Position numbers and translations under genes: made by a program
Assembly (NCBI GenBank): GCA_039920285.1
Contig: JBDSDX010000001.1
Location: 300,001-332,000, forward strand
Source of the DNA: Candidatus Saccharimonadota bacterium
GTDB lineage: Bacteria > Patescibacteriota > Saccharimonadia > Saccharimonadales > Saccharimonadaceae
Direction of reading: 5' to 3'
DNA length: 32,000 bases
Shown: positions 1-32,000 of the stretch, piece after piece
Position numbering within the stretch: position 1 is the stretch's first letter
Layout: the number at the start of each line of letters is the position of its first letter
The notes under the pieces: model-generated
Told to the model about the DNA's origin: nothing
Database searches by the model: none
Seen by the model: only the letters and a program-made list of their open reading frames with translations

Positions 1-8
1 TTGCGTCG

Positions 9-212
9 ATGATTATGGGCAATAATGCTCGTCAAGGATTACTCGGCAATATTGTTGTAGGAATCGTTGGTGGACTGATTGGTGGCTTCGTTTTCGGATT
101 GCTCGGTGGGTCCGGAGTGACAGGCTTCAACCTATGGAGTTTCTTAGTCGCGCTTGTCGGTGCGGTGATACTTCTGTTTCTGTGGCGACTTATTTCAGGT
201 CGTAAGGCCTAA
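9..212 (+). CDS. GlsB/YeaQ/YmgE-family small membrane protein (transglycosylase-associated protein family)
   Basis: 67-aa ORF with a Gly-rich two-helix pattern (LLGNIVVGIVGGLIGGFVFGLLGG...LVALVGAVILLFLW) typical of this family. A strong terminator follows. Confidence 0.7.
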   Translation: MIMGNNARQGLLGNIVVGIVGGLIGGFVFGLLGGSGVTGFNLWSFLVALVGAVILLFLWRLISGRKA

Positions 213-213
213 T

Positions 214-245
214 AAAAAGCCCGCTCGTAGAGAGCGGGCTTTTTT
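214..245. terminator. Bidirectional rho-independent terminator
   Basis: Stem gcccgctc (219-226) pairs with gagcgggc (232-239) around a 5-nt loop. An A-run lies upstream and T6 downstream (240-245). It sits between convergent genes. Confidence 0.8.
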
Positions 246-263
246 GTTTTAGTCTTTTATCGA

Positions 264-1073
264 TTAGATAAGGACGACAGTGTTGTCTTTAACTTCAACG
301 ATGGTGTTTGTTGAGTTGTTTGAGTTGTCGACAGATGTGTTTGTTGTCGGGTTGCTACTATTGTCGTTGCCATTGTTCTGGCTTGTGTTGGTAGTCGTGT
401 CATTGTTGTTGTTTTGGTTGTTCGTGTTGCCATTGTTCTGGCTTGTGTTGGTAGTCGTTTGGCTACTGTTTGAAGCATCTGTGTTAGTGGTCGTTTTAGT
501 GACAATAGACGTGTTGGTAGTCGTGTCATTGTTGTTGTTTTGGTTGTTCGTGTTGCCATTGTTCTGGCTTGTGTTTGTAGTTGTAGACGTGTTGGTAGTT
601 GGTGCGAAAACTGGAGCAAATGTGTTGCCGTTGTTTTTGCTGATAGTCTTTGTTGTTGTGTTAGTGGTGTTGTAGATGGTAGTGGTAGAAGTTGAGTTGG
701 TGTTAGTGGTGTTGAATGATCCGCTAACGTTACCAACTGCTGGGAACGCACCGAGGTGTACACCAGCAGGTGCAGAAGTACTTGCTGTTGAGGTTGCTGC
801 AGGTGTTGTTGCTGATGCTGTCGGGTCAACACAAACACTGACGCCAGATTGGCTGTTGTTGTTTGCGGTTGTTAATGCGTTTGCTGAGCTACCACTCATC
901 AAAGACATGATAATGACTGTTGATAGGACGACTGCTGCTACGATTGAACCGAACATGACGGCTGCAAACATGTAGAGCTGATTATTCTGTGTTGTTGATG
1001 ATGCTTGTAAGCTCATTTCCTTATACTCCCTTTCACTCGCAGTGAAAATATTAGTTAAGAGAACCTCCACCAT
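264..1073 (-). CDS. Thr/Asn/Gln-rich low-complexity repeat protein with an N-terminal TM or signal anchor (likely surface-exposed)
   Basis: Longest ORF in the region. It has a hydrophobic anchor (LYMFAAVMFGSIVAAVVLSTVIIMSLM) followed by about 200 aa of T/N/S/Q, including two copies of TTTNTSQNNGNTNNQNNNNDTTTNTS. An alternative start at ATG 1016 (MSLQ...) is preceded by GGGAG. The start at 1073 has TATTTT-N6-ATG. Confidence 0.6.
   Translation of the reverse strand: MVEVLLTNIFTASEREYKEMSLQASSTTQNNQLYMFAAVMFGSIVAAVVLSTVIIMSLMSGSSANALTTANNNSQSGVSVCVDPTASATTPAATSTASTSAPAGVHLGAFPAVGNVSGSFNTTNTNSTSTTTIYNTTNTTTKTISKNNGNTFAPVFAPTTNTSTTTNTSQNNGNTNNQNNNNDTTTNTSIVTKTTTNTDASNSSQTTTNTSQNNGNTNNQNNNNDTTTNTSQNNGNDNSSNPTTNTSVDNSNNSTNTIVEVKDNTVVLI
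366..590. repeat. Intragenic direct repeats
   Basis: A 65-nt stretch is identical at 385-449 and 511-575. The 33-nt core gttgccattgttctggcttgtgttggtagtcgt occurs at 366-398 and 426-458, with a 24-nt partial copy at 552-575. Confidence 0.85.
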
Positions 1074-1107
1074 TCCTTAAAAATAACTGTACACGTACAG
1101 AAATAGT

Positions 1108-1136
1108 TTGACAATAAGCATTTTTATGTTATTAAA
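1108..1136 (+). promoter_or_regulatory. Candidate sigma70-type promoter in the divergent intergenic region
   Basis: TTGACA (1108-1113), a 16-17 nt spacer, then TGtTATTAA (1127-1135). A short inverted repeat ctgtac/gtacag lies at 1087-1100 just upstream. Confidence 0.35.
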
Positions 1137-1234
1137 CATAACCATAATGAGTTATCCACAGTTATGTTGTATCTTCTTACTTTTGTGCAAGCAGTGACGA
1201 CTCGAGTTTGACCAGAAATTACTATAAGTGTTTA

Positions 1235-2782
1235 ATGAAAGAGCTAATGTTAAAAATAAATACACGACACCCTCTCAATAACGCCCAAGGATTTACTATT
1301 GTCGAACTTCTTATCGTAATTGTCGTTATTGGTATTTTGGCTTCGATCACTATTGTTGCTTTTAGTGGTGTTCAGCAAAAAGCCGGCATTGCTTTGCTAA
1401 AATCTGATCTTTCGAGTGCGTCTCGGCAACTCGAAGTAGCAAAAGTTAATAATAATGACGTCTATCCGAGTACGACCACGGCTATCAAAAAAGCCGACAG
1501 TACTACCTACCAATACACTTATAATAGTGGAACAAATTATTATTGTTTAACGGCAACTTCTCCGAACGTTCAAAACGATTCGTATTATATTGATAGCAAT
1601 ACACTAATTGTGCAACAAGGACTATGTACTGGACATGTACTCCCTGGAGCTCCGGTGACTGGATGGAAGTATGTGTCTGCTGGAAGTAACGCTGCAACTT
1701 GTGGAATCGCCTCGAACGATAAAGTCTATTGTTGGGGATTCAATTATAATGGGCGTTTTGGTAACGGAACATCGACAAATAGTCTGTTACCGACGCCTAC
1801 TGATAGCTCTGGTGTTCTAGCCGGAAAGGTGATTACTGGACTTGAACTTGGACCAAGCTCTACCTGTGCGTACACATCAAATCAAGTATTCTGCTGGGGT
1901 GGAGGATCATTGGGAAATGGTGTTGCGGGTTCAAGCCTGGTTCCAGTAGCGACGACTATGTCAGGCGTGTTATCAGGGAAGACGATCCAATCTGTAGCAC
2001 TTTCACAAAACTTTGCCTGTTCGATAGCCTCAGATTCTAAGGAATATTGTTGGGGAGGGAGTAACTACAAAAACTTTATGACGAGTACAGGCTCACCGTC
2101 ATCAAGCACAGTCCCTGTTGCCTGGGATATTAGTAGCGTCTTTGGAGCCAACCCGATACAAGCAGTCAACGCATACGCCAACACCAAGTGTGTCGTGGTT
2201 GCTGGCTTGGCGTATTGTTGGGGGTATGCATCCTACGGTGAACTTGGAAATGGGACGACAAGTATGTCGACTTCGGTCCCGCAAGCAGTCGTAACGACAG
2301 GTGTCCTGAGTGGTAAAACTGTCACGAAAATATCGACAGGTGGAAGTAATACCTGCGCTATTGCATCTGGGGCAGCGTATTGCTGGGGATATGGACGCAA
2401 CGATGATTTGGGTGACGGCCTTGATACTGATAGTAACGTACCGGTCGCCGTCAGCACTGCGGGTGTTTTGAGTGGTAAAACCCTGACAGATATTAGTACA
2501 GGATCTAACTCAACATGTGCACTTGCAACTGACAAAAAAGTATATTGTTGGGGTAACCAGGCATATGGGCGTCTTGGTAATAGCTATGGCGCTACCTCTG
2601 GTCTTCCTGTCGCGGTGACAATGCCTGGGTTGTTGGCGACACAGCTATCAAGCGGTGATACACATAGTTGTATGCTTACGACGACAAACCAAATATATTG
2701 TTGGGGTTTGAATAGTAGCGGTCAACTAGGGGACGGGTCTAGCGCAGATAGAAGTGCTCCAGTGCTTGTCAGTCTTCCGTAA
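1235..2782 (+). CDS. Type IV pilin-like protein: prepilin N-terminal cleavage/methylation domain fused to a 7-repeat RCC1-type beta-propeller
   Basis: Class III signal ...NNAQG|FTIVELLIVIVVIGILASI, with Gly at 1289-1291 and Glu at +5. Seven repeats carry the (Y/F)CWG...G(x)LG(N/D)G signature of RCC1 blades. The ORF track starts at TTG 1208, but ATG 1235 or 1247 gives a normal short pilin leader. Confidence 0.8.
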   Translation: MKELMLKINTRHPLNNAQGFTIVELLIVIVVIGILASITIVAFSGVQQKAGIALLKSDLSSASRQLEVAKVNNNDVYPSTTTAIKKADSTTYQYTYNSGTNYYCLTATSPNVQNDSYYIDSNTLIVQQGLCTGHVLPGAPVTGWKYVSAGSNAATCGIASNDKVYCWGFNYNGRFGNGTSTNSLLPTPTDSSGVLAGKVITGLELGPSSTCAYTSNQVFCWGGGSLGNGVAGSSLVPVATTMSGVLSGKTIQSVALSQNFACSIASDSKEYCWGGSNYKNFMTSTGSPSSSTVPVAWDISSVFGANPIQAVNAYANTKCVVVAGLAYCWGYASYGELGNGTTSMSTSVPQAVVTTGVLSGKTVTKISTGGSNTCAIASGAAYCWGYGRNDDLGDGLDTDSNVPVAVSTAGVLSGKTLTDISTGSNSTCALATDKKVYCWGNQAYGRLGNSYGATSGLPVAVTMPGLLATQLSSGDTHSCMLTTTNQIYCWGLNSSGQLGDGSSADRSAPVLVSLP

Positions 2783-2831
2783 TAGCTAGCACTCTAGACT
2801 TTTGAGTGCCAATTTTATATACTGGTAACAG

Positions 2832-3935
2832 ATGAGTAAACGTGACTATTATGAAGTTCTTGGTATCGGCAAGTCAGCAAGTGCCGATGAAATTAAGAAG
2901 GCTTTTCGCCAGGCAGCCGTCAAACATCACCCCGATAAAGAGGGTGGTGATGAGGCAAAGTTTAAAGAAATTAATGAAGCATACGACGTTTTAAAGGACT
3001 CTCAAAAGCGTCAACGGTATGATCAATTTGGTCACGCGGGTGTTGGCGGTGCGAGTAGTGGTGGTTATGGCGGCGGCGGTGGCGGTGGCGGAAATCCTTT
3101 CCAAGGACAAAACGTTAACTTCGATTTCGGCGAGGGACTGGGTGATATCTTCAGTCAATTCTTTGGTGGTGGAAATCAACAACGTGGTCGGGCAGCTCAG
3201 CGTGGTCGAGATATTGAAGTAAATATGCAGTTAAGCTTCGAAGAAGCAGTATTTGGAGTTGAACAAACCATCGAACTTGAGATGGATGATGAATGTTCAC
3301 ACTGTCATGGAACGACGGTTGAACCAGGTCACGATATGAAGACATGTCCGACCTGTCACGGTTCTGGTCAACAAAACCGAGTTATGAACACAATGTTCGG
3401 CCCGATTCAACAAACAGTGACCTGTGAGACATGTCATGGTCGTGGTAAAGTTCCTGAAAAAATCTGTACAGTCTGTCATGGAAAAGGAACTGAGCGACGT
3501 AAGCAGTCGGTGAAGCTGAAGGTACCTGCAGGTATCGATGATGGCGCAACAATTCGTTTAAGTGGTCGTGGTGAAGCGATTGGTGGTGGTGAACGCGGAG
3601 ACCTCTATGTGAATATCCGTGTGAAAGCTCACAAACGTTTCACGCGCGAAGGTGATATTATCTTGTCCGAAGATCACATTCCAATGGTAGATGCAGCACT
3701 CGGGACTGAGATCGATGTCGAAACGGTTGATGGTACGGTTCGAATGAAAATTCCTGCTGGTACTCAATCTGGTACCGACTTCAAGCTATCTGGCCATGGC
3801 GTGACTCATATGAATAGCGAAAAACGTGGTCCACATATCGTCAATATTATTGTTGACATACCAACGAAACTCTCGAAACAACAAAAAGAAACTCTCGAAA
3901 CGTTCCAAAGTGGCAAAAAGCGCGGCGTCTTTTAA
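2832..3935 (+). CDS. dnaJ: Molecular chaperone DnaJ (type I Hsp40)
   Basis: J domain with HPD (KHHPDKEGG), a G/F-rich linker, four CxxCxGxG zinc-finger motifs and a C-terminal substrate-binding domain. Confidence 0.95.
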   Translation: MSKRDYYEVLGIGKSASADEIKKAFRQAAVKHHPDKEGGDEAKFKEINEAYDVLKDSQKRQRYDQFGHAGVGGASSGGYGGGGGGGGNPFQGQNVNFDFGEGLGDIFSQFFGGGNQQRGRAAQRGRDIEVNMQLSFEEAVFGVEQTIELEMDDECSHCHGTTVEPGHDMKTCPTCHGSGQQNRVMNTMFGPIQQTVTCETCHGRGKVPEKICTVCHGKGTERRKQSVKLKVPAGIDDGATIRLSGRGEAIGGGERGDLYVNIRVKAHKRFTREGDIILSEDHIPMVDAALGTEIDVETVDGTVRMKIPAGTQSGTDFKLSGHGVTHMNSEKRGPHIVNIIVDIPTKLSKQQKETLETFQSGKKRGVF

Positions 3936-3968
3936 CAGATACCAACCTCTTTATGCTTTAATAGGAGT

Positions 3969-5732
3969 ATGACTGAAGACGAACGAATCGCCATTCTTCC
4001 TAATATATATATGGAACGTGCAGGCAAGGGTAGCCGTGAAATGGCTGAGAAATTACTTGCTCCCCCTGAGGAACCTCTTGATGAAGTCGAAATTGCCGAA
4101 GTGAAAGCTTTCGAAAGAGAAATATGTGATTTTCCTGTCGATAGTGAACTGACTCTGCAAACAATGCTCCTGACACATAAAGGCGAAGCGCTTGAGGCTC
4201 CGGTTTTCTTTGCTGATGCTTTCTTGAAAGGCCAGGTCCATGTGGAGGGGCTTGAAGGTGTGTTGCGACAATTCCGGACAAAAGAGGACGTCTATACTTG
4301 GATTGCCCAGAGTGCTCTCAACGGCGATGACGGTGTTGATCCAAAGATTCTACGTGATCTCGCAAAACAGAGTTCGACGTATTACATAAATGAATCAACA
4401 CAGGCACTACTTCGGGGTGATGAACTTTCGCCGGTAATTAGTGATCATATGTCGATCGTGGCTGATCCACAGAAAGCATTACGCTACTCTCGTGCAGAAC
4501 TTGCCGCACGTGAGTATTTAATCGAATTGAGAGAGCACCATAAGTCGAGTGCAGGAAGTGTTGAAGGAGCGAAACGTGCTTTTGTTGATATTTATCTTAA
4601 ACGAGTAAACGGGTTAGTAGCTTCTGATATACCAGTTATGGAGTATTTGATGTCACAGTCCGAAATGATTGGTGATGAAGAAACTCTTGATGGAGCAAAA
4701 GCCGTAGTCCCTCACGGATTGTTTGAGGCAACTGGTACGCCCGAAAAACGCGATCGACTCAACAAACGACTTGATTATATTCGTAATGGTATGGGGCTTG
4801 ATGCTGAGGGTCATGCCAGCGCTGTTGACGAAGAAGTACTTGTCGAACCAACACAAGAAGGTGCTGGGAGTGTTGAACCCTCTGTTTATACTCTTGAAGA
4901 GCGCGAAATACTAATGAATACTGAATTACCTGCCGAAGTAGTACGAGAGCTTCTTGGTGAAATCTTGAATGAAGTTAATTTATTGAGCAGTGAATCAGCG
5001 AGTTCCTGGTATCCTGGTCGTGGTCACCGTGCGCAAGATGAACTCTTCCAAATTGTGACAAATCCGACAAAAGATAGCTTTGCAGTGAACGGTATTGACG
5101 GAGTTCTCATGATCCCGGGTGCTCCGTCATCAATTTACAAGATACTCACTGTCGCCGTGCATGAACTTGAACATATCAATCAAAACCAAGCTGACAAAAA
5201 ACTTGGTGAGTCACTGAAGATTGGGGTCATCAAGGGTCGACGCATTAGTATGCTACGGGAGACAGGTGCCAATATATCTCAGCGTAAAGCAGAACTCCAA
5301 TTATTTGGTGTCAGTAAACCAGTCGCTTTGACGTATGCACGTGCCATTCAAGCATTTGAACACGGCGAAAGTATGTTCGATGCGACGAGAGCATTCTATG
5401 ATGAAAAAAGGCGAACCTTCCCTGATGTCGGTGATGTGAGTGCGGCGAAAGAAGCCTCTGATCGGGTACTGCGACTTATTCTTAGTGGCGGCGTAAACTC
5501 TCAACCAATGTCGTATGCAGAGGAAAATATTATGAACGAAGAGTTAGCTTCGGCGTCGCCAGAGGCTCGTCGGCGTGCAACCATGATTACGAGTCTTGAT
5601 CTTGACGACCAAGAGCGGTTACACCGTTTTGGACTACTTCCGGAAGTCGGAGATGATTCAGTTGATTGGTTACGTATCGTTATAGAGAAGGTAGCGCCGT
5701 ATATTGACCAGGCGCTTAACGCTGCTGAGTAG
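3969..5732 (+). CDS. Uncharacterised 587-aa protein with an HExxH motif; possible DUF1704/MATCAP-like gluzincin peptidase
   Basis: HELEH lies at 5160-5174 (H398-H402). A candidate third ligand, Glu431, lies in LRETGANI 29 residues downstream. The context FAVNGIDGVLMIPG...VAVHELEH resembles the DUF1704 core. TGcTTTAAT-N6-ATG sits at the start. Confidence 0.4.
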   Translation: MTEDERIAILPNIYMERAGKGSREMAEKLLAPPEEPLDEVEIAEVKAFEREICDFPVDSELTLQTMLLTHKGEALEAPVFFADAFLKGQVHVEGLEGVLRQFRTKEDVYTWIAQSALNGDDGVDPKILRDLAKQSSTYYINESTQALLRGDELSPVISDHMSIVADPQKALRYSRAELAAREYLIELREHHKSSAGSVEGAKRAFVDIYLKRVNGLVASDIPVMEYLMSQSEMIGDEETLDGAKAVVPHGLFEATGTPEKRDRLNKRLDYIRNGMGLDAEGHASAVDEEVLVEPTQEGAGSVEPSVYTLEEREILMNTELPAEVVRELLGEILNEVNLLSSESASSWYPGRGHRAQDELFQIVTNPTKDSFAVNGIDGVLMIPGAPSSIYKILTVAVHELEHINQNQADKKLGESLKIGVIKGRRISMLRETGANISQRKAELQLFGVSKPVALTYARAIQAFEHGESMFDATRAFYDEKRRTFPDVGDVSAAKEASDRVLRLILSGGVNSQPMSYAEENIMNEELASASPEARRRATMITSLDLDDQERLHRFGLLPEVGDDSVDWLRIVIEKVAPYIDQALNAAE

Positions 5733-6729
5733 CAGAGATATATAGTGCATCATAGGCTGCAACCATCTTGGTCAGATCGAATTGTTCGGCGTGGGTATGA
5801 CAGGTTGTTCGGTCGATTGAGCCAATATTCTCAATTGCTTTGACGTAGTCTTCATCAGTCTCACAGACGAAACCAGTTTTTCCATCAATGACGAGTTCAT
5901 TCGAAGGTCCAACATTACTAATAATGACCGGTGTGCCGGCTGCTTGGGCTTCAATTGTCACTTGTCCAAAGGCCTCTTCGACTTGGCTCGGGAAGATAAA
6001 TGCTTTGGCGTGAGCGAACGCATCGGCAACGACCGATTGTGGTTGGGAACCGAGATAGCGAATGTGCTCACCGTCGACGTCTCCGGCAAGAGTTTGCCAA
6101 TAGGCTTCTTCTTTTTTGTTAATTTTACCAATGATATCAAGCGGTGTGTTGGTTTCTTTTGCATAGCGAATCGCTTGAGAGATACCTTTTGAGGGATGAA
6201 TCCGACCAACAAACAAGAGACGGTTAGTGTGGTCTGTTGTTGGTGTAAATAAGGATAAGTCGATGCCATGATAGATGCGATCTGTTGTGGGAATACCAAG
6301 ACGCTCATCTTCTGCTTTCATCATATTGGTGACAGGAACGGTGATAACGTTTTTCTTTGTGTTGAGTGGTACCACATCAGCGATAGCTTGGAACGGGAAC
6401 CAGTGCTGCGTGACAATGACTGGCTTGTCGGTCAGGTCTGCCACGAGGTAATGGAGATAATCAAAGTGACTGTGATATACATCGTGTGCATGGTTTTCGA
6501 AAGCACTGGTCATCAGTGCTATATTGTTCGTTCGTTTGTCCTCGGTTGTCGCAGTGAGACTTTTCCAGACGACGGATGAGTCATCGATTGAACCGACACC
6601 CGCATATATTGTGACGGTATGTCCGGCAGCAGCTTGAATCCGCGCGAGTCGCAGGGCCCACTCATAGCGCCCATTATGTTTTTTCAATGGGAAAATGGCA
6701 GAAGTAGGAAGAAGGTGAGCTATATTCAC
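5716..6729 (-). CDS. Glycosyltransferase family 4 (GT-B fold)
   Basis: C-terminal EX7E-type motif (PSQVEEAFGQVTIEAQAAGTPVI) and a typical GT4 N-terminus. The GTG start overlaps the upstream stop (TAGTG at 6729). The 3' end overlaps the convergent gene by 17 nt. Confidence 0.85.
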   Translation of the reverse strand: MNIAHLLPTSAIFPLKKHNGRYEWALRLARIQAAAGHTVTIYAGVGSIDDSSVVWKSLTATTEDKRTNNIALMTSAFENHAHDVYHSHFDYLHYLVADLTDKPVIVTQHWFPFQAIADVVPLNTKKNVITVPVTNMMKAEDERLGIPTTDRIYHGIDLSLFTPTTDHTNRLLFVGRIHPSKGISQAIRYAKETNTPLDIIGKINKKEEAYWQTLAGDVDGEHIRYLGSQPQSVVADAFAHAKAFIFPSQVEEAFGQVTIEAQAAGTPVIISNVGPSNELVIDGKTGFVCETDEDYVKAIENIGSIDRTTCHTHAEQFDLTKMVAAYDALYISATQQR

Positions 6730-7958
6730 TAGGTAACCTGAACTTTCAAGCGGTCGACGCTCTCGCAGAGTTGGTCAAACTTCTCTTTATCGTCTTCAAC
6801 GACGATGATGATCGCTGTCGCTTTGTGGCCATTCTTAGCTGGACCGACTATTTTGCCTGGTTTAGCAGTCACACGGTAATACGCGAAAGCTTCGGTATCT
6901 TCTTCACCAGATATTTCGCTAAATGTACCCTCTGTCGCTGGGAATAATTCGTATACGGCGCAGTAATTTTGGAATGTTCCTTCTAGTTCTGGAGTCTGGC
7001 CAAGTGCCAGACGAATTTCTTGCTCGGTTAGGTCAAGCCCGTAACTATAGTTATACATACGAGGACGATAGCCACCGATACGGGCGCCGATTTCAATAAT
7101 TTTAACTCCACTTTCGCCGTACATGAGTTCAACATGAGCTGGAACGGAACGCATCTCTAGGGCGCGAATACCTTTTTCGGCAACGTCGAACATTTCTTTT
7201 GATAACGTTTCATCGAATTCGACAGGAAGGGCGCGTCGGTAAAGGTAATTATCTGAGACATTGATATCTTGAGCATTGGTCAGTGCAACAATACCGTCAC
7301 AAAAATGAGGAGTGCCTTCAGCATCAACAAAAGCAGCAATTGAACACTGCTTCCCAATAATAAATTCTTCGACAATTAACTGAGGTGCACGATCATAGAT
7401 ATGATACTTTTCGTAGAGTGCCTGAATTGTATCTTGTGCGTAGGTAAAGTTTTCGATAAGTTCAGACTGATCATTACAACGAAGCACGAGTAGACTCTTG
7501 ACGAGGTTAGTTGGCTTCAAGACAAGAGGATAGGCATGCTCATGGGCAAAAGCGAGGACTTTATCAAGACTATCGGCAGTCGTGAAGTCAGGTGAAATGG
7601 AACGATCGGCGTCAAGGAAGGCACGACGCATGAGTGACTTATCGGTCGCCAGCTTTGCAGATTGTAAGGATGGTGCGGGGACGTTAAAGTGTTCCCCAAG
7701 CTTTGCTTTGGCAACGATGTAGTTTTCATAGGTGCAGAGTAGTCCTGCAATCGACAAATCGAGTGTGTCTAAACGTTGTATTTCAGCATCTAGATCACCA
7801 TATTCAACAGAGACAACTCGATCATATTCTTCAGGATTCTTTAGGGTTAATTGACTGTCGATTAATATACCCGCTTTATATCCTAAGCGACGGATGATTT
7901 CAAGCACATTGGACGAAGGATCGGGTTGGCCAACGATGTAAATAAAAGAGGGCTTCAT
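6729..7958 (-). CDS. ATP-grasp carboxylate-amine ligase (L-amino-acid-ligase / D-aspartate-ligase-like)
   Basis: 409 aa with a pre-ATP-grasp N-domain, PLVLKPTN...S, EEFIIGKQCSI and HVELMYGESGVKIIEIGARIGG motifs. It is translationally coupled to the GT4 gene. Confidence 0.8.
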   Translation of the reverse strand: MKPSFIYIVGQPDPSSNVLEIIRRLGYKAGILIDSQLTLKNPEEYDRVVSVEYGDLDAEIQRLDTLDLSIAGLLCTYENYIVAKAKLGEHFNVPAPSLQSAKLATDKSLMRRAFLDADRSISPDFTTADSLDKVLAFAHEHAYPLVLKPTNLVKSLLVLRCNDQSELIENFTYAQDTIQALYEKYHIYDRAPQLIVEEFIIGKQCSIAAFVDAEGTPHFCDGIVALTNAQDINVSDNYLYRRALPVEFDETLSKEMFDVAEKGIRALEMRSVPAHVELMYGESGVKIIEIGARIGGYRPRMYNYSYGLDLTEQEIRLALGQTPELEGTFQNYCAVYELFPATEGTFSEISGEEDTEAFAYYRVTAKPGKIVGPAKNGHKATAIIIVVEDDKEKFDQLCESVDRLKVQVT

Positions 7959-7966
7959 TACCTTGT

Positions 7967-7995
7967 AGTATCGGTGTTAACAGAGAAAAAGTCAA
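7967..7995 (-). promoter_or_regulatory. Candidate promoter for the ATP-grasp/GT4 operon
   Basis: On the minus strand: TTGACT (7995-7990), 17-nt spacer, GATACT (7972-7967), then 8 nt to the ATG at 7958. Confidence 0.45.
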
Positions 7996-8005
7996 CTCGG
8001 AAGTA

Positions 8006-8034
8006 TTGCATTTTAATGCAAATAATGATATAAT
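8006..8034 (+). promoter_or_regulatory. Promoter of the protease/rimK operon with an overlapping 16-bp palindrome
   Basis: TTGCAT (8006-8011), 17-nt spacer, TGaTATAAT (8026-8034). The palindrome ttgcatt-tt-aatgcaa (8006-8021) covers the -35 box and spacer. SD GGAG at 8096-8099 precedes ATG 8108. Confidence 0.55.
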
Positions 8035-8107
8035 ACACCAGAATTTGACACTTATGTCCTGAGCACTATCGAAAGCGGGTCGGACATGGGATAATGGAGA
8101 AAGTACG

Positions 8108-8551
8108 ATGTTGAAGCAAACGAAAACAGTCGGTTGTCTAGAATATATCAGTTTTCCTGATCTCGGCCTGAATAACATTCTGGCTAAGGTGGACACTGGT
8201 GCGTTTTCTGGTGCGATCCATTGTACGAATATCAAAGTGTATCGAAGAGGTGCCGACAAACGACGAATCCTGAAATATAACCCATTGGGAAAAGCCAAAT
8301 TGGCGCAGGAAACAGATACGTTTGAAGAAACCTACGTGCGAAGCGCCTCTGGCCATCGCATTAAACGATTTATCATTGCAACGAATATCGTGTGTGGGAA
8401 CAAAACCTACAAGATTAAAATTGGTTTGTCAGATCGTACTGATATGAAACGAGAAGCACTCATTGGGCGTCGATTCCTCCGGGAAAATGGCATTATGGTG
8501 GATGTACGAAAGAATAGTGAACTTGATGATGAAGGGGAGAATACCCGATGA
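8108..8551 (+). CDS. RimK-associated retropepsin-like aspartic endopeptidase (family historically annotated 'ATP-dependent zinc protease')
   Basis: DTGA catalytic-type motif (AKVDTGAFSGAIH, D29 at 8192-8194) and LIGRRFL near the C-terminus. ATGA overlap with rimK at 8548-8551. Confidence 0.7.
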   Translation: MLKQTKTVGCLEYISFPDLGLNNILAKVDTGAFSGAIHCTNIKVYRRGADKRRILKYNPLGKAKLAQETDTFEETYVRSASGHRIKRFIIATNIVCGNKTYKIKIGLSDRTDMKREALIGRRFLRENGIMVDVRKNSELDDEGENTR

Positions 8552-9459
8552 AAATAGCAATCCTATCAAATGGTCCCGGTAACTACTCGACCAAACGATT
8601 AAAAGAAGAGGCCCTTAAAAGAGGTCACACTGTTGAAATTATTAAATATCGTGATTGTTATGCCTCGATTGAGCAAAACAAACCAACGGTAAGTTACAAA
8701 GGTGAAGACCTTGGTTCGTTTGATGCGGTTATTCCTCGTATTGCGTCCTATATGACTCGTTACGGTACAGCTATCGTACGTCAGCTTGAAATGCAGGGTA
8801 TTTACACTCCTTCAAGCTCAATTGCGATTAACCGTTCTCGTGACAAGCTCCGTAGTATGCAACTCTTGGCAAAGGCTGGTGTTGGTATTCCAAAAACCGT
8901 CTTCTCGCGAAACTCGACAGATATCGATAGCCTGATCGAAAAGGTCGGGGGAACACCAGTTATTGTGAAGCTTGCTCGTGGTACTCATGGAAATGGTGTC
9001 GTTTTGGCTGAAACTAAGAAAGCAGCAAAATCTGTACTCCAGGCTTTCTACTTAACAAACGAAGACGGAACAAACATTTTGCTTCAAGAATTCATCGAAG
9101 AATCTGCTGGAACTGATATTCGTGCTTTTGTTGTCGGTGGTCGTGTGATCGCCAGTATGATGCGCCAAAGCCTTGACGATGACTTCCGTTCAAACCTCCA
9201 CAAAGGTGGCGAAGGAACTGTCGTCAAATTGACTGAAGAAGAGAACAAGATGGCCGTGAAAGCCGCAAAAGCAATGGGACTCAACATCGCAGGTGTCGAC
9301 CTCATGCGCAGCGCACGTGGGCCATTGATTCTTGAAGTGAATGCAAGTCCTGGATTCGGTATCGAGAAGGTCACCGGTCGAAATGTCGCCGGTCCGATCA
9401 TTGAATACGTTGAACAAAACGCTAAACGTGGCAGCAAAAAAGACAAAGTCGGCGCCTAA
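8548..9459 (+). CDS. rimK: RimK-family alpha-L-glutamate ligase (ribosomal protein S6 modification-type ATP-grasp)
   Basis: Collinear with RimK across the full length: MKIAILS..., PVIVKLARGTHGNGVVLAE, LLQEFIEES.GTDIRAFVVGG, FRSNLHKGGEG, GVDLMRS.RGPLILEVNASPG. Confidence 0.92.
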   Translation: MKIAILSNGPGNYSTKRLKEEALKRGHTVEIIKYRDCYASIEQNKPTVSYKGEDLGSFDAVIPRIASYMTRYGTAIVRQLEMQGIYTPSSSIAINRSRDKLRSMQLLAKAGVGIPKTVFSRNSTDIDSLIEKVGGTPVIVKLARGTHGNGVVLAETKKAAKSVLQAFYLTNEDGTNILLQEFIEESAGTDIRAFVVGGRVIASMMRQSLDDDFRSNLHKGGEGTVVKLTEEENKMAVKAAKAMGLNIAGVDLMRSARGPLILEVNASPGFGIEKVTGRNVAGPIIEYVEQNAKRGSKKDKVGA

Positions 9460-9497
9460 TACCGAAACTGCTATAATACGCTCATGGTAATACGATC

Positions 9498-9974
9498 ATG
9501 AGCACTTGGCGAAGTACGACAACAGGGCTTCTTATTGCTGGTGTCGTGATCGTCGTGGCTGCTTCTGCCGTTTCATTTGGTCTATTAAATTTTGTACCCA
9601 CAACAGAAGTCCGTCTACGAAGTGCTGTTTTTGCAGTTACTCTGGCTCAAGACGAAATTTCTCAAGAAAAAGGATTGTCCGGTGTGTCCGCGTTGAAGCC
9701 CAACGGGGGCTTGTTGATGGTGTTTGATACAGACGATACCTGGGGTATTTGGATGAAAGATATGAAAGTGCCGATTGATATTCTATGGCTTGATAGTGCA
9801 AAGAGTGTGGTTTATACGGTTAAAAATGCATCCCCAGAATTGGGCACTACTAAAAAATTCAGGCCAGGGACACCAGCTCGCTATGTACTCGAGATACCAG
9901 CCGGTTCAGTGACACGATACGGCATTAAAACAGGTGACAAGGCAGAGTTCACCATCACAAAGGAGAATACATAG
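9498..9974 (+). CDS. DUF192 domain protein with an N-terminal membrane anchor
   Basis: GLLMVF...MKDMKVPIDILWLD...RYVLEIPAG matches the DUF192 pattern. It is preceded by TGcTATAAT (9469-9477) and a 5-codon mini-ORF. Confidence 0.75.
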   Translation: MSTWRSTTTGLLIAGVVIVVAASAVSFGLLNFVPTTEVRLRSAVFAVTLAQDEISQEKGLSGVSALKPNGGLLMVFDTDDTWGIWMKDMKVPIDILWLDSAKSVVYTVKNASPELGTTKKFRPGTPARYVLEIPAGSVTRYGIKTGDKAEFTITKENT

Positions 9975-10456
9975 TGGTCGTGATCATTATTTTTGCAGTG
10001 TTAGCGGCGGCGCTGTTTGTGGGTGCATTTTTATCTCGTCGGCGTTTCGGACTTCTAGGTTTGGCACTTACTGCTGGTGCAACGGTTAGTGGCATTTGGG
10101 GATACGATGCTGGACTTGTCGTTTCGAGCACCGGGCTTGTTCCCGAAGGTCCGCTGACAAATGCGATCGCCCTCTCATTAGTCGTACTACTACCAGCTGC
10201 AATCTTGTTGTTCCATGGGTACACATATAAAAACGCGTTGCCGCGAGTGATTGGCGCACTGCTATTCACGATGTTGGCCTTGGCATTTTTGGTTGATCCG
10301 CTTGGATTCGTCTTACCACAAGATGGGTGGGCGGGTATTGTGTATCGATGGTTTGTTGATTGGAAAGAGTTAATCATTAGTGTTGGTGTGGTTTTTGCAG
10401 TCATTGATCTGTTCTTCACAAAGCCAGCCAAAAAAGAAAAAGACAAACGTCGCTAA
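9974..10456 (+). CDS. Hypothetical integral membrane protein (about 4 TM helices, basic C-tail)
   Basis: The GTG start overlaps the DUF192 stop (TAGTG). It has regular hydrophobic helices and a KKEKDKRR tail. The antisense ORF is low-complexity. Confidence 0.55.
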   Translation: MVVIIIFAVLAAALFVGAFLSRRRFGLLGLALTAGATVSGIWGYDAGLVVSSTGLVPEGPLTNAIALSLVVLLPAAILLFHGYTYKNALPRVIGALLFTMLALAFLVDPLGFVLPQDGWAGIVYRWFVDWKELIISVGVVFAVIDLFFTKPAKKEKDKRR

Positions 10457-10458
10457 CA

Positions 10459-10487
10459 TTGACACACCACCTCTGTTGCTGTATAGT
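10459..10487 (+). promoter_or_regulatory. tRNA-Lys promoter
   Basis: TTGACA (10459-10464), 17-nt spacer, TATAGT (10482-10487), about 20 nt upstream of the tRNA 5' end. Confidence 0.65.
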
Positions 10488-10508
10488 TTGAAATGCTTTC
10501 TAACGTAT

Positions 10509-10585
10509 GGGACCATAGCTCAGCTGGTTAGAGCACCTGCCTTTTAAGCAGGGTGTCCTGGGTTCAAGTCCCAGTGGTCCCTCCA
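10509..10585 (+). tRNA. tRNA-Lys (anticodon UUU), CCA encoded
   Basis: Full cloverleaf: acceptor gggacca/tggtccc, D stem gctc/gagc, anticodon stem cctgc/gcagg with loop cTTTTaa, T arm ctggg-ttcaagt-cccag. Confidence 0.95.
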
Positions 10586-10593
10586 AATAAAGA

Positions 10594-10626
10594 ACATCCC
10601 TCGATCGCTACCAGGGGTGTTTTTTA
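10594..10626 (+). terminator. Rho-independent terminator after tRNA-Lys
   Basis: Stem acatccct/aggggtgt (one G-U pair), 11-nt loop, T5 at 10621-10625. Confidence 0.65.
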
Positions 10627-10660
10627 TTTGGAGTTCATATTTATTTGTCATGCTAGGTAG

Positions 10661-12103
10661 GTGCGGTGGCTACGACAACGAATTCATGTTTCTTGGTTAA
10701 TTGCACTGGCGAGTCTCGCGTTTGTTTTGGGCGTATTGCTGGCGCTGTTCGTAATGGTGGCACACTGGATATTCATCATATCTGCGCTCATTGGAGTGGG
10801 TGTGTCTTTTTGGCGCCAGAGGCTCTATATCATCCCGTTGATTTGTGTGAGTTTTGGAATGATTGGATTGGTGTACGGATCGATTACGAGAGGGGACTTG
10901 AGTATTTATCAACACTTTGTAGGAGTTGAACTTTCTCTCAGAGGTAGAATCAAAGAAGATCCGTCACTGAATGCCAAGCGCGAGCTTATTCTGCAACTTG
11001 ATTCGATTGCTCTCAGTGGCCACTCGTTACCGGGGACAATCTGGGTGAGTGCTCTGGGACATCCTGATGTCAAACGCGGCGACGAGGTAGTGGTGAAAGG
11101 GGAGTTAGGTGCAGGATTTGGAACCTATGCGGCGCTTATGTATCGGGGAAATATCATCACTATCACTCGCCCATCACCTGGCAATATTGGACGGGTAGTG
11201 CGTGATTGGTTCGCTGATGCAGTGCGACGAACCATTCCTGAACCGCAGGCGAGCTTAGGAATCGGATATCTGACTGGTCAAAAAAGTGCTTTACCATCTG
11301 AATTATCGCAAGCCTTACAGATTGCCGGACTGACGCACGTTGTGGTAGCAAGCGGATATAACTTAACGATTCTCGTGAGGTTAGCGAGACGATTATTTGT
11401 GAGAATATCAAAGTTTTTGTCAGCACTCTCATCATCGATTATGATTGTCTGTTTTATTGCAGTGACGGGACTAAGTCCGAGCATGACGAGGGCAGGGTTA
11501 GTGTCTGGACTTAGTTTGGCGAGTTGGTATTACGGTCGTCAATTTCACCCCTTTGTCTTACTCCCCTTTGCAGCGGCTATTACTGTGGCATGGCAACCAA
11601 GTTACGCATGGGGTGATATAGGGTGGGAGTTAAGTTTTTCGGCATTTGCTGCGGTGATGATCGTCGGACCATTAATGCAACGATTTTTCTTCGGTGAAAA
11701 AGATCCAGGAACATTACGACAAATTTTAGGGGAGACGGTTGCAGCCCATATCGTGACGATGCCGATTATTGTCATTGGGTTTGGTATGATTTCAAACATC
11801 GCTATCATTGCCAATATCATGATTGTGCCTTTAGTGCCCATAGCAATGTTGCTGACGTTTATATCAGGAGTGGTCGAGCTATCGGTACCTTCGATCGCTG
11901 AAATGATAAGTTTGCCAGCAACGTGGCTACTGACATATATGACAACAACAGCACAATGGCTAGCTGATTTGCCTTGGTCACAAACAAAAATACAGATTGA
12001 ATGGTGGGGAGCTGGTATCTATTACACTTTGTTGGTTGTCGCCTGCATTATCATGTGGCGAATAACGAAATTTAGTCTACGTTCGACTAATATCGTGAAG
12101 TGA
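10661..12103 (+). CDS. comEC: ComEC/Rec2 DNA internalisation channel, short form (OB-fold DUF4131 plus competence domain, no metallo-beta-lactamase domain)
   Basis: N-terminal TM helices, an OB-like segment (VVVKGEL) and the conserved core LGIGYLTGQKSALPSELSQALQIAGLTHVVVASGYNLTILV, followed by multiple TM helices. The GTG start is uncertain. Confidence 0.85.
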   Translation: MRWLRQRIHVSWLIALASLAFVLGVLLALFVMVAHWIFIISALIGVGVSFWRQRLYIIPLICVSFGMIGLVYGSITRGDLSIYQHFVGVELSLRGRIKEDPSLNAKRELILQLDSIALSGHSLPGTIWVSALGHPDVKRGDEVVVKGELGAGFGTYAALMYRGNIITITRPSPGNIGRVVRDWFADAVRRTIPEPQASLGIGYLTGQKSALPSELSQALQIAGLTHVVVASGYNLTILVRLARRLFVRISKFLSALSSSIMIVCFIAVTGLSPSMTRAGLVSGLSLASWYYGRQFHPFVLLPFAAAITVAWQPSYAWGDIGWELSFSAFAAVMIVGPLMQRFFFGEKDPGTLRQILGETVAAHIVTMPIIVIGFGMISNIAIIANIMIVPLVPIAMLLTFISGVVELSVPSIAEMISLPATWLLTYMTTTAQWLADLPWSQTKIQIEWWGAGIYYTLLVVACIIMWRITKFSLRSTNIVK

Positions 12104-12823
12104 CTATCGTGGTCGTTCAAGAGCGACAGCGCGGGCGAGATCGACGAAGGAATCATCTATAAGATCAGAACTAAATTCACCGTAACGTTTCGTCACCGCA
12201 GTATGAATCAAGAAATCGGCGAGGCGAGGGTTCTTTGGCAAGATTGATCCGTGAAGGTAGGTCCCAATGACATTTTTGTATCGTGCGCCTTCGGTGCCGT
12301 CGGTTGAATTATTGCCTGCACCTTTAAGAGTCATCGCGAGAGGGCGGGCTTCGATGAGAGTTGTTTGTCCACTATGATTTTCGTAGCCAACTATGTCGCC
12401 GAAGTCCTCGCTTCGAGTGACAGTGTTACCGATGAGCCGTTCGTTTGTTGCATGCGTTTCAATATCGAGAATACCAATACCTTTGAGAGTTGTATCATTT
12501 GATGTTTTGAAGAAGTTACCGAATAGTTGATAGAGACCACACACCATGAGCATAGGTATATCTGCATCGGCCCATTTTTTCAGTTGGGGAGAGATCTTGA
12601 GTAGGTCAGCATGGATCTTTTCTTGGCCACTGTCTTGTCCCCCGCCACCGACGATAATATCAACGTCTTTTGGTAATGTGTCACCAACATTGTAGGTAAT
12701 TGTCATTGGTTTATATCCATACCATTCAAGCCGTCGTTGCAAGACAAGGAGATTGCCTTGGTCACCATAAATATTCATATCTTTTGGATAGAGCTGTAGA
12801 ATAACAATTGGTTGTGTGGTCAT
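12104..12823 (-). CDS. gatD: Lipid II isoglutaminyl synthase, glutaminase subunit GatD (CobQ-type GATase)
   Basis: The length and motifs (MLMVCGLYQLFG with catalytic Cys, YLHGSILPKNP) fit GatD. ATGA overlap with murT at 12820-12823. Confidence 0.85.
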   Translation of the reverse strand: MTTQPIVILQLYPKDMNIYGDQGNLLVLQRRLEWYGYKPMTITYNVGDTLPKDVDIIVGGGGQDSGQEKIHADLLKISPQLKKWADADIPMLMVCGLYQLFGNFFKTSNDTTLKGIGILDIETHATNERLIGNTVTRSEDFGDIVGYENHSGQTTLIEARPLAMTLKGAGNNSTDGTEGARYKNVIGTYLHGSILPKNPRLADFLIHTAVTKRYGEFSSDLIDDSFVDLARAVALERPR

Positions 12824-14100
12824 GAGATTACCTCGACATCGGTGATTTTAGAAAGTTCTTTACGGAGCGCCAACATAGCGGTGTATGTACAGTAAATACG
12901 CTTTGGAGTATCTGGGTTGTTGTTGATGAATTGACGGAGCGCAAGCGGGAGTTCAGGCTCAATGTGGCCAATCGCTATTTCATCGTACTGCAAACGCAGT
13001 GCCATGTCATAACTGCGTATGCCTGACACTTCCGACACCCCAGTCTCCGATAGACTCTCAAAATCAACATCCCACAACCATGACATGTCGCGACCGTCAG
13101 CATAATTGTCGTTGATGGCAATCATTGCGGCGTAACCATTCGGTGAGAATGATTGGAGACCAAGACGAAACCCAGAGGGGTTTTTCACCAGGACAAGTTC
13201 AAGTGGTTGACCACCGACTTCGAGTGATTCACCGCGTCCAAAAGCAGGAGTAATGGTCGAGAGTGTTGAAAGTACAGAATCGAGTTTGGTATCTGAGTCT
13301 AAAATAGCGTGGGTAAGTGCAATTGCCGCAGCGCTGTTGAAGACGTTGTAGATACCGTTTAATTTCAGAGTTGTATCAAAGTCATGACCGCCGAGAGTAA
13401 AGGTTGCGTGTTCATCTTTGTAACTTTTCAAGATGACACTTGCCTCGGGACGAGTTGTTTTGGTAACTTTTCCGCTCCGGAGATCATCATCACTTGGAAA
13501 CGTAGCGAGAAGACTATCGCTCAAACCAAAGTACTCGACATGTTGCGTATCGAGTATGTCTTTAATAGCTAGAACGCGACGGTCTTCTCTGTTCAGAACA
13601 ACAGTGCCGGTCGTCGCGCTGGCAATTGCTTCAAGCATTTTTGCTGTTGCGTCGATTTCACCGAAACGATCGAGTTGATCACGCATCACATTTAGTATAA
13701 GGCTGTAGCGAGGGGGGATGGTTTGAACAAACTTCACCGCATGGGCTTCGTCGAGTTCCAAGACGGCGATGTCAGCATCAAGGTGACCTTTCATATCTAT
13801 ATCACCCAAAAGCGCGGCAGCGACGCCACGAGTAAAATTGCTCCCAGTCCGGTTGGTGAATACTTTGAGACCATGAGCTTCGAGAAGAGCGACGACAATT
13901 TTGGTTGTTGTCGTCTTTCCGTTTGTCCCACTGATCACGACAACGCCTTTAGAGAGGCTTTCAAGCGTATCTTTGATGAAGGTCGGGCTAATTTTTTCTA
14001 CAAATAAACCGGGAAGTGCTGAGCCACCACCGCGAAGACGGGCGACGTAGCGAACCGCTTTTCCTAGGATTACGACAAAGGGTTGAGGCATATGACCCAT
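12820..14100 (-). CDS. murT: Lipid II isoglutaminyl synthase, ligase subunit MurT (Mur ligase family with DUF1727 C-domain)
   Basis: P-loop ISGTNGKTTTTKIV, a Mur ligase central domain and a C-terminal DUF1727-like region, paired with gatD. The second ATG at 14091 (MPQPF...) is the better start, with TATAAT at 14104-14099 then 7 nt. Confidence 0.88.
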   Translation of the reverse strand: MGHMPQPFVVILGKAVRYVARLRGGGSALPGLFVEKISPTFIKDTLESLSKGVVVISGTNGKTTTTKIVVALLEAHGLKVFTNRTGSNFTRGVAAALLGDIDMKGHLDADIAVLELDEAHAVKFVQTIPPRYSLILNVMRDQLDRFGEIDATAKMLEAIASATTGTVVLNREDRRVLAIKDILDTQHVEYFGLSDSLLATFPSDDDLRSGKVTKTTRPEASVILKSYKDEHATFTLGGHDFDTTLKLNGIYNVFNSAAAIALTHAILDSDTKLDSVLSTLSTITPAFGRGESLEVGGQPLELVLVKNPSGFRLGLQSFSPNGYAAMIAINDNYADGRDMSWLWDVDFESLSETGVSEVSGIRSYDMALRLQYDEIAIGHIEPELPLALRQFINNNPDTPKRIYCTYTAMLALRKELSKITDVEVIS

Positions 14101-14119
14101 TATATCGTATAATGAGGCT

Positions 14120-14503
14120 ATGTTTCTGGTGGGAATGATCTCGTGGTGGTATGGCGCAGGCTATAAAGGGCAATTTAACCGTGTTCGGTATCGGTTACTC
14201 TCGACGGCTGGCTTTTTTTCGATTGGACAATTATTCAAGACTTTCTTTTCACCGTTTCGTCAGATTTCAGCTGAAAGGGTCGATGGATCGATCATGGTTG
14301 TCGTTCGGGCATTTTTTGATCAACTCATTTCACGTATCATTGGCTCAATTGTTCGTTTCTTTACGATCATTTTTGGTATCATTGCTATCGTTTTCCAATC
14401 AGTATATGAGCTGATTATTCTGATTGTCTGGTTATTCCTTCCGTTATTTCCGGTTGTCGGTGTTATTATGTTCGCGATTGGATGGGTTCCAAAATGGATG
14501 TAA
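14120..14503 (+). CDS. Hypothetical small membrane protein, overlaps the start of the AAA+ gene
   Basis: 127 aa with hydrophobic helices at the N- and C-terminal ends. TATAAT (14108-14113)-N6-ATG. Its 3' end overlaps the next ORF. Confidence 0.55.
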   Translation: MFLVGMISWWYGAGYKGQFNRVRYRLLSTAGFFSIGQLFKTFFSPFRQISAERVDGSIMVVVRAFFDQLISRIIGSIVRFFTIIFGIIAIVFQSVYELIILIVWLFLPLFPVVGVIMFAIGWVPKWM

Positions 14504-16905
14504 AGCTTTTTGATCCGAAGAGTCATCGTGCTGTTCGTGCTCGAATAGGGCATGCTCTTTCTCCATGGGGCGCGACGCTTGAAATTGGAGTGGCACTATT
14601 GCTGGTGAGTGGATTCGTACTGATTGGTTTTCAGAGTTCGATTGGTTGGGCATTGATTGGTTTGGCAGCGATTCCTGCGATGATTGTTGAATGGTACAAG
14701 TACGAACTTCGAGATGTGCCACGTGTGAAAGATGGTACACGTATCGATGACTTGCTCGATAGTGAAATCTTGGGTATATTGCCGCCGCAACCAACACCAG
14801 TCGATATTGCAACGGCACTCTTTAAAACGAATGGCGGGTTTTTCTTTGCTGCTCGTTTTGGTATTGGAGGTGGTTTCTTGGAACAAGTCGTTTCGAAGGA
14901 TCGTAATGACACTTCTTCTGTTTTTGAAGAAGCATTAAAAATTGCAAAGGAAACGGATAACCGGGTGACTGCTGGAGTGTTAATTTTAGCGCTCGTTCGT
15001 CAACTACGGGCTAAAAAGACATTATTGGGACATCTGCAACTTGATGAAGCAGATCTGGTCAGAGGTATTAATTGGTATCACCGACTTCACGATCTTAGTG
15101 AAGATGCCTATAAGGTCACGTACCGCGCGGGGGGCATTGGTCGCGATTGGGCATTTGGTTGGGTGCCAACTCTTTCGCGATTTGGAAGTAATATCTCTGG
15201 TACACGTTCTCTACACACGGATATACATGGCTCAGAAATTGATCAAATTATCCAAGCACTTGGTACAGGTGTGGGGAGTATCGCACTGGTTGGCCAAAAC
15301 GGAGTAGGTAAGACAGAAGTGGTGTATGAACTCGCCGGAAAGTTGATGAACCCCGCGAGTAAACTTCCGCAAAAACTACGCTATCAACAGGTATTCATGC
15401 TTGATGCTGCGCGAATCATTTCCCAGGCTGGTGAAAAAGGTGAACTCGAAAGTCTCGTGAGTCTATTGCTGTCGGAAGCATTCAGCGCGAAGAATATTAT
15501 TATTTGTCTCGATGATGCACAGCTATTCTTTGAAGATGGAGTGGGTTCGGTTGATATCAGTAATTTACTTTTGCCAATACTTGAAGGTGGTCAATTGCCG
15601 ATTATCTTGACGATGGATGAGCAACGATTTTTACAAATAGGTAAACGAAACCCGGCACTCGCAAATGCAATTACTCGTGTCAATGTCGCTCCAACAAAAG
15701 AAGACGACACCCTTCGAGTGCTACAAGATCATGTACCACAGGTTGAGTATCAGCGGAAAGTCGTCTTTATGTATCAAGCACTTCGAGAGTCTTACAAACT
15801 TGGGGCACGCTATATTTACGATACGTCGATGCCCGGACAGGCAATTACATTGCTGGCAGCGTCAGCAGAGTATGCAGAAGATGGACTGGTGACTGCACGC
15901 TCCGTTAATATGGCGATTGAAAAAACAGTTGGTGTGAAAACGAATATTGTAGACGACGAATCAGAACGCGACACACTACTGAATATGGAGACGCTTATTC
16001 ATAAACGTATGATTGGCCAAGACCGCGCAGTCAATGTCGTGTCAGACGCTCTGCGCCGTGCTCGTGCTGGTGTGCGCAACCAAAAACGACCGGTCGGTAC
16101 TTTCTTGTTCCTTGGTCCAACTGGTGTTGGTAAGACGGAACTTGCTAAATCTTTGGCGGCGGTCTACTTTGGTGGCGAAGATAAGATTATTCGTTTAGAC
16201 ATGAATGAATTTGTATCAGCCAGTGACGTCGGGCGCTTGATTGCAGATGGCGCTGACGATAGTAATAGTCTGACCGCTCGAGTTATGAAACAACCGTTTA
16301 GTGTCGTGCTTCTTGATGAGATCGAGAAAGCACACTCGAGTGTTTTGCAGACACTGCTACAACTGCTCGATGAGGGAATATTGCGCGATGTCCGAAACCG
16401 CGAAGTGAGTTTCCGTGACACGATTGTTATTGCGACGAGTAATGCTGGGTCCGACCGCATTCAAGAATATTTGAACCGTGGGTACGACTTACAGCAATTT
16501 GAAGATGCATTCGTCGATGAGTTAATGGGTAGCCAATTGTTCCACCCAGAGTTCTTGAACCGTTTTGACGAGATTATTGTCTTTGCACCTTTAAGCAAAT
16601 CTGAACTCTTGCAGGTTGTCGATCTGATTCTGGTAGAAGTAAATAATAATCTATCTGAACAAAAGATTACGGTGACGGTTGCTCAAGACGCTAAGGAATA
16701 TTTGGTTGAGGTAGGATATGATCCACGCCTCGGTGCGCGGCCAATGCGACGTGTCGTGCAGCGTGCGGTAGAGAACACTGTCGCTAAAGAAATGTTGGCA
16801 CTTAACGTTCAAGCTGGCGGAACGATTGAGATTAGTCTTGATCAGGTAAAATCAATGCTTGATAAACATAAACAAGCCGAAGCGATTATTGCAGAAAACA
16901 AATAA
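14482..16905 (+). CDS. ClpB-like two-module AAA+ ATPase with N-terminal transmembrane anchor, no M-domain and no ClpP-docking tripeptide
   Basis: D2 is canonical: GPTGVGKTELAKSLA at 16114-16137, VVLLDEIEKAH, SNAGSDRIQE...FHPEFLNRFDEIIVF, and RPMRR near the C-terminus. D1 has GQNGVGKT (15292-15315) but Walker B reads ICLDDAQ (15508-15522). Residues about 31-70 form two hydrophobic helices. An alternative start is ATG 14494. Confidence 0.85.
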   Translation: MGSKMDVKLFDPKSHRAVRARIGHALSPWGATLEIGVALLLVSGFVLIGFQSSIGWALIGLAAIPAMIVEWYKYELRDVPRVKDGTRIDDLLDSEILGILPPQPTPVDIATALFKTNGGFFFAARFGIGGGFLEQVVSKDRNDTSSVFEEALKIAKETDNRVTAGVLILALVRQLRAKKTLLGHLQLDEADLVRGINWYHRLHDLSEDAYKVTYRAGGIGRDWAFGWVPTLSRFGSNISGTRSLHTDIHGSEIDQIIQALGTGVGSIALVGQNGVGKTEVVYELAGKLMNPASKLPQKLRYQQVFMLDAARIISQAGEKGELESLVSLLLSEAFSAKNIIICLDDAQLFFEDGVGSVDISNLLLPILEGGQLPIILTMDEQRFLQIGKRNPALANAITRVNVAPTKEDDTLRVLQDHVPQVEYQRKVVFMYQALRESYKLGARYIYDTSMPGQAITLLAASAEYAEDGLVTARSVNMAIEKTVGVKTNIVDDESERDTLLNMETLIHKRMIGQDRAVNVVSDALRRARAGVRNQKRPVGTFLFLGPTGVGKTELAKSLAAVYFGGEDKIIRLDMNEFVSASDVGRLIADGADDSNSLTARVMKQPFSVVLLDEIEKAHSSVLQTLLQLLDEGILRDVRNREVSFRDTIVIATSNAGSDRIQEYLNRGYDLQQFEDAFVDELMGSQLFHPEFLNRFDEIIVFAPLSKSELLQVVDLILVEVNNNLSEQKITVTVAQDAKEYLVEVGYDPRLGARPMRRVVQRAVENTVAKEMLALNVQAGGTIEISLDQVKSMLDKHKQAEAIIAENK

Positions 16906-16925
16906 CCTGGTCCGAAAACCAGGTT
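16904..16925. terminator. Hairpin between the convergent AAA+ gene and tRNA-His
   Basis: Stem aacctggt/accaggtt (8 bp) with a 6-nt loop. The T-tract is weak (attgt). Confidence 0.5.
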
Positions 16926-16939
16926 ATTGTATGATGCCT

Positions 16940-17017
16940 TGGGGCGAATGATGGGGATTGAACCCACTACCTTCGGAACCACAACCCGACGCTCTAACCA
17001 AATGAGCTACATTCGCC
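16940..17017 (-). tRNA. tRNA-His (anticodon GUG) with encoded G-1 and CCA
   Basis: The reverse complement folds as G-1 plus gcgaatg/cattcgc, D stem gctc/gagc, and anticodon stem tcggg/tccga with loop ttGTGgt. G-1 opposite C73 is the His identity element. A minus-strand TGtTACAAT box lies at 17037-17029. Confidence 0.93.
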
Positions 17018-17059
17018 AAGCATACGTTATTGTAACAGATGTAGACAGATAAGAAAATA

Positions 17060-17068
17060 TGCTATAAT
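17060..17068 (+). promoter_or_regulatory. Extended -10 promoter of tRNA-Gly
   Basis: TGcTATAAT ends 10 nt upstream of the tRNA 5' end. Confidence 0.6.
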
Positions 17069-17078
17069 CAAGTACTAT

Positions 17079-17153
17079 GCGGGCGTCGTATAATGGCTAA
17101 TATGTCTGCCTTCCAAGCAAACGATGAGAGTTCGATTCTCTCCGCCCGCACCA
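17079..17153 (+). tRNA. tRNA-Gly (anticodon UCC), CCA encoded
   Basis: Acceptor gcgggcg/cgcccgc, T arm gagag-ttcgatt-ctctc, anticodon loop cTTCCAa. The anticodon stem tctgc/gcaaa has one C-A mismatch (28:42). Confidence 0.88.
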
Positions 17154-17181
17154 ATTTTGATTTTTTTGTTATAATTAATTT

Positions 17182-17619
17182 ATGGAAAATATAAATAGCT
17201 CCGCTCAAGACCTCCTGACCGCATTGGATGCGGATACGCTAAATGATAGCAAAGTACTTTTTGAAATAATGCAACGAATAAGCAACGCTGAGCCAAAGAT
17301 ATGGAACGAACATACTTTAGGTTTTGACGAATATCATTACAAATACGAAAGCGGGCGTGAAGGCGACAACTTTATCGTTGGTTTTTACCCAAGAAAAGGT
17401 AAAATTACCGTATATCTCATGGACGGCACGGCACGTTACTCTGAATCGCTAACCAATCTCGGAAAACATACAACTACGGGGTATTGTATAAATATAAAAC
17501 GACTTAATGATATTGAGCTTCCAGTCCTTGAACGAATATTACAGTCCTCCTACGACAATATAAAGTCTAAGTCTCGAAATGGACCAATAGACCGGATATT
17601 ATGGCAAACTGAAAAATAG
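17182..17619 (+). CDS. DUF1801 (YdhG-like) domain protein
   Basis: The pattern ...IWNEHTLGFDEYHYKYESGREGDNFIVGFYPRKGKITVYLM...LGKHTTTGYCINIKRLNDIELPVLERIL matches DUF1801. TGtTATAAT (17167-17175)-N6-ATG. Confidence 0.6.
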   Translation: MENINSSAQDLLTALDADTLNDSKVLFEIMQRISNAEPKIWNEHTLGFDEYHYKYESGREGDNFIVGFYPRKGKITVYLMDGTARYSESLTNLGKHTTTGYCINIKRLNDIELPVLERILQSSYDNIKSKSRNGPIDRILWQTEK

Positions 17620-17874
17620 ACATTTATAAAAATCTCTTTGAGTAGGTTTCAACTTCAACTCATCCTGACCCTCTACTTAAGTGGCTTTTTATATATTAAT
17701 TACGGTAATGTATAAATTATTTCTATAGCTCCTAAGCCCCCACGCCCAGTCCGACTAAGCCATTGCCTAAATACTGCTGAGCTAATCTGATTTCTCTTGC
17801 AATACCTATGATTGAACGGTAATGTTGCTTTCGGAACACTTCCACTAAGGGGCACCAGAGATGAACCATTTGAG

Positions 17875-17899
17875 ACGTCAGAACTTTTCTGACGTTTTT
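17875..17899 (+). terminator. Rho-independent terminator abutting the next promoter
   Basis: Stem acgtcagaa/ttctgacgt (9 bp), 3-nt loop, T4. The T-tract runs directly into TGtTATACT (17899-17907). Confidence 0.6.
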
Positions 17900-17913
17900 G
17901 TTATACTAAAAAA

Positions 17914-18522
17914 ATGGATAAGCCCTTAATTATTATAGATCTCGATAATACTCTTGCTGCATCCGCTGAAGGTTTTATTGAGTTTAGCAACACCAACTTT
18001 GGAACGTCAATAACAATAGCCGATTACGACGAAGACAGAACTAAGACATGGGGCGTCTCTTTTGAAGAGGCAGAGCGTCGTCAAAAAGTTATGCGTGATC
18101 GCGAGAATCAGCGTGACTACAAACCGATGGAGCACGCAAATGAAGTGCTGAATTGGTTGAAGAACGATTATAAACTAGTTATTCTGACGTCACGCCGCAA
18201 GGAAGCGGAAACATATACGAATGACTGGCTAGAGCAACACTACCCTGGACTATTTGTCGATGTTATATATAGCGGTTTCTTTGAGGATGGACAAGCCAGT
18301 ACTGGTCATCTGCGTACTAAAGGGGATCAGTATAGCCGGCTGGGTGCGTCTTATGTTATCGATGATTACATGAAGCATTGTGGATCAGCCGCAGAAGTGA
18401 ATGTACAGTCGATTCTTTATGGTAACTATCCTTGGAATCGAATCGATCATTTGCCTGATGAAGTGACACGTTGTGGTAGCTGGCTCGAAATAAAAGAGTT
18501 TTTTGAGACAGTCAAAAAATAA
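17914..18522 (+). CDS. HAD-superfamily hydrolase, 5'(3')-deoxyribonucleotidase (NT5C)-like
   Basis: Motif I IIIDLDNTLA, motif II VILTSR, motif IV YVIDDY. TGtTATACT-N6-ATG. Confidence 0.55.
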   Translation: MDKPLIIIDLDNTLAASAEGFIEFSNTNFGTSITIADYDEDRTKTWGVSFEEAERRQKVMRDRENQRDYKPMEHANEVLNWLKNDYKLVILTSRRKEAETYTNDWLEQHYPGLFVDVIYSGFFEDGQASTGHLRTKGDQYSRLGASYVIDDYMKHCGSAAEVNVQSILYGNYPWNRIDHLPDEVTRCGSWLEIKEFFETVKK

Positions 18523-18559
18523 ACCATTTGCAATGTTTTGACTTCATAAACAATGCTGC

Positions 18560-18604
18560 ACCAAAGAAAAAAAGTTATCCCTGTGATAACTTTTTTTCTT
18601 TGGT
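18560..18604. terminator. Bidirectional terminator with a perfect 20-bp stem
   Basis: accaaagaaaaaaagttatc (18560-18579), loop cctgt, gataactttttttctttggt (18585-18604). The A and T runs lie inside the arms. Confidence 0.7.
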
Positions 18605-18652
18605 ATGAGTTGGTTGAGACTTGAACTCTCATCGTGACGAGTGAAGTGAGCG

Positions 18653-18745
18653 GATGAGAGTTCGATAGCAAGGAGCAGGGCAGGAAAGTTTACTTTTCTG
18701 AACGCGACGCAGATATATCTTTAGATATTCTCTCCGCCCGCACCA
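18653..18745 (+). pseudogene. tRNA-Gly 3' fragment (T arm plus acceptor 3' strand plus CCA) interrupted by a 60-nt insert
   Basis: 18653-18666 plus 18727-18745 together reproduce the last 31 nt of the tRNA-Gly at 17079-17153. There is no matching 5' acceptor strand (gcgggcg) upstream. Confidence 0.6.
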
Positions 18746-18767
18746 CGGCTCATGCTACAATTTAGGC

Positions 18768-19166
18768 ATGGTTAAAACATCTGCGATCCCTACGCTTGAG
18801 AACAATATTGGGGCACATTCAGATACACTGGCTTTAGCAGTTGTGGCAATCATTTTGGCGGCTGTATCATTAATTCCTTGCGCATTTCTTTACATTCTTC
18901 GTTTCATTGATGGTTCAACACACACACTTGGGTATGAATTCATTATTCCATCAGGAATTGGGATTATATTAATGGCAACATTGGCACCTCTAATTTGGAT
19001 TGTTGCATTGGCTTTGGCGATTGCATCTATGGTTCGTTCACAAGCTCGGTGTCGCACAATCGTGATTTCTAGTATTGCAATAGCGATTGTGGTTTTTGGG
19101 CTCGGAGCAACCGTCCTTTTCTTTTTGGGAACTTATTTAGGCAATAGTATACCCGACCAGCATTGA
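18768..19166 (+). CDS. Hypothetical membrane protein (about 4 TM helices)
   Basis: Hydrophobic helices throughout. TGcTACAAT (18753-18761)-N6-ATG. Confidence 0.55.
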   Translation: MVKTSAIPTLENNIGAHSDTLALAVVAIILAAVSLIPCAFLYILRFIDGSTHTLGYEFIIPSGIGIILMATLAPLIWIVALALAIASMVRSQARCRTIVISSIAIAIVVFGLGATVLFFLGTYLGNSIPDQH

Positions 19167-19211
19167 ACCTTGGAGAATCTAAAGCATCTTGCAGTATGAT
19201 ACAATCCAATT

Positions 19212-19520
19212 ATGGCAAAAACACGTTCTAAGATGGCGATCGTATTGCTTGCAACCTTGGGTATCACTCTAATAATCATCGGTGGTAGCATAATGATATT
19301 AACACTTGGCAGCCTACTGTTCGCCTTACTAGGCATTACGGAGGTTGATTTAGCAGAAACGGCCGGATCATCGGTTGACCCCGTGCCTGTTTGGGGTGGT
19401 TTCTTGATTGGAGCAGTGATTGGTTTTATGGTTCTCTTTGGAGGTATAGGTATTTTTGTGGAGCGCAAGGGTAGAACAACAGGAACGAAGCAGAAGATAC
19501 CAGAATTTCCAAAATTTTAA
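19212..19520 (+). CDS. Hypothetical membrane protein (about 3 TM helices)
   Basis: Hydrophobic helices and a basic C-tail. TGaTACAAT (19197-19205)-N6-ATG. Confidence 0.55.
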   Translation: MAKTRSKMAIVLLATLGITLIIIGGSIMILTLGSLLFALLGITEVDLAETAGSSVDPVPVWGGFLIGAVIGFMVLFGGIGIFVERKGRTTGTKQKIPEFPKF

Positions 19521-19576
19521 TTTATTTTTTCTCAGAGAAGGTCGCTACAAGTGTCCATAAGCGGTATAATAAGGTC

Positions 19577-21751
19577 ATGAGATTAGTCGCTCGTCTTTTT
19601 GTTGTTATCATCATGAGCTTTATTGTCGTCGGAGTTGGGCTTGCCCTTCAGCGTCAGGTTTCGGCCGTTGCTCCTCCATACAACTGTACAGCTGATGGAA
19701 AATTCGCATCACCATCTCAAGGATCAGCGCTTTTAACTATCGGCGATCAAGCGAAGATTTCATCAGCATCTGCTTGGATCAAAAGTATGACGCACACACG
19801 GACAAGCACGGTTACTGACAGTACGATTACACCAGACAGTGATTATGCCCCTAGTTATCAGGGACTTACAAGTGGTACTTTCCATCTTGATGGACGGAGC
19901 TTTTCGACAAACGCTTCTATTTCGGTTAGTTCTCCGGCAACAGTCACTGACGCGTATCGGGGAGTGATCTCGGGACAAGTTCTTGAAACACCTTCGTCAT
20001 TTCGTTGGATTATCCAAGCCTATAAACGTGAAAACGGAGTCATATCACAAGTTCCTGTTCAAGCTCTTGCCGACGGAACAACCGGTAACTTCTCGATCGA
20101 CTTGTCATCAGTAGACCCATCAACGAATGGTGAATGGATGTTGGGATTACTTGATGCCAATGCTGGCTATGCACCGTATGGATCAAAATGGCCAGATGCC
20201 GAATACGTCGGACTTGAGGTTCAGCAATATGTCATCACCGATACGCTTTATTATTGGGCAACGACCGCAGCTATGGCTAACGGAACATTTACATTCCAGA
20301 ACTCAAATACTGGATCAAAATTATTTAGATTAGTTGATACAACGACGAATCCGGATGATATTCTTGCTGAATATGTAAAACCGACAGGGTTGGTGCGTTC
20401 GTATGCATATCAATCTGGTGAAACGGGGTATGGTACGGCAGTTGAAGACCGAAGCTTTGCCTACGATCAAGCAATGGCGCTCTTTGCTGCGATAAGTGTG
20501 GGTGATAGTACGCTTGCAAAGCAACTTGTCGGTGGGCTACTCAATCTACAAACACAAGCAGGACCACATGCGGGAGGGTTTGTGTTTGCTGCTCCCCAAC
20601 TGAGCCCGACCTATACTGATATGCTGTACCGAATAGGTGCGCATGCGATCGCCACTGATGCATTATTGGCGTATATCGAAACGTATCCAAATGATGCAGA
20701 TATCGCTAGTTATAAAATCGATGCCGAGAATGCGCTCAGTTTTATGCAGACGACCTTCTCATCAACCGGACAAACCTCAGGATTGTATCTTGGAGGGTAT
20801 GGGCTATATAGTGGAAATCCTCAGACCTTCGATGACAGCTATGTTATCGACTGGGCTTCAACGGAACATAATATAGATGCCTGGCATGCTCTCATGCGGG
20901 CCTCGCGTGTGCTTGGTAATACGGTTACTGATTACCGCAGTATGGCTGATCAGCTCGACGCTGCTGTTAGTCAAAAATTATATAACACGACAGAACAGCG
21001 ATTTAACCAAGGGGTGGATGCGGGCGGTCAAGATGTCTCTGATCCGCTCGATGTGAATAGCTGGGGATCGATTCAATTGTATGCATCAGGTAAACCTGAA
21101 CGTGCGGAAACATCGCTTGCGAGACTTTCGTTATTTGAGAACACTCGCAGTGGCATTACGGGTTACGGTGCTTTTTACGATGCCGGGGGATACCCGGGTG
21201 CCGCGCCTACTATATGGTTTGAGGGATCTTTTGGCGCCGCTCTCGCGTATTACAAGAATGGTGATTATACCGCATATCGTACTCTTATAGATCAACTCAT
21301 ACCTGCTCAAGAAAACGATGGGTCTTTCCGCTACGCGACCGATCCTGACACGACATATGATATTGGAACGAGTAAGTCGGTTGCAAGTACTGCCTGGTAC
21401 GTTGTTGCAACTGCTGGGCGAAATATACTTTGGAATACTTGTGTCTATACTCCTCCGGTAGTGCCTTCGAACCCAACGCCAGTTGTCACTTCACCGAGCG
21501 ATAATTCATCTCATGGCACGAATAAGAATAGTCAGATTACTCAAGAAGATCTTGGCCATTCGTTTGTACCCGAGACGGTGAAAAATACACCGATAGAATC
21601 ATCAAACCCAGAACAGCCAAGCAGTACGGCCACGGAACAAAATGATAATAAAGATTCAGCAACGATACCGTGGATAATTATTGCAGGGGTCTCAGGTCTC
21701 GTGGTGGTTGGCGTCGGAGTCACTATTGGTATCATCCGAAGAAGACTGTAA
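19577..21751 (+). CDS. Large secreted, C-terminally membrane-anchored protein with a putative (alpha/alpha)6 six-hairpin toroid domain (possible glycan-active enzyme)
   Basis: N-terminal signal or anchor (VVIIMSFIVVGVGLALQRQVSA). The central region shows helical-hairpin signatures (SFAYDQAMALFAAI, STEHNIDAWHAL, WFEGSFGAALAYY, QENDGSFRYA). A P/S/T/N linker leads to a C-terminal TM helix plus RRRL. TATAAT (19565-19570)-N6-ATG. Confidence 0.5.
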   Translation: MRLVARLFVVIIMSFIVVGVGLALQRQVSAVAPPYNCTADGKFASPSQGSALLTIGDQAKISSASAWIKSMTHTRTSTVTDSTITPDSDYAPSYQGLTSGTFHLDGRSFSTNASISVSSPATVTDAYRGVISGQVLETPSSFRWIIQAYKRENGVISQVPVQALADGTTGNFSIDLSSVDPSTNGEWMLGLLDANAGYAPYGSKWPDAEYVGLEVQQYVITDTLYYWATTAAMANGTFTFQNSNTGSKLFRLVDTTTNPDDILAEYVKPTGLVRSYAYQSGETGYGTAVEDRSFAYDQAMALFAAISVGDSTLAKQLVGGLLNLQTQAGPHAGGFVFAAPQLSPTYTDMLYRIGAHAIATDALLAYIETYPNDADIASYKIDAENALSFMQTTFSSTGQTSGLYLGGYGLYSGNPQTFDDSYVIDWASTEHNIDAWHALMRASRVLGNTVTDYRSMADQLDAAVSQKLYNTTEQRFNQGVDAGGQDVSDPLDVNSWGSIQLYASGKPERAETSLARLSLFENTRSGITGYGAFYDAGGYPGAAPTIWFEGSFGAALAYYKNGDYTAYRTLIDQLIPAQENDGSFRYATDPDTTYDIGTSKSVASTAWYVVATAGRNILWNTCVYTPPVVPSNPTPVVTSPSDNSSHGTNKNSQITQEDLGHSFVPETVKNTPIESSNPEQPSSTATEQNDNKDSATIPWIIIAGVSGLVVVGVGVTIGIIRRRL

Positions 21752-21774
21752 ATTGGTGCGACGGGGCAGGTCCT

Positions 21775-22554
21775 CTATTTCATTACTTCAGAAATAATTG
21801 CTTTATACACCGCATAGGCATTGTCTTCATTCTCTTTTGATGCGCGAGCATAATGTTCCATCATGACACCATCATTTACTTCCAGAACCATGAGTCGTCC
21901 ATCTTCAAGTTCAACAATATCAACAGCACCAAGCTGTAAATCGAGCGCATTGAAAGCTTTTTTTGCGAGGGCGTTTATTTCTTCGCTAACGACAGTATTT
22001 TTTGGCGTGGCACCAAGTCCAAGGTTAAACATCCGAAGACCATTGATCGTGACTGCTTCTTTTTCGTATGTAAGGAGGATTTCATTCTTTAAAACAATCA
22101 GGCGAATTTCACGCTTAATATTAACAAACGGTGAGACAGCCCAAGCATCACTGTCTTGAGACTCTATCCACTCAGCGGCCTCTGATTCACTATGGAATAA
22201 CTGTACATTGTGACCGCTAGTCCCAGCGAGTGGTTTAACGACGATATCATGCCAGCCGTTCTGTTGCCATTGGCTGTACGAGATAACTTTTGTTCGAGCG
22301 AGAGCGTGGGGGATAGCGGGAACATTATGGGCGGAAAGGATAGTATACGCGACGACTTTATCTTCACTACTTAATGCTGCGACGCCATTATTTAAATCAA
22401 ATTTGTAACCTATGATCCGGTGTGTGACTTCATTTTTCGTAAGCTCAAGTAACCAGTTGTCTGAATAGGACGCGTACTCAATACCAAGTACTTGGCAGAT
22501 ATTCTTGATAGTTTTCACTATCCAGCGGTCTTTAATGTATTCCCCGATAGGCAT
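21775..22554 (-). CDS. Compact ATP-grasp ligase (RimK/glutathione-synthetase-like core, no pre-ATP-grasp domain)
   Basis: DIVVKPLAGTSGHNVQLF, REIRLIVLKNEIL, FNLGLGATP, GAVDIVELEDGRLMVLEVNDG. TATAAT (22567-22562)-N7-ATG on the minus strand. Confidence 0.7.
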   Translation of the reverse strand: MPIGEYIKDRWIVKTIKNICQVLGIEYASYSDNWLLELTKNEVTHRIIGYKFDLNNGVAALSSEDKVVAYTILSAHNVPAIPHALARTKVISYSQWQQNGWHDIVVKPLAGTSGHNVQLFHSESEAAEWIESQDSDAWAVSPFVNIKREIRLIVLKNEILLTYEKEAVTINGLRMFNLGLGATPKNTVVSEEINALAKKAFNALDLQLGAVDIVELEDGRLMVLEVNDGVMMEHYARASKENEDNAYAVYKAIISEVMK

Positions 22555-22606
22555 GACGTGTATTATACCTCTGTTTTGGTAGTGTTTGCTATATAATGAG
22601 TCATAC

Positions 22607-22683
22607 GCCCCGGTAGCTCAGTTGGATAGAGCAGAGGACTTCTAAGCCTAAGGTCGCAGGTTCAATTCCTGCCCGGGGTACCA
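22607..22683 (+). tRNA. tRNA-Arg (anticodon UCU), CCA encoded
   Basis: Acceptor gccccgg/ccggggt, D arm gctc-agttggata-gagc, loop cTTCTAa, T arm gcagg-ttcaatt-cctgc. The anticodon stem gagga/gccta has only 3 Watson-Crick pairs (G27-A43 and A31-G39 are mismatched). TATAAT lies at 22592-22597. Confidence 0.85.
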
Positions 22684-22704
22684 CGTTTGATTCATGGATA
22701 TATA

Positions 22705-22740
22705 TAGACCAAGTTTGAAATACGAACTTTGGTCTATTTT
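22705..22740 (+). terminator. Rho-independent terminator after tRNA-Arg
   Basis: Stem tagaccaagtt/aactttggtcta (one bulge), 9-nt loop, T4. The T-tract runs into TGtTATGAT (22740-22748). Confidence 0.65.
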
Positions 22741-22754
22741 GTTATGATATAGGC

Positions 22755-23087
22755 ATGGAATTTACAAAAGTAAAAATTGTTACATTTGTGCCGAGTGAGA
22801 ATGCAGATGAAATTCGTCAAGCCTTAGGTGATGCCGGGGCGGGTCAGATTGGTGAATATAGTTTTTGTAGTTATACAGTTGTTGGTAAGGGAAGATTCAC
22901 GCCATCACGTAATGCAAATCCGCATATTGGTGAAGTAGAAGTACCAGAAGTTGTTGATGAAGAAAGAATAGAAGTTATATGCGAACGTTCAAAAGCGAAA
23001 CTGGTGATTAATGCGTTAAAGAAGGCTCATCCTTACGAAGAGGTTGCTTTTGATATTTATTCTTTGATCGATGAGTCGGAACTATAA
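22755..23087 (+). CDS. Stand-alone PII-like domain protein of the YqfO/NIF3 insert family (COG3323-like)
   Basis: 110 aa. The pattern VKIVTFVPSENADEIRQALGDAGAGQIGEYSFCSY...GKGRF.P...ANPHIG......E.RIEV...HPYEE.AFDIY matches this family. TGtTATGAT-N6-ATG. Confidence 0.6.
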   Translation: MEFTKVKIVTFVPSENADEIRQALGDAGAGQIGEYSFCSYTVVGKGRFTPSRNANPHIGEVEVPEVVDEERIEVICERSKAKLVINALKKAHPYEEVAFDIYSLIDESEL

Positions 23088-23187
23088 GCGATCATCTTCC
23101 AGGTTTTGTTCAACGTCAGAGTATTCATTTCATTCTAGCCTCCACCAAAGTGGCGTATCGTTTCCAGCATTTTGTTATGATGAGTGC

Positions 23188-23790
23188 ATGACTATATACA
23201 AAACAATCTTTTTTGACTGGGGTGGCGTCGTCGCAAATGATCCAGGTGACGACTTTCTTAATGCATTGCTGCGACAGCTAGGTGCATCAGATTCTCAAAT
23301 TGATGAGATCTTTCAAAACTATATGCCACAGTTTATGCGCGGAGAAATAACCGAAATTCAATATTGGGCTATTCTTAAAGATACATACGGTTTTAAAATT
23401 CACGATTCTATTTCTGAAGAGTTTAAAAAATGGAAAGGCCTTGTCGCAAATGAAGATATCTTACATTTTGTTGCTCGGCTAAAAGCTAAAGGATATCGAA
23501 CGGCAATTCTCTCGAATGTCATTGAGCCAACCTATAATGTTTTGAAGCAGGCGGGCTACTATGACATGTTTGATGAGATTATTGCCTCATGTAAAGTTGG
23601 ATATGCCAAACCGCAAAAAGAAATTTACGAGTTAGCACTAAAACAATTGAAAACGACAGGGGCAGAATCAATATTCATTGATGATAAACAAAGGAACCTT
23701 GTGCCTGCTAAGGAAATGGGTTTTGAGGTTGTGCTTGCTGTTGACCCTGACCAAATTATTTCAGACATTGATGCTCTATTGATTAAATAG
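23188..23790 (+). CDS. HAD-superfamily hydrolase, subfamily IA (YihX-like DxG motif I)
   Basis: IFFDWGGVV, ILSNV, GYAKPQKEIYE and IFIDDKQRN motifs. Start chosen at ATG 23188 because TGtTATGAT (23173-23181)-N6 precedes it. The ORF-track extension from 23071 overlaps the previous gene and has no homology-like features. Confidence 0.75.
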   Translation: MTIYKTIFFDWGGVVANDPGDDFLNALLRQLGASDSQIDEIFQNYMPQFMRGEITEIQYWAILKDTYGFKIHDSISEEFKKWKGLVANEDILHFVARLKAKGYRTAILSNVIEPTYNVLKQAGYYDMFDEIIASCKVGYAKPQKEIYELALKQLKTTGAESIFIDDKQRNLVPAKEMGFEVVLAVDPDQIISDIDALLIK

Positions 23791-23856
23791 TAACGCTCTA
23801 ACCCTCACAAAAGCCTTGCATCGTATTCAGTTATACGCAGACACTCATGATTTACG

Positions 23857-23884
23857 TTGAAATTGCTCATGTTTTCTTTATAAT
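23857..23884 (+). promoter_or_regulatory. Candidate promoter of the membrane protein gene
   Basis: TTGAAA (23857-23862), 16-nt spacer, TATAAT (23879-23884), 10 nt before ATG 23895. Confidence 0.5.
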
Positions 23885-23894
23885 AAAAAGCAAT

Positions 23895-24761
23895 ATGGTA
23901 AAAATAAAAAATAAAAATGTACACACACCGCTCGTTGTAACAGGGTATGTCTTATTTGTCCTTCTTGTCATCGCAACCTTACTAACGACAACTATCCCAT
24001 GGGCACAATTACTTGCTGCCAACCTTACAAAGGTGTCTCACTATAATATTGCTGTATTCTTTGTTGCATTAACAGTTGGCTCGTTGCTGCCGGTGTTAGT
24101 CGGATATCTTATTGGTGGGAGCTCTGTGAGATCAAAGAGTAAATTAAACCATCACTTTAATGGAATACTCTTTAGTTTATTAGCATTCTGGATAATGACA
24201 ATATTTGCAGTACTCGTCATTTTCCCCTCTGAATTATTCAATGCAAATCCTAATGAAAGAATCGTATTGAGTAATTTACTCCCGGGTTTTGTAGTCGCGA
24301 TTATCACGACCATTATTGCGATTGCCCATGTACACAGCCGTCAGGCTAAACATGATATTCTCAAGTATAAGTTGTTTTCAGTCCCACTGGTTGGTTCTAT
24401 TGTGGTGTTGCCTGTATGGGATCTAATCCAAAATATCATGACGAATAGTGTGAGTATTTATTCGTCTTTTTCCCTTATCATTGTGATCCTCCTTGGAGTT
24501 GTGTCTTATGCGACATTGCGAAAAACCAAATTGAATACATATGATATGGTGGCATGGTCAGCGGTTTCTATATCGGTATTTTTTGTCGCGGTATTCGTAT
24601 CATCACAGTTGGTATCTGTGGCTTCAGATTACCTCTTCTATCAACCCACCGCACAAGTATATGAGTTATTGATGTGGGGAAGTTATGCAATTGCACTTGT
24701 CGGTTGGGGTGCATATTGGATAAAGCAGGTAAAAGTAATGAGCCAAAACCGTATCAGATAA
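23895..24761 (+). CDS. Hypothetical polytopic membrane protein (about 8 TM helices)
   Basis: Repeated hydrophobic helices. Start moved to ATG 23895 (MVKIKNKN...), downstream of the promoter. Confidence 0.55.
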   Translation: MVKIKNKNVHTPLVVTGYVLFVLLVIATLLTTTIPWAQLLAANLTKVSHYNIAVFFVALTVGSLLPVLVGYLIGGSSVRSKSKLNHHFNGILFSLLAFWIMTIFAVLVIFPSELFNANPNERIVLSNLLPGFVVAIITTIIAIAHVHSRQAKHDILKYKLFSVPLVGSIVVLPVWDLIQNIMTNSVSIYSSFSLIIVILLGVVSYATLRKTKLNTYDMVAWSAVSISVFFVAVFVSSQLVSVASDYLFYQPTAQVYELLMWGSYAIALVGWGAYWIKQVKVMSQNRIR

Positions 24762-24766
24762 TATGA

Positions 24767-25828
24767 CTAATTATCTTCATCTAAACTATATGTATTATCC
24801 AACGCGGTTCGACTTTTCCTTGTATCACGTCTTTTACTTTGACGAATCATTTCAACTTTTTTCGTTGCAAGGTCAGCTAACTCAGACTTCATTTTTACAT
24901 AATTTTCGTAGTGTTTTGCTTCGAGTGTGCCGTCAGCAAGCGCGATGTTGATAGCGCAACCCTGTTCGCTCGTGTGCTGGCAGTTAGCGTATTTACAGTG
25001 ACTTGCAATCTGTGTAATGTCATCATAATTTGTATCGAGTTCCTCTTCAGTCCCCCAAAGTTGCAACTCTCGGATACCTGGTGTATCGATCAAAATACCG
25101 CCGTTTGGCAATATAAATAGTTCTCGGTGAACGGTTGTGTGCTTGCCGGAGGAATCCGATTTTCTGACACTGTCGGTTGTTTGAACATCTCTTCCGAGGA
25201 GCTTATTGGTGAGTGTCGATTTACCGACACCAGATGAACCAAGTAAGATAGCTGTTTTTCCGGGTGTAATGTGTGCTGCGATAGCATCAACACCGATACC
25301 TTCGGTAGCTATGGTGGTAATGATCGGAATATCGAGAGATTTAATTTGTTCTATATATGATTGAACATCATCAGTTTTGTCGGCTTTGTTTAAAACGATG
25401 ATTGCTTCGATCGAACTAACTGACAACTGGTATAAGAATCGTTTGAGTCGTTCAACACTGAAATCATTGTCGAGTGCAAGAAGAACGAAAGCGATATCGA
25501 CATTAGCCGCGATAATTTGTTTCACTGTTCGTTTCCCGGTAACCTTGCGTGCGATCTCGTTTGAACGAAAGATGACCGATTCAATCGTTGCATTATTATT
25601 ATCTGAAATAGCGACCGAGACCCAGTCACCAACCTTTGGAGCTGCATCTCGCTGGGTATAATGAGCAAGTTTACCTGACAACTCAGCAGTAATAATATCT
25701 GGAGTGGCAATTTTTAGAGATGTACCAAAATCAGCAATAACGCGAGCAGGGCGGTTACTGGTAACGTTTGTATCGTCCCATTCTTGTTGCTTTGCTTTGC
25801 TCCATCCGAAGTCGACAAGGTTGTTCAT
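24767..25828 (-). CDS. rsgA: Ribosome small-subunit-dependent GTPase A (RsgA/YjeQ)
   Basis: N-terminal OB domain and a circularly permuted GTPase (LNKADK then GSSGVGKSTLTNKLL then DTPGIRE). C-terminal zinc knuckle HCKYANCQHTSEQGCAI. TGcGATAAT (25844-25836)-N7-ATG on the minus strand. Confidence 0.92.
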   Translation of the reverse strand: MNNLVDFGWSKAKQQEWDDTNVTSNRPARVIADFGTSLKIATPDIITAELSGKLAHYTQRDAAPKVGDWVSVAISDNNNATIESVIFRSNEIARKVTGKRTVKQIIAANVDIAFVLLALDNDFSVERLKRFLYQLSVSSIEAIIVLNKADKTDDVQSYIEQIKSLDIPIITTIATEGIGVDAIAAHITPGKTAILLGSSGVGKSTLTNKLLGRDVQTTDSVRKSDSSGKHTTVHRELFILPNGGILIDTPGIRELQLWGTEEELDTNYDDITQIASHCKYANCQHTSEQGCAINIALADGTLEAKHYENYVKMKSELADLATKKVEMIRQSKRRDTRKSRTALDNTYSLDEDN

Positions 25829-26059
25829 TGACTTTATTATCGCATATTTCGACGAACATGTTTATTACACTACGAGATAAGAAGAATAGTCCGTATATTT
25901 TTAAATAGGTGTTTATCTAGTTCGAGTTCTATCAAATAGCTTATGCTATTCAGACATATTTATAACTTTATAGCAAATATTGTTCGTGTCTTGTATACTA
26001 CCCCTGAGCTTTTCCACCTGGAATTTGCTCACCGTGCAGTCTGTTCGAGGGAGTAAATC

Positions 26060-27484
26060 TTGACAATCCAGACAGAAGAAAAGGTCGGCGCTGTCGATCG
26101 TTTTTTCGAGATAACCAAGCGGGGCTCAACGTTCCTGCGCGAGACTAACGGAGGTGTTGCAACCTTCTTGGCCATGAGCTACATCGTTGTGCTCAACCCC
26201 ATCATCCTCACCGGTGCGCCGGTCGAGGGATACACACCGTCGTTCCACTCAGTGGCGACGGTCACGGCGTTGGTTGCGGCAATCGCAACTCTCGCCATGG
26301 GTGTGATAGGAAAGGTGCCGTTTGCTCTGGCCGCAGGCCTGGGCATCAACGGGATCGTTGCTTTCCAACTTGCTCCCATCTTGGGCTACGAAGGTGCAAT
26401 GGCTGTCGTCGTTCTCGAAGGTATGATCACGTTCTTGCTGGTAATAACGGGTATTCGGGTGGCGCTATTCAACGCCATCCCGCTCGTTCTCAAGCAAGCG
26501 ATCGGGGCCGGCATCGGCGCTTTCCTGATCCTCATCGGTTTCGTGGATGGAGGTGTCGTCAAGGGAGCTCCTTTGGCGCCATCGCTCAACCTCGAGCCGC
26601 TGAACACTTGGCCCCGGCTCGTGTTCGTACTCGTCCTCATCGCGACCATCGTCATGGTGATCAAGAAGTGGAAGGGTGCGATCATCATCGCCATCGTCGG
26701 TGGTACGACCTTGGCGGTCATTATCGAGACGTTCGCTAAGCTCGGCAGTGCGGTTGACAACCCCGCTGGTTGGGTGCTGAACGTTCCAAGCCTTGCTGGC
26801 AAGGAAGTCGTCACCGGACCTGACTGGTCGGTGTTCGGGCACTTCAGTTTCGTCAACGCATTCAGTGCTGGCCCGATCCTGTTGGTATTCTTCGTGTTTA
26901 GCTTGATCCTCGCGGATCTGTTTGACACGTCGGGTACCATCGTGGCGGTGAGTAAGGGTGCTGATCTTCTCGACGAGAAGGGAAACCCTGCGCGCTTGGG
27001 TCGAATCCTCGGAGTCGACTCGCTGGCCGCTGCGCTTGGTGGATTCGCCGGCGTTTCGTCGAACACCACCTACATCGAATCGGCGACGGGTGTACGTGCC
27101 GGAGCCCGCACGGGCTTCGCAAACGTCATTACCGCAGTCCTGTTCCTGGTGGCGATATTGCTGACACCGCTAGTTCAGTTGGTGCCGTCGGAAGCGGCTG
27201 CACCCGTGCTGGTCGTCGTCGGTAGCCTGATGGTGTGGGAGTTCGTTGGCGTCGCCGTCAAGGAACACGCTGACGAACTGGCTCTCGCGAGTGTGCTCGG
27301 CATTCTTGTCATGCCGTTCACGTACAGCATTACCAATGGCATCGGCGTGGCGTTCATCGTCTATACCGTGTCGATGGTGGCCAACAAGAAGGCGCGCCTG
27401 CTACACCCGCTGATGTGGGTAATGGCTGTGGCGTTCATCGTCTACTTCGCGCTGCCGCTTATCCGTATGTGGTTGGGGATATAG
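26060..27484 (+). CDS. NCS2/AzgA-family purine (adenine/guanine/hypoxanthine) permease, compositionally foreign
   Basis: FFEITKRGSTFLRETNGGVATFLAMSYIVVLNP plus about 12 TM helices is typical of AzgA/PbuG-type permeases. TTG start with SD GAGGGAG (26046-26052). My hand counts of G+C are 39/60 (26221-26280) and 34/60 (26641-26700), against 25/60 in apt (27661-27720). Confidence 0.88.
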   Translation: MTIQTEEKVGAVDRFFEITKRGSTFLRETNGGVATFLAMSYIVVLNPIILTGAPVEGYTPSFHSVATVTALVAAIATLAMGVIGKVPFALAAGLGINGIVAFQLAPILGYEGAMAVVVLEGMITFLLVITGIRVALFNAIPLVLKQAIGAGIGAFLILIGFVDGGVVKGAPLAPSLNLEPLNTWPRLVFVLVLIATIVMVIKKWKGAIIIAIVGGTTLAVIIETFAKLGSAVDNPAGWVLNVPSLAGKEVVTGPDWSVFGHFSFVNAFSAGPILLVFFVFSLILADLFDTSGTIVAVSKGADLLDEKGNPARLGRILGVDSLAAALGGFAGVSSNTTYIESATGVRAGARTGFANVITAVLFLVAILLTPLVQLVPSEAAAPVLVVVGSLMVWEFVGVAVKEHADELALASVLGILVMPFTYSITNGIGVAFIVYTVSMVANKKARLLHPLMWVMAVAFIVYFALPLIRMWLGI

Positions 27485-27501
27485 ATCCTGACCCGTCGGA
27501 C

Positions 27502-27539
27502 GGGGAAGTAGTGGTCATTCAATTGACCACTACTTCCCC
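27502..27539 (+). terminator. Perfect 16-bp hairpin without a U-tract (I-shaped terminator type)
   Basis: ggggaagtagtggtca (27502-27517), loop ttcaat, tgaccactacttcccc (27524-27539), followed by acacaacaacc. Confidence 0.5.
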
Positions 27540-27552
27540 ACACAACAACCCA

Positions 27553-27579
27553 AGAGGCCTTACGGGCTTCTATTTTTTT
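27553..27579 (+). terminator. Canonical rho-independent terminator
   Basis: Stem agaggcc/ggcttct (one G-U pair), 5-nt loop, then aTTTTTTT. Confidence 0.6.
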
Positions 27580-27604
27580 GAAAAAAAATTAATAATGAAT
27601 ATAT

Positions 27605-28120
27605 ATGAATTATGCAGACCACATTCGAACCATTGAGGACTTTCCAGAACCAGGTATCCTTTTTTATGACATTGCTCCGCTTTTAGGAAATGGCGCTATC
27701 TTTGCGAATGCGATTCACGATATGGCGGAGCCACTTCGCGGCCGGGTGAATCAAGTCGTCGGGTTGGATGCTCGTGGTTTTGTTTTTGGCGCTGCTATGG
27801 CTCTCGAACTAGGGGTTGGCCTAACGATGGTTCGAAAAGCCGGAAAACTCCCCGGCGAGACTATACAGCTAGACTACGCTTTGGAATACGGGACAAATAC
27901 CATTGAACTTCAAACTGACACTCTGGGGTCTAAAGACAAAGTCGTACTGGTTGACGATGTTATCGCTACTGGAGGAACAGCAGTTGCGAGTGTTGAATTA
28001 GTTCGTCGAACTGGTGCAACGATTGTTGAATTTTGTAGTGCAATAGACCTGCCTAGTCTAGGAGGGTCTGAACTCATTAAAGCAACCGACGTTCCGGTTA
28101 GATCTTTAGTTTCGTTCTAA
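27605..28120 (+). CDS. apt: Adenine phosphoribosyltransferase
   Basis: IRTIEDFPEPGILFYDIAPLL at the N-terminus and the PRPP-binding motif VVLVDDVIATGGTA. 171 aa. Confidence 0.93.
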   Translation: MNYADHIRTIEDFPEPGILFYDIAPLLGNGAIFANAIHDMAEPLRGRVNQVVGLDARGFVFGAAMALELGVGLTMVRKAGKLPGETIQLDYALEYGTNTIELQTDTLGSKDKVVLVDDVIATGGTAVASVELVRRTGATIVEFCSAIDLPSLGGSELIKATDVPVRSLVSF

Positions 28121-28216
28121 CTTTAGACAGTCTTCTCCCTCGCCACTCTTACTTTTCTGTATACCCCCTTAAGTATGTCTGGTTGATGGGAGAAGAAGAG
28201 CTCAATTAACCACGAG

Positions 28217-28225
28217 TGCTATAAT
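28217..28225 (+). promoter_or_regulatory. Extended -10 promoter (leadered, SD-containing transcript)
   Basis: TGcTATAAT lies 30 nt upstream of ATG 28256. SD GGAGG at 28246-28250. Confidence 0.55.
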
Positions 28226-28255
28226 AGAATTACTAACGTTTAGTCGGAGGTTCAT

Positions 28256-28651
28256 ATGGAAGAAGATCGTCAAACCACAGAAGTTCGTAAAACAAACGAG
28301 CGCGAAGGCAACACCACTGTTCAGCGACAAAGTGTGAAACAAAAAACAGATATCTCGGGAGTTGTCATTGCCCAACGAGTTGTGTACTACGTCGGTGGGG
28401 TTATTGTTGCATTACTTTTTGTTCGATTATTACTTCAGTTGTTTGGAGCTAACCAGTTGAGCGACTTCGTTAACTTTATATATAGTTTGAGTGCGATATT
28501 TGTCACGCCATTCTTTGGTATATTCGGTGAGCCAACATTTGGCCAGTCTCACTTCGAAACATCGACGCTGGTTGCTATCGTCATCTATAGCTTACTCATT
28601 ATCGGTATCGCTAAACTTATCACTGTGACGCGACCACACGAAGAGATATAG
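28256..28651 (+). CDS. Hypothetical membrane protein (charged N-terminus, about 3 TM helices)
   Basis: Good SD with 5-nt spacing and hydrophobic helices. Confidence 0.6.
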   Translation: MEEDRQTTEVRKTNEREGNTTVQRQSVKQKTDISGVVIAQRVVYYVGGVIVALLFVRLLLQLFGANQLSDFVNFIYSLSAIFVTPFFGIFGEPTFGQSHFETSTLVAIVIYSLLIIGIAKLITVTRPHEEI

Positions 28652-28691
28652 ACAATTCTTGACACCTTATCGGGGTGGTATAATTAAAGAA

Positions 28692-29867
28692 ATGGTGCGG
28701 CGCGTTGTTATATTCTTTGCTCTTCTTGTGACCTCTGTTTCTATTGTTGGGCTAGGTAATTCTGTTCATGCTCAAGATGAACGTCTCATTACGGTATATG
28801 ATCGAGGAACGACTCGAGTATTTTTATCCGACGAGAAGACACTTGGCGCAGCATTGAAAGCTAATAATATTGATCTTGATATGCGCGATACAGTTGAACC
28901 GTCGGTTAATAAAGAACTCATCGCCTCTAACTATCATGTAAATATCTACAGGGCTCGTCCAGTCGTTGTTGTTGACGGTGCTGTTCGAATAAAAACAGTG
29001 TCACCCTACCAAACACCTCAACAAATAGCGAAAGACGTGGGTATTACGATTAATGACGAGGACCTTGCAACGCTGAGTCCGCTGACAGATTTCATCAATG
29101 ATGGTGCGGGACTGAAACTGACAATATCCCGTGCGACAGCGTTGACTCTCGATTTCTATGGAAAACGAACCAATATTCATACACAGGGAAAAACAGTTGG
29201 CGAGATGTTGAAAGAGAAGAGCGTGACACTAACGAGCAATGATCGGGTCTTTCCATCGAAGAACACACCAATATCTGCGGGTATGGTGGTTCGCGTGTGG
29301 CGAGAAGGGAAGCAGACTGTCTCGGTTGATCAGGAAATCCCGGTAGGGAATAAGATCGTCTACGACGCAGACCGACCATATGGATATCGAGTGACTAAAA
29401 CCAAGGGTATACCAGGTATTCAAAGCACCACCTATCAGCTCGAAATAAAAGAAGGTGTCGAGATATCTCGAGTCGCGATTGCTGATATCATCACTCGTAA
29501 GCCAACTGATCAGGTTGAGGTAATAGGCATTCGAAACGATGGTGGTGGCCTCTCACTCTCACGAGGAGCTCAATATTATACGGATAGTAAAGGCGTGTCA
29601 CACCGCGAGACGTATTACGATCTTAATATGAGCCTGGTTATGCAAAGTTGCGGACAAGGTGGGTATTACTCCGTGCGGCCAGATGGAGTAAAAGTTGACG
29701 CCCAAGGATATGTCATTGTTGCGGCGAATTATTCACGGTATCCGAAGTGCTCATTAGTAGAAACGAGTATTGGTCCCGCGAAAGTATATGACACAGGAGG
29801 ATTTGCTACCAGGTATCCCGATGGCTTTGATCTTGCGACTGATTGGTCAAGAGCCGACGGGATATAG
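28692..29867 (+). CDS. YabE/RpfB-like cell-wall protein: signal peptide, 2x DUF348, G5 domain, C-terminal 3D (double-psi beta-barrel, lytic-transglycosylase-like) domain
   Basis: Signal MVRRVVIFFALLVTSVSIVGLGNSVHAQ. The DUF348 pattern occurs twice (ITVYDRG...VNIYRARPV and LKLTISRAT...GMVVRVWR). A G5-like segment (SVDQEIPVGNKIVYDADRPYGYRVTKTKGIPG...VEVIG) is followed by a 3D-like C-terminus (VIVAANYSRYP.GS...VYDTGG). TTGACA (28659-28664) and TGgTATAAT (28676-28684) lie inside the ORF-track extension, so the start is set at ATG 28692. Confidence 0.75.
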   Translation: MVRRVVIFFALLVTSVSIVGLGNSVHAQDERLITVYDRGTTRVFLSDEKTLGAALKANNIDLDMRDTVEPSVNKELIASNYHVNIYRARPVVVVDGAVRIKTVSPYQTPQQIAKDVGITINDEDLATLSPLTDFINDGAGLKLTISRATALTLDFYGKRTNIHTQGKTVGEMLKEKSVTLTSNDRVFPSKNTPISAGMVVRVWREGKQTVSVDQEIPVGNKIVYDADRPYGYRVTKTKGIPGIQSTTYQLEIKEGVEISRVAIADIITRKPTDQVEVIGIRNDGGGLSLSRGAQYYTDSKGVSHRETYYDLNMSLVMQSCGQGGYYSVRPDGVKVDAQGYVIVAANYSRYPKCSLVETSIGPAKVYDTGGFATRYPDGFDLATDWSRADGI

Positions 29868-29868
29868 A

Positions 29869-31011
29869 CTAAGCGCGACGACGAATGGTCTTCTTTGGCT
29901 TTATAAAGCGCTGGAAGAGGTCTCCAACCCAGAAACCGAGGAATAGGGAGACGGCAGCCCAATAGATTGGTACGGAGGCTTCTACCCATGTTGAACTCGC
30001 AGCATTCACGATTGACTGGAAGGGTCCGCCGTTTGCACCAGTCAATGCAATCGCAGTGGTGTTTGTGTTTACTTGAACAACAGCTTGAAGCTGATAACTT
30101 TGACCTTTTGTATCAGCGAGATGAAGCGAGATACTCTTTGCGGTCGGAATGAGATAGGTATGCGACAAGATATGACGGCCCTTTTCGGGGATGCTAAATA
30201 ACTCAGCTTTACCCGTATCACCCCAGTCAACTGAGAGTGCATATGGCCCGATACCACCCCATAGCGAGACGGGTAATTCGATTTTCTCGCCAATGAAGAT
30301 ATTACGCGTCACACAGCTTATGGACATACCGAGCAAATTCGTACTAGGTGTCTCGACTGGAGGCTGGTTGTAACATGGTGATTGATCTGGCTGAGCGACG
30401 GGGGTGAAAGGGATTGAAGTATCAATCCTAATATCAGAAGGTCTGTTAATTGCCGCGGGGGGAAGGTTGGTTGCGGTCACCGCAACATCAGGCTCATACG
30501 CAACTTCTATCTGATCGGTGACTGGCCCTGCTTGGTTAAGTGAGTCATAGTTTTGTGCTTGGAGCATATTCACACCAAGTCGTAACTGTATGGTTGTCGA
30601 GAACGTATTTCCAATAGTACAGTTTGTTGCACTACTGAATTGTCCATTGTTGTACACAGATACGATAGTCCCATTCGGACACGTCCCGCTAACATCAACC
30701 AGAGAGTTCTTAAATGAACTTTTTTTGAGGGGTGTCGTAATAACAGCACCGACAGTTGGAGGTGCACCTGGAACGACTGCGGTGATGGTGAGATTTCCAC
30801 TCTTTGTAATGCCTGCCGCCTCAAGCGTCGCAAGACTTAAAAAGAGGATGACACCACCGACAAGAAGGAGTAAGAACAGTAGTCCATGTGAGGTGTGACG
30901 GTGGGGTAATCGGTGCCCCGTGTGTTTATGTGGCGCAACGTAGACTAAGCTCGCTTTAACGTGAGAAAGTGCAGTTGGCTTTTTATTTTTTGTGGTTTTT
31001 CTTTTTGCCAT
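29869..31011 (-). CDS. Bitopic surface protein with Ig/PKD-like region (TM near both termini)
   Basis: Basic, His-rich N-terminus, then TM helix LLFLLLLVGGVILFLSL. PKD-like motif SVDWGDTGKAELF...SHTY. C-terminal TM plus KPKKTIRRRA. The start overlaps the upstream gene by 29 nt. Confidence 0.55.
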   Translation of the reverse strand: MAKRKTTKNKKPTALSHVKASLVYVAPHKHTGHRLPHRHTSHGLLFLLLLVGGVILFLSLATLEAAGITKSGNLTITAVVPGAPPTVGAVITTPLKKSSFKNSLVDVSGTCPNGTIVSVYNNGQFSSATNCTIGNTFSTTIQLRLGVNMLQAQNYDSLNQAGPVTDQIEVAYEPDVAVTATNLPPAAINRPSDIRIDTSIPFTPVAQPDQSPCYNQPPVETPSTNLLGMSISCVTRNIFIGEKIELPVSLWGGIGPYALSVDWGDTGKAELFSIPEKGRHILSHTYLIPTAKSISLHLADTKGQSYQLQAVVQVNTNTTAIALTGANGGPFQSIVNAASSTWVEASVPIYWAAVSLFLGFWVGDLFQRFIKPKKTIRRRA

Positions 31012-31972
31012 TATGTGAGTTTTTAATTATGTATCTATTATAGCGCTTAATGAGTCCGCGGAGAATATATATAACCGTAATAAGAAGAATCAGACCGATA
31101 AGTAGGATCTTGTAAGGGATAACCCAGAAGCTGATGCTTTCGACGATTGCACCACCTCTCGTACCGTAACCGATACTGATCTGTGCGCTGTACTGACCAA
31201 ACATCCAAGATTTATCGAACGTTGCTTCGAATCGACGAATACTTGATGGAAGGACGTTACCCCCCGCATCATTTATAGGAAGATTTGCGACTTGATTACC
31301 GAAGAAGTCTTTAACCTCAATTTGACCGGTTGGCTTAACGTGGACAGTACCGACATTTTCGAAGCGAGTGACAAAAGTGATTGGACCAGTTTCGAATGAG
31401 GCACCGGCTTTGCCGTTTTTCGTTGCGTCAAATGAGATTAGGTTTACCTTTTCAATAACTGGACCGTCAACTTTCAAGAGTATGAGCGTCCCTGCACTAG
31501 CAGTAAGGTCAACATTTGACGAAGCAGCACTATCGTTGTGACCACTGAAGCGAATGACACCGTAGTGTCCACCGGGAGCGGCATTACTTGGAACGGTGAT
31601 AGTTGCAGTAAGCTTTTTCTTCTCATGCGCTTTGAGATTAAAGTCGGGAATGTTACTGACCCACGTCTTGATGGAGGTCGGAGTAACGGTATTATCGAGA
31701 ATGACATTCGGTGTTCCTGTTTCGTCCTTTGATCCAAAGTCGTTGACGAAGCTGTTGAACACCAGATTGTTATTAGTTACGTTTGTGACACTTAGGTTAA
31801 CGGTGTAGATGTTCCCTTTGACCGCGTTAAGTTCAACGAGGGCTGGGCTAATCTCGAGTCCACTCCCTGAATTCTCTTCGGCATAGGTGATGCTCGAGGG
31901 GACGATCGCAACTAAGCCAATAATAAAAGCGGCGATACCGAGGGTAAGAAGCCGCTTTATTATAATTCTCAT
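30983..31972 (-). CDS. Secreted cell-surface protein, DUF916/DUF3324-like (WxL-cluster-associated type) with C-terminal TM anchor
   Basis: Signal peptide, LEISPALVELNAVKGNIYTVNLSVTNVTNNNL, PGGHYGVIRF, beta-rich middle, TM helix ILLIGLILLITVIYIL, then a basic tail. The family assignment is by pattern only. Confidence 0.45.
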   Translation of the reverse strand: MRIIIKRLLTLGIAAFIIGLVAIVPSSITYAEENSGSGLEISPALVELNAVKGNIYTVNLSVTNVTNNNLVFNSFVNDFGSKDETGTPNVILDNTVTPTSIKTWVSNIPDFNLKAHEKKKLTATITVPSNAAPGGHYGVIRFSGHNDSAASSNVDLTASAGTLILLKVDGPVIEKVNLISFDATKNGKAGASFETGPITFVTRFENVGTVHVKPTGQIEVKDFFGNQVANLPINDAGGNVLPSSIRRFEATFDKSWMFGQYSAQISIGYGTRGGAIVESISFWVIPYKILLIGLILLITVIYILRGLIKRYNRYIIKNSHNGKKKNHKK

Positions 31973-32000
31973 CTACTTAGAAGTTTGCTGTCGCAACGTA

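Follow-up and report, generated by a model that had tools for sequence, protein, structure and literature searches.

A solitary Saccharibacteria gene for a modular type IV pilin carrying a seven-bladed RCC1 propeller, a probable pilus-displayed adhesin

Modular pilins were defined by Raynaud et al. (PNAS 2021; PMC8179133), who catalogued 264 architectures, and Dataset S1 of that work lists, among others, those in which IPR012902 is combined with RCC1 repeats (IPR000408/PF13540) (PMC8179133). PilB of Streptococcus sanguinis, described in the same study, is a pilus-borne adhesin that was modelled at the tip of the filament (PMC8179133). In Saccharibacteria, the closest described protein is PilX2 of Nanosynbacter lyticus TM7x, a minor pilin of the thin T4P-2 pilus, which has a hepta-bladed RCC1 propeller and is encoded beside pilA2 (Grossman et al., bioRxiv 2024, ISME J 2025; PMC11623550, PMC12206443). 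Deletion of pilX2 roughly halved host binding and abolished competitive fitness, while thin pili were still assembled and competence was unaffected (PMC12206443, PMC11623550), and PilX2 has been proposed to be a pilus adhesin (PMC12206443), a PilD signal not being predicted in it (PMC12206443, PMC11623550). The concept is, thus, already published, both for modular pilins (the 2021 catalogue) and for an RCC1-propeller pilin adhesin (PilX2, 2025). T4P genes have been reported to be near-universal in Saccharibacteria and CPR, and the thin host-contact filaments of the saccharibacterium M. amalyticus are not T4P.

The gene studied here lies on the forward strand of a saccharibacterial contig, within a stretch of 32 kb that was analysed as a whole (hereafter, the window). 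Its reading frame is uninterrupted from 1208 to 2782 and encodes 515 aa when counted from the ATG at 1235, with the following parts:

1235..2782, + strand: entire gene for the modular RCC1-propeller pilin of type IV (stop codon 2780-2782)
1235..1291, + strand: class III (prepilin) leader peptide MKELMLKINTRHPLNNAQG, from the sequence and from PF07963 and TIGR02532 matches above cut-offs
1292..1450, + strand: N-terminal helix (alpha1) of the mature protein, from Phe20 to roughly residue 72, beginning FTIVELLIVIVVIGILASITIVAF, its mature residue 5 being Glu (AF2 helix 22-72)
1451..1633, + strand: pilin head, residues 73-133, ending in 'GLCTGH' (AF2 block-mean pLDDT 82-96 in two models; Foldseek; Cys covariation)
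1634..1663, + strand: linker from pilin module to propeller, residues 134-143 (VLPGAPVTGW; lower pLDDT block, 74)
1664..2779, + strand: seven-bladed RCC1-like beta-propeller, residues 144-515 (Pfam RCC1, RCC1_2 and WD40_RLD; AF2; Foldseek), with approximate blades at residues 144-188, 202-239, 251-297, 308-351, 363-405, 417-460 and 468-511

The start may lie slightly downstream of the ATG at 1235. The leaders of the closest homologues are 14-15 residues long, and two of them (MLRIN… and MLTTN…) line up with the second Met, which makes the ATG at 1247 the likelier start; from it the protein would probably have 511 aa. The same protein, identical, is present on an independent 8.7-kb Logan contig.

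The N-terminus has all the features of a class III signal, namely a basic leader, Gly at -1, Phe at +1, Glu at +5 and a stretch of about 20 hydrophobic residues, and PilD is predicted to cleave after Gly19 (codon 1289-1291; the arrow marks the cleavage site in the context …NNAQG↓FTIVELLIVIVVIGILASITIVAF). The initial annotation had read this region as a canonical prepilin signal, G↓FTIVE, and two profiles above their cut-offs back it: PF07963 N_methyl in Pfam, over aa 15-39 (27.6 bits against a cut-off of 21.2), and TIGR02532 IV_pilin_GFxxxE in NCBIfam (25.5 bits against 16.3). NCBIfam also returned sub-threshold similarity to GspG, PilA and ComGC over alpha1, and the motif G↓FT[IL][IV]E is aligned across 31 homologues. 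In the AF2 model alpha1 is a helix of 51 residues (22-72), and its sequence matches those of solved pilins and pseudopilins (Geobacter PilA-N, 8e-10; GspG, 3.6e-6; Thermus PilA, 3.6e-5).

What follows alpha1 had been described as a short pilin-like linker, but it is instead a full pilin head domain, with a conserved 'YP' motif and, in AF2, beta strands at 91-97, 102-108 and 116-120. The N-terminal 143 residues were also modelled separately with AF2 (pLDDT 88.8), and the three top matches of this pilin module in a Foldseek search against the PDB are type IV pilins, 4d40_A from Shewanella and 4bhr_B and 5g2f_A, both chains of Thermus TTHA1221, with probabilities of 0.96-1.00 and weak E-values (6e-3 to 0.19); the Thermus competence pilin TTHA1222 stands at rank 8. 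The pilin fold, a long alpha1 followed by a small antiparallel beta-sheet head, is accordingly recognised both by AF2 and by Foldseek, in the latter case with those weak E-values. Within the head, Cys104 (1544-1546) and Cys131 (1625-1627) covary: both are Cys in 20 of the 32 sequences and are replaced by an aromatic residue or His together with Trp in five, while a lone Cys occurs at this pair in only two of the 32. This covariation in the family suggests that a Cys104-Cys131 disulfide closes the pilin head.

The C-terminal part is recognised by Pfam as RCC1 (PF00415, E 1.4e-34, in five stretches), as RCC1_2 (PF13540, E 1.7e-30) and as RCC1-like domain (PF25390, 182 bits against a cut-off of 150). 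The seven repeat strings quoted in the initial annotation are all found in the translation from ATG 1235, in which the motif [VEAI][YF]CWG occurs seven times. That annotation had inferred seven RCC1 repeats forming a complete propeller and had proposed, as ways of checking it, an AlphaFold prediction and an HMM search for co-occurring N_methyl and RCC1 domains. Both were carried out. AF2, run on an alignment of 32 full-length homologues, gave a full-length model (pLDDT 87.9, pTM 0.75) in which the propeller has 28 strands, that is, seven blades of four, and PF07963, PF00415 and PF13540 all match the same protein. In the window protein and the three relatives nearest to it blade 3 is degenerate, and the loop at 282-288 is modelled with low confidence; each of the seven blades has a Cys pair that is invariant in the 32-sequence alignment. 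The best Foldseek match of the propeller in the PDB is Arabidopsis UVR8 (E 1e-32, 29% identity, target-normalised TM 0.90, rmsd 2.2 A; over the UVR8 matches as a group, 28-29% identity, TM 0.86-0.90 and rmsd 2.2-2.6 A), followed by the RLDs of HERC1/2, by RCC1 and by RPGR, so that the leading fold matches are protein-interaction propellers of the RCC1/UVR8 type and not lectins. The architecture, consisting of a canonical prepilin signal, a pilin and a complete seven-bladed RCC1 propeller, is confirmed and goes far past chance expectation.

The surroundings of the gene were examined by running Pfam on those ORFs of at least 100 aa in the 32-kb window that were judged to be plausible genes. They turned out to be housekeeping genes: dnaJ, a GT4 glycosyltransferase, ATP-grasp and RimK ligases, comEC, gatD/murT, clpB, rsgA, a permease and others. 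Pfam found no pilB, pilC, pilD or pilM-Q among the plausible ORFs of the window, and a six-frame motif scan of the same 32 kb found no second ORF with a class III signal, so the earlier description of an orphan pilin locus holds for the window. The elements next to the gene are these:

9-212, + strand: Transgly_assoc gene
214..244, no strand assigned: strong stem-loop terminator with A and T runs on its flanks, which closes the Transgly_assoc gene and forms the upstream boundary
264-1073, - strand: T/N-rich ORF, divergent from the pilin gene, with a TM helix and 60-bp tandem repeats
2786..2812, + strand: CIRCE inverted repeat (HrcA operator), with 2 mismatches (0 expected by chance), which bounds the pilin unit downstream
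2832-3935: dnaJ, with a control region of its own (CIRCE and a promoter-like site)

The T/N-rich ORF had been pointed out as a neighbouring surface protein. Its adjacency stands, whereas a functional link is not supported: the nearest relatives lack this ORF at their syntenic loci, so that it is not a conserved partner of the pilin gene, and a functional partnership was rejected on that ground. The terminator at 214-244 presumably acts also on this ORF, which converges on it.

Proteins in which a pilin-type signal of the G↓FT[IL][IV]E type is followed by RCC1 repeats make up 50 of the best 120 database matches, the query included. They are mostly 500-535 aa long, with a few of about 885-897 aa; nearly all the named ones come from Saccharibacteria, and their database titles read 'prepilin-type N-terminal cleavage/methylation domain-containing protein' or 'regulator of chromosome condensation [Candidatus Saccharibacteria bacterium]'. 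The closest homologues share 60% identity with the window protein and are found in the gene order hrcA, grpE, a pair of small unannotated ORFs on opposite strands, dnaK, an ORF of 124 aa, Transgly_assoc, the pilin-RCC1 gene, CIRCE and a partial ORF, which, by synteny with the window, is probably dnaJ. The arrangement around CIRCE is the same as in the window in the loci L002 and L003. The placement of the gene upstream of CIRCE-dnaJ is conserved in this lineage and is added by the present analysis. Elsewhere the contexts vary: one homologue (P0025) is back-to-back with dprA and beside two further ORFs with class III signals, the 275-aa one of which matches N_methyl, and another is solitary beside leuS, with a pilin bearing a BNR/sortilin-type propeller 6.6 kb away. 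In most of the relatives examined the pilin gene is solitary, with pilus machinery absent within +/-10 kb.

How does this protein compare with PilX2? To recover the sequence of the latter, metagenome contigs were searched with the published primer PilX2_Up_R in reverse-complemented form, which led to TM7x-like contigs. The gene directly downstream of the primer site (L090:2917-4647, 576 aa) encodes an RCC1 pilin and was taken as PilX2; four pilins flank it in the TM7x-like contig, and a 142-aa ORF among them was taken as PilA2. Both the window protein and PilX2 are pilin-like proteins of Saccharibacteria with a C-terminal seven-bladed RCC1 propeller, but in BLASTP only their propellers align (34% identity over about 400 aa). 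The N-terminal module of PilX2 does not align with that of the window protein: it begins MMRKKDGYSLVLIVL… and has no Glu5, which the window protein does have, and it gave neither an N_methyl match in Pfam nor a TIGR02532 match in NCBIfam. The loci differ as well, since PilX2 belongs to a five-pilin cluster beside pilA2 (T4P locus three), whereas the window gene stands alone, flanked by the dnaK region and by CIRCE-dnaJ. Orthology with PilX2 was rejected because of the propeller-only alignment, the different N-terminal module and the absence of synteny with the pilA2 cluster. The window protein and PilX2 are alike in kind without being orthologues; they differ in carrier class and in locus, and they may be independent fusions. 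The window propeller is closer (40-46% identity) to several RCC1 proteins that, on checking their N-termini, have no pilin signal than it is to PilX2, and the window alpha1 shows 39% identity over 72 aa to PilA2, the major pilin of TM7x. Given that only the propellers align, any transfer of function from PilX2 to the window protein is by analogy.

Other known systems share one or another of these properties. The window protein falls under the definition of modular pilins by Raynaud et al. (2021) and resembles PilB (vWA) and PilC (lectin) of S. sanguinis in having a small canonical IPR012902 pilin module, a short linker and a bulky effector that is not pilus-specific; the effector, however, is an RCC1 propeller here and a vWA or ConA-like lectin domain there. 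With the PilY1/PilC tip adhesins of Pseudomonas and Neisseria it would have in common a beta-propeller adhesin at the tip of a type IV pilus, insofar as a tip role is proposed for it, but PilY1 is not a pilin, lacks a class III signal and alpha1, docks on minor pilins and has a propeller of a different family. Membership in that group was discarded: the window protein has a pilin N-terminus and no PilY1/PilC-domain Pfam match at E<=0.01. UVR8, RCC1, the RLDs of HERC1/2 and RPGR, in turn, share with it the seven-bladed fold and the repeat family, yet they are intracellular eukaryotic proteins, whereas the window protein is predicted to be extracellular, has a Cys pair in each blade and is fused to a pilin.

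The protein is probably an adhesin that a Saccharibacteria epibiont displays on its pili. In the pathway that may be envisaged, the class III signal peptide would direct membrane insertion, a prepilin peptidase would cut after Gly19 and methylate Phe1, and alpha1, with Glu5 and a small, probably disulfide-stapled head, would allow co-polymerisation with a PilA-type major pilin. Since the propeller has about 370 residues and hangs on a linker of no more than about 10, the subunit would be accommodated in low copy number only, with the tip of the filament or its vicinity as the most plausible place; there the RCC1 propeller would bind a surface structure of the host bacterium as an adhesin module. 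In established models of pilus assembly, Glu5 is typical of subunits that lie beneath another subunit, and the tip-most GspK/PilX-like subunits often have none. For this reason, with Glu5 present, a position at the very tip is uncertain. Processing, pilus incorporation, tip position and a role in ligand or host binding are expected here from what is known of the family and from PilB and PilX2. With those precedents in mind, we favour, as reasonably likely, a modular pilin incorporated into the pilus in low copy number that exposes its propeller at or near the tip as a module for binding a ligand of the host surface. Both the nearly exclusive occurrence of the named homologues in Saccharibacteria and the role of PilX2 in host binding (PMC12206443) are in keeping with a bulky adhesin that an epibiont carries as a minor or tip pilin.

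Might the class III signal and alpha1 serve solely for exporting the propeller and anchoring it to the membrane or envelope, as a surface-anchored receptor that does not polymerise into a long pilus? Archaeal binding proteins with class III signals and short pseudopilus stubs offer a likeness for such an arrangement. It would agree with the gene standing alone, both in the window and in the majority of the relatives examined (pilus machinery is absent within +/-10 kb), and with the many N_methyl proteins with large and diverse C-terminal modules that are scattered in Saccharibacteria genomes; in addition, a bulky propeller on a short linker would be sterically awkward within the body of a filament. 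Against this, the pilin module is conserved in its entirety (Glu5, a full-length alpha1 and a head with the Cys pair), whereas a mere anchor would need neither Glu5 nor a head; the head is common to small PilA-like pilins, and the precedents PilB and PilX2 behave as pilus components. We consider a tethered receptor unlikely, though to be kept in mind.

A part in a DNA-uptake pilus, with the propeller binding extracellular DNA or a competence partner in the manner of ComZ/ComP-type pilins and of the chromatin/DNA contacts of eukaryotic RCC1, seems quite improbable. comEC does lie about 8 kb downstream in the window, the homologue P0025 does neighbour dprA, and Saccharibacteria are described as naturally competent (PMC10187176). 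Nevertheless, comEC is separated from the pilin gene by several unrelated genes on both strands and is not operon-linked to it, the closest homologues sit in the dnaK-dnaJ region, the TM7x mutants in pilX2 and in other T4P-2 genes are wild-type for competence, and no DNA-binding feature was found in the window protein. As for a chimeric ORF, a mis-assembly or a frameshift that joined a pilin gene to an RCC1 gene, metagenome-derived sequence can be chimeric in general and nothing points to this gene specifically, while the identical protein on the Logan contig and the roughly 50 homologues with the same collinear architecture, of about 500-530 aa and from many independent assemblies, make the chance of such an artefact vanishingly small. 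Of these readings, the low-copy pilus adhesin is the one retained.

The pilin part of the protein also occurs as a carrier of other effectors. GTDB species representatives were scanned for a single motif, GFTI[VI]ELL[VI], and the output, which includes neither the genome of the window nor TM7x, consists almost exclusively of Saccharibacteria and Patescibacteria records, mostly other pilins of Saccharibacteria. In other Saccharibacteria loci the carrier module shows 36-61% identity to that of the window protein (best tblastn segment), and its C-terminal partners there comprise NHL and BNR-like propellers, a seven-bladed propeller of the lactonase type, LamG3/ConA-like, Fibrinogen_C and FGE-sulfatase-like domains and Fib_succ_major. 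Most of these fusions can be aligned over the head, with its Cys pair, and at the '…G.C.GH' boundary, and it is at the linker that the homologues of the carrier module diverge into their different C-terminal modules. As judged from the alignments, this arrangement of carrier and effector is the pattern expected of modular pilins. Close homologues of the carrier module were, unexpectedly, also found in high-GC Actinomycetales, which belong to the host phylum, with 44-50% identity across the whole module, and the presence of the module in both groups at this level of identity might point to exchange between epibiont and host.

A broader reading, which we put forward tentatively and hold to be rather doubtful, is that the gene represents one cassette of an interchangeable adhesin repertoire, in which one disulfide-stapled carrier has been recombined with many ligand-binding modules, in solitary genes scattered genome-wide, and thereby sets host range. 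If that were true, the RCC1, NHL, BNR-like and lactonase-type propellers and the ConA-like, fibrinogen-like and FGE/C-type-lectin-like modules would set host range jointly, in the way of phage receptor-binding proteins. Pilus-displayed modules are leading candidates for host recognition in Saccharibacteria, and the window gene is a well-defined member of a widespread subfamily, distinct from PilX2, that combines a canonical Glu5 pilin with an RCC1 propeller; one carrier pilin with a panel of propeller and lectin-like modules thus provides concrete candidate host-range determinants. To the published concept the present analysis adds the distinction from PilX2, the carrier module common to many effectors, the CIRCE-dnaJ placement and the Actinomycetales homologues of the carrier.

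Regarding transcription, CIRCE begins four bases 3' of the pilin stop codon and overlaps a promoter-like site at 2795-2823. A joint, heat-shock-controlled transcript with dnaJ was also weighed; CIRCE and the promoter-like site belong to dnaJ itself, and because these directly follow the stop of the pilin gene, the latter is probably a separate transcription unit. No terminator was found 3' of the pilin gene, so read-through into dnaJ is possible. The promoter scan accepted no site of the sigma-70 type on the + strand upstream of the pilin gene; by eye, a TTGACA (1109-1114) can be seen there, followed, after a spacer of 16 nt, by TATTAA.

The N-terminal module that carries the seven-bladed RCC1 propeller in the window pilin (alpha1 plus head, with Cys104 and Cys131, ending at GLCTGH) is also found in other pilins of Saccharibacteria, joined there to different C-terminal modules:

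L004:11644-13053, carrier-module pilin
L012:574-1980, carrier-module pilin
L012:3383-4762, carrier-module pilin
L014:5580-6749, carrier-module pilin
L018:805-2040, carrier-module pilin
L019:7213-8247, carrier-module pilin
L024:2476-3483, carrier-module pilin

Across these pilins, the C-terminal modules comprise a lactonase-type propeller, an NHL propeller, BNR-like, Fib_succ_major, FGE-sulfatase-like, LamG3 and Fibrinogen_C modules, and jointly these proteins are a modular pilin repertoire. The same module occurs outside Saccharibacteria, in high-GC (about 61%) Actinomycetales DNA, the sources being a 169-kb MAG contig and an isolate scaffold of Microbacterium sorbitolivorans:

L016:10001-10903, carrier-module pilin
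L055:10007-10993, carrier-module pilin

Over the whole carrier module, these two share 50% (118 aa) and 44% (108 aa) identity with the window pilin, the 118-aa alignment taking in both cysteines and the GH boundary, and in the MAG protein the module is fused to an NHL propeller. Such homologues raise the possibility that pilin modules have been exchanged between Saccharibacteria and the phylum of their hosts.

As for the propeller of the window pilin, each blade contains one pair of cysteines (residues 156/166, 211/220, 262/272, 319/328, 374/383, 428/438 and 479/489), invariant in all 32 aligned homologues, and these pairs may form intrablade disulfides, which would fit an extracellular propeller. 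The RCC1-propeller pilin PilX2, on a TM7x-like metagenome contig, has a different N-terminus:

L090:2917-4647, PilX2, N-terminus MMRKKDGYSLVLIVLMSTF…

This N-terminus has no Glu5 and gives no N_methyl match, as is likewise the case for GspK/PilX-type tip subunits, and the four neighbours of PilX2 are canonical pilins of 163, 154, 275 and 142 aa.

The window pilin gene is followed, 4 nt past its stop codon, by a CIRCE/HrcA operator that overlaps a promoter-like TAGACT-17-TATACT upstream of dnaJ, and the contigs of its closest relatives have an operator too:

2786-2812, CIRCE, CTAGCACTC-N9-GAGTGCCAA
L002/L003 11537-11559, CIRCE

In these relatives the pilin gene occupies the same slot, with the dnaK region on one side and CIRCE on the other; the cut-off ORF starting after CIRCE is probably dnaJ, and a further CIRCE lies upstream of hrcA. 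On the other side of the window pilin gene lies a T/N-rich ORF:

264-1073, minus strand, 269 aa, N-terminal TM helix

It matches no Pfam family, contains a 60-bp tandem repeat (about 3.5 copies, 366-581) and lies in a region of strongly skewed strand composition (GC skew 0.33). The relatives with 60% identity lack this ORF at their syntenic loci, where there is just a 40-bp gap.

Elsewhere in the window, one ORF lies between dnaJ and a GT4 gene:

3969-5732, plus strand, 587 aa

It matches nothing in Pfam or NCBIfam, contains an HExxH-like motif (VHELEHIN) and is conserved, adjoining dnaJ on the independent Logan contig too. At 10661-14100, gatD/murT (peptidoglycan amidation) adjoin comEC (competence channel); comEC and the pilin gene lie roughly 8 kb apart, with unrelated genes in between. 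At 26001-28000, GC rises to 0.57/0.53 (window mean 0.45), coinciding with a Xan_ur_permease ORF (26060-27484); this jump may stem from horizontal acquisition.

Follow-up and report, generated by a model that had tools for sequence, protein, structure and literature searches.

Extended -10 boxes next to start codons and probable leaderless mRNAs in a Saccharibacterium

Genes and start sites of the window

The window analysed here, a 32,000-nt stretch of contig JBDSDX010000001.1, carries genes on both strands, among them dnaJ, murT, gatD, rsgA, two ATP-grasp proteins, HAD enzymes and tRNA genes (Table 1). Its best relatives are all Saccharibacteria, and a match to the CPR pilus PamR was also obtained. 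The genome is ultrasmall and highly compact, with ~45% GC. Approximately half of the window genes have a -10 box 6–7 nt ahead of the ATG. A first-pass annotation had listed ten ATGs with a 6-nt spacer and six with 7–8 nt as leaderless starts, and all of these arrangements were found in place. The TGn extension, ascribed to most of the 6-nt sites, is present in eight of the ten, the exceptions being 14120 (TCG) and 19577 (CGG). Most of the sixteen sites stand as leaderless candidates, whereas 9484 was mis-assigned, 3969 is weak, and 2832 and 7958 probably have leaders of 0–2 nt. By manual count, ~13–16 of the ~26 transcription units in the window are predicted to be of the leaderless type.

Table 1. 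Start-site features in the window (spacers in nt between box and start codon)
Feature	Position	Strand	Layout
dnaJ	2787..2834	+	CIRCE-like inverted repeat 2787-2812, TATACT (2818-2823), 8 nt, ATG 2832
Gene 3969	3954..3971	+	TGcTTTAAT (hexamer from 3957), 6 nt (AGGAGT), ATG 3969; 34 nt after dnaJ stop
ATP-grasp ligase	7956..7995	-	TTGACT, 17 nt, GATACT, 8 nt, ATG 7958; full promoter
RimB-like	8090..8110	+	GATAAT (8090-8095), GGAG (8096-8099), ATG 8108; 12-nt gap, short leader, SD-like
Operon-internal start 8548	8528..8550	+	SD GGGGAG 8 nt before ATG, upstream stop overlapped (ATGA); no -10 box
Mini-ORF 9484	9469..9501	+	TGcTATAAT, 6 nt, ATG 9484; MVIRS*, TGA overlaps ATG 9498 (ATGA)
Operon-internal start 9974	9954..9976	+	SD AAGGAG 8 nt before GTG 9974
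gatD, operon-internal	12821..12843	-	SD GAGGT 7 nt before ATG 12823, murT stop overlapped
murT	14089..14104	-	TATAAT (14104-14099), 7 nt, ATG 14091; back-to-back with 14108 box
Gene 14120	14108..14122	+	TATAAT (14108-14113), 6 nt, ATG 14120; 127-aa membrane protein
DUF1801 protein	17167..17184	+	TGtTATAAT, 6 nt, ATG 17182; directly after tRNA-Gly (17079-17153)
NT5C/HAD nucleotidase	17872..17916	+	Terminator-like hairpin 17872-17898, T-tract into TGtTATACT (17899-17907), 6 nt, ATG 17914
132-aa protein	18753..18770	+	TGcTACAAT, 6 nt, ATG 18768
102-aa protein	19197..19214	+	TGaTACAAT, 6 nt, ATG 19212
724-aa protein	19565..19579	+	TATAAT, 6 nt, ATG 19577
ATP-grasp protein	22552..22567	-	TATAAT, 7 nt, ATG 22554
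Gene 22755	22704..22757	+	Terminator-like hairpin 22704-22737 after tRNA-Arg, TGtTATGAT (22740-22748), 6 nt, ATG 22755
HAD hydrolase	23173..23190	+	TGtTATGAT, 6 nt, ATG 23188; longest ORF from 23071
Gene 23895	23857..23897	+	TTGAAA, 16 nt, TATAAT (23879-23884), 10 nt, ATG 23895; longest ORF from 23847
rsgA	25826..25844	-	TGcGATAAT, 7 nt, ATG 25828
Xanthine/uracil-family permease	26040..26062	+	SD GAGGGAG 7 nt before TTG 26060; GC-rich (55%)
YGGT-family protein	28217..28258	+	TGCTATAAT (28217-28225), 30-nt gap with GGAGG, ATG 28256; leadered
Gene 28692	28676..28694	+	TGgTATAAT, 7 nt, ATG 28692; ORF's first start codon TTG 28659

Judged from orthologues, individual genes keep the box arrangement throughout the class Saccharimonadia. 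Gene 14120, which heads an operon with a Clp-family ATPase, has TAnnnT exactly 6 nt before a conserved MFLVG ATG in 75 of 76 orthologous loci (37–80% amino acid identity), and the spacer and flanks diverge while the box distance holds. For the divergent murT, 14 distinct orthologous sequences were compared, and 13 have TATAAT at 7 nt (6 nt in one case). The two start codons are separated by 28 nt in the window; 6 loci have this 28-nt distance, and 48 have one of 47 nt. For ATG 22554, one orthologue has TGaTAGAAT with a spacer of 7 nt and another has TATACT with 8 nt. The rsgA box, also detected by a two-hexamer scan with TG, recurs in a relative as TGcGATAAT, 7 nt and GTG.

Three of the listed ATGs (23188, 28692 and 14091) are internal to longest ORFs that start at 23071, 28659 and 14100, respectively; homology or orthologues support them as true starts. 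Counted along the long ORF, the NCBIfam HAD match starts at residue 43; counted from ATG 23188 it starts at residue 4, and this ATG is therefore taken as the true HAD hydrolase start. For gene 28692, TGCTATAAT or TGCTATACT followed by 7 nt and ATG GTG (T/C)GG CG, giving an MVWR or MVRR N-terminus, is kept in four relatives with divergent upstream regions, and ATG 28692 is assigned as the true start. The Pfam NT5C match of the ATG 17914 product likewise begins at residue 4. The hairpins upstream of 17914 and 22755 have predicted energies of -14 kcal/mol (z = -3.75) and -18.6 kcal/mol (z = -4.6), with gaps to the ATG of only 15–18 nt (15 nt at 17914).

ATG 9484, previously taken as a gene start, opens a 5-codon mini-ORF reading ATG GTA ATA CGA TCA TGA, and the real ATG of the 158-aa gene is 9498. 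This layout recurs with 4–6 codons in three relatives, while in eight more distant ones the ATG after the box shares the reading frame of the main ORF. Site 3969 was correctly located, but its membership in the leaderless set is doubtful: position 2 of the hexamer TTTAAT is not an A, and 1 nt separates an SD-like AGGAG from the ATG. The fetched loci contained no orthologue of this gene whose N-terminus could be aligned.

Distance between the box and the start codon

These three non-first start codons and the mis-assigned 9484 could be taken to favor chance matches in AT-rich DNA between genes, together with a selective pick of ATGs. The spacing statistics leave this explanation with a negligible probability. 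The motif TAnnnT, claimed to be rare at a fixed offset, occurs at 1.6% of window positions. Of the 30 TATAAT hexamers on the two strands of the window, 8 have an ATG 6 or 7 nt downstream (P = 4e-6), in a distance test that is independent of gene calls. The enrichment exactly at 6–7 nt is about 6-fold in the window as well as in 80 loci of related Saccharibacteria; ATG follows at +6 and +7 in 8.0% and 8.9% of 778 sites, compared with ~1% elsewhere (P = 6e-64). No such ATG peak exists in 200 kb of E. coli. In the window, 12 of 24 ATGs with TAnnnT at a spacer of 6 nt begin ORFs of 100 codons or more; with other spacers the figure is 51 of 334 (P = 1.6e-4). Our own count from upstream listings placed a box 6 nt before the first ATG in 8 of 31 window genes (binomial P = 3e-6 at p = 0.03). 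With gene starts outside the window set by a crude ORF rule, and with family weighting that lessens but does not fully remove the dependence among orthologous loci, 19% of gene families have TAnnnT at -12 relative to their first ATG, against a background of ~2.7% (P = 8e-28). Control spacers gave no TAnnnT peak, and an independent gene set beside TM7-type rRNA operons reproduced the peak at -12 in weaker form (10.1%). Thus, tests that dispense with gene calls or use first ATGs, the control spacers, E. coli and the conservation of position across orthologues of 37–80% identity refute the chance and selection reading.

A second explanation accepts the boxes as real promoters, with transcripts that are not strictly leaderless: the +1 would lie 1–5 nt upstream, or mRNAs would arise mostly from other upstream promoters or read-through, and very short or longer leaders would be translated by non-SD initiation. 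Spacers of 8–10 nt, present at dnaJ, 7958, 23895 and the orthologues of these genes, are in line with it and, because of these spacers, leaders of 1–4 nt rather than none are expected at the three sites. Individually, the leader is probably 1–3 nt at dnaJ and 0–1 nt at ATG 7958. In relatives, dnaJ has CIRCE, TATACT, 8–10 nt and ATG, and the entire TTGACT-17-GATACT-8-ATG arrangement is kept in two orthologues of 7958. Gene 23895, absent from the first-pass list, has the best sigma-70 match in 20 kb (11/12); its MVKT or MIKT start lies 9 nt after TATACT or TATAAT in two orthologues, and it is an additional predicted near-leaderless start. Furthermore, 3969, 18768, 19212 and 19577 lie only 35–55 nt past a same-strand gene with no terminator detected, so that read-through could also yield leadered mRNA versions, for example of the latter three. 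Many genes without a box also have no SD, and an SD-independent leadered route must therefore exist here. Against this explanation, the spacers peak sharply at 6–7 nt, the canonical distance from hexamer to +1, and fall to background by 9 nt. Clear enrichment is seen for ATG only, with no rise of TTG or CTG at +6/+7 after TATAAT and at most a slight one of GTG, and terminator-like hairpins lie directly upstream of 17914 and 22755. We consider it unlikely overall.

Motif identity and initiation within operons

The unconstrained hexamer positions are T, A and A (64–69%), and the TG positions show G at 59% and T at 51%, which identifies the motif as an extended -10 box, TGnTAtaaT, without a -35. 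A TA-rich hexamer could alternatively act as a non-SD translation signal on leadered mRNAs, comparable to AU-rich or Bacteroidetes-like 'group B' RBSs. The all-gene profile is indeed A-rich from -11 to -3, and GGAG/GAGG is rare at first cistrons (4–12%), as opposed to ~30% of operon-internal genes, with SD motifs peaking at -13 to -9. However, the hexamer motif is found at 41–42% of first cistrons (12–14% in the control) and shows no enrichment ahead of genes inside operons (12% compared with 8% in the control). In GeneMarkS-2, absence before internal genes is the criterion that separates a promoter from an RBS (PMC6028130). The motif's TGn extension, and its TATAAT consensus where the hexamer is unconstrained, also speak for a promoter. 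The same motif occurs as TGnTAnnnT 9–13 nt before the 5' ends of three of the four tRNA genes and ~25–30 nt before the ATG of leadered genes with SDs, and the 28-nt murT/14120 region leaves no space for another promoter. A translation signal is accordingly very improbable.

The SD-bearing starts 8108, 28256 and 26060 proved to be as the first-pass annotation described them. With +1 placed 7 nt after the box, the ATG 28256 leader would be ~24 nt; the box, leader and GGAGG are kept in three orthologues. One orthologue of 8108 has GATAAT, 6 nt and ATG. The 16S rRNA 3' end reads GGATTACCTCCTT in 73 of 77 TM7-type sequences, taken from metagenome contigs that match a TM7 probe and derive from organisms other than the source of the window, indicating that the anti-SD is kept. 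Every computational check that the first-pass annotation proposed was passed, on spacing (a sharp 6–7-nt peak relative to control spacers and E. coli), on SD usage (SD motifs restricted to the other gene class) and on the anti-SD, with strong comparative support from orthologues, while leaderless in the strict sense remains a prediction.

Predicted initiation mechanism and related systems

RNA polymerase normally starts 7–8 nt past the -10 hexamer, and with a box that ends 6–7 nt before the ATG the transcript would therefore begin at the A of the start codon. From this promoter geometry we infer that +1 coincides with that A, and the window probably contains many leaderless genes whose mRNA 5' end is the start codon, in a Saccharibacterium (TM7, CPR/Patescibacteria). 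In the proposed mechanism, a housekeeping sigma-70-type promoter, essentially an extended -10 box with no recognisable -35, would drive most transcription units. The resulting 5'-AUG mRNA would have no space for a Shine-Dalgarno sequence, and ribosomes with initiator tRNA may bind the 5'-terminal AUG directly, by analogy with E. coli, mycobacteria and Deinococcus. Downstream operon genes would use SD pairing with the intact anti-SD, or translational coupling via overlapping stop and start codons, and a few first genes appear to retain short SD-bearing leaders. We regard this full explanation as likely.

Across the lineage, the excess amounts to ~20–25% of all genes and approximately a third to half of first cistrons or transcription units. 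SD-led and coupled initiation persist beside the predicted leaderless mode. The suggestion that this mode is dominant holds for the transcription units of the window but not for all genes lineage-wide.

Actinobacteria and Deinococcus are well-known users of the leaderless mode. In mycobacteria, 5'-AUG/GUG mRNAs are reportedly abundant in normal growth, and very short leaderless ORFs are said to lie upstream of genes (Shell et al., 2015). The latter resemble the mini-ORF of 4–6 codons at 9484, whose stop forms an ATGA with the main start, although the mycobacterial cases are TSS-mapped and ribosome-profiled, those of Saccharibacteria are predicted, and GTG starts appear rarer here. Archaea (GeneMarkS-2 group D) similarly place a promoter element at constant spacing from the start codon and have 5'-terminal AUG mRNAs, but their TATA/BRE lies at ~-26, whereas the box in Saccharibacteria is a TG-extended -10 hexamer of bacterial type that spans -12 to -7.

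The genome is of the known "TA-led / GeneMarkS-2 group C" class. In PMC6028130, group C has a Pribnow box 6–8 nt from first genes, SD-type RBSs internally and 25–50% of operons predicted leaderless; it is common in Actinobacteria (90%) and Deinococcus-Thermus (97%) but uncommon in other groups, and the main text of that paper does not name Saccharibacteria or TM7. All three features are reproduced here, with differences in lineage and in the promoter, which is mostly an extended -10 in a highly compact genome of ~45% GC. A TA-like signal ~10 bp upstream of the start has been described as a leaderless signature, covering >20% of genes in the richest phyla (Zheng 2011, PMC3160421). Our estimate of ~20–25% of gene families above background is in the same range; that survey predates CPR genomes, and orthologue-level conservation and operon-position tests are added here. 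Mycoplasmas share a reduced genome, -10-dominated promoters, sparing use of SDs and, during normal growth, leaderless translation, with leaderless-like transcripts at 16% in M. pneumoniae and ~18% in other mycoplasmas (PMC10568206). The predicted frequency is higher here (about half of the window genes; a third to half of the lineage's first cistrons), and Saccharibacteria keep the anti-SD and use SDs at internal cistrons. The first-pass annotation knew of no description of leaderless initiation as the dominant mode in this kind of reduced genome; the genome class is well described, and leaderless-like transcripts are on record for reduced Mycoplasma genomes. The occurrence in Saccharibacteria/CPR seems to be the undescribed part: our literature search found no description of the leaderless mode for Saccharibacteria, and it returned no transcript 5'-end, ribosome-profiling or N-terminal proteomic data for any of them.

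The leaderless layout would permit extremely compact control regions, in which a terminator hairpin, T-tract, -10 box and ATG fit into ~45 nt, and two divergent operons may be started from 28 bp.

Spacing between -10 boxes and start codons

All sixteen -10 boxes (TATAAT-like, mostly TAnnnT) that the first-pass annotation had placed just upstream of ATG codons, and had read as a sign of pervasive leaderless mRNAs, are present in the window. Six bases separate box and ATG at each of the ten sites assigned a 6-nt spacer, and eight of these ten carry the TGn extension, although ATG 9484 is not the start of the main gene and 3969 is doubtful. The remaining six, described as 7–8 nt, divide into four sites at 7 nt and two at 8 nt (see the table). 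Few such arrangements are expected by chance, as had been argued, with TAnnnT occupying 1.6% of window positions. Among the 30 TATAAT hexamers of the window (both strands), ATG follows at 6 nt in four cases, at 7 nt in four and at 8 nt in one; the probability of 8/30 at 6–7 nt is P = 4e-6. An ORF of 100 codons or more begins at 12 of the 24 ATGs with TAnnnT at spacer 6, compared with 51 of the 334 ATGs that have it at another spacer (P = 1.6e-4).

The window (GC ~45%) encodes DnaJ, MurT/GatD, a Clp-family AAA+ ATPase, RsgA, Apt and RimK-like ATP-grasp enzymes, together with a ComEC-like protein, type IV pilin-like proteins, the CPR-specific pilus protein PamR and four tRNAs. A scan of a genome collection with the Clp-family protein as the query yielded 80 related loci (handles of the L001 type), nearly all Saccharibacteria/TM7 by name and three generically titled. 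Amino acid identity of this protein is highest in an uncultured Saccharibacterium (82%), followed by 'Ca. Microsaccharimonas' (~72%) and oral Nanosynbacter (~52%); the exact DnaJ sequence was found in one Logan contig only. These matches identify the reduced genome as that of a Saccharibacterium (TM7, CPR/Patescibacteria). The trinucleotides downstream of TATAAT were counted without gene calls at 778 distinct sites in the 80 loci. ATG follows in 8.0% of sites at +6 and 8.9% at +7 versus ~1% elsewhere (P = 6e-64), while TTG and CTG are flat and GTG rises at most slightly (1.9% at +7). The same ATG peak is absent from 200 kb of E. coli.

ORFs of the 80 loci were called by a crude rule and clustered into 273 families against orthologue redundancy, which had produced spurious spikes in the raw profile over all 1,232 genes; family weighting was used instead. 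Relative to the first ATG, TAnnnT occurs in 19.0% of families at -12, 7.1% at -13 and 3.8% at -14, over a background of ~2–3.5% (P = 8e-28). When every ATG within the first 40 codons is counted as a possible start, a box stands at spacer 6–7 in 32% of families versus 6–13% for nine control spacer pairs, and the lineage-wide excess is about 20–25% of all genes. An independent set, genes beside TM7-type rRNA operons on 120 metagenome contigs (L082–L201), gives a weaker peak (10.1% at -12; E. coli, 0.6%). The motif is therefore localized at spacer 6–7 in the window, the 80 ClpB-neighbourhood loci and the 120 rRNA-neighbourhood loci, with flat controls. The spacer histogram proposed as a check on the leaderless reading, run here on the window and related loci, thus has its N6–N7 peak against both control spacers and E. 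coli.

Coordinates of boxed starts and neighbouring features (spacer, nt between box and ATG)
Feature	Position	In the window	In relatives, or remark
CIRCE-like inverted repeat, directly 5′ of the dnaJ box	2787-2812	TAGCACTC-N9-GAGTGCCAA	perfect form TTAGCACTC-N9-GAGTGCTAA in L014, L011, L012; L081 nearly
dnaJ	2832	spacer 8	CIRCE element + TATACT + 8-10 nt
ATG 3969	3969	spacer 6; 34 nt past dnaJ stop	orthologues stop short at locus ends
ATP-grasp gene	7958(-)	spacer 8	TTGACT-17-GATACT-8
Mini-ORF ATG	9484	spacer 6; ATG GTA ATA CGA TCA TGA	see text
Opposed long ORFs, almost fully overlapping	9955-10446(-); 9974-10456(+)	+ strand: AAGGAG SD, operon-internal after 9498-9974	+ strand ORF, taken as the gene, with orthologues in 13 loci; antisense ORF probably spurious
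comEC (GTG)	10661	CATGCT+6+GTG only	TATAGT+7+ATG
murT	14091(-)	spacer 7	TATAAT+7 (one +6) before MPQ/MPH in 13/14 distinct sequences
Gene 14120	14120	spacer 6	see text
Overlap of the Clp-family ATPase ORF with the end of gene 14120	14482-14503	22 nt (10 nt if second ATG, 14494, used)	overlap including GG ATG GG conserved
tRNA -10 boxes	10488-10508; 17017-17078; 22586-22606	to mature 5′ end: tRNA-Arg 9 nt, tRNA-Gly 10, tRNA-His 13, tRNA-Lys 21 (with TTGACA -35)	
tRNA-Gly 3′-end repeat, 19 nt, perfect	17135-17153; 18727-18745	ATTCTCTCCGCCCGCACCA	
tRNA-Gly repeat, second piece, 14 nt	17123-17136; 18653-18666		
35-nt stretch (T-tract, extended -10 box, spacer, ATG)	17155-17189; 17887-17921	74% identity, before neighbouring genes	
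Strong terminator hairpin	18560-18604	between the tRNA-Gly repeats	
Further 6-nt sites	17914; 18768; 19212; 19577; 22755; 23188	spacer 6	no syntenic orthologues in 80 loci
ATP-grasp gene	22554(-)	spacer 7	TGaTAGAAT+7 or TATACT+8
Gene 23895	23895	TTGAAA-16-TATAAT 10 nt upstream; best sigma-70 match in 20 kb	MVKT/MIKT start 9 nt past box
rsgA	25828(-)	spacer 7	TGcGATAAT+7; GTG start in L064
Xanthine/uracil-family permease	26060-27484	55% GC vs ~45% in rest of window; TTG start, strong GAGGGAG SD	probably acquired horizontally
Gene 28692	28692	spacer 7	four relatives keep TGCTATAAT (one TGCTATACT), 7 nt, MVWR/MVRR N-terminus
Longest-ORF versus likely true start	1208/1235; 14100/14091; 23071/23188; 23847/23895; 28659/28692	likely starts 6-10 nt past TAnnnT at four genes; 1235 with weaker TATAAG	

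Promoter and Shine-Dalgarno signals

With the constrained T, A and T used to align the sites, the remaining hexamer positions are T in 69%, A in 68% and A in 64%. The TG positions (-15/-14), upstream of the spacer base, are T in 51% and G in 59% across 101 families of sites, giving TGnTATAAT, and the discriminator after the box is A-rich. At the aligned sites, matches to a TTGACA-like -35 hexamer 16–19 nt upstream of the box are distributed as in a shifted control. A two-hexamer sigma-70 scan, which picked up 23895 and rsgA, returned 39 sites versus 37.4 expected from shuffles. This lack of enrichment indicates that these promoters do not generally include a -35 element, 7958, 23895 and tRNA-Lys being individual exceptions.

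The frequency of the box varies with operon position. Where the upstream neighbour is divergent, the box stands at spacer 6–7 in 42% (control spacers, 12%) and GGAG/GAGG is present in 4%. The corresponding values are 41% (control, 14%) and 12% where a same-strand gene lies more than 60 nt upstream, and 12% (control, 8%) and 29–33% where the upstream gene is within 15 nt. The suggested comparison of SD frequencies therefore separates internal genes, at 29–33%, from first cistrons, at 4–12%. In GeneMarkS-2, operon position distinguishes leaderless promoters (group C, the leaderless-rich genome class) from non-SD RBS motifs (group B) (PMC6028130). A Bacteroidetes-like group B signal is ruled against here, since the motif is not enriched before internal genes.

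TGnTAnnnT boxes also lie 9–13 nt 5′ of the mature ends of three of the four window tRNAs, and a box is found ~25–30 nt before genes with an SD-bearing leader, as in TGCTATAAT ... GGAGG ... ATG 28256, a layout kept in three relatives. The distance from the end of a terminator-like hairpin to the start codon is 15 nt at ATG 17914 and ~17 nt at ATG 22755, and the T-tracts of both hairpins continue into the TGn of the box. The divergent start codons of murT and 14120 are 28 nt apart, with back-to-back hexamers (ATTATA-TCG-TATAAT). The hairpin-to-ATG distances and the 28-nt divergent gap leave no alternative at those sites. Four results, namely the hexamer/TGn consensus, the dependence on operon position, the boxes before tRNAs and leadered genes, and this geometry, thus point to a promoter rather than a ribosome-binding signal.

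The divergent pair at 14092-14119 joins two conserved operons, murT-gatD and 14120-Clp ATPase, with -10 hexamers 3 bp apart. Any -35-like contacts would lie inside the first codons of the opposite gene. The RNA polymerase footprints must overlap, and the two promoters may compete.

SD signals are used in the same genomes: GGAG, AGGA and related tetramers show ~10-fold enrichment between -13 and -9. Within the window, a clear SD stands before each of the internal cistrons 8548, 9974 and 12823(-) and before the starts 26060, 28256 and 8108, the last three having been correctly singled out as SD-bearing contrasts. The 16S 3′ ends located with a TM7 probe read GGAT(T/C)ACCTCCTT, ending GGATTACCTCCTTTCT, in 73 of 77 cases, so the anti-SD (CCUCC), a further point raised for checking, is intact at the level of the lineage, these 16S genes coming from metagenome contigs (L082–L201) and not from the window's organism. 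In a published survey, anti-SD loss is confined to one Parcubacteria subgroup (PMC9297842). The ending GGATTACCTCCTTTCT has T where most bacteria read GGATCACC. In three of the contigs, an extra 0.8–1.7 kb separates the 16S probe site from the 3′ end, in keeping with known CPR rRNA insertions.

Conserved first-cistron starts thus carry an extended -10 motif at a fixed 6–7 nt, and internal cistrons carry an SD or are coupled. Given the canonical 7–8-nt distance from hexamer to +1, the transcript would begin at the A of ATG, and the resulting 5′-AUG mRNA would be translated by the leaderless pathway, by analogy with E. coli, mycobacteria and Deinococcus. The enrichment of ATG at the box, and barely of GTG, fits the requirement of leaderless translation for a 5′ AUG/GUG start codon.

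Conservation and revision of individual starts

Gene 14120, a membrane-protein gene before the Clp-family ATPase, has orthologues in 76 loci (37–80% identity), and in 75 of them exactly 6 nt separate TAnnnT from the downstream ATG of the conserved start. The boxes are TATAAT, TACAAT, TATACT, TAAAAT or TAGAAT, mostly with TGn, and the N-terminus is MF(L/I/V)VG. The 6-nt spacer sequence and the upstream sequence vary by clade. The murT-14120 gap also varies (28, 40 or 47–51 nt, some longer; 47 nt in Nanosynbacter loci such as L056), and the distance from each box to its own ATG is constant. The spacers at 22554 (TATACT+8), 7958 (GATACT-8) and dnaJ (TATACT, 8–10 nt) imply leaders of 0–3 nt instead of none. 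The six sites without syntenic orthologues draw their support from motif, geometry and domain boundaries.

Two sites need correction. ATG 9484 and the 158-aa gene lie in different reading frames, and the TGA of the short ORF opened by this ATG overlaps the gene's ATG 9498. The window, L002, L006 and L008 share this layout, in which a 4–6-codon ORF follows the box and its TGA overlaps the main start codon as ATGA. In L009, L011, L012, L013, L014, L078, L080 and L081, the post-box ATG and the main ORF share one reading frame. In the simplest reading of these sequences, the reading frame of an ancestral leaderless gene would have shifted close to the 5′ end, and expression of the 158-aa gene may now depend on reinitiation once a leaderless mini-ORF has terminated, or on a 14-nt leader that lacks an SD. 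Short ORFs of the leaderless kind are known from mycobacteria, where Shell et al. reportedly described them in 2015 (work cited in PMC10568206). ATG 3969 is a doubtful leaderless site: its hexamer, TTTAAT, does not have the critical A at position 2, and a single base separates AGGAG from the ATG.

The starts at 23188, 28692 and 14091 lie inside the longest ORFs, yet are backed by homology or orthologues; at 23188, the HAD family match starts at residue 43 of the 23071 ORF. Gene 23895 was absent from the original list.

Several features accompany these starts. The inverted repeat before dnaJ suggests that this near-leaderless gene may be under HrcA-type heat-shock repression. The Clp-family ATPase start has neither an SD nor a -10 box, and its conserved overlap with gene 14120 indicates that it is presumably initiated by translational coupling. 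The tRNA boxes, 9–21 nt from the mature ends, imply that the 5′ leaders removed by RNase P are very short. The tRNA-Gly repeats flank ~1.6 kb containing a DUF1801 protein gene and an NT5C/HAD nucleotidase gene, both leaderless-type. This segment, which lacks an integrase, appears to be what is left of an element that had inserted into the tRNA gene. At both copies of the 35-nt stretch, a T-rich tract runs directly into the promoter, at 17155 after tRNA-Gly and at 17887 after a terminator-like hairpin.

Extent and relation to leaderless-rich genomes

By manual count, 13–14 of ~26 transcription units in the window have the box at 6–7 nt, and 2–3 more at 8–10 nt; a handful are clearly leadered (28256, pamR 31011, 8108, 26060). 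Across the lineage, the net proportion of first cistrons affected is ~33% (family-weighted) to ~41% (unweighted). The claim of a dominant mode thus suits the ~13–16 of ~26 window units but is overstated for the lineage, where a third to ~40% of first cistrons are involved. The first-pass reading was otherwise largely right, with 2–4 of its 16 sites wrong or weak and its novelty also overstated.

Genes with a TA-like signal ~10 bp upstream of the start ('TA-led') were described by Zheng et al. in 2011 and exceed 20% in Actinobacteria and Deinococcus-Thermus (PMC3160421). In group C of GeneMarkS-2, the Pribnow box lies 6–8 nt from the start and 25–50% of operons are leaderless; the group comprises 1,028 of 4,769 bacteria, mostly Actinobacteria and Deinococcus-Thermus (PMC6028130). 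Leaderless-like transcripts amount to 16–18% in genome-reduced Mycoplasma (PMC10568206). At the sequence level, the window and its lineage have every defining feature of group C, including an affected share above the threshold of at least about 25% of transcription units (~33–41% of first cistrons in the lineage; ~13–16 of ~26 units in the window). This is therefore a known phenomenon and not a new mechanism. Its occurrence in Saccharibacteria/CPR is new to the publications searched, among which no work linking leaderless initiation, SD, RBS or TSS analysis with these bacteria was found; some TM7 genome may conceivably have been placed in group C without publicity, in the supplementary genome lists of GeneMarkS-2.

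Control regions are compact: two operons start from 28 bp, and a terminator, -10 box and ATG fit within 45 nt. We consider it an even proposition, taken as a whole, that Saccharibacteria, and possibly CPR more widely, form a third major bacterial lineage with mainly leaderless first cistrons after Actinobacteria and Deinococcus-Thermus, that conservation of the trait extends from environmental Saccharimonadales to oral Nanosynbacter, and that it entails promoter-only control regions and leaderless mini-ORFs as coupling devices. The trait may stem from Terrabacterial ancestry or from compatibility with actinobacterial hosts.

If true, this reading would change both the annotation of gene starts in CPR and the building of expression cassettes. 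SD-oriented or longest-ORF calling misplaces starts (14100 for 14091, 23071 for 23188, 23847 for 23895, 28659 for 28692), and automated annotation of such genomes likely over-extends N-termini, with possible consequences for N-termini, signal peptides and intergenic sizes across thousands of CPR metagenome-assembled genomes. Saccharibacteria are transformable, and tuf and rpsJ promoter regions have been used without comment on their leaders (PMC10633639). TGnTATAAT + 6 nt + ATG, as a predicted native and self-sufficient expression signal, suggests a minimal cassette design for these bacteria. The conserved loci, such as the murT/14120 divergent pair found in cultivable Nanosynbacter, offer a clear hypothesis with named sites that a first CPR TSS map could examine. 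A CPR lineage would join the leaderless-rich bacteria, its streamlined genome packing transcription and translation signals into ~15 bp.

Follow-up and report, generated by a model that had tools for sequence, protein, structure and literature searches.

Genes whose composition departs strongly from that of the surrounding genome raise the question of where they came from, when they arrived and why they still look foreign. This question is posed here by a predicted purine permease gene in a Saccharibacterial genome, which we examined within a stretch of 32,000 nt (the whole stretch analysed, hereafter the window). An earlier sequence-only reading had proposed that the gene was horizontally acquired, possibly from the host, and inserted between rsgA and apt. 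We consider a different history likely: an actinobacterial permease was acquired once by the ancestor of a Saccharibacterial subgroup, became fixed upstream of the native apt and has been inherited vertically since then, with partial amelioration in the lineage of the window.

Composition of the permease gene

The permease ORF (positions 26060-27484, forward strand; 474 aa, TTG start) has a GC content of 0.580 and a GC3 of 0.720, compared to 0.441 +/- 0.029 and 0.393 +/- 0.049 in the 29 other ORFs of the window (z = 4.8 and 6.6, respectively). As GC1 and GC2 are ordinary, the excess lies at silent third positions and amino-acid composition can be excluded as its cause; for comparison, the GC3 of a native membrane protein in the window is 0.37. 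C3 and G3 are both raised, and the increase of G3, which is as large as that of C3, excludes translational selection for NNC codons.

Other measures of composition display the same discordance. The tetranucleotide L1 distance between the permease and the rest of the window is 0.55 (median 0.263, robust SD 0.025), i.e., about 11 robust SD, and in codon usage it lies at a distance of 1.99 from the window background, compared to 0.82 +/- 0.18 (maximum 1.09) for 15 other long genes. Its codon usage correlates with that of Actinomycetota genes at r = 0.85 and with that of the window genes at r = 0.27. The G+C counts made by hand in the earlier reading (39/60 and 34/60 in the permease, 25/60 in apt and 30/60 in rsgA) are all exact, and the GC3, codon and tetranucleotide comparisons agree with its claim of a discordant gene with G/C-biased third positions. 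The permease is the sole strong GC3 outlier of the window, and no gene family other than the permease stands out in about 150 kb of loci from related Saccharibacteria.

The GC-rich block extends from about position 25985 to about 27540. Its edges are sharp, with the leader and a 3' hairpin inside and a T-run terminator outside the block. Such an abrupt change of composition over 1.5 kb could be expected if an actinobacterial fragment had been chimerically joined into a Saccharibacterial contig during assembly or binning. However, seven contigs that were assembled independently, from different samples and sources and including the window's own 795-kb contig, all display the same succession of AT-rich promoter, permease, hairpin and apt, and the junction DNA is itself conserved. 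The probability of an artefact of this kind is negligible.

Identity and predicted function of the permease

Pfam, a PDB sequence search and the predicted fold agree with the previous assignment of the gene to the AzgA/NCS2 permeases. The protein matches Pfam PF00860 (Xan_ur_permease) with 81.9 bits (cut-off 27) over residues 31-395, and AZG1/AZG2 are its sole matches in the PDB (E = 4e-31 to 5e-29), while no model or equivalog was matched in a search of NCBIfam. The AF2 model (pLDDT 90.2, pTM 0.88) displays no segment of low confidence. AZG1/AZG2 are also the best matches of this model in Foldseek (E about 5e-18; about 1e-8 for UapA/UraA), with TM-scores of 0.70-0.77 (0.76-0.77 for AZG2), and rank well ahead of UapA, UraA and SLC26. 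According to the model and Foldseek, the permease has an intact, full-length polytopic fold with a 7+7 inverted repeat; its 474 aa compare with 472-520 aa in homologues, and the reading frame has no disruptions.

Within the AzgA-like branch of the NCS2/NAT family the Arabidopsis proteins AZG1/AZG2, for which structures have been solved, are closest to the permease in sequence and fold, although the identity to these plant proteins is only 23-26%. The branch likewise includes AzgA of Aspergillus, PurP/AdeP, YicO, YjcD and YgfQ of Escherichia coli and PbuG and PbuO of Bacillus subtilis. Family membership and the pairing with apt make adenine and/or other purines the probable substrate, and the pairing in particular suggests adenine.

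Phylogenetic position and origin

Permease trees were constructed by neighbour joining (NJ) on Kimura-corrected distances from 466 columns with 200 bootstraps, including a version rooted with four outgroups. The permease copies found in a low-GC context, i.e., that of the window and those of six other contigs, form a clade (clade S) in 200/200 bootstraps of the unrooted and 196/200 of the rooted NJ tree. Clade S groups with a set of intermediates, among them P0006 and P0011 (195/200 unrooted, 172/200 rooted), and both group with a further set of sequences, group A (199/200 and 175/200). Those members of group A with a resolved context have Actinomycetes neighbours (DUF3039, DUF3090, DUF5703, mshC) and a GC content that matches them. 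The features of the clade-S cassette are also present in the intermediate loci L106 and L015, and a neighbour gene in L106 is Patescibacterial.

In the rooted NJ tree clade S is nested inside the Actinomycetota permease radiation, and a position basal to all Actinomycetota is recovered in 0/200 bootstraps. The branch leading to clade S is long, but long-branch attraction would draw the clade to the outgroups and not into the ingroup. Identity to the permease declines from 42-50% in Actinomycetota to 39% in Thermomicrobium and about 34% in Proteobacteria and Deinococcus. The best 120 matches belong to Actinomycetota wherever they are named, except for the Saccharibacteria entry P0074 and for P0114. 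The latter is a record flagged UNVERIFIED_ORG with the name "Bacillus sp. AZ43". The nested position thus supports an actinobacterial origin, which had also been raised as a possibility from sequence alone, and together with the identity gradient it makes a gene transfer from Actinomycetota to Saccharibacteria well supported.

The donor is a different matter. The present host, which the sequence-only reading had considered as a possible source, cannot be named as the donor: the nearest non-CPR relatives are uncultured, mycothiol-making Actinomycetes that are only 55-57% identical to the permease, and the mshC neighbour in these is closest to a Frankiaceae entry. A collection of 5.8 billion proteins contains none that is more than 68% identical. 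The closest homologues do belong to the same lineage, but all of them are high-GC islands and the next tier is Actinomycetota. The Actinomycetota NCS2 permeases used for comparison (the mshC group P0010 and P0012-P0017, and those of Cellulomonas, Blastococcus, Nonomuraea and Actinomyces oris) are 47-57% identical to the permease and have the same codon usage as the permeases of clade S (r = 0.85-0.95 with real Actinomycetes genes). They differ in that their GC content matches that of their own genomes, their starts are called as ATG and they do not lie beside apt; likewise, they lack the AT-rich promoter block and the leader motifs of clade S.

Alternatively, no transfer may have occurred, in which case the permease would be an ancestral Patescibacterial gene that owes its GC-rich codons to a force specific to this gene; its resemblance to Actinomycetota genes would then reflect convergence or transfer in the reverse direction. 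The persistence of high GC3 over a deep clade, which resembles an equilibrium, and the AT-rich, Saccharibacteria-like regulatory DNA of the cassette are consistent with this. Nevertheless, the CPR copies are nested in a large and diverse Actinomycetota radiation, never basal to it in the bootstraps, and the identity gradient, the names of the best matches and the correlation with codon usage in real Actinomycetes genes all point to Actinomycetota. Directional decay from G/C to A/T (S-to-W) in two lineages, described below, also argues against an ancestral state, and we regard this alternative as very unlikely. Moreover, a second Saccharibacterial permease (P0074, locus L014) branches elsewhere among Actinomycetota and is a GC island as well. 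This points to a further acquisition of such a permease, independent of the first, and hints at repeated gain of the function.

The permease-apt unit and the age of the acquisition

The gene downstream of the permease is apt, coding for adenine phosphoribosyltransferase (27605-28120, forward strand; NCBIfam equivalogs NF002636, score 199 with a cut-off of 125, and TIGR01090, score 189.5 with a cut-off of 185.85), and its composition is native (GC 0.469, GC3 0.366). Upstream lies rsgA (24767-25828, reverse strand; Pfam RsgA_GTPase, E = 5.6e-48), which is the neighbour of the permease in this genome only. This rsgA is 64-70% identical to that of five relatives, four Saccharibacteria/Saccharimonadales MAGs and one "Chloroflexi" MAG, in agreement with the earlier suggestion of a Saccharibacteria-like organism.

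Orthologues of the permease in the six other low-GC contigs of clade S are 58-68% identical and always lie directly upstream of apt. These contigs are mostly short (2.7-26 kb) and were assigned to Saccharibacteria from the similarity of their apt genes, their synteny and their composition. The order permease-apt is present in 7/7 clade-S contigs, compared to 0/52 diverse apt loci, the latter being those with enough upstream DNA among the listed matches (42-51% identity) when metagenomes were scanned with an alignment of Saccharibacterial apt. In the relatives the pair is found in other gene neighbourhoods, and the trees of apt and permease have congruent topologies, L006 being the exception. 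The idea of an import-plus-salvage unit is therefore borne out by the pairing, and we interpret permease and apt as a conserved, putative uptake-plus-salvage unit to which rsgA does not belong.

The proposed insertion between rsgA and apt, by contrast, is contradicted by the same comparison. None of the five relatives has rsgA adjoining apt, and there is no permease or apt within 6 kb of their rsgA. In L003 rsgA abuts a G5-domain gene, but yggT is rearranged there too, so that this locus does not represent a clean empty site. Flanking repeats, mobile-element genes, an integrase or a tRNA were not found at the borders of the block, the nearest tRNA being 3.4 kb away.

A 26-kb contig (L107) provides insight into the age of the acquisition. 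It is collinear with the window genes at 8548-16905 with identities of 46-86%, and its permease and apt are 66% and 63% identical to those of the window, i.e., its permease is as diverged from the window as are the native genes. L008 and L107 have downstream genes in common. The permeases of the strains L007 and L107 are 2.1% apart, a divergence similar to that of the flanks. These close pairs do not allow recent substitutions to be polarised: L007 and L107 have differences at only 31 sites, with a saturated outgroup, and L009 and L010 have none in the cassette. The orthologues upstream of apt, the shared cassette features and the native-like divergence of the L107 permease lead us to infer that the acquisition is old and clade-wide.

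A recent transfer from the host into a pre-existing rsgA/apt junction, with the high GC content as the un-ameliorated signature of the donor, would readily explain the strong GC and GC3 discordance, the actinobacterial codon usage and the sharp edges of the block near 25985 and 27540, and the known hosts of Saccharibacteria are indeed Actinomycetota (PMC12173739, PMC8406219). It does not explain why the closest proteins of the 5.8-billion-protein collection are at most 68% identical and the nearest homologues in an actinobacterial context 55-57%, or why six other contigs carry orthologues at 58-68% identity that have the promoter, leader, TTG start, hairpin and adjoining apt in common with it. 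With rsgA beside apt in 0/5 relatives, no repeats, integrase or tRNA at the borders, and a window copy that has already decayed in part (53 vs 11 S-to-W differences from its sister, see below), a recent event in this genome is extremely unlikely.

Conserved elements flanking the permease gene

The permease is preceded by an AT-rich, promoter-like block (25943-25999, forward strand) with ATGCTAT at 25943, ATAGCAAAT at 25970-25978 and a -10-like TATACT at 25994-25999; a TAGCAA lies 17 nt before the -10. The block can be aligned over the six loci of clade S, where TAG.AAAT and TATA.T contain invariant columns, and ATAGCAAAT is present only once in the window. A consensus promoter scan did not call the block at 25943-25999, which is a putative promoter.

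The 5' leader (26000-26059, forward strand) contains the motifs CCRCCYGG (26014-26021) and GTGCAG (26034-26039) and, as previously read, the Shine-Dalgarno (SD) sequence GAGGGAG (26047-26053), the last G of which lies 6 nt before the TTG at 26060. Clade S retains the leader motifs and has in common an SD of the AGGAG type and a TTG start, and the N-terminus MT(T/I)Q is kept together with the TTG start in 7/7 genes. The contention that this start sets the gene apart from its neighbours is less firm: two other TTG starts appear in the mechanical ORF list, although these may be artefacts. A small hairpin near CCRCCYGG (RNAalifold -3.25 kcal/mol, double changes in 2/4 pairs) is weak, with few informative pairs, and is treated as a motif only. 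Rfam at gathering thresholds recovers only four tRNAs in the window and no match in the leader. A known riboswitch, for purines or otherwise, is excluded from leader and spacer, where a permissive Rfam scan of 25830-27620 yielded only chance matches (E > 0.6) to eukaryotic or viral families.

A 3' RNA hairpin, in which a perfect stem of 16 pairs closes a 6-nt loop and is not followed by a U tract, is located at 27502-27539 (forward strand; fold z = -7.0), where the earlier reading had described it, and belongs to the GC-rich block. Hairpins occur at the matching place in all clade-S loci and in the intermediates L106 and L015. MAFFT alone mis-registered the hairpin, and the alignment was redone after trimming to the folded arms. 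In this alignment 96/96 cells pair and 10/16 pairs have changed on both sides, which is reached by 0/500 shuffles; controls with a slid alignment pair at 38-69%. The 13 G.U cells are strand-specific and suggest that the element functions as RNA of the forward strand.

The hairpin is followed by an intrinsic-terminator-like site found by pattern scan (27553-27579, forward strand), which consists of an 8-pair stem and a T7 run in AT-rich DNA outside the GC-rich block. This corresponds to the U-tract terminator noted from the sequence alone, and the stem with its T7 run may act as such, although the scan gives three matches in the region, no more than expected from shuffled sequence (mean 2.4). 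A GC stem with a T run also follows the long hairpin in L006, L104, L009, L106 and L015. L007 and L008 lack it; in these the hairpin is separated from apt by about 25-30 nt without another terminator.

Intrinsic terminators without a U tract ("I-shaped") are described in mycobacteria and other Actinomycetota. The hairpin of the cassette resembles them in its long perfect stem straight after the stop codon, without a T run and in a GC-rich block; it differs in that the stem is kept and covaries over a Saccharibacterial clade and that a T-run terminator follows in 4/6 clade-S loci. A long, perfect, GC-rich hairpin also follows the stop codon in 3/5 Actinomycetota homologues examined (L013, L100 and L101, the last from Arthrobacter). 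The earlier suggestion that this style of hairpin is common in Actinomycetota agrees with two of these homologues: L013 and L100 of A. oris lack a T run, while L101 has one, and no such hairpin is present in L011 and L102. The element is a candidate for a U-tract-less terminator, an attenuator or a stabiliser of the mRNA 3' end. Because a T-run terminator is present in 4/6 loci and the hairpin is the sole element before apt in L007 and L008, it may be an attenuator or 3'-end stabiliser rather than a full terminator.

Incomplete amelioration

Following Lawrence and Ochman, amelioration is expected to be consistent with the time since transfer. With vertical inheritance since the ancestor of the clade, neutral amelioration should be nearly complete, and timing is the main difficulty of our interpretation. 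Between the window and L107, 698 fourfold sites of native genes were compared and proved to be saturated, which predicts a GC4 of about 0.46-0.49 in the permease, at most about 0.57, but the observed values are 0.70 in the window and 0.82-0.87 in L006 and L008. By this fourfold-site test the amelioration of the permease falls short of that expected from the time since transfer.

The decay is also uneven. GC3 ranges from 0.61 to 0.91 over clade S, with 0.61 in L107 versus 0.90 in L008. At fourfold sites, 53 positions are A/T in the window where its sister L006 has G/C, while the reverse is observed at 11, and such directional S-to-W decay is seen in two lineages. The window copy has the most AT-shifted amino-acid composition of the clade; K/(K+R) in the permeases of L009 and L104 is Actinomycete-like at 0.19-0.25. 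C<->G differences at fourfold sites amount to 16-17% in sister pairs. The window permease has thus decayed only partly to low GC, and some relatives not at all. GC3 is even along every permease of clade S, and a mosaic origin or partial replacement is thereby excluded.

It is conceivable that, after a first acquisition upstream of apt, the ORF has been overwritten repeatedly in separate Saccharibacterial lineages, through homeologous recombination, by clade-S-type alleles from unsampled GC-rich Actinomycetes. Serial re-acquisition would account for a GC3 of 0.83-0.91 and Actinomycete-like amino acids despite saturated native silent sites, for the C<->G differences as turnover in a GC-rich regime, and for the uneven decay between sister lineages; competence would permit it, as Saccharibacteria are naturally transformable (PMC10633639). 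However, all members of clade S are found in a low-GC context, with no GC-rich-context member in the collection, and the clade is monophyletic in 196-200 of 200 bootstraps. Leader, TTG start and covarying hairpin have diverged in step with the ORF and are missing from those actinobacterial homologues that were compared. GC3 shows no mosaic along any of the genes and the permease and apt trees agree, which leaves repeated replacement an unlikely explanation.

The actinobacterial-type, GC-rich codon usage may instead be no fading remnant but have been actively maintained in low-GC Saccharibacteria, over family-level divergence, by a gene-specific force from which the lineages of the window and L107 have escaped and are now decaying. 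The permease would then be a transferred gene that resists amelioration. We advance this only tentatively, and it may well prove incorrect. Such a force could be selection acting on the stability or structure of the mRNA or on the rate of translation; locally GC-biased repair or conversion is an alternative. Selection on mRNA or translation would agree with the conservation of the 5' leader, with the TTG start and with the covariation in the 3' hairpin.

Implications for purine acquisition in Saccharibacteria

In the proposed scenario, a lineage of the class Actinomycetes would have given an AzgA-type permease once to the ancestor of a Saccharibacterial subgroup, where it would have been fixed straight upstream of the native apt as a self-contained cassette. 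The cassette would consist of an AT-rich promoter of Saccharibacterial type, a short leader, a TTG start preceded by an SD of the AGGAG type, the ORF itself and the long 3' hairpin without a U tract. The pair would then have been inherited vertically while the surrounding genes were rearranged, so that the adjacency of rsgA is peculiar to this genome, and in the window lineage the permease would have been partly ameliorated towards the low GC content of its genome.

Our literature search found no description of this permease or of its composition. Jaffe et al. (2021) inferred few gene originations from outside the CPR and found no evidence of lateral transfer between experimentally profiled Saccharibacteria-host pairs (PMC8406219). 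The permease resembles published Saccharibacterial gene gains as a foreign gene that would give a reduced epibiont a function in nutrient acquisition. Transfers from Actinomycetota to Saccharibacteria are reported as scarce (PMC8406219). The permease also carries a methodological warning: a marked discordance in GC and codon usage is commonly taken to mean that a gene was transferred recently, but in this case it is found together with vertical descent throughout a clade and with neighbouring genes whose silent sites are saturated. Either amelioration can stall for a single gene or a hidden reservoir of GC-rich alleles exists.

Saccharibacteria are without de novo nucleotide synthesis, and Tn-seq in one cultured species showed that the Com machinery for DNA uptake is not required for growth or fitness (PMC10633639). 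For organisms that lack de novo purine synthesis, a route of two steps would matter: nucleobases would be taken up by the permease and then converted to nucleotides by apt with PRPP. The module of permease and apt would provide a concrete, testable purine route for at least one Saccharibacterial subgroup.

Composition of the permease gene

The window, with 45% GC overall, is interrupted by a 1.5-kb block in which GC rises to 0.57-0.59 against a background of about 0.38-0.49. The block coincides with an open reading frame (ORF) of 474 amino acids (26060-27484, +), which starts with TTG behind the Shine-Dalgarno (SD) sequence GAGGGAG (26047-26053, +). On a fine scale its edges fall at about 25985, just past a -10-like TATACT, and at about 27540, where a hairpin ends. 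GC and GC3 of the permease ORF are 0.580 and 0.720, compared with 0.441 +/- 0.029 and 0.393 +/- 0.049 in the remaining 29 ORFs of the window (z = 4.8 and 6.6). Because GC1 (0.60) and GC2 (0.42) are ordinary, the excess lies at silent sites; C3 (0.39) and G3 (0.33) are both elevated, and GC3 stays level from one end of the gene to the other. In tetranucleotide usage the gene lies 0.55 from the rest of the window (median 0.263, robust SD 0.025) and in codon usage 1.99 from the window background (other long genes 0.82 +/- 0.18, maximum 1.09). Its codon usage resembles that of genes on two Actinomycetes contigs (r = 0.85) more than that of window genes (r = 0.27). These comparisons bear out the compositional discordance claimed in the sequence-only reading, whose four hand counts of G+C were exact on recount and whose observations on the sequence of the region, TTG start and SD included, were confirmed in every detail.

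The next-strongest tetranucleotide outlier is the left end of the window (1-1000), which displays extreme strand asymmetry (GC skew +0.33, AT skew -0.35) and has no Rfam match; the ORF at 264-1073 (-) has an odd GC1 of 0.32.

Phylogenetic origin of the permease

Among 5.8 billion proteins searched, the best non-self match is 68% identical, and named matches at about 50% identity are almost all from Actinomycetota. In labelled plasmid or chromid records the identity is 42-50% for Actinomycetota (47% for Actinomyces oris), 39% for Thermomicrobium and about 34% for Proteobacteria and Deinococcus. Neighbour-joining trees (distance trees only; 200 bootstraps, 466 trimmed columns) unite the six closest proteins, window-type permeases in low-GC contexts here called clade S, in 200/200 replicates unrooted and 196/200 when rooted with four non-actinobacterial outgroups. 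Four intermediate proteins join them (195 and 172 of 200), as do seven proteins from Actinomycetes contigs, group A (199 and 175), within a broad actinobacterial radiation. Clade S is basal to all Actinomycetota in none of the 200 rooted replicates, and this nested placement is conservative, since long-branch attraction would push it towards the outgroups. Group A contigs carry neighbours typical of Actinomycetes (DUF3039, DUF3090, DUF5703, PAC2 and mshC, the last with a Frankiaceae MAG as best named relative, 74%), and their permeases match the GC of their own genomes (0.66-0.68). These contexts and the nested trees, together with the identity gradient, support an origin in Actinomycetota, class Actinomycetes, as had been suspected from the sequence alone.

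The neighbour of one intermediate (L106) is a queuosine-precursor transporter with best named relatives in Candidatus Saccharibacteria and Nomurabacteria. The intermediates are therefore at least partly Patescibacterial, and the acquisition would predate their split from clade S.

Age of the acquisition

All six clade-S clusters were traced to contigs (seven contigs, one of 26 kb). At every one of them the permease stands out as a high-GC island from low-GC surroundings, with GC3 of 0.61-0.91 against 0.31-0.49 in the adjacent gene and 0.41-0.49 in other neighbours, and is directly followed by apt; no such permease lies upstream of apt in a diverse set of 52 bacterial loci, each with at least 1 kb of sequence on that side. 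The upstream neighbours vary (a tRNA synthetase in L009, small ORFs in L008 and L107). The gene upstream of the permease in the window is rsgA (24767-25828, -), with five relatives of 64-70% identity (four labelled Saccharibacteria/Saccharimonadales MAGs, one Chloroflexi), and it takes this position in the window only. As was guessed from the sequence alone, the organism is a Saccharibacterium. The insertion between rsgA and apt that was proposed earlier, read as a recent event, is contradicted by the six clusters that carry permease and apt together. Nor are rsgA and apt adjacent in relatives: neither permease nor apt was found within 6 kb at five rsgA loci of related MAGs, and in the relative contig L003 rsgA abuts a G5-domain gene.

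Eight window genes in a row (8548-16905) have collinear counterparts on contig L107 (46-86% amino-acid identity), where the permease (66%) and apt (63%) come next; the window has about 9 kb extra, including rsgA, between a Clp-like gene and the permease. Downstream genes are common to L107 and L008, and in the two strains L007 and L107 (97% nucleotide identity) the permease differs by 2.1%, like the flanking genes. The apt tree, (window, L104, L009) then (L107, L008), agrees with the permease tree except for L006. This contig has the closest permease (68%) and, directly downstream after a homologous spacer, an apt (2073-2621) with 40-43% identity to all other clade-S apts, uniformly divergent along its length; apt was apparently exchanged here without loss of the pairing. 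Neither direct nor inverted repeats bracket the island, and no mobile-element gene or tRNA adjoins it.

The segment absent from L107 (16940-25828, ~9 kb) begins at tRNA-His and tRNA-Gly, contains tRNA-Arg and is, at 0.38-0.42, the part of the window lowest in GC. It encodes a 724-aa secreted or anchored protein, an ATP-grasp protein, a HAD hydrolase, a membrane protein and RsgA, and is a variable or rearranged segment. Contigs L009 and L010 (99.1% identical) show zero differences across ~4 kb including the cassette, and 25 differences clustered in one FtsX-like gene (about L009 12909-14288), a pattern typical of a recombination tract.

Conserved elements of the cassette

All clade-S loci have in common an AT-rich block (ATGCTTATTTTAAAAT ... 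AATAGCAAAT ... 17 nt ... TATACT), the leader motifs CCRCCYGG and GTGCAG (window 26014-26039) between the -10-like box and the SD, an AGGAG-type SD, and a TTG start with the N-terminus MT(T/I)Q. Among the actinobacterial homologues examined, start codons are called as ATG, and the promoter-like block and leader motifs are missing. Structural support for the leader is weak: CCRCCYGG possibly forms a 3-7-bp hairpin with an RCCY loop, GTGCAG sits in the loop of a second small hairpin at some loci, and no Rfam family matches.

At the 3' end, a perfect 16-bp hairpin (27502-27539; fold z = -7.0) is followed in AT-rich DNA by a terminator-like site with canonical stem and T7 (27553-27579), in the succession described from the sequence alone. 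Hairpins of 16-20 bp with a related core (GGYGGCGGTC) stand directly past the stop codon of every clade-S gene and of the intermediates on L106 and L015. In a clean 16-pair register all 96 of 96 cells pair, and 10 of the 16 pairs are changed on both sides. None of 500 shuffles reaches the observed covariation, and slid partners pair at 38-69% with at most two such pairs, the structure being derived from the same sequences that were tested. The alignment contains 13 G.U cells, which equal A.C mismatches on the opposite strand; the hairpin therefore works as RNA on the permease transcript. A T-run terminator follows at four of the six clade-S loci, and in L007 and L008, which have the hairpin alone, apt starts ~25-30 nt later. 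The hairpin may serve as a U-tract-less terminator or attenuator, or as a 3'-end stabiliser. Its attribution to an actinomycete style fits the long perfect hairpins without T run 3' of the L013 and A. oris (L100) homologues; that of an Arthrobacter homologue (L101) is followed by a T run.

In the window apt starts ~25 nt past the terminator T run without a recognisable SD (27580-27607). Its expression may depend either on transcription that continues through both hairpins or on a transcript that is very short or leaderless.

Persistence of the GC-rich codons

Under vertical descent since the clade ancestor, the foreign composition should have decayed. In eight native orthologues compared between the window and L107, fourfold sites have reached saturation (identity 0.292, permuted 0.279 +/- 0.015, 698 sites pooled), the S/W correlation between the two lineages is 0.026 (95% upper bound 0.10), and a two-state model leaves at most about 32% of an initial GC deviation per lineage. 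Given this saturation, a gene starting at GC4 of 0.85-0.90 is expected to be now at 0.46-0.49, at most ~0.57. The permease of L107 (0.55) is compatible with this neutral expectation; that of the window (0.70) lies above it, and those of L104, L009, L008 and L006 (0.77-0.87) have undergone essentially no decay.

Decay is visible in the lower-GC lineages. At 53 sites an A/T of the window corresponds to a G/C of its sister L006, against 11 sites with the opposite pattern, and the same comparison of L107 with L008 gives 76 against 19; the window permease is also the most AT-shifted (K/(K+R) 0.58), L009 and L104 being Actinomycete-like (0.19-0.25). C<->G differences occupy 16-17% of the fourfold sites in permeases of sister pairs, which implies considerable turnover under a GC-rich regime. 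Within clade S, identity at silent sites still exceeds the expected value by 0.04-0.15 (by 0.10-0.15 for window-L006, L006-L104, L006-L009, L006-L008 and L104-L009), an excess that overlaps with the 0.06-0.07 of the highest-GC pairs between clade S and Actinomycetes, so that the silent sites of the permease are close to saturation.

Three explanations remain: a gene-specific force that keeps the codons GC-rich, repeated replacement of the ORF from an unsampled GC-rich reservoir, or a neutral amelioration expectation that is too simple. Of these, repeated replacement is disfavoured by the monophyly of clade S, the co-divergence of leader and hairpin with the ORF, and the lack of any clade-S member in a GC-rich context. 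No other gene with such persistent GC was found in ~150 kb of related loci.

Comparison with known transfers

As an inter-phylum transfer, the acquisition is an already-known kind of event, and it is the amelioration anomaly and the conserved, covarying elements that raise the interest of the cassette. According to Jaffe et al. 2021 (PMC8406219), few gene originations can be inferred from outside the CPR, and evidence for transfer between profiled Saccharibacteria-host pairs is lacking. No published description of this permease was found in the literature searched.

A second Saccharibacterial AzgA-type permease (P0074, L014 10001-11443, MAG GCA_028286285.1), 51% identical to that of the window, is likewise a GC island (GC3 0.78, neighbours 0.47) and ends in a 16-bp perfect hairpin. 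It lies ~2 kb from an rsgA gene, does not adjoin apt, and branches in another part of Actinomycetota; Nocardioidaceae and Agilicoccus supply its nearest named relatives (~70%). Its position in the tree suggests that Saccharibacteria gained AzgA-type permeases independently at least twice.

Function of the permease-apt pair

The permease scores 81.9 bits against Pfam Xan_ur_permease, and a sequence comparison with solved structures finds only AZG1 and AZG2, the adenine/guanine permeases of Arabidopsis. Its AlphaFold model (pLDDT 90.2, pTM 0.88) also best matches these two (E about 5e-18, TM 0.70-0.77), with UapA, UraA and SLC26 well behind. Within the AzgA-like branch of NCS2 the protein is unexceptional, and its substrate is probably a purine nucleobase. 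A perfect 17-nt direct repeat, GTGGCGTTCATCGTCTA, occurs inside the gene (27347-27363 and 27428-27444) and encodes VAFIVY twice, in the last two helices.

The downstream gene (27605-28120, +) is identified as apt by NCBIfam equivalog models, with scores above their cut-offs. De novo nucleotide synthesis is absent from Saccharibacteria, and the Com DNA-uptake system proved dispensable for fitness in the one species examined by Tn-seq (PMC10633639); precursors must therefore enter another way. An AzgA-type permease followed by apt would provide a minimal two-step route, nucleobase uptake and then phosphoribosylation. The proposal of an uptake-plus-salvage unit holds in that apt is the next gene at all clade-S loci, and the retention of the pairing throughout the clade, L006 with its replaced apt included, speaks for selection on it.
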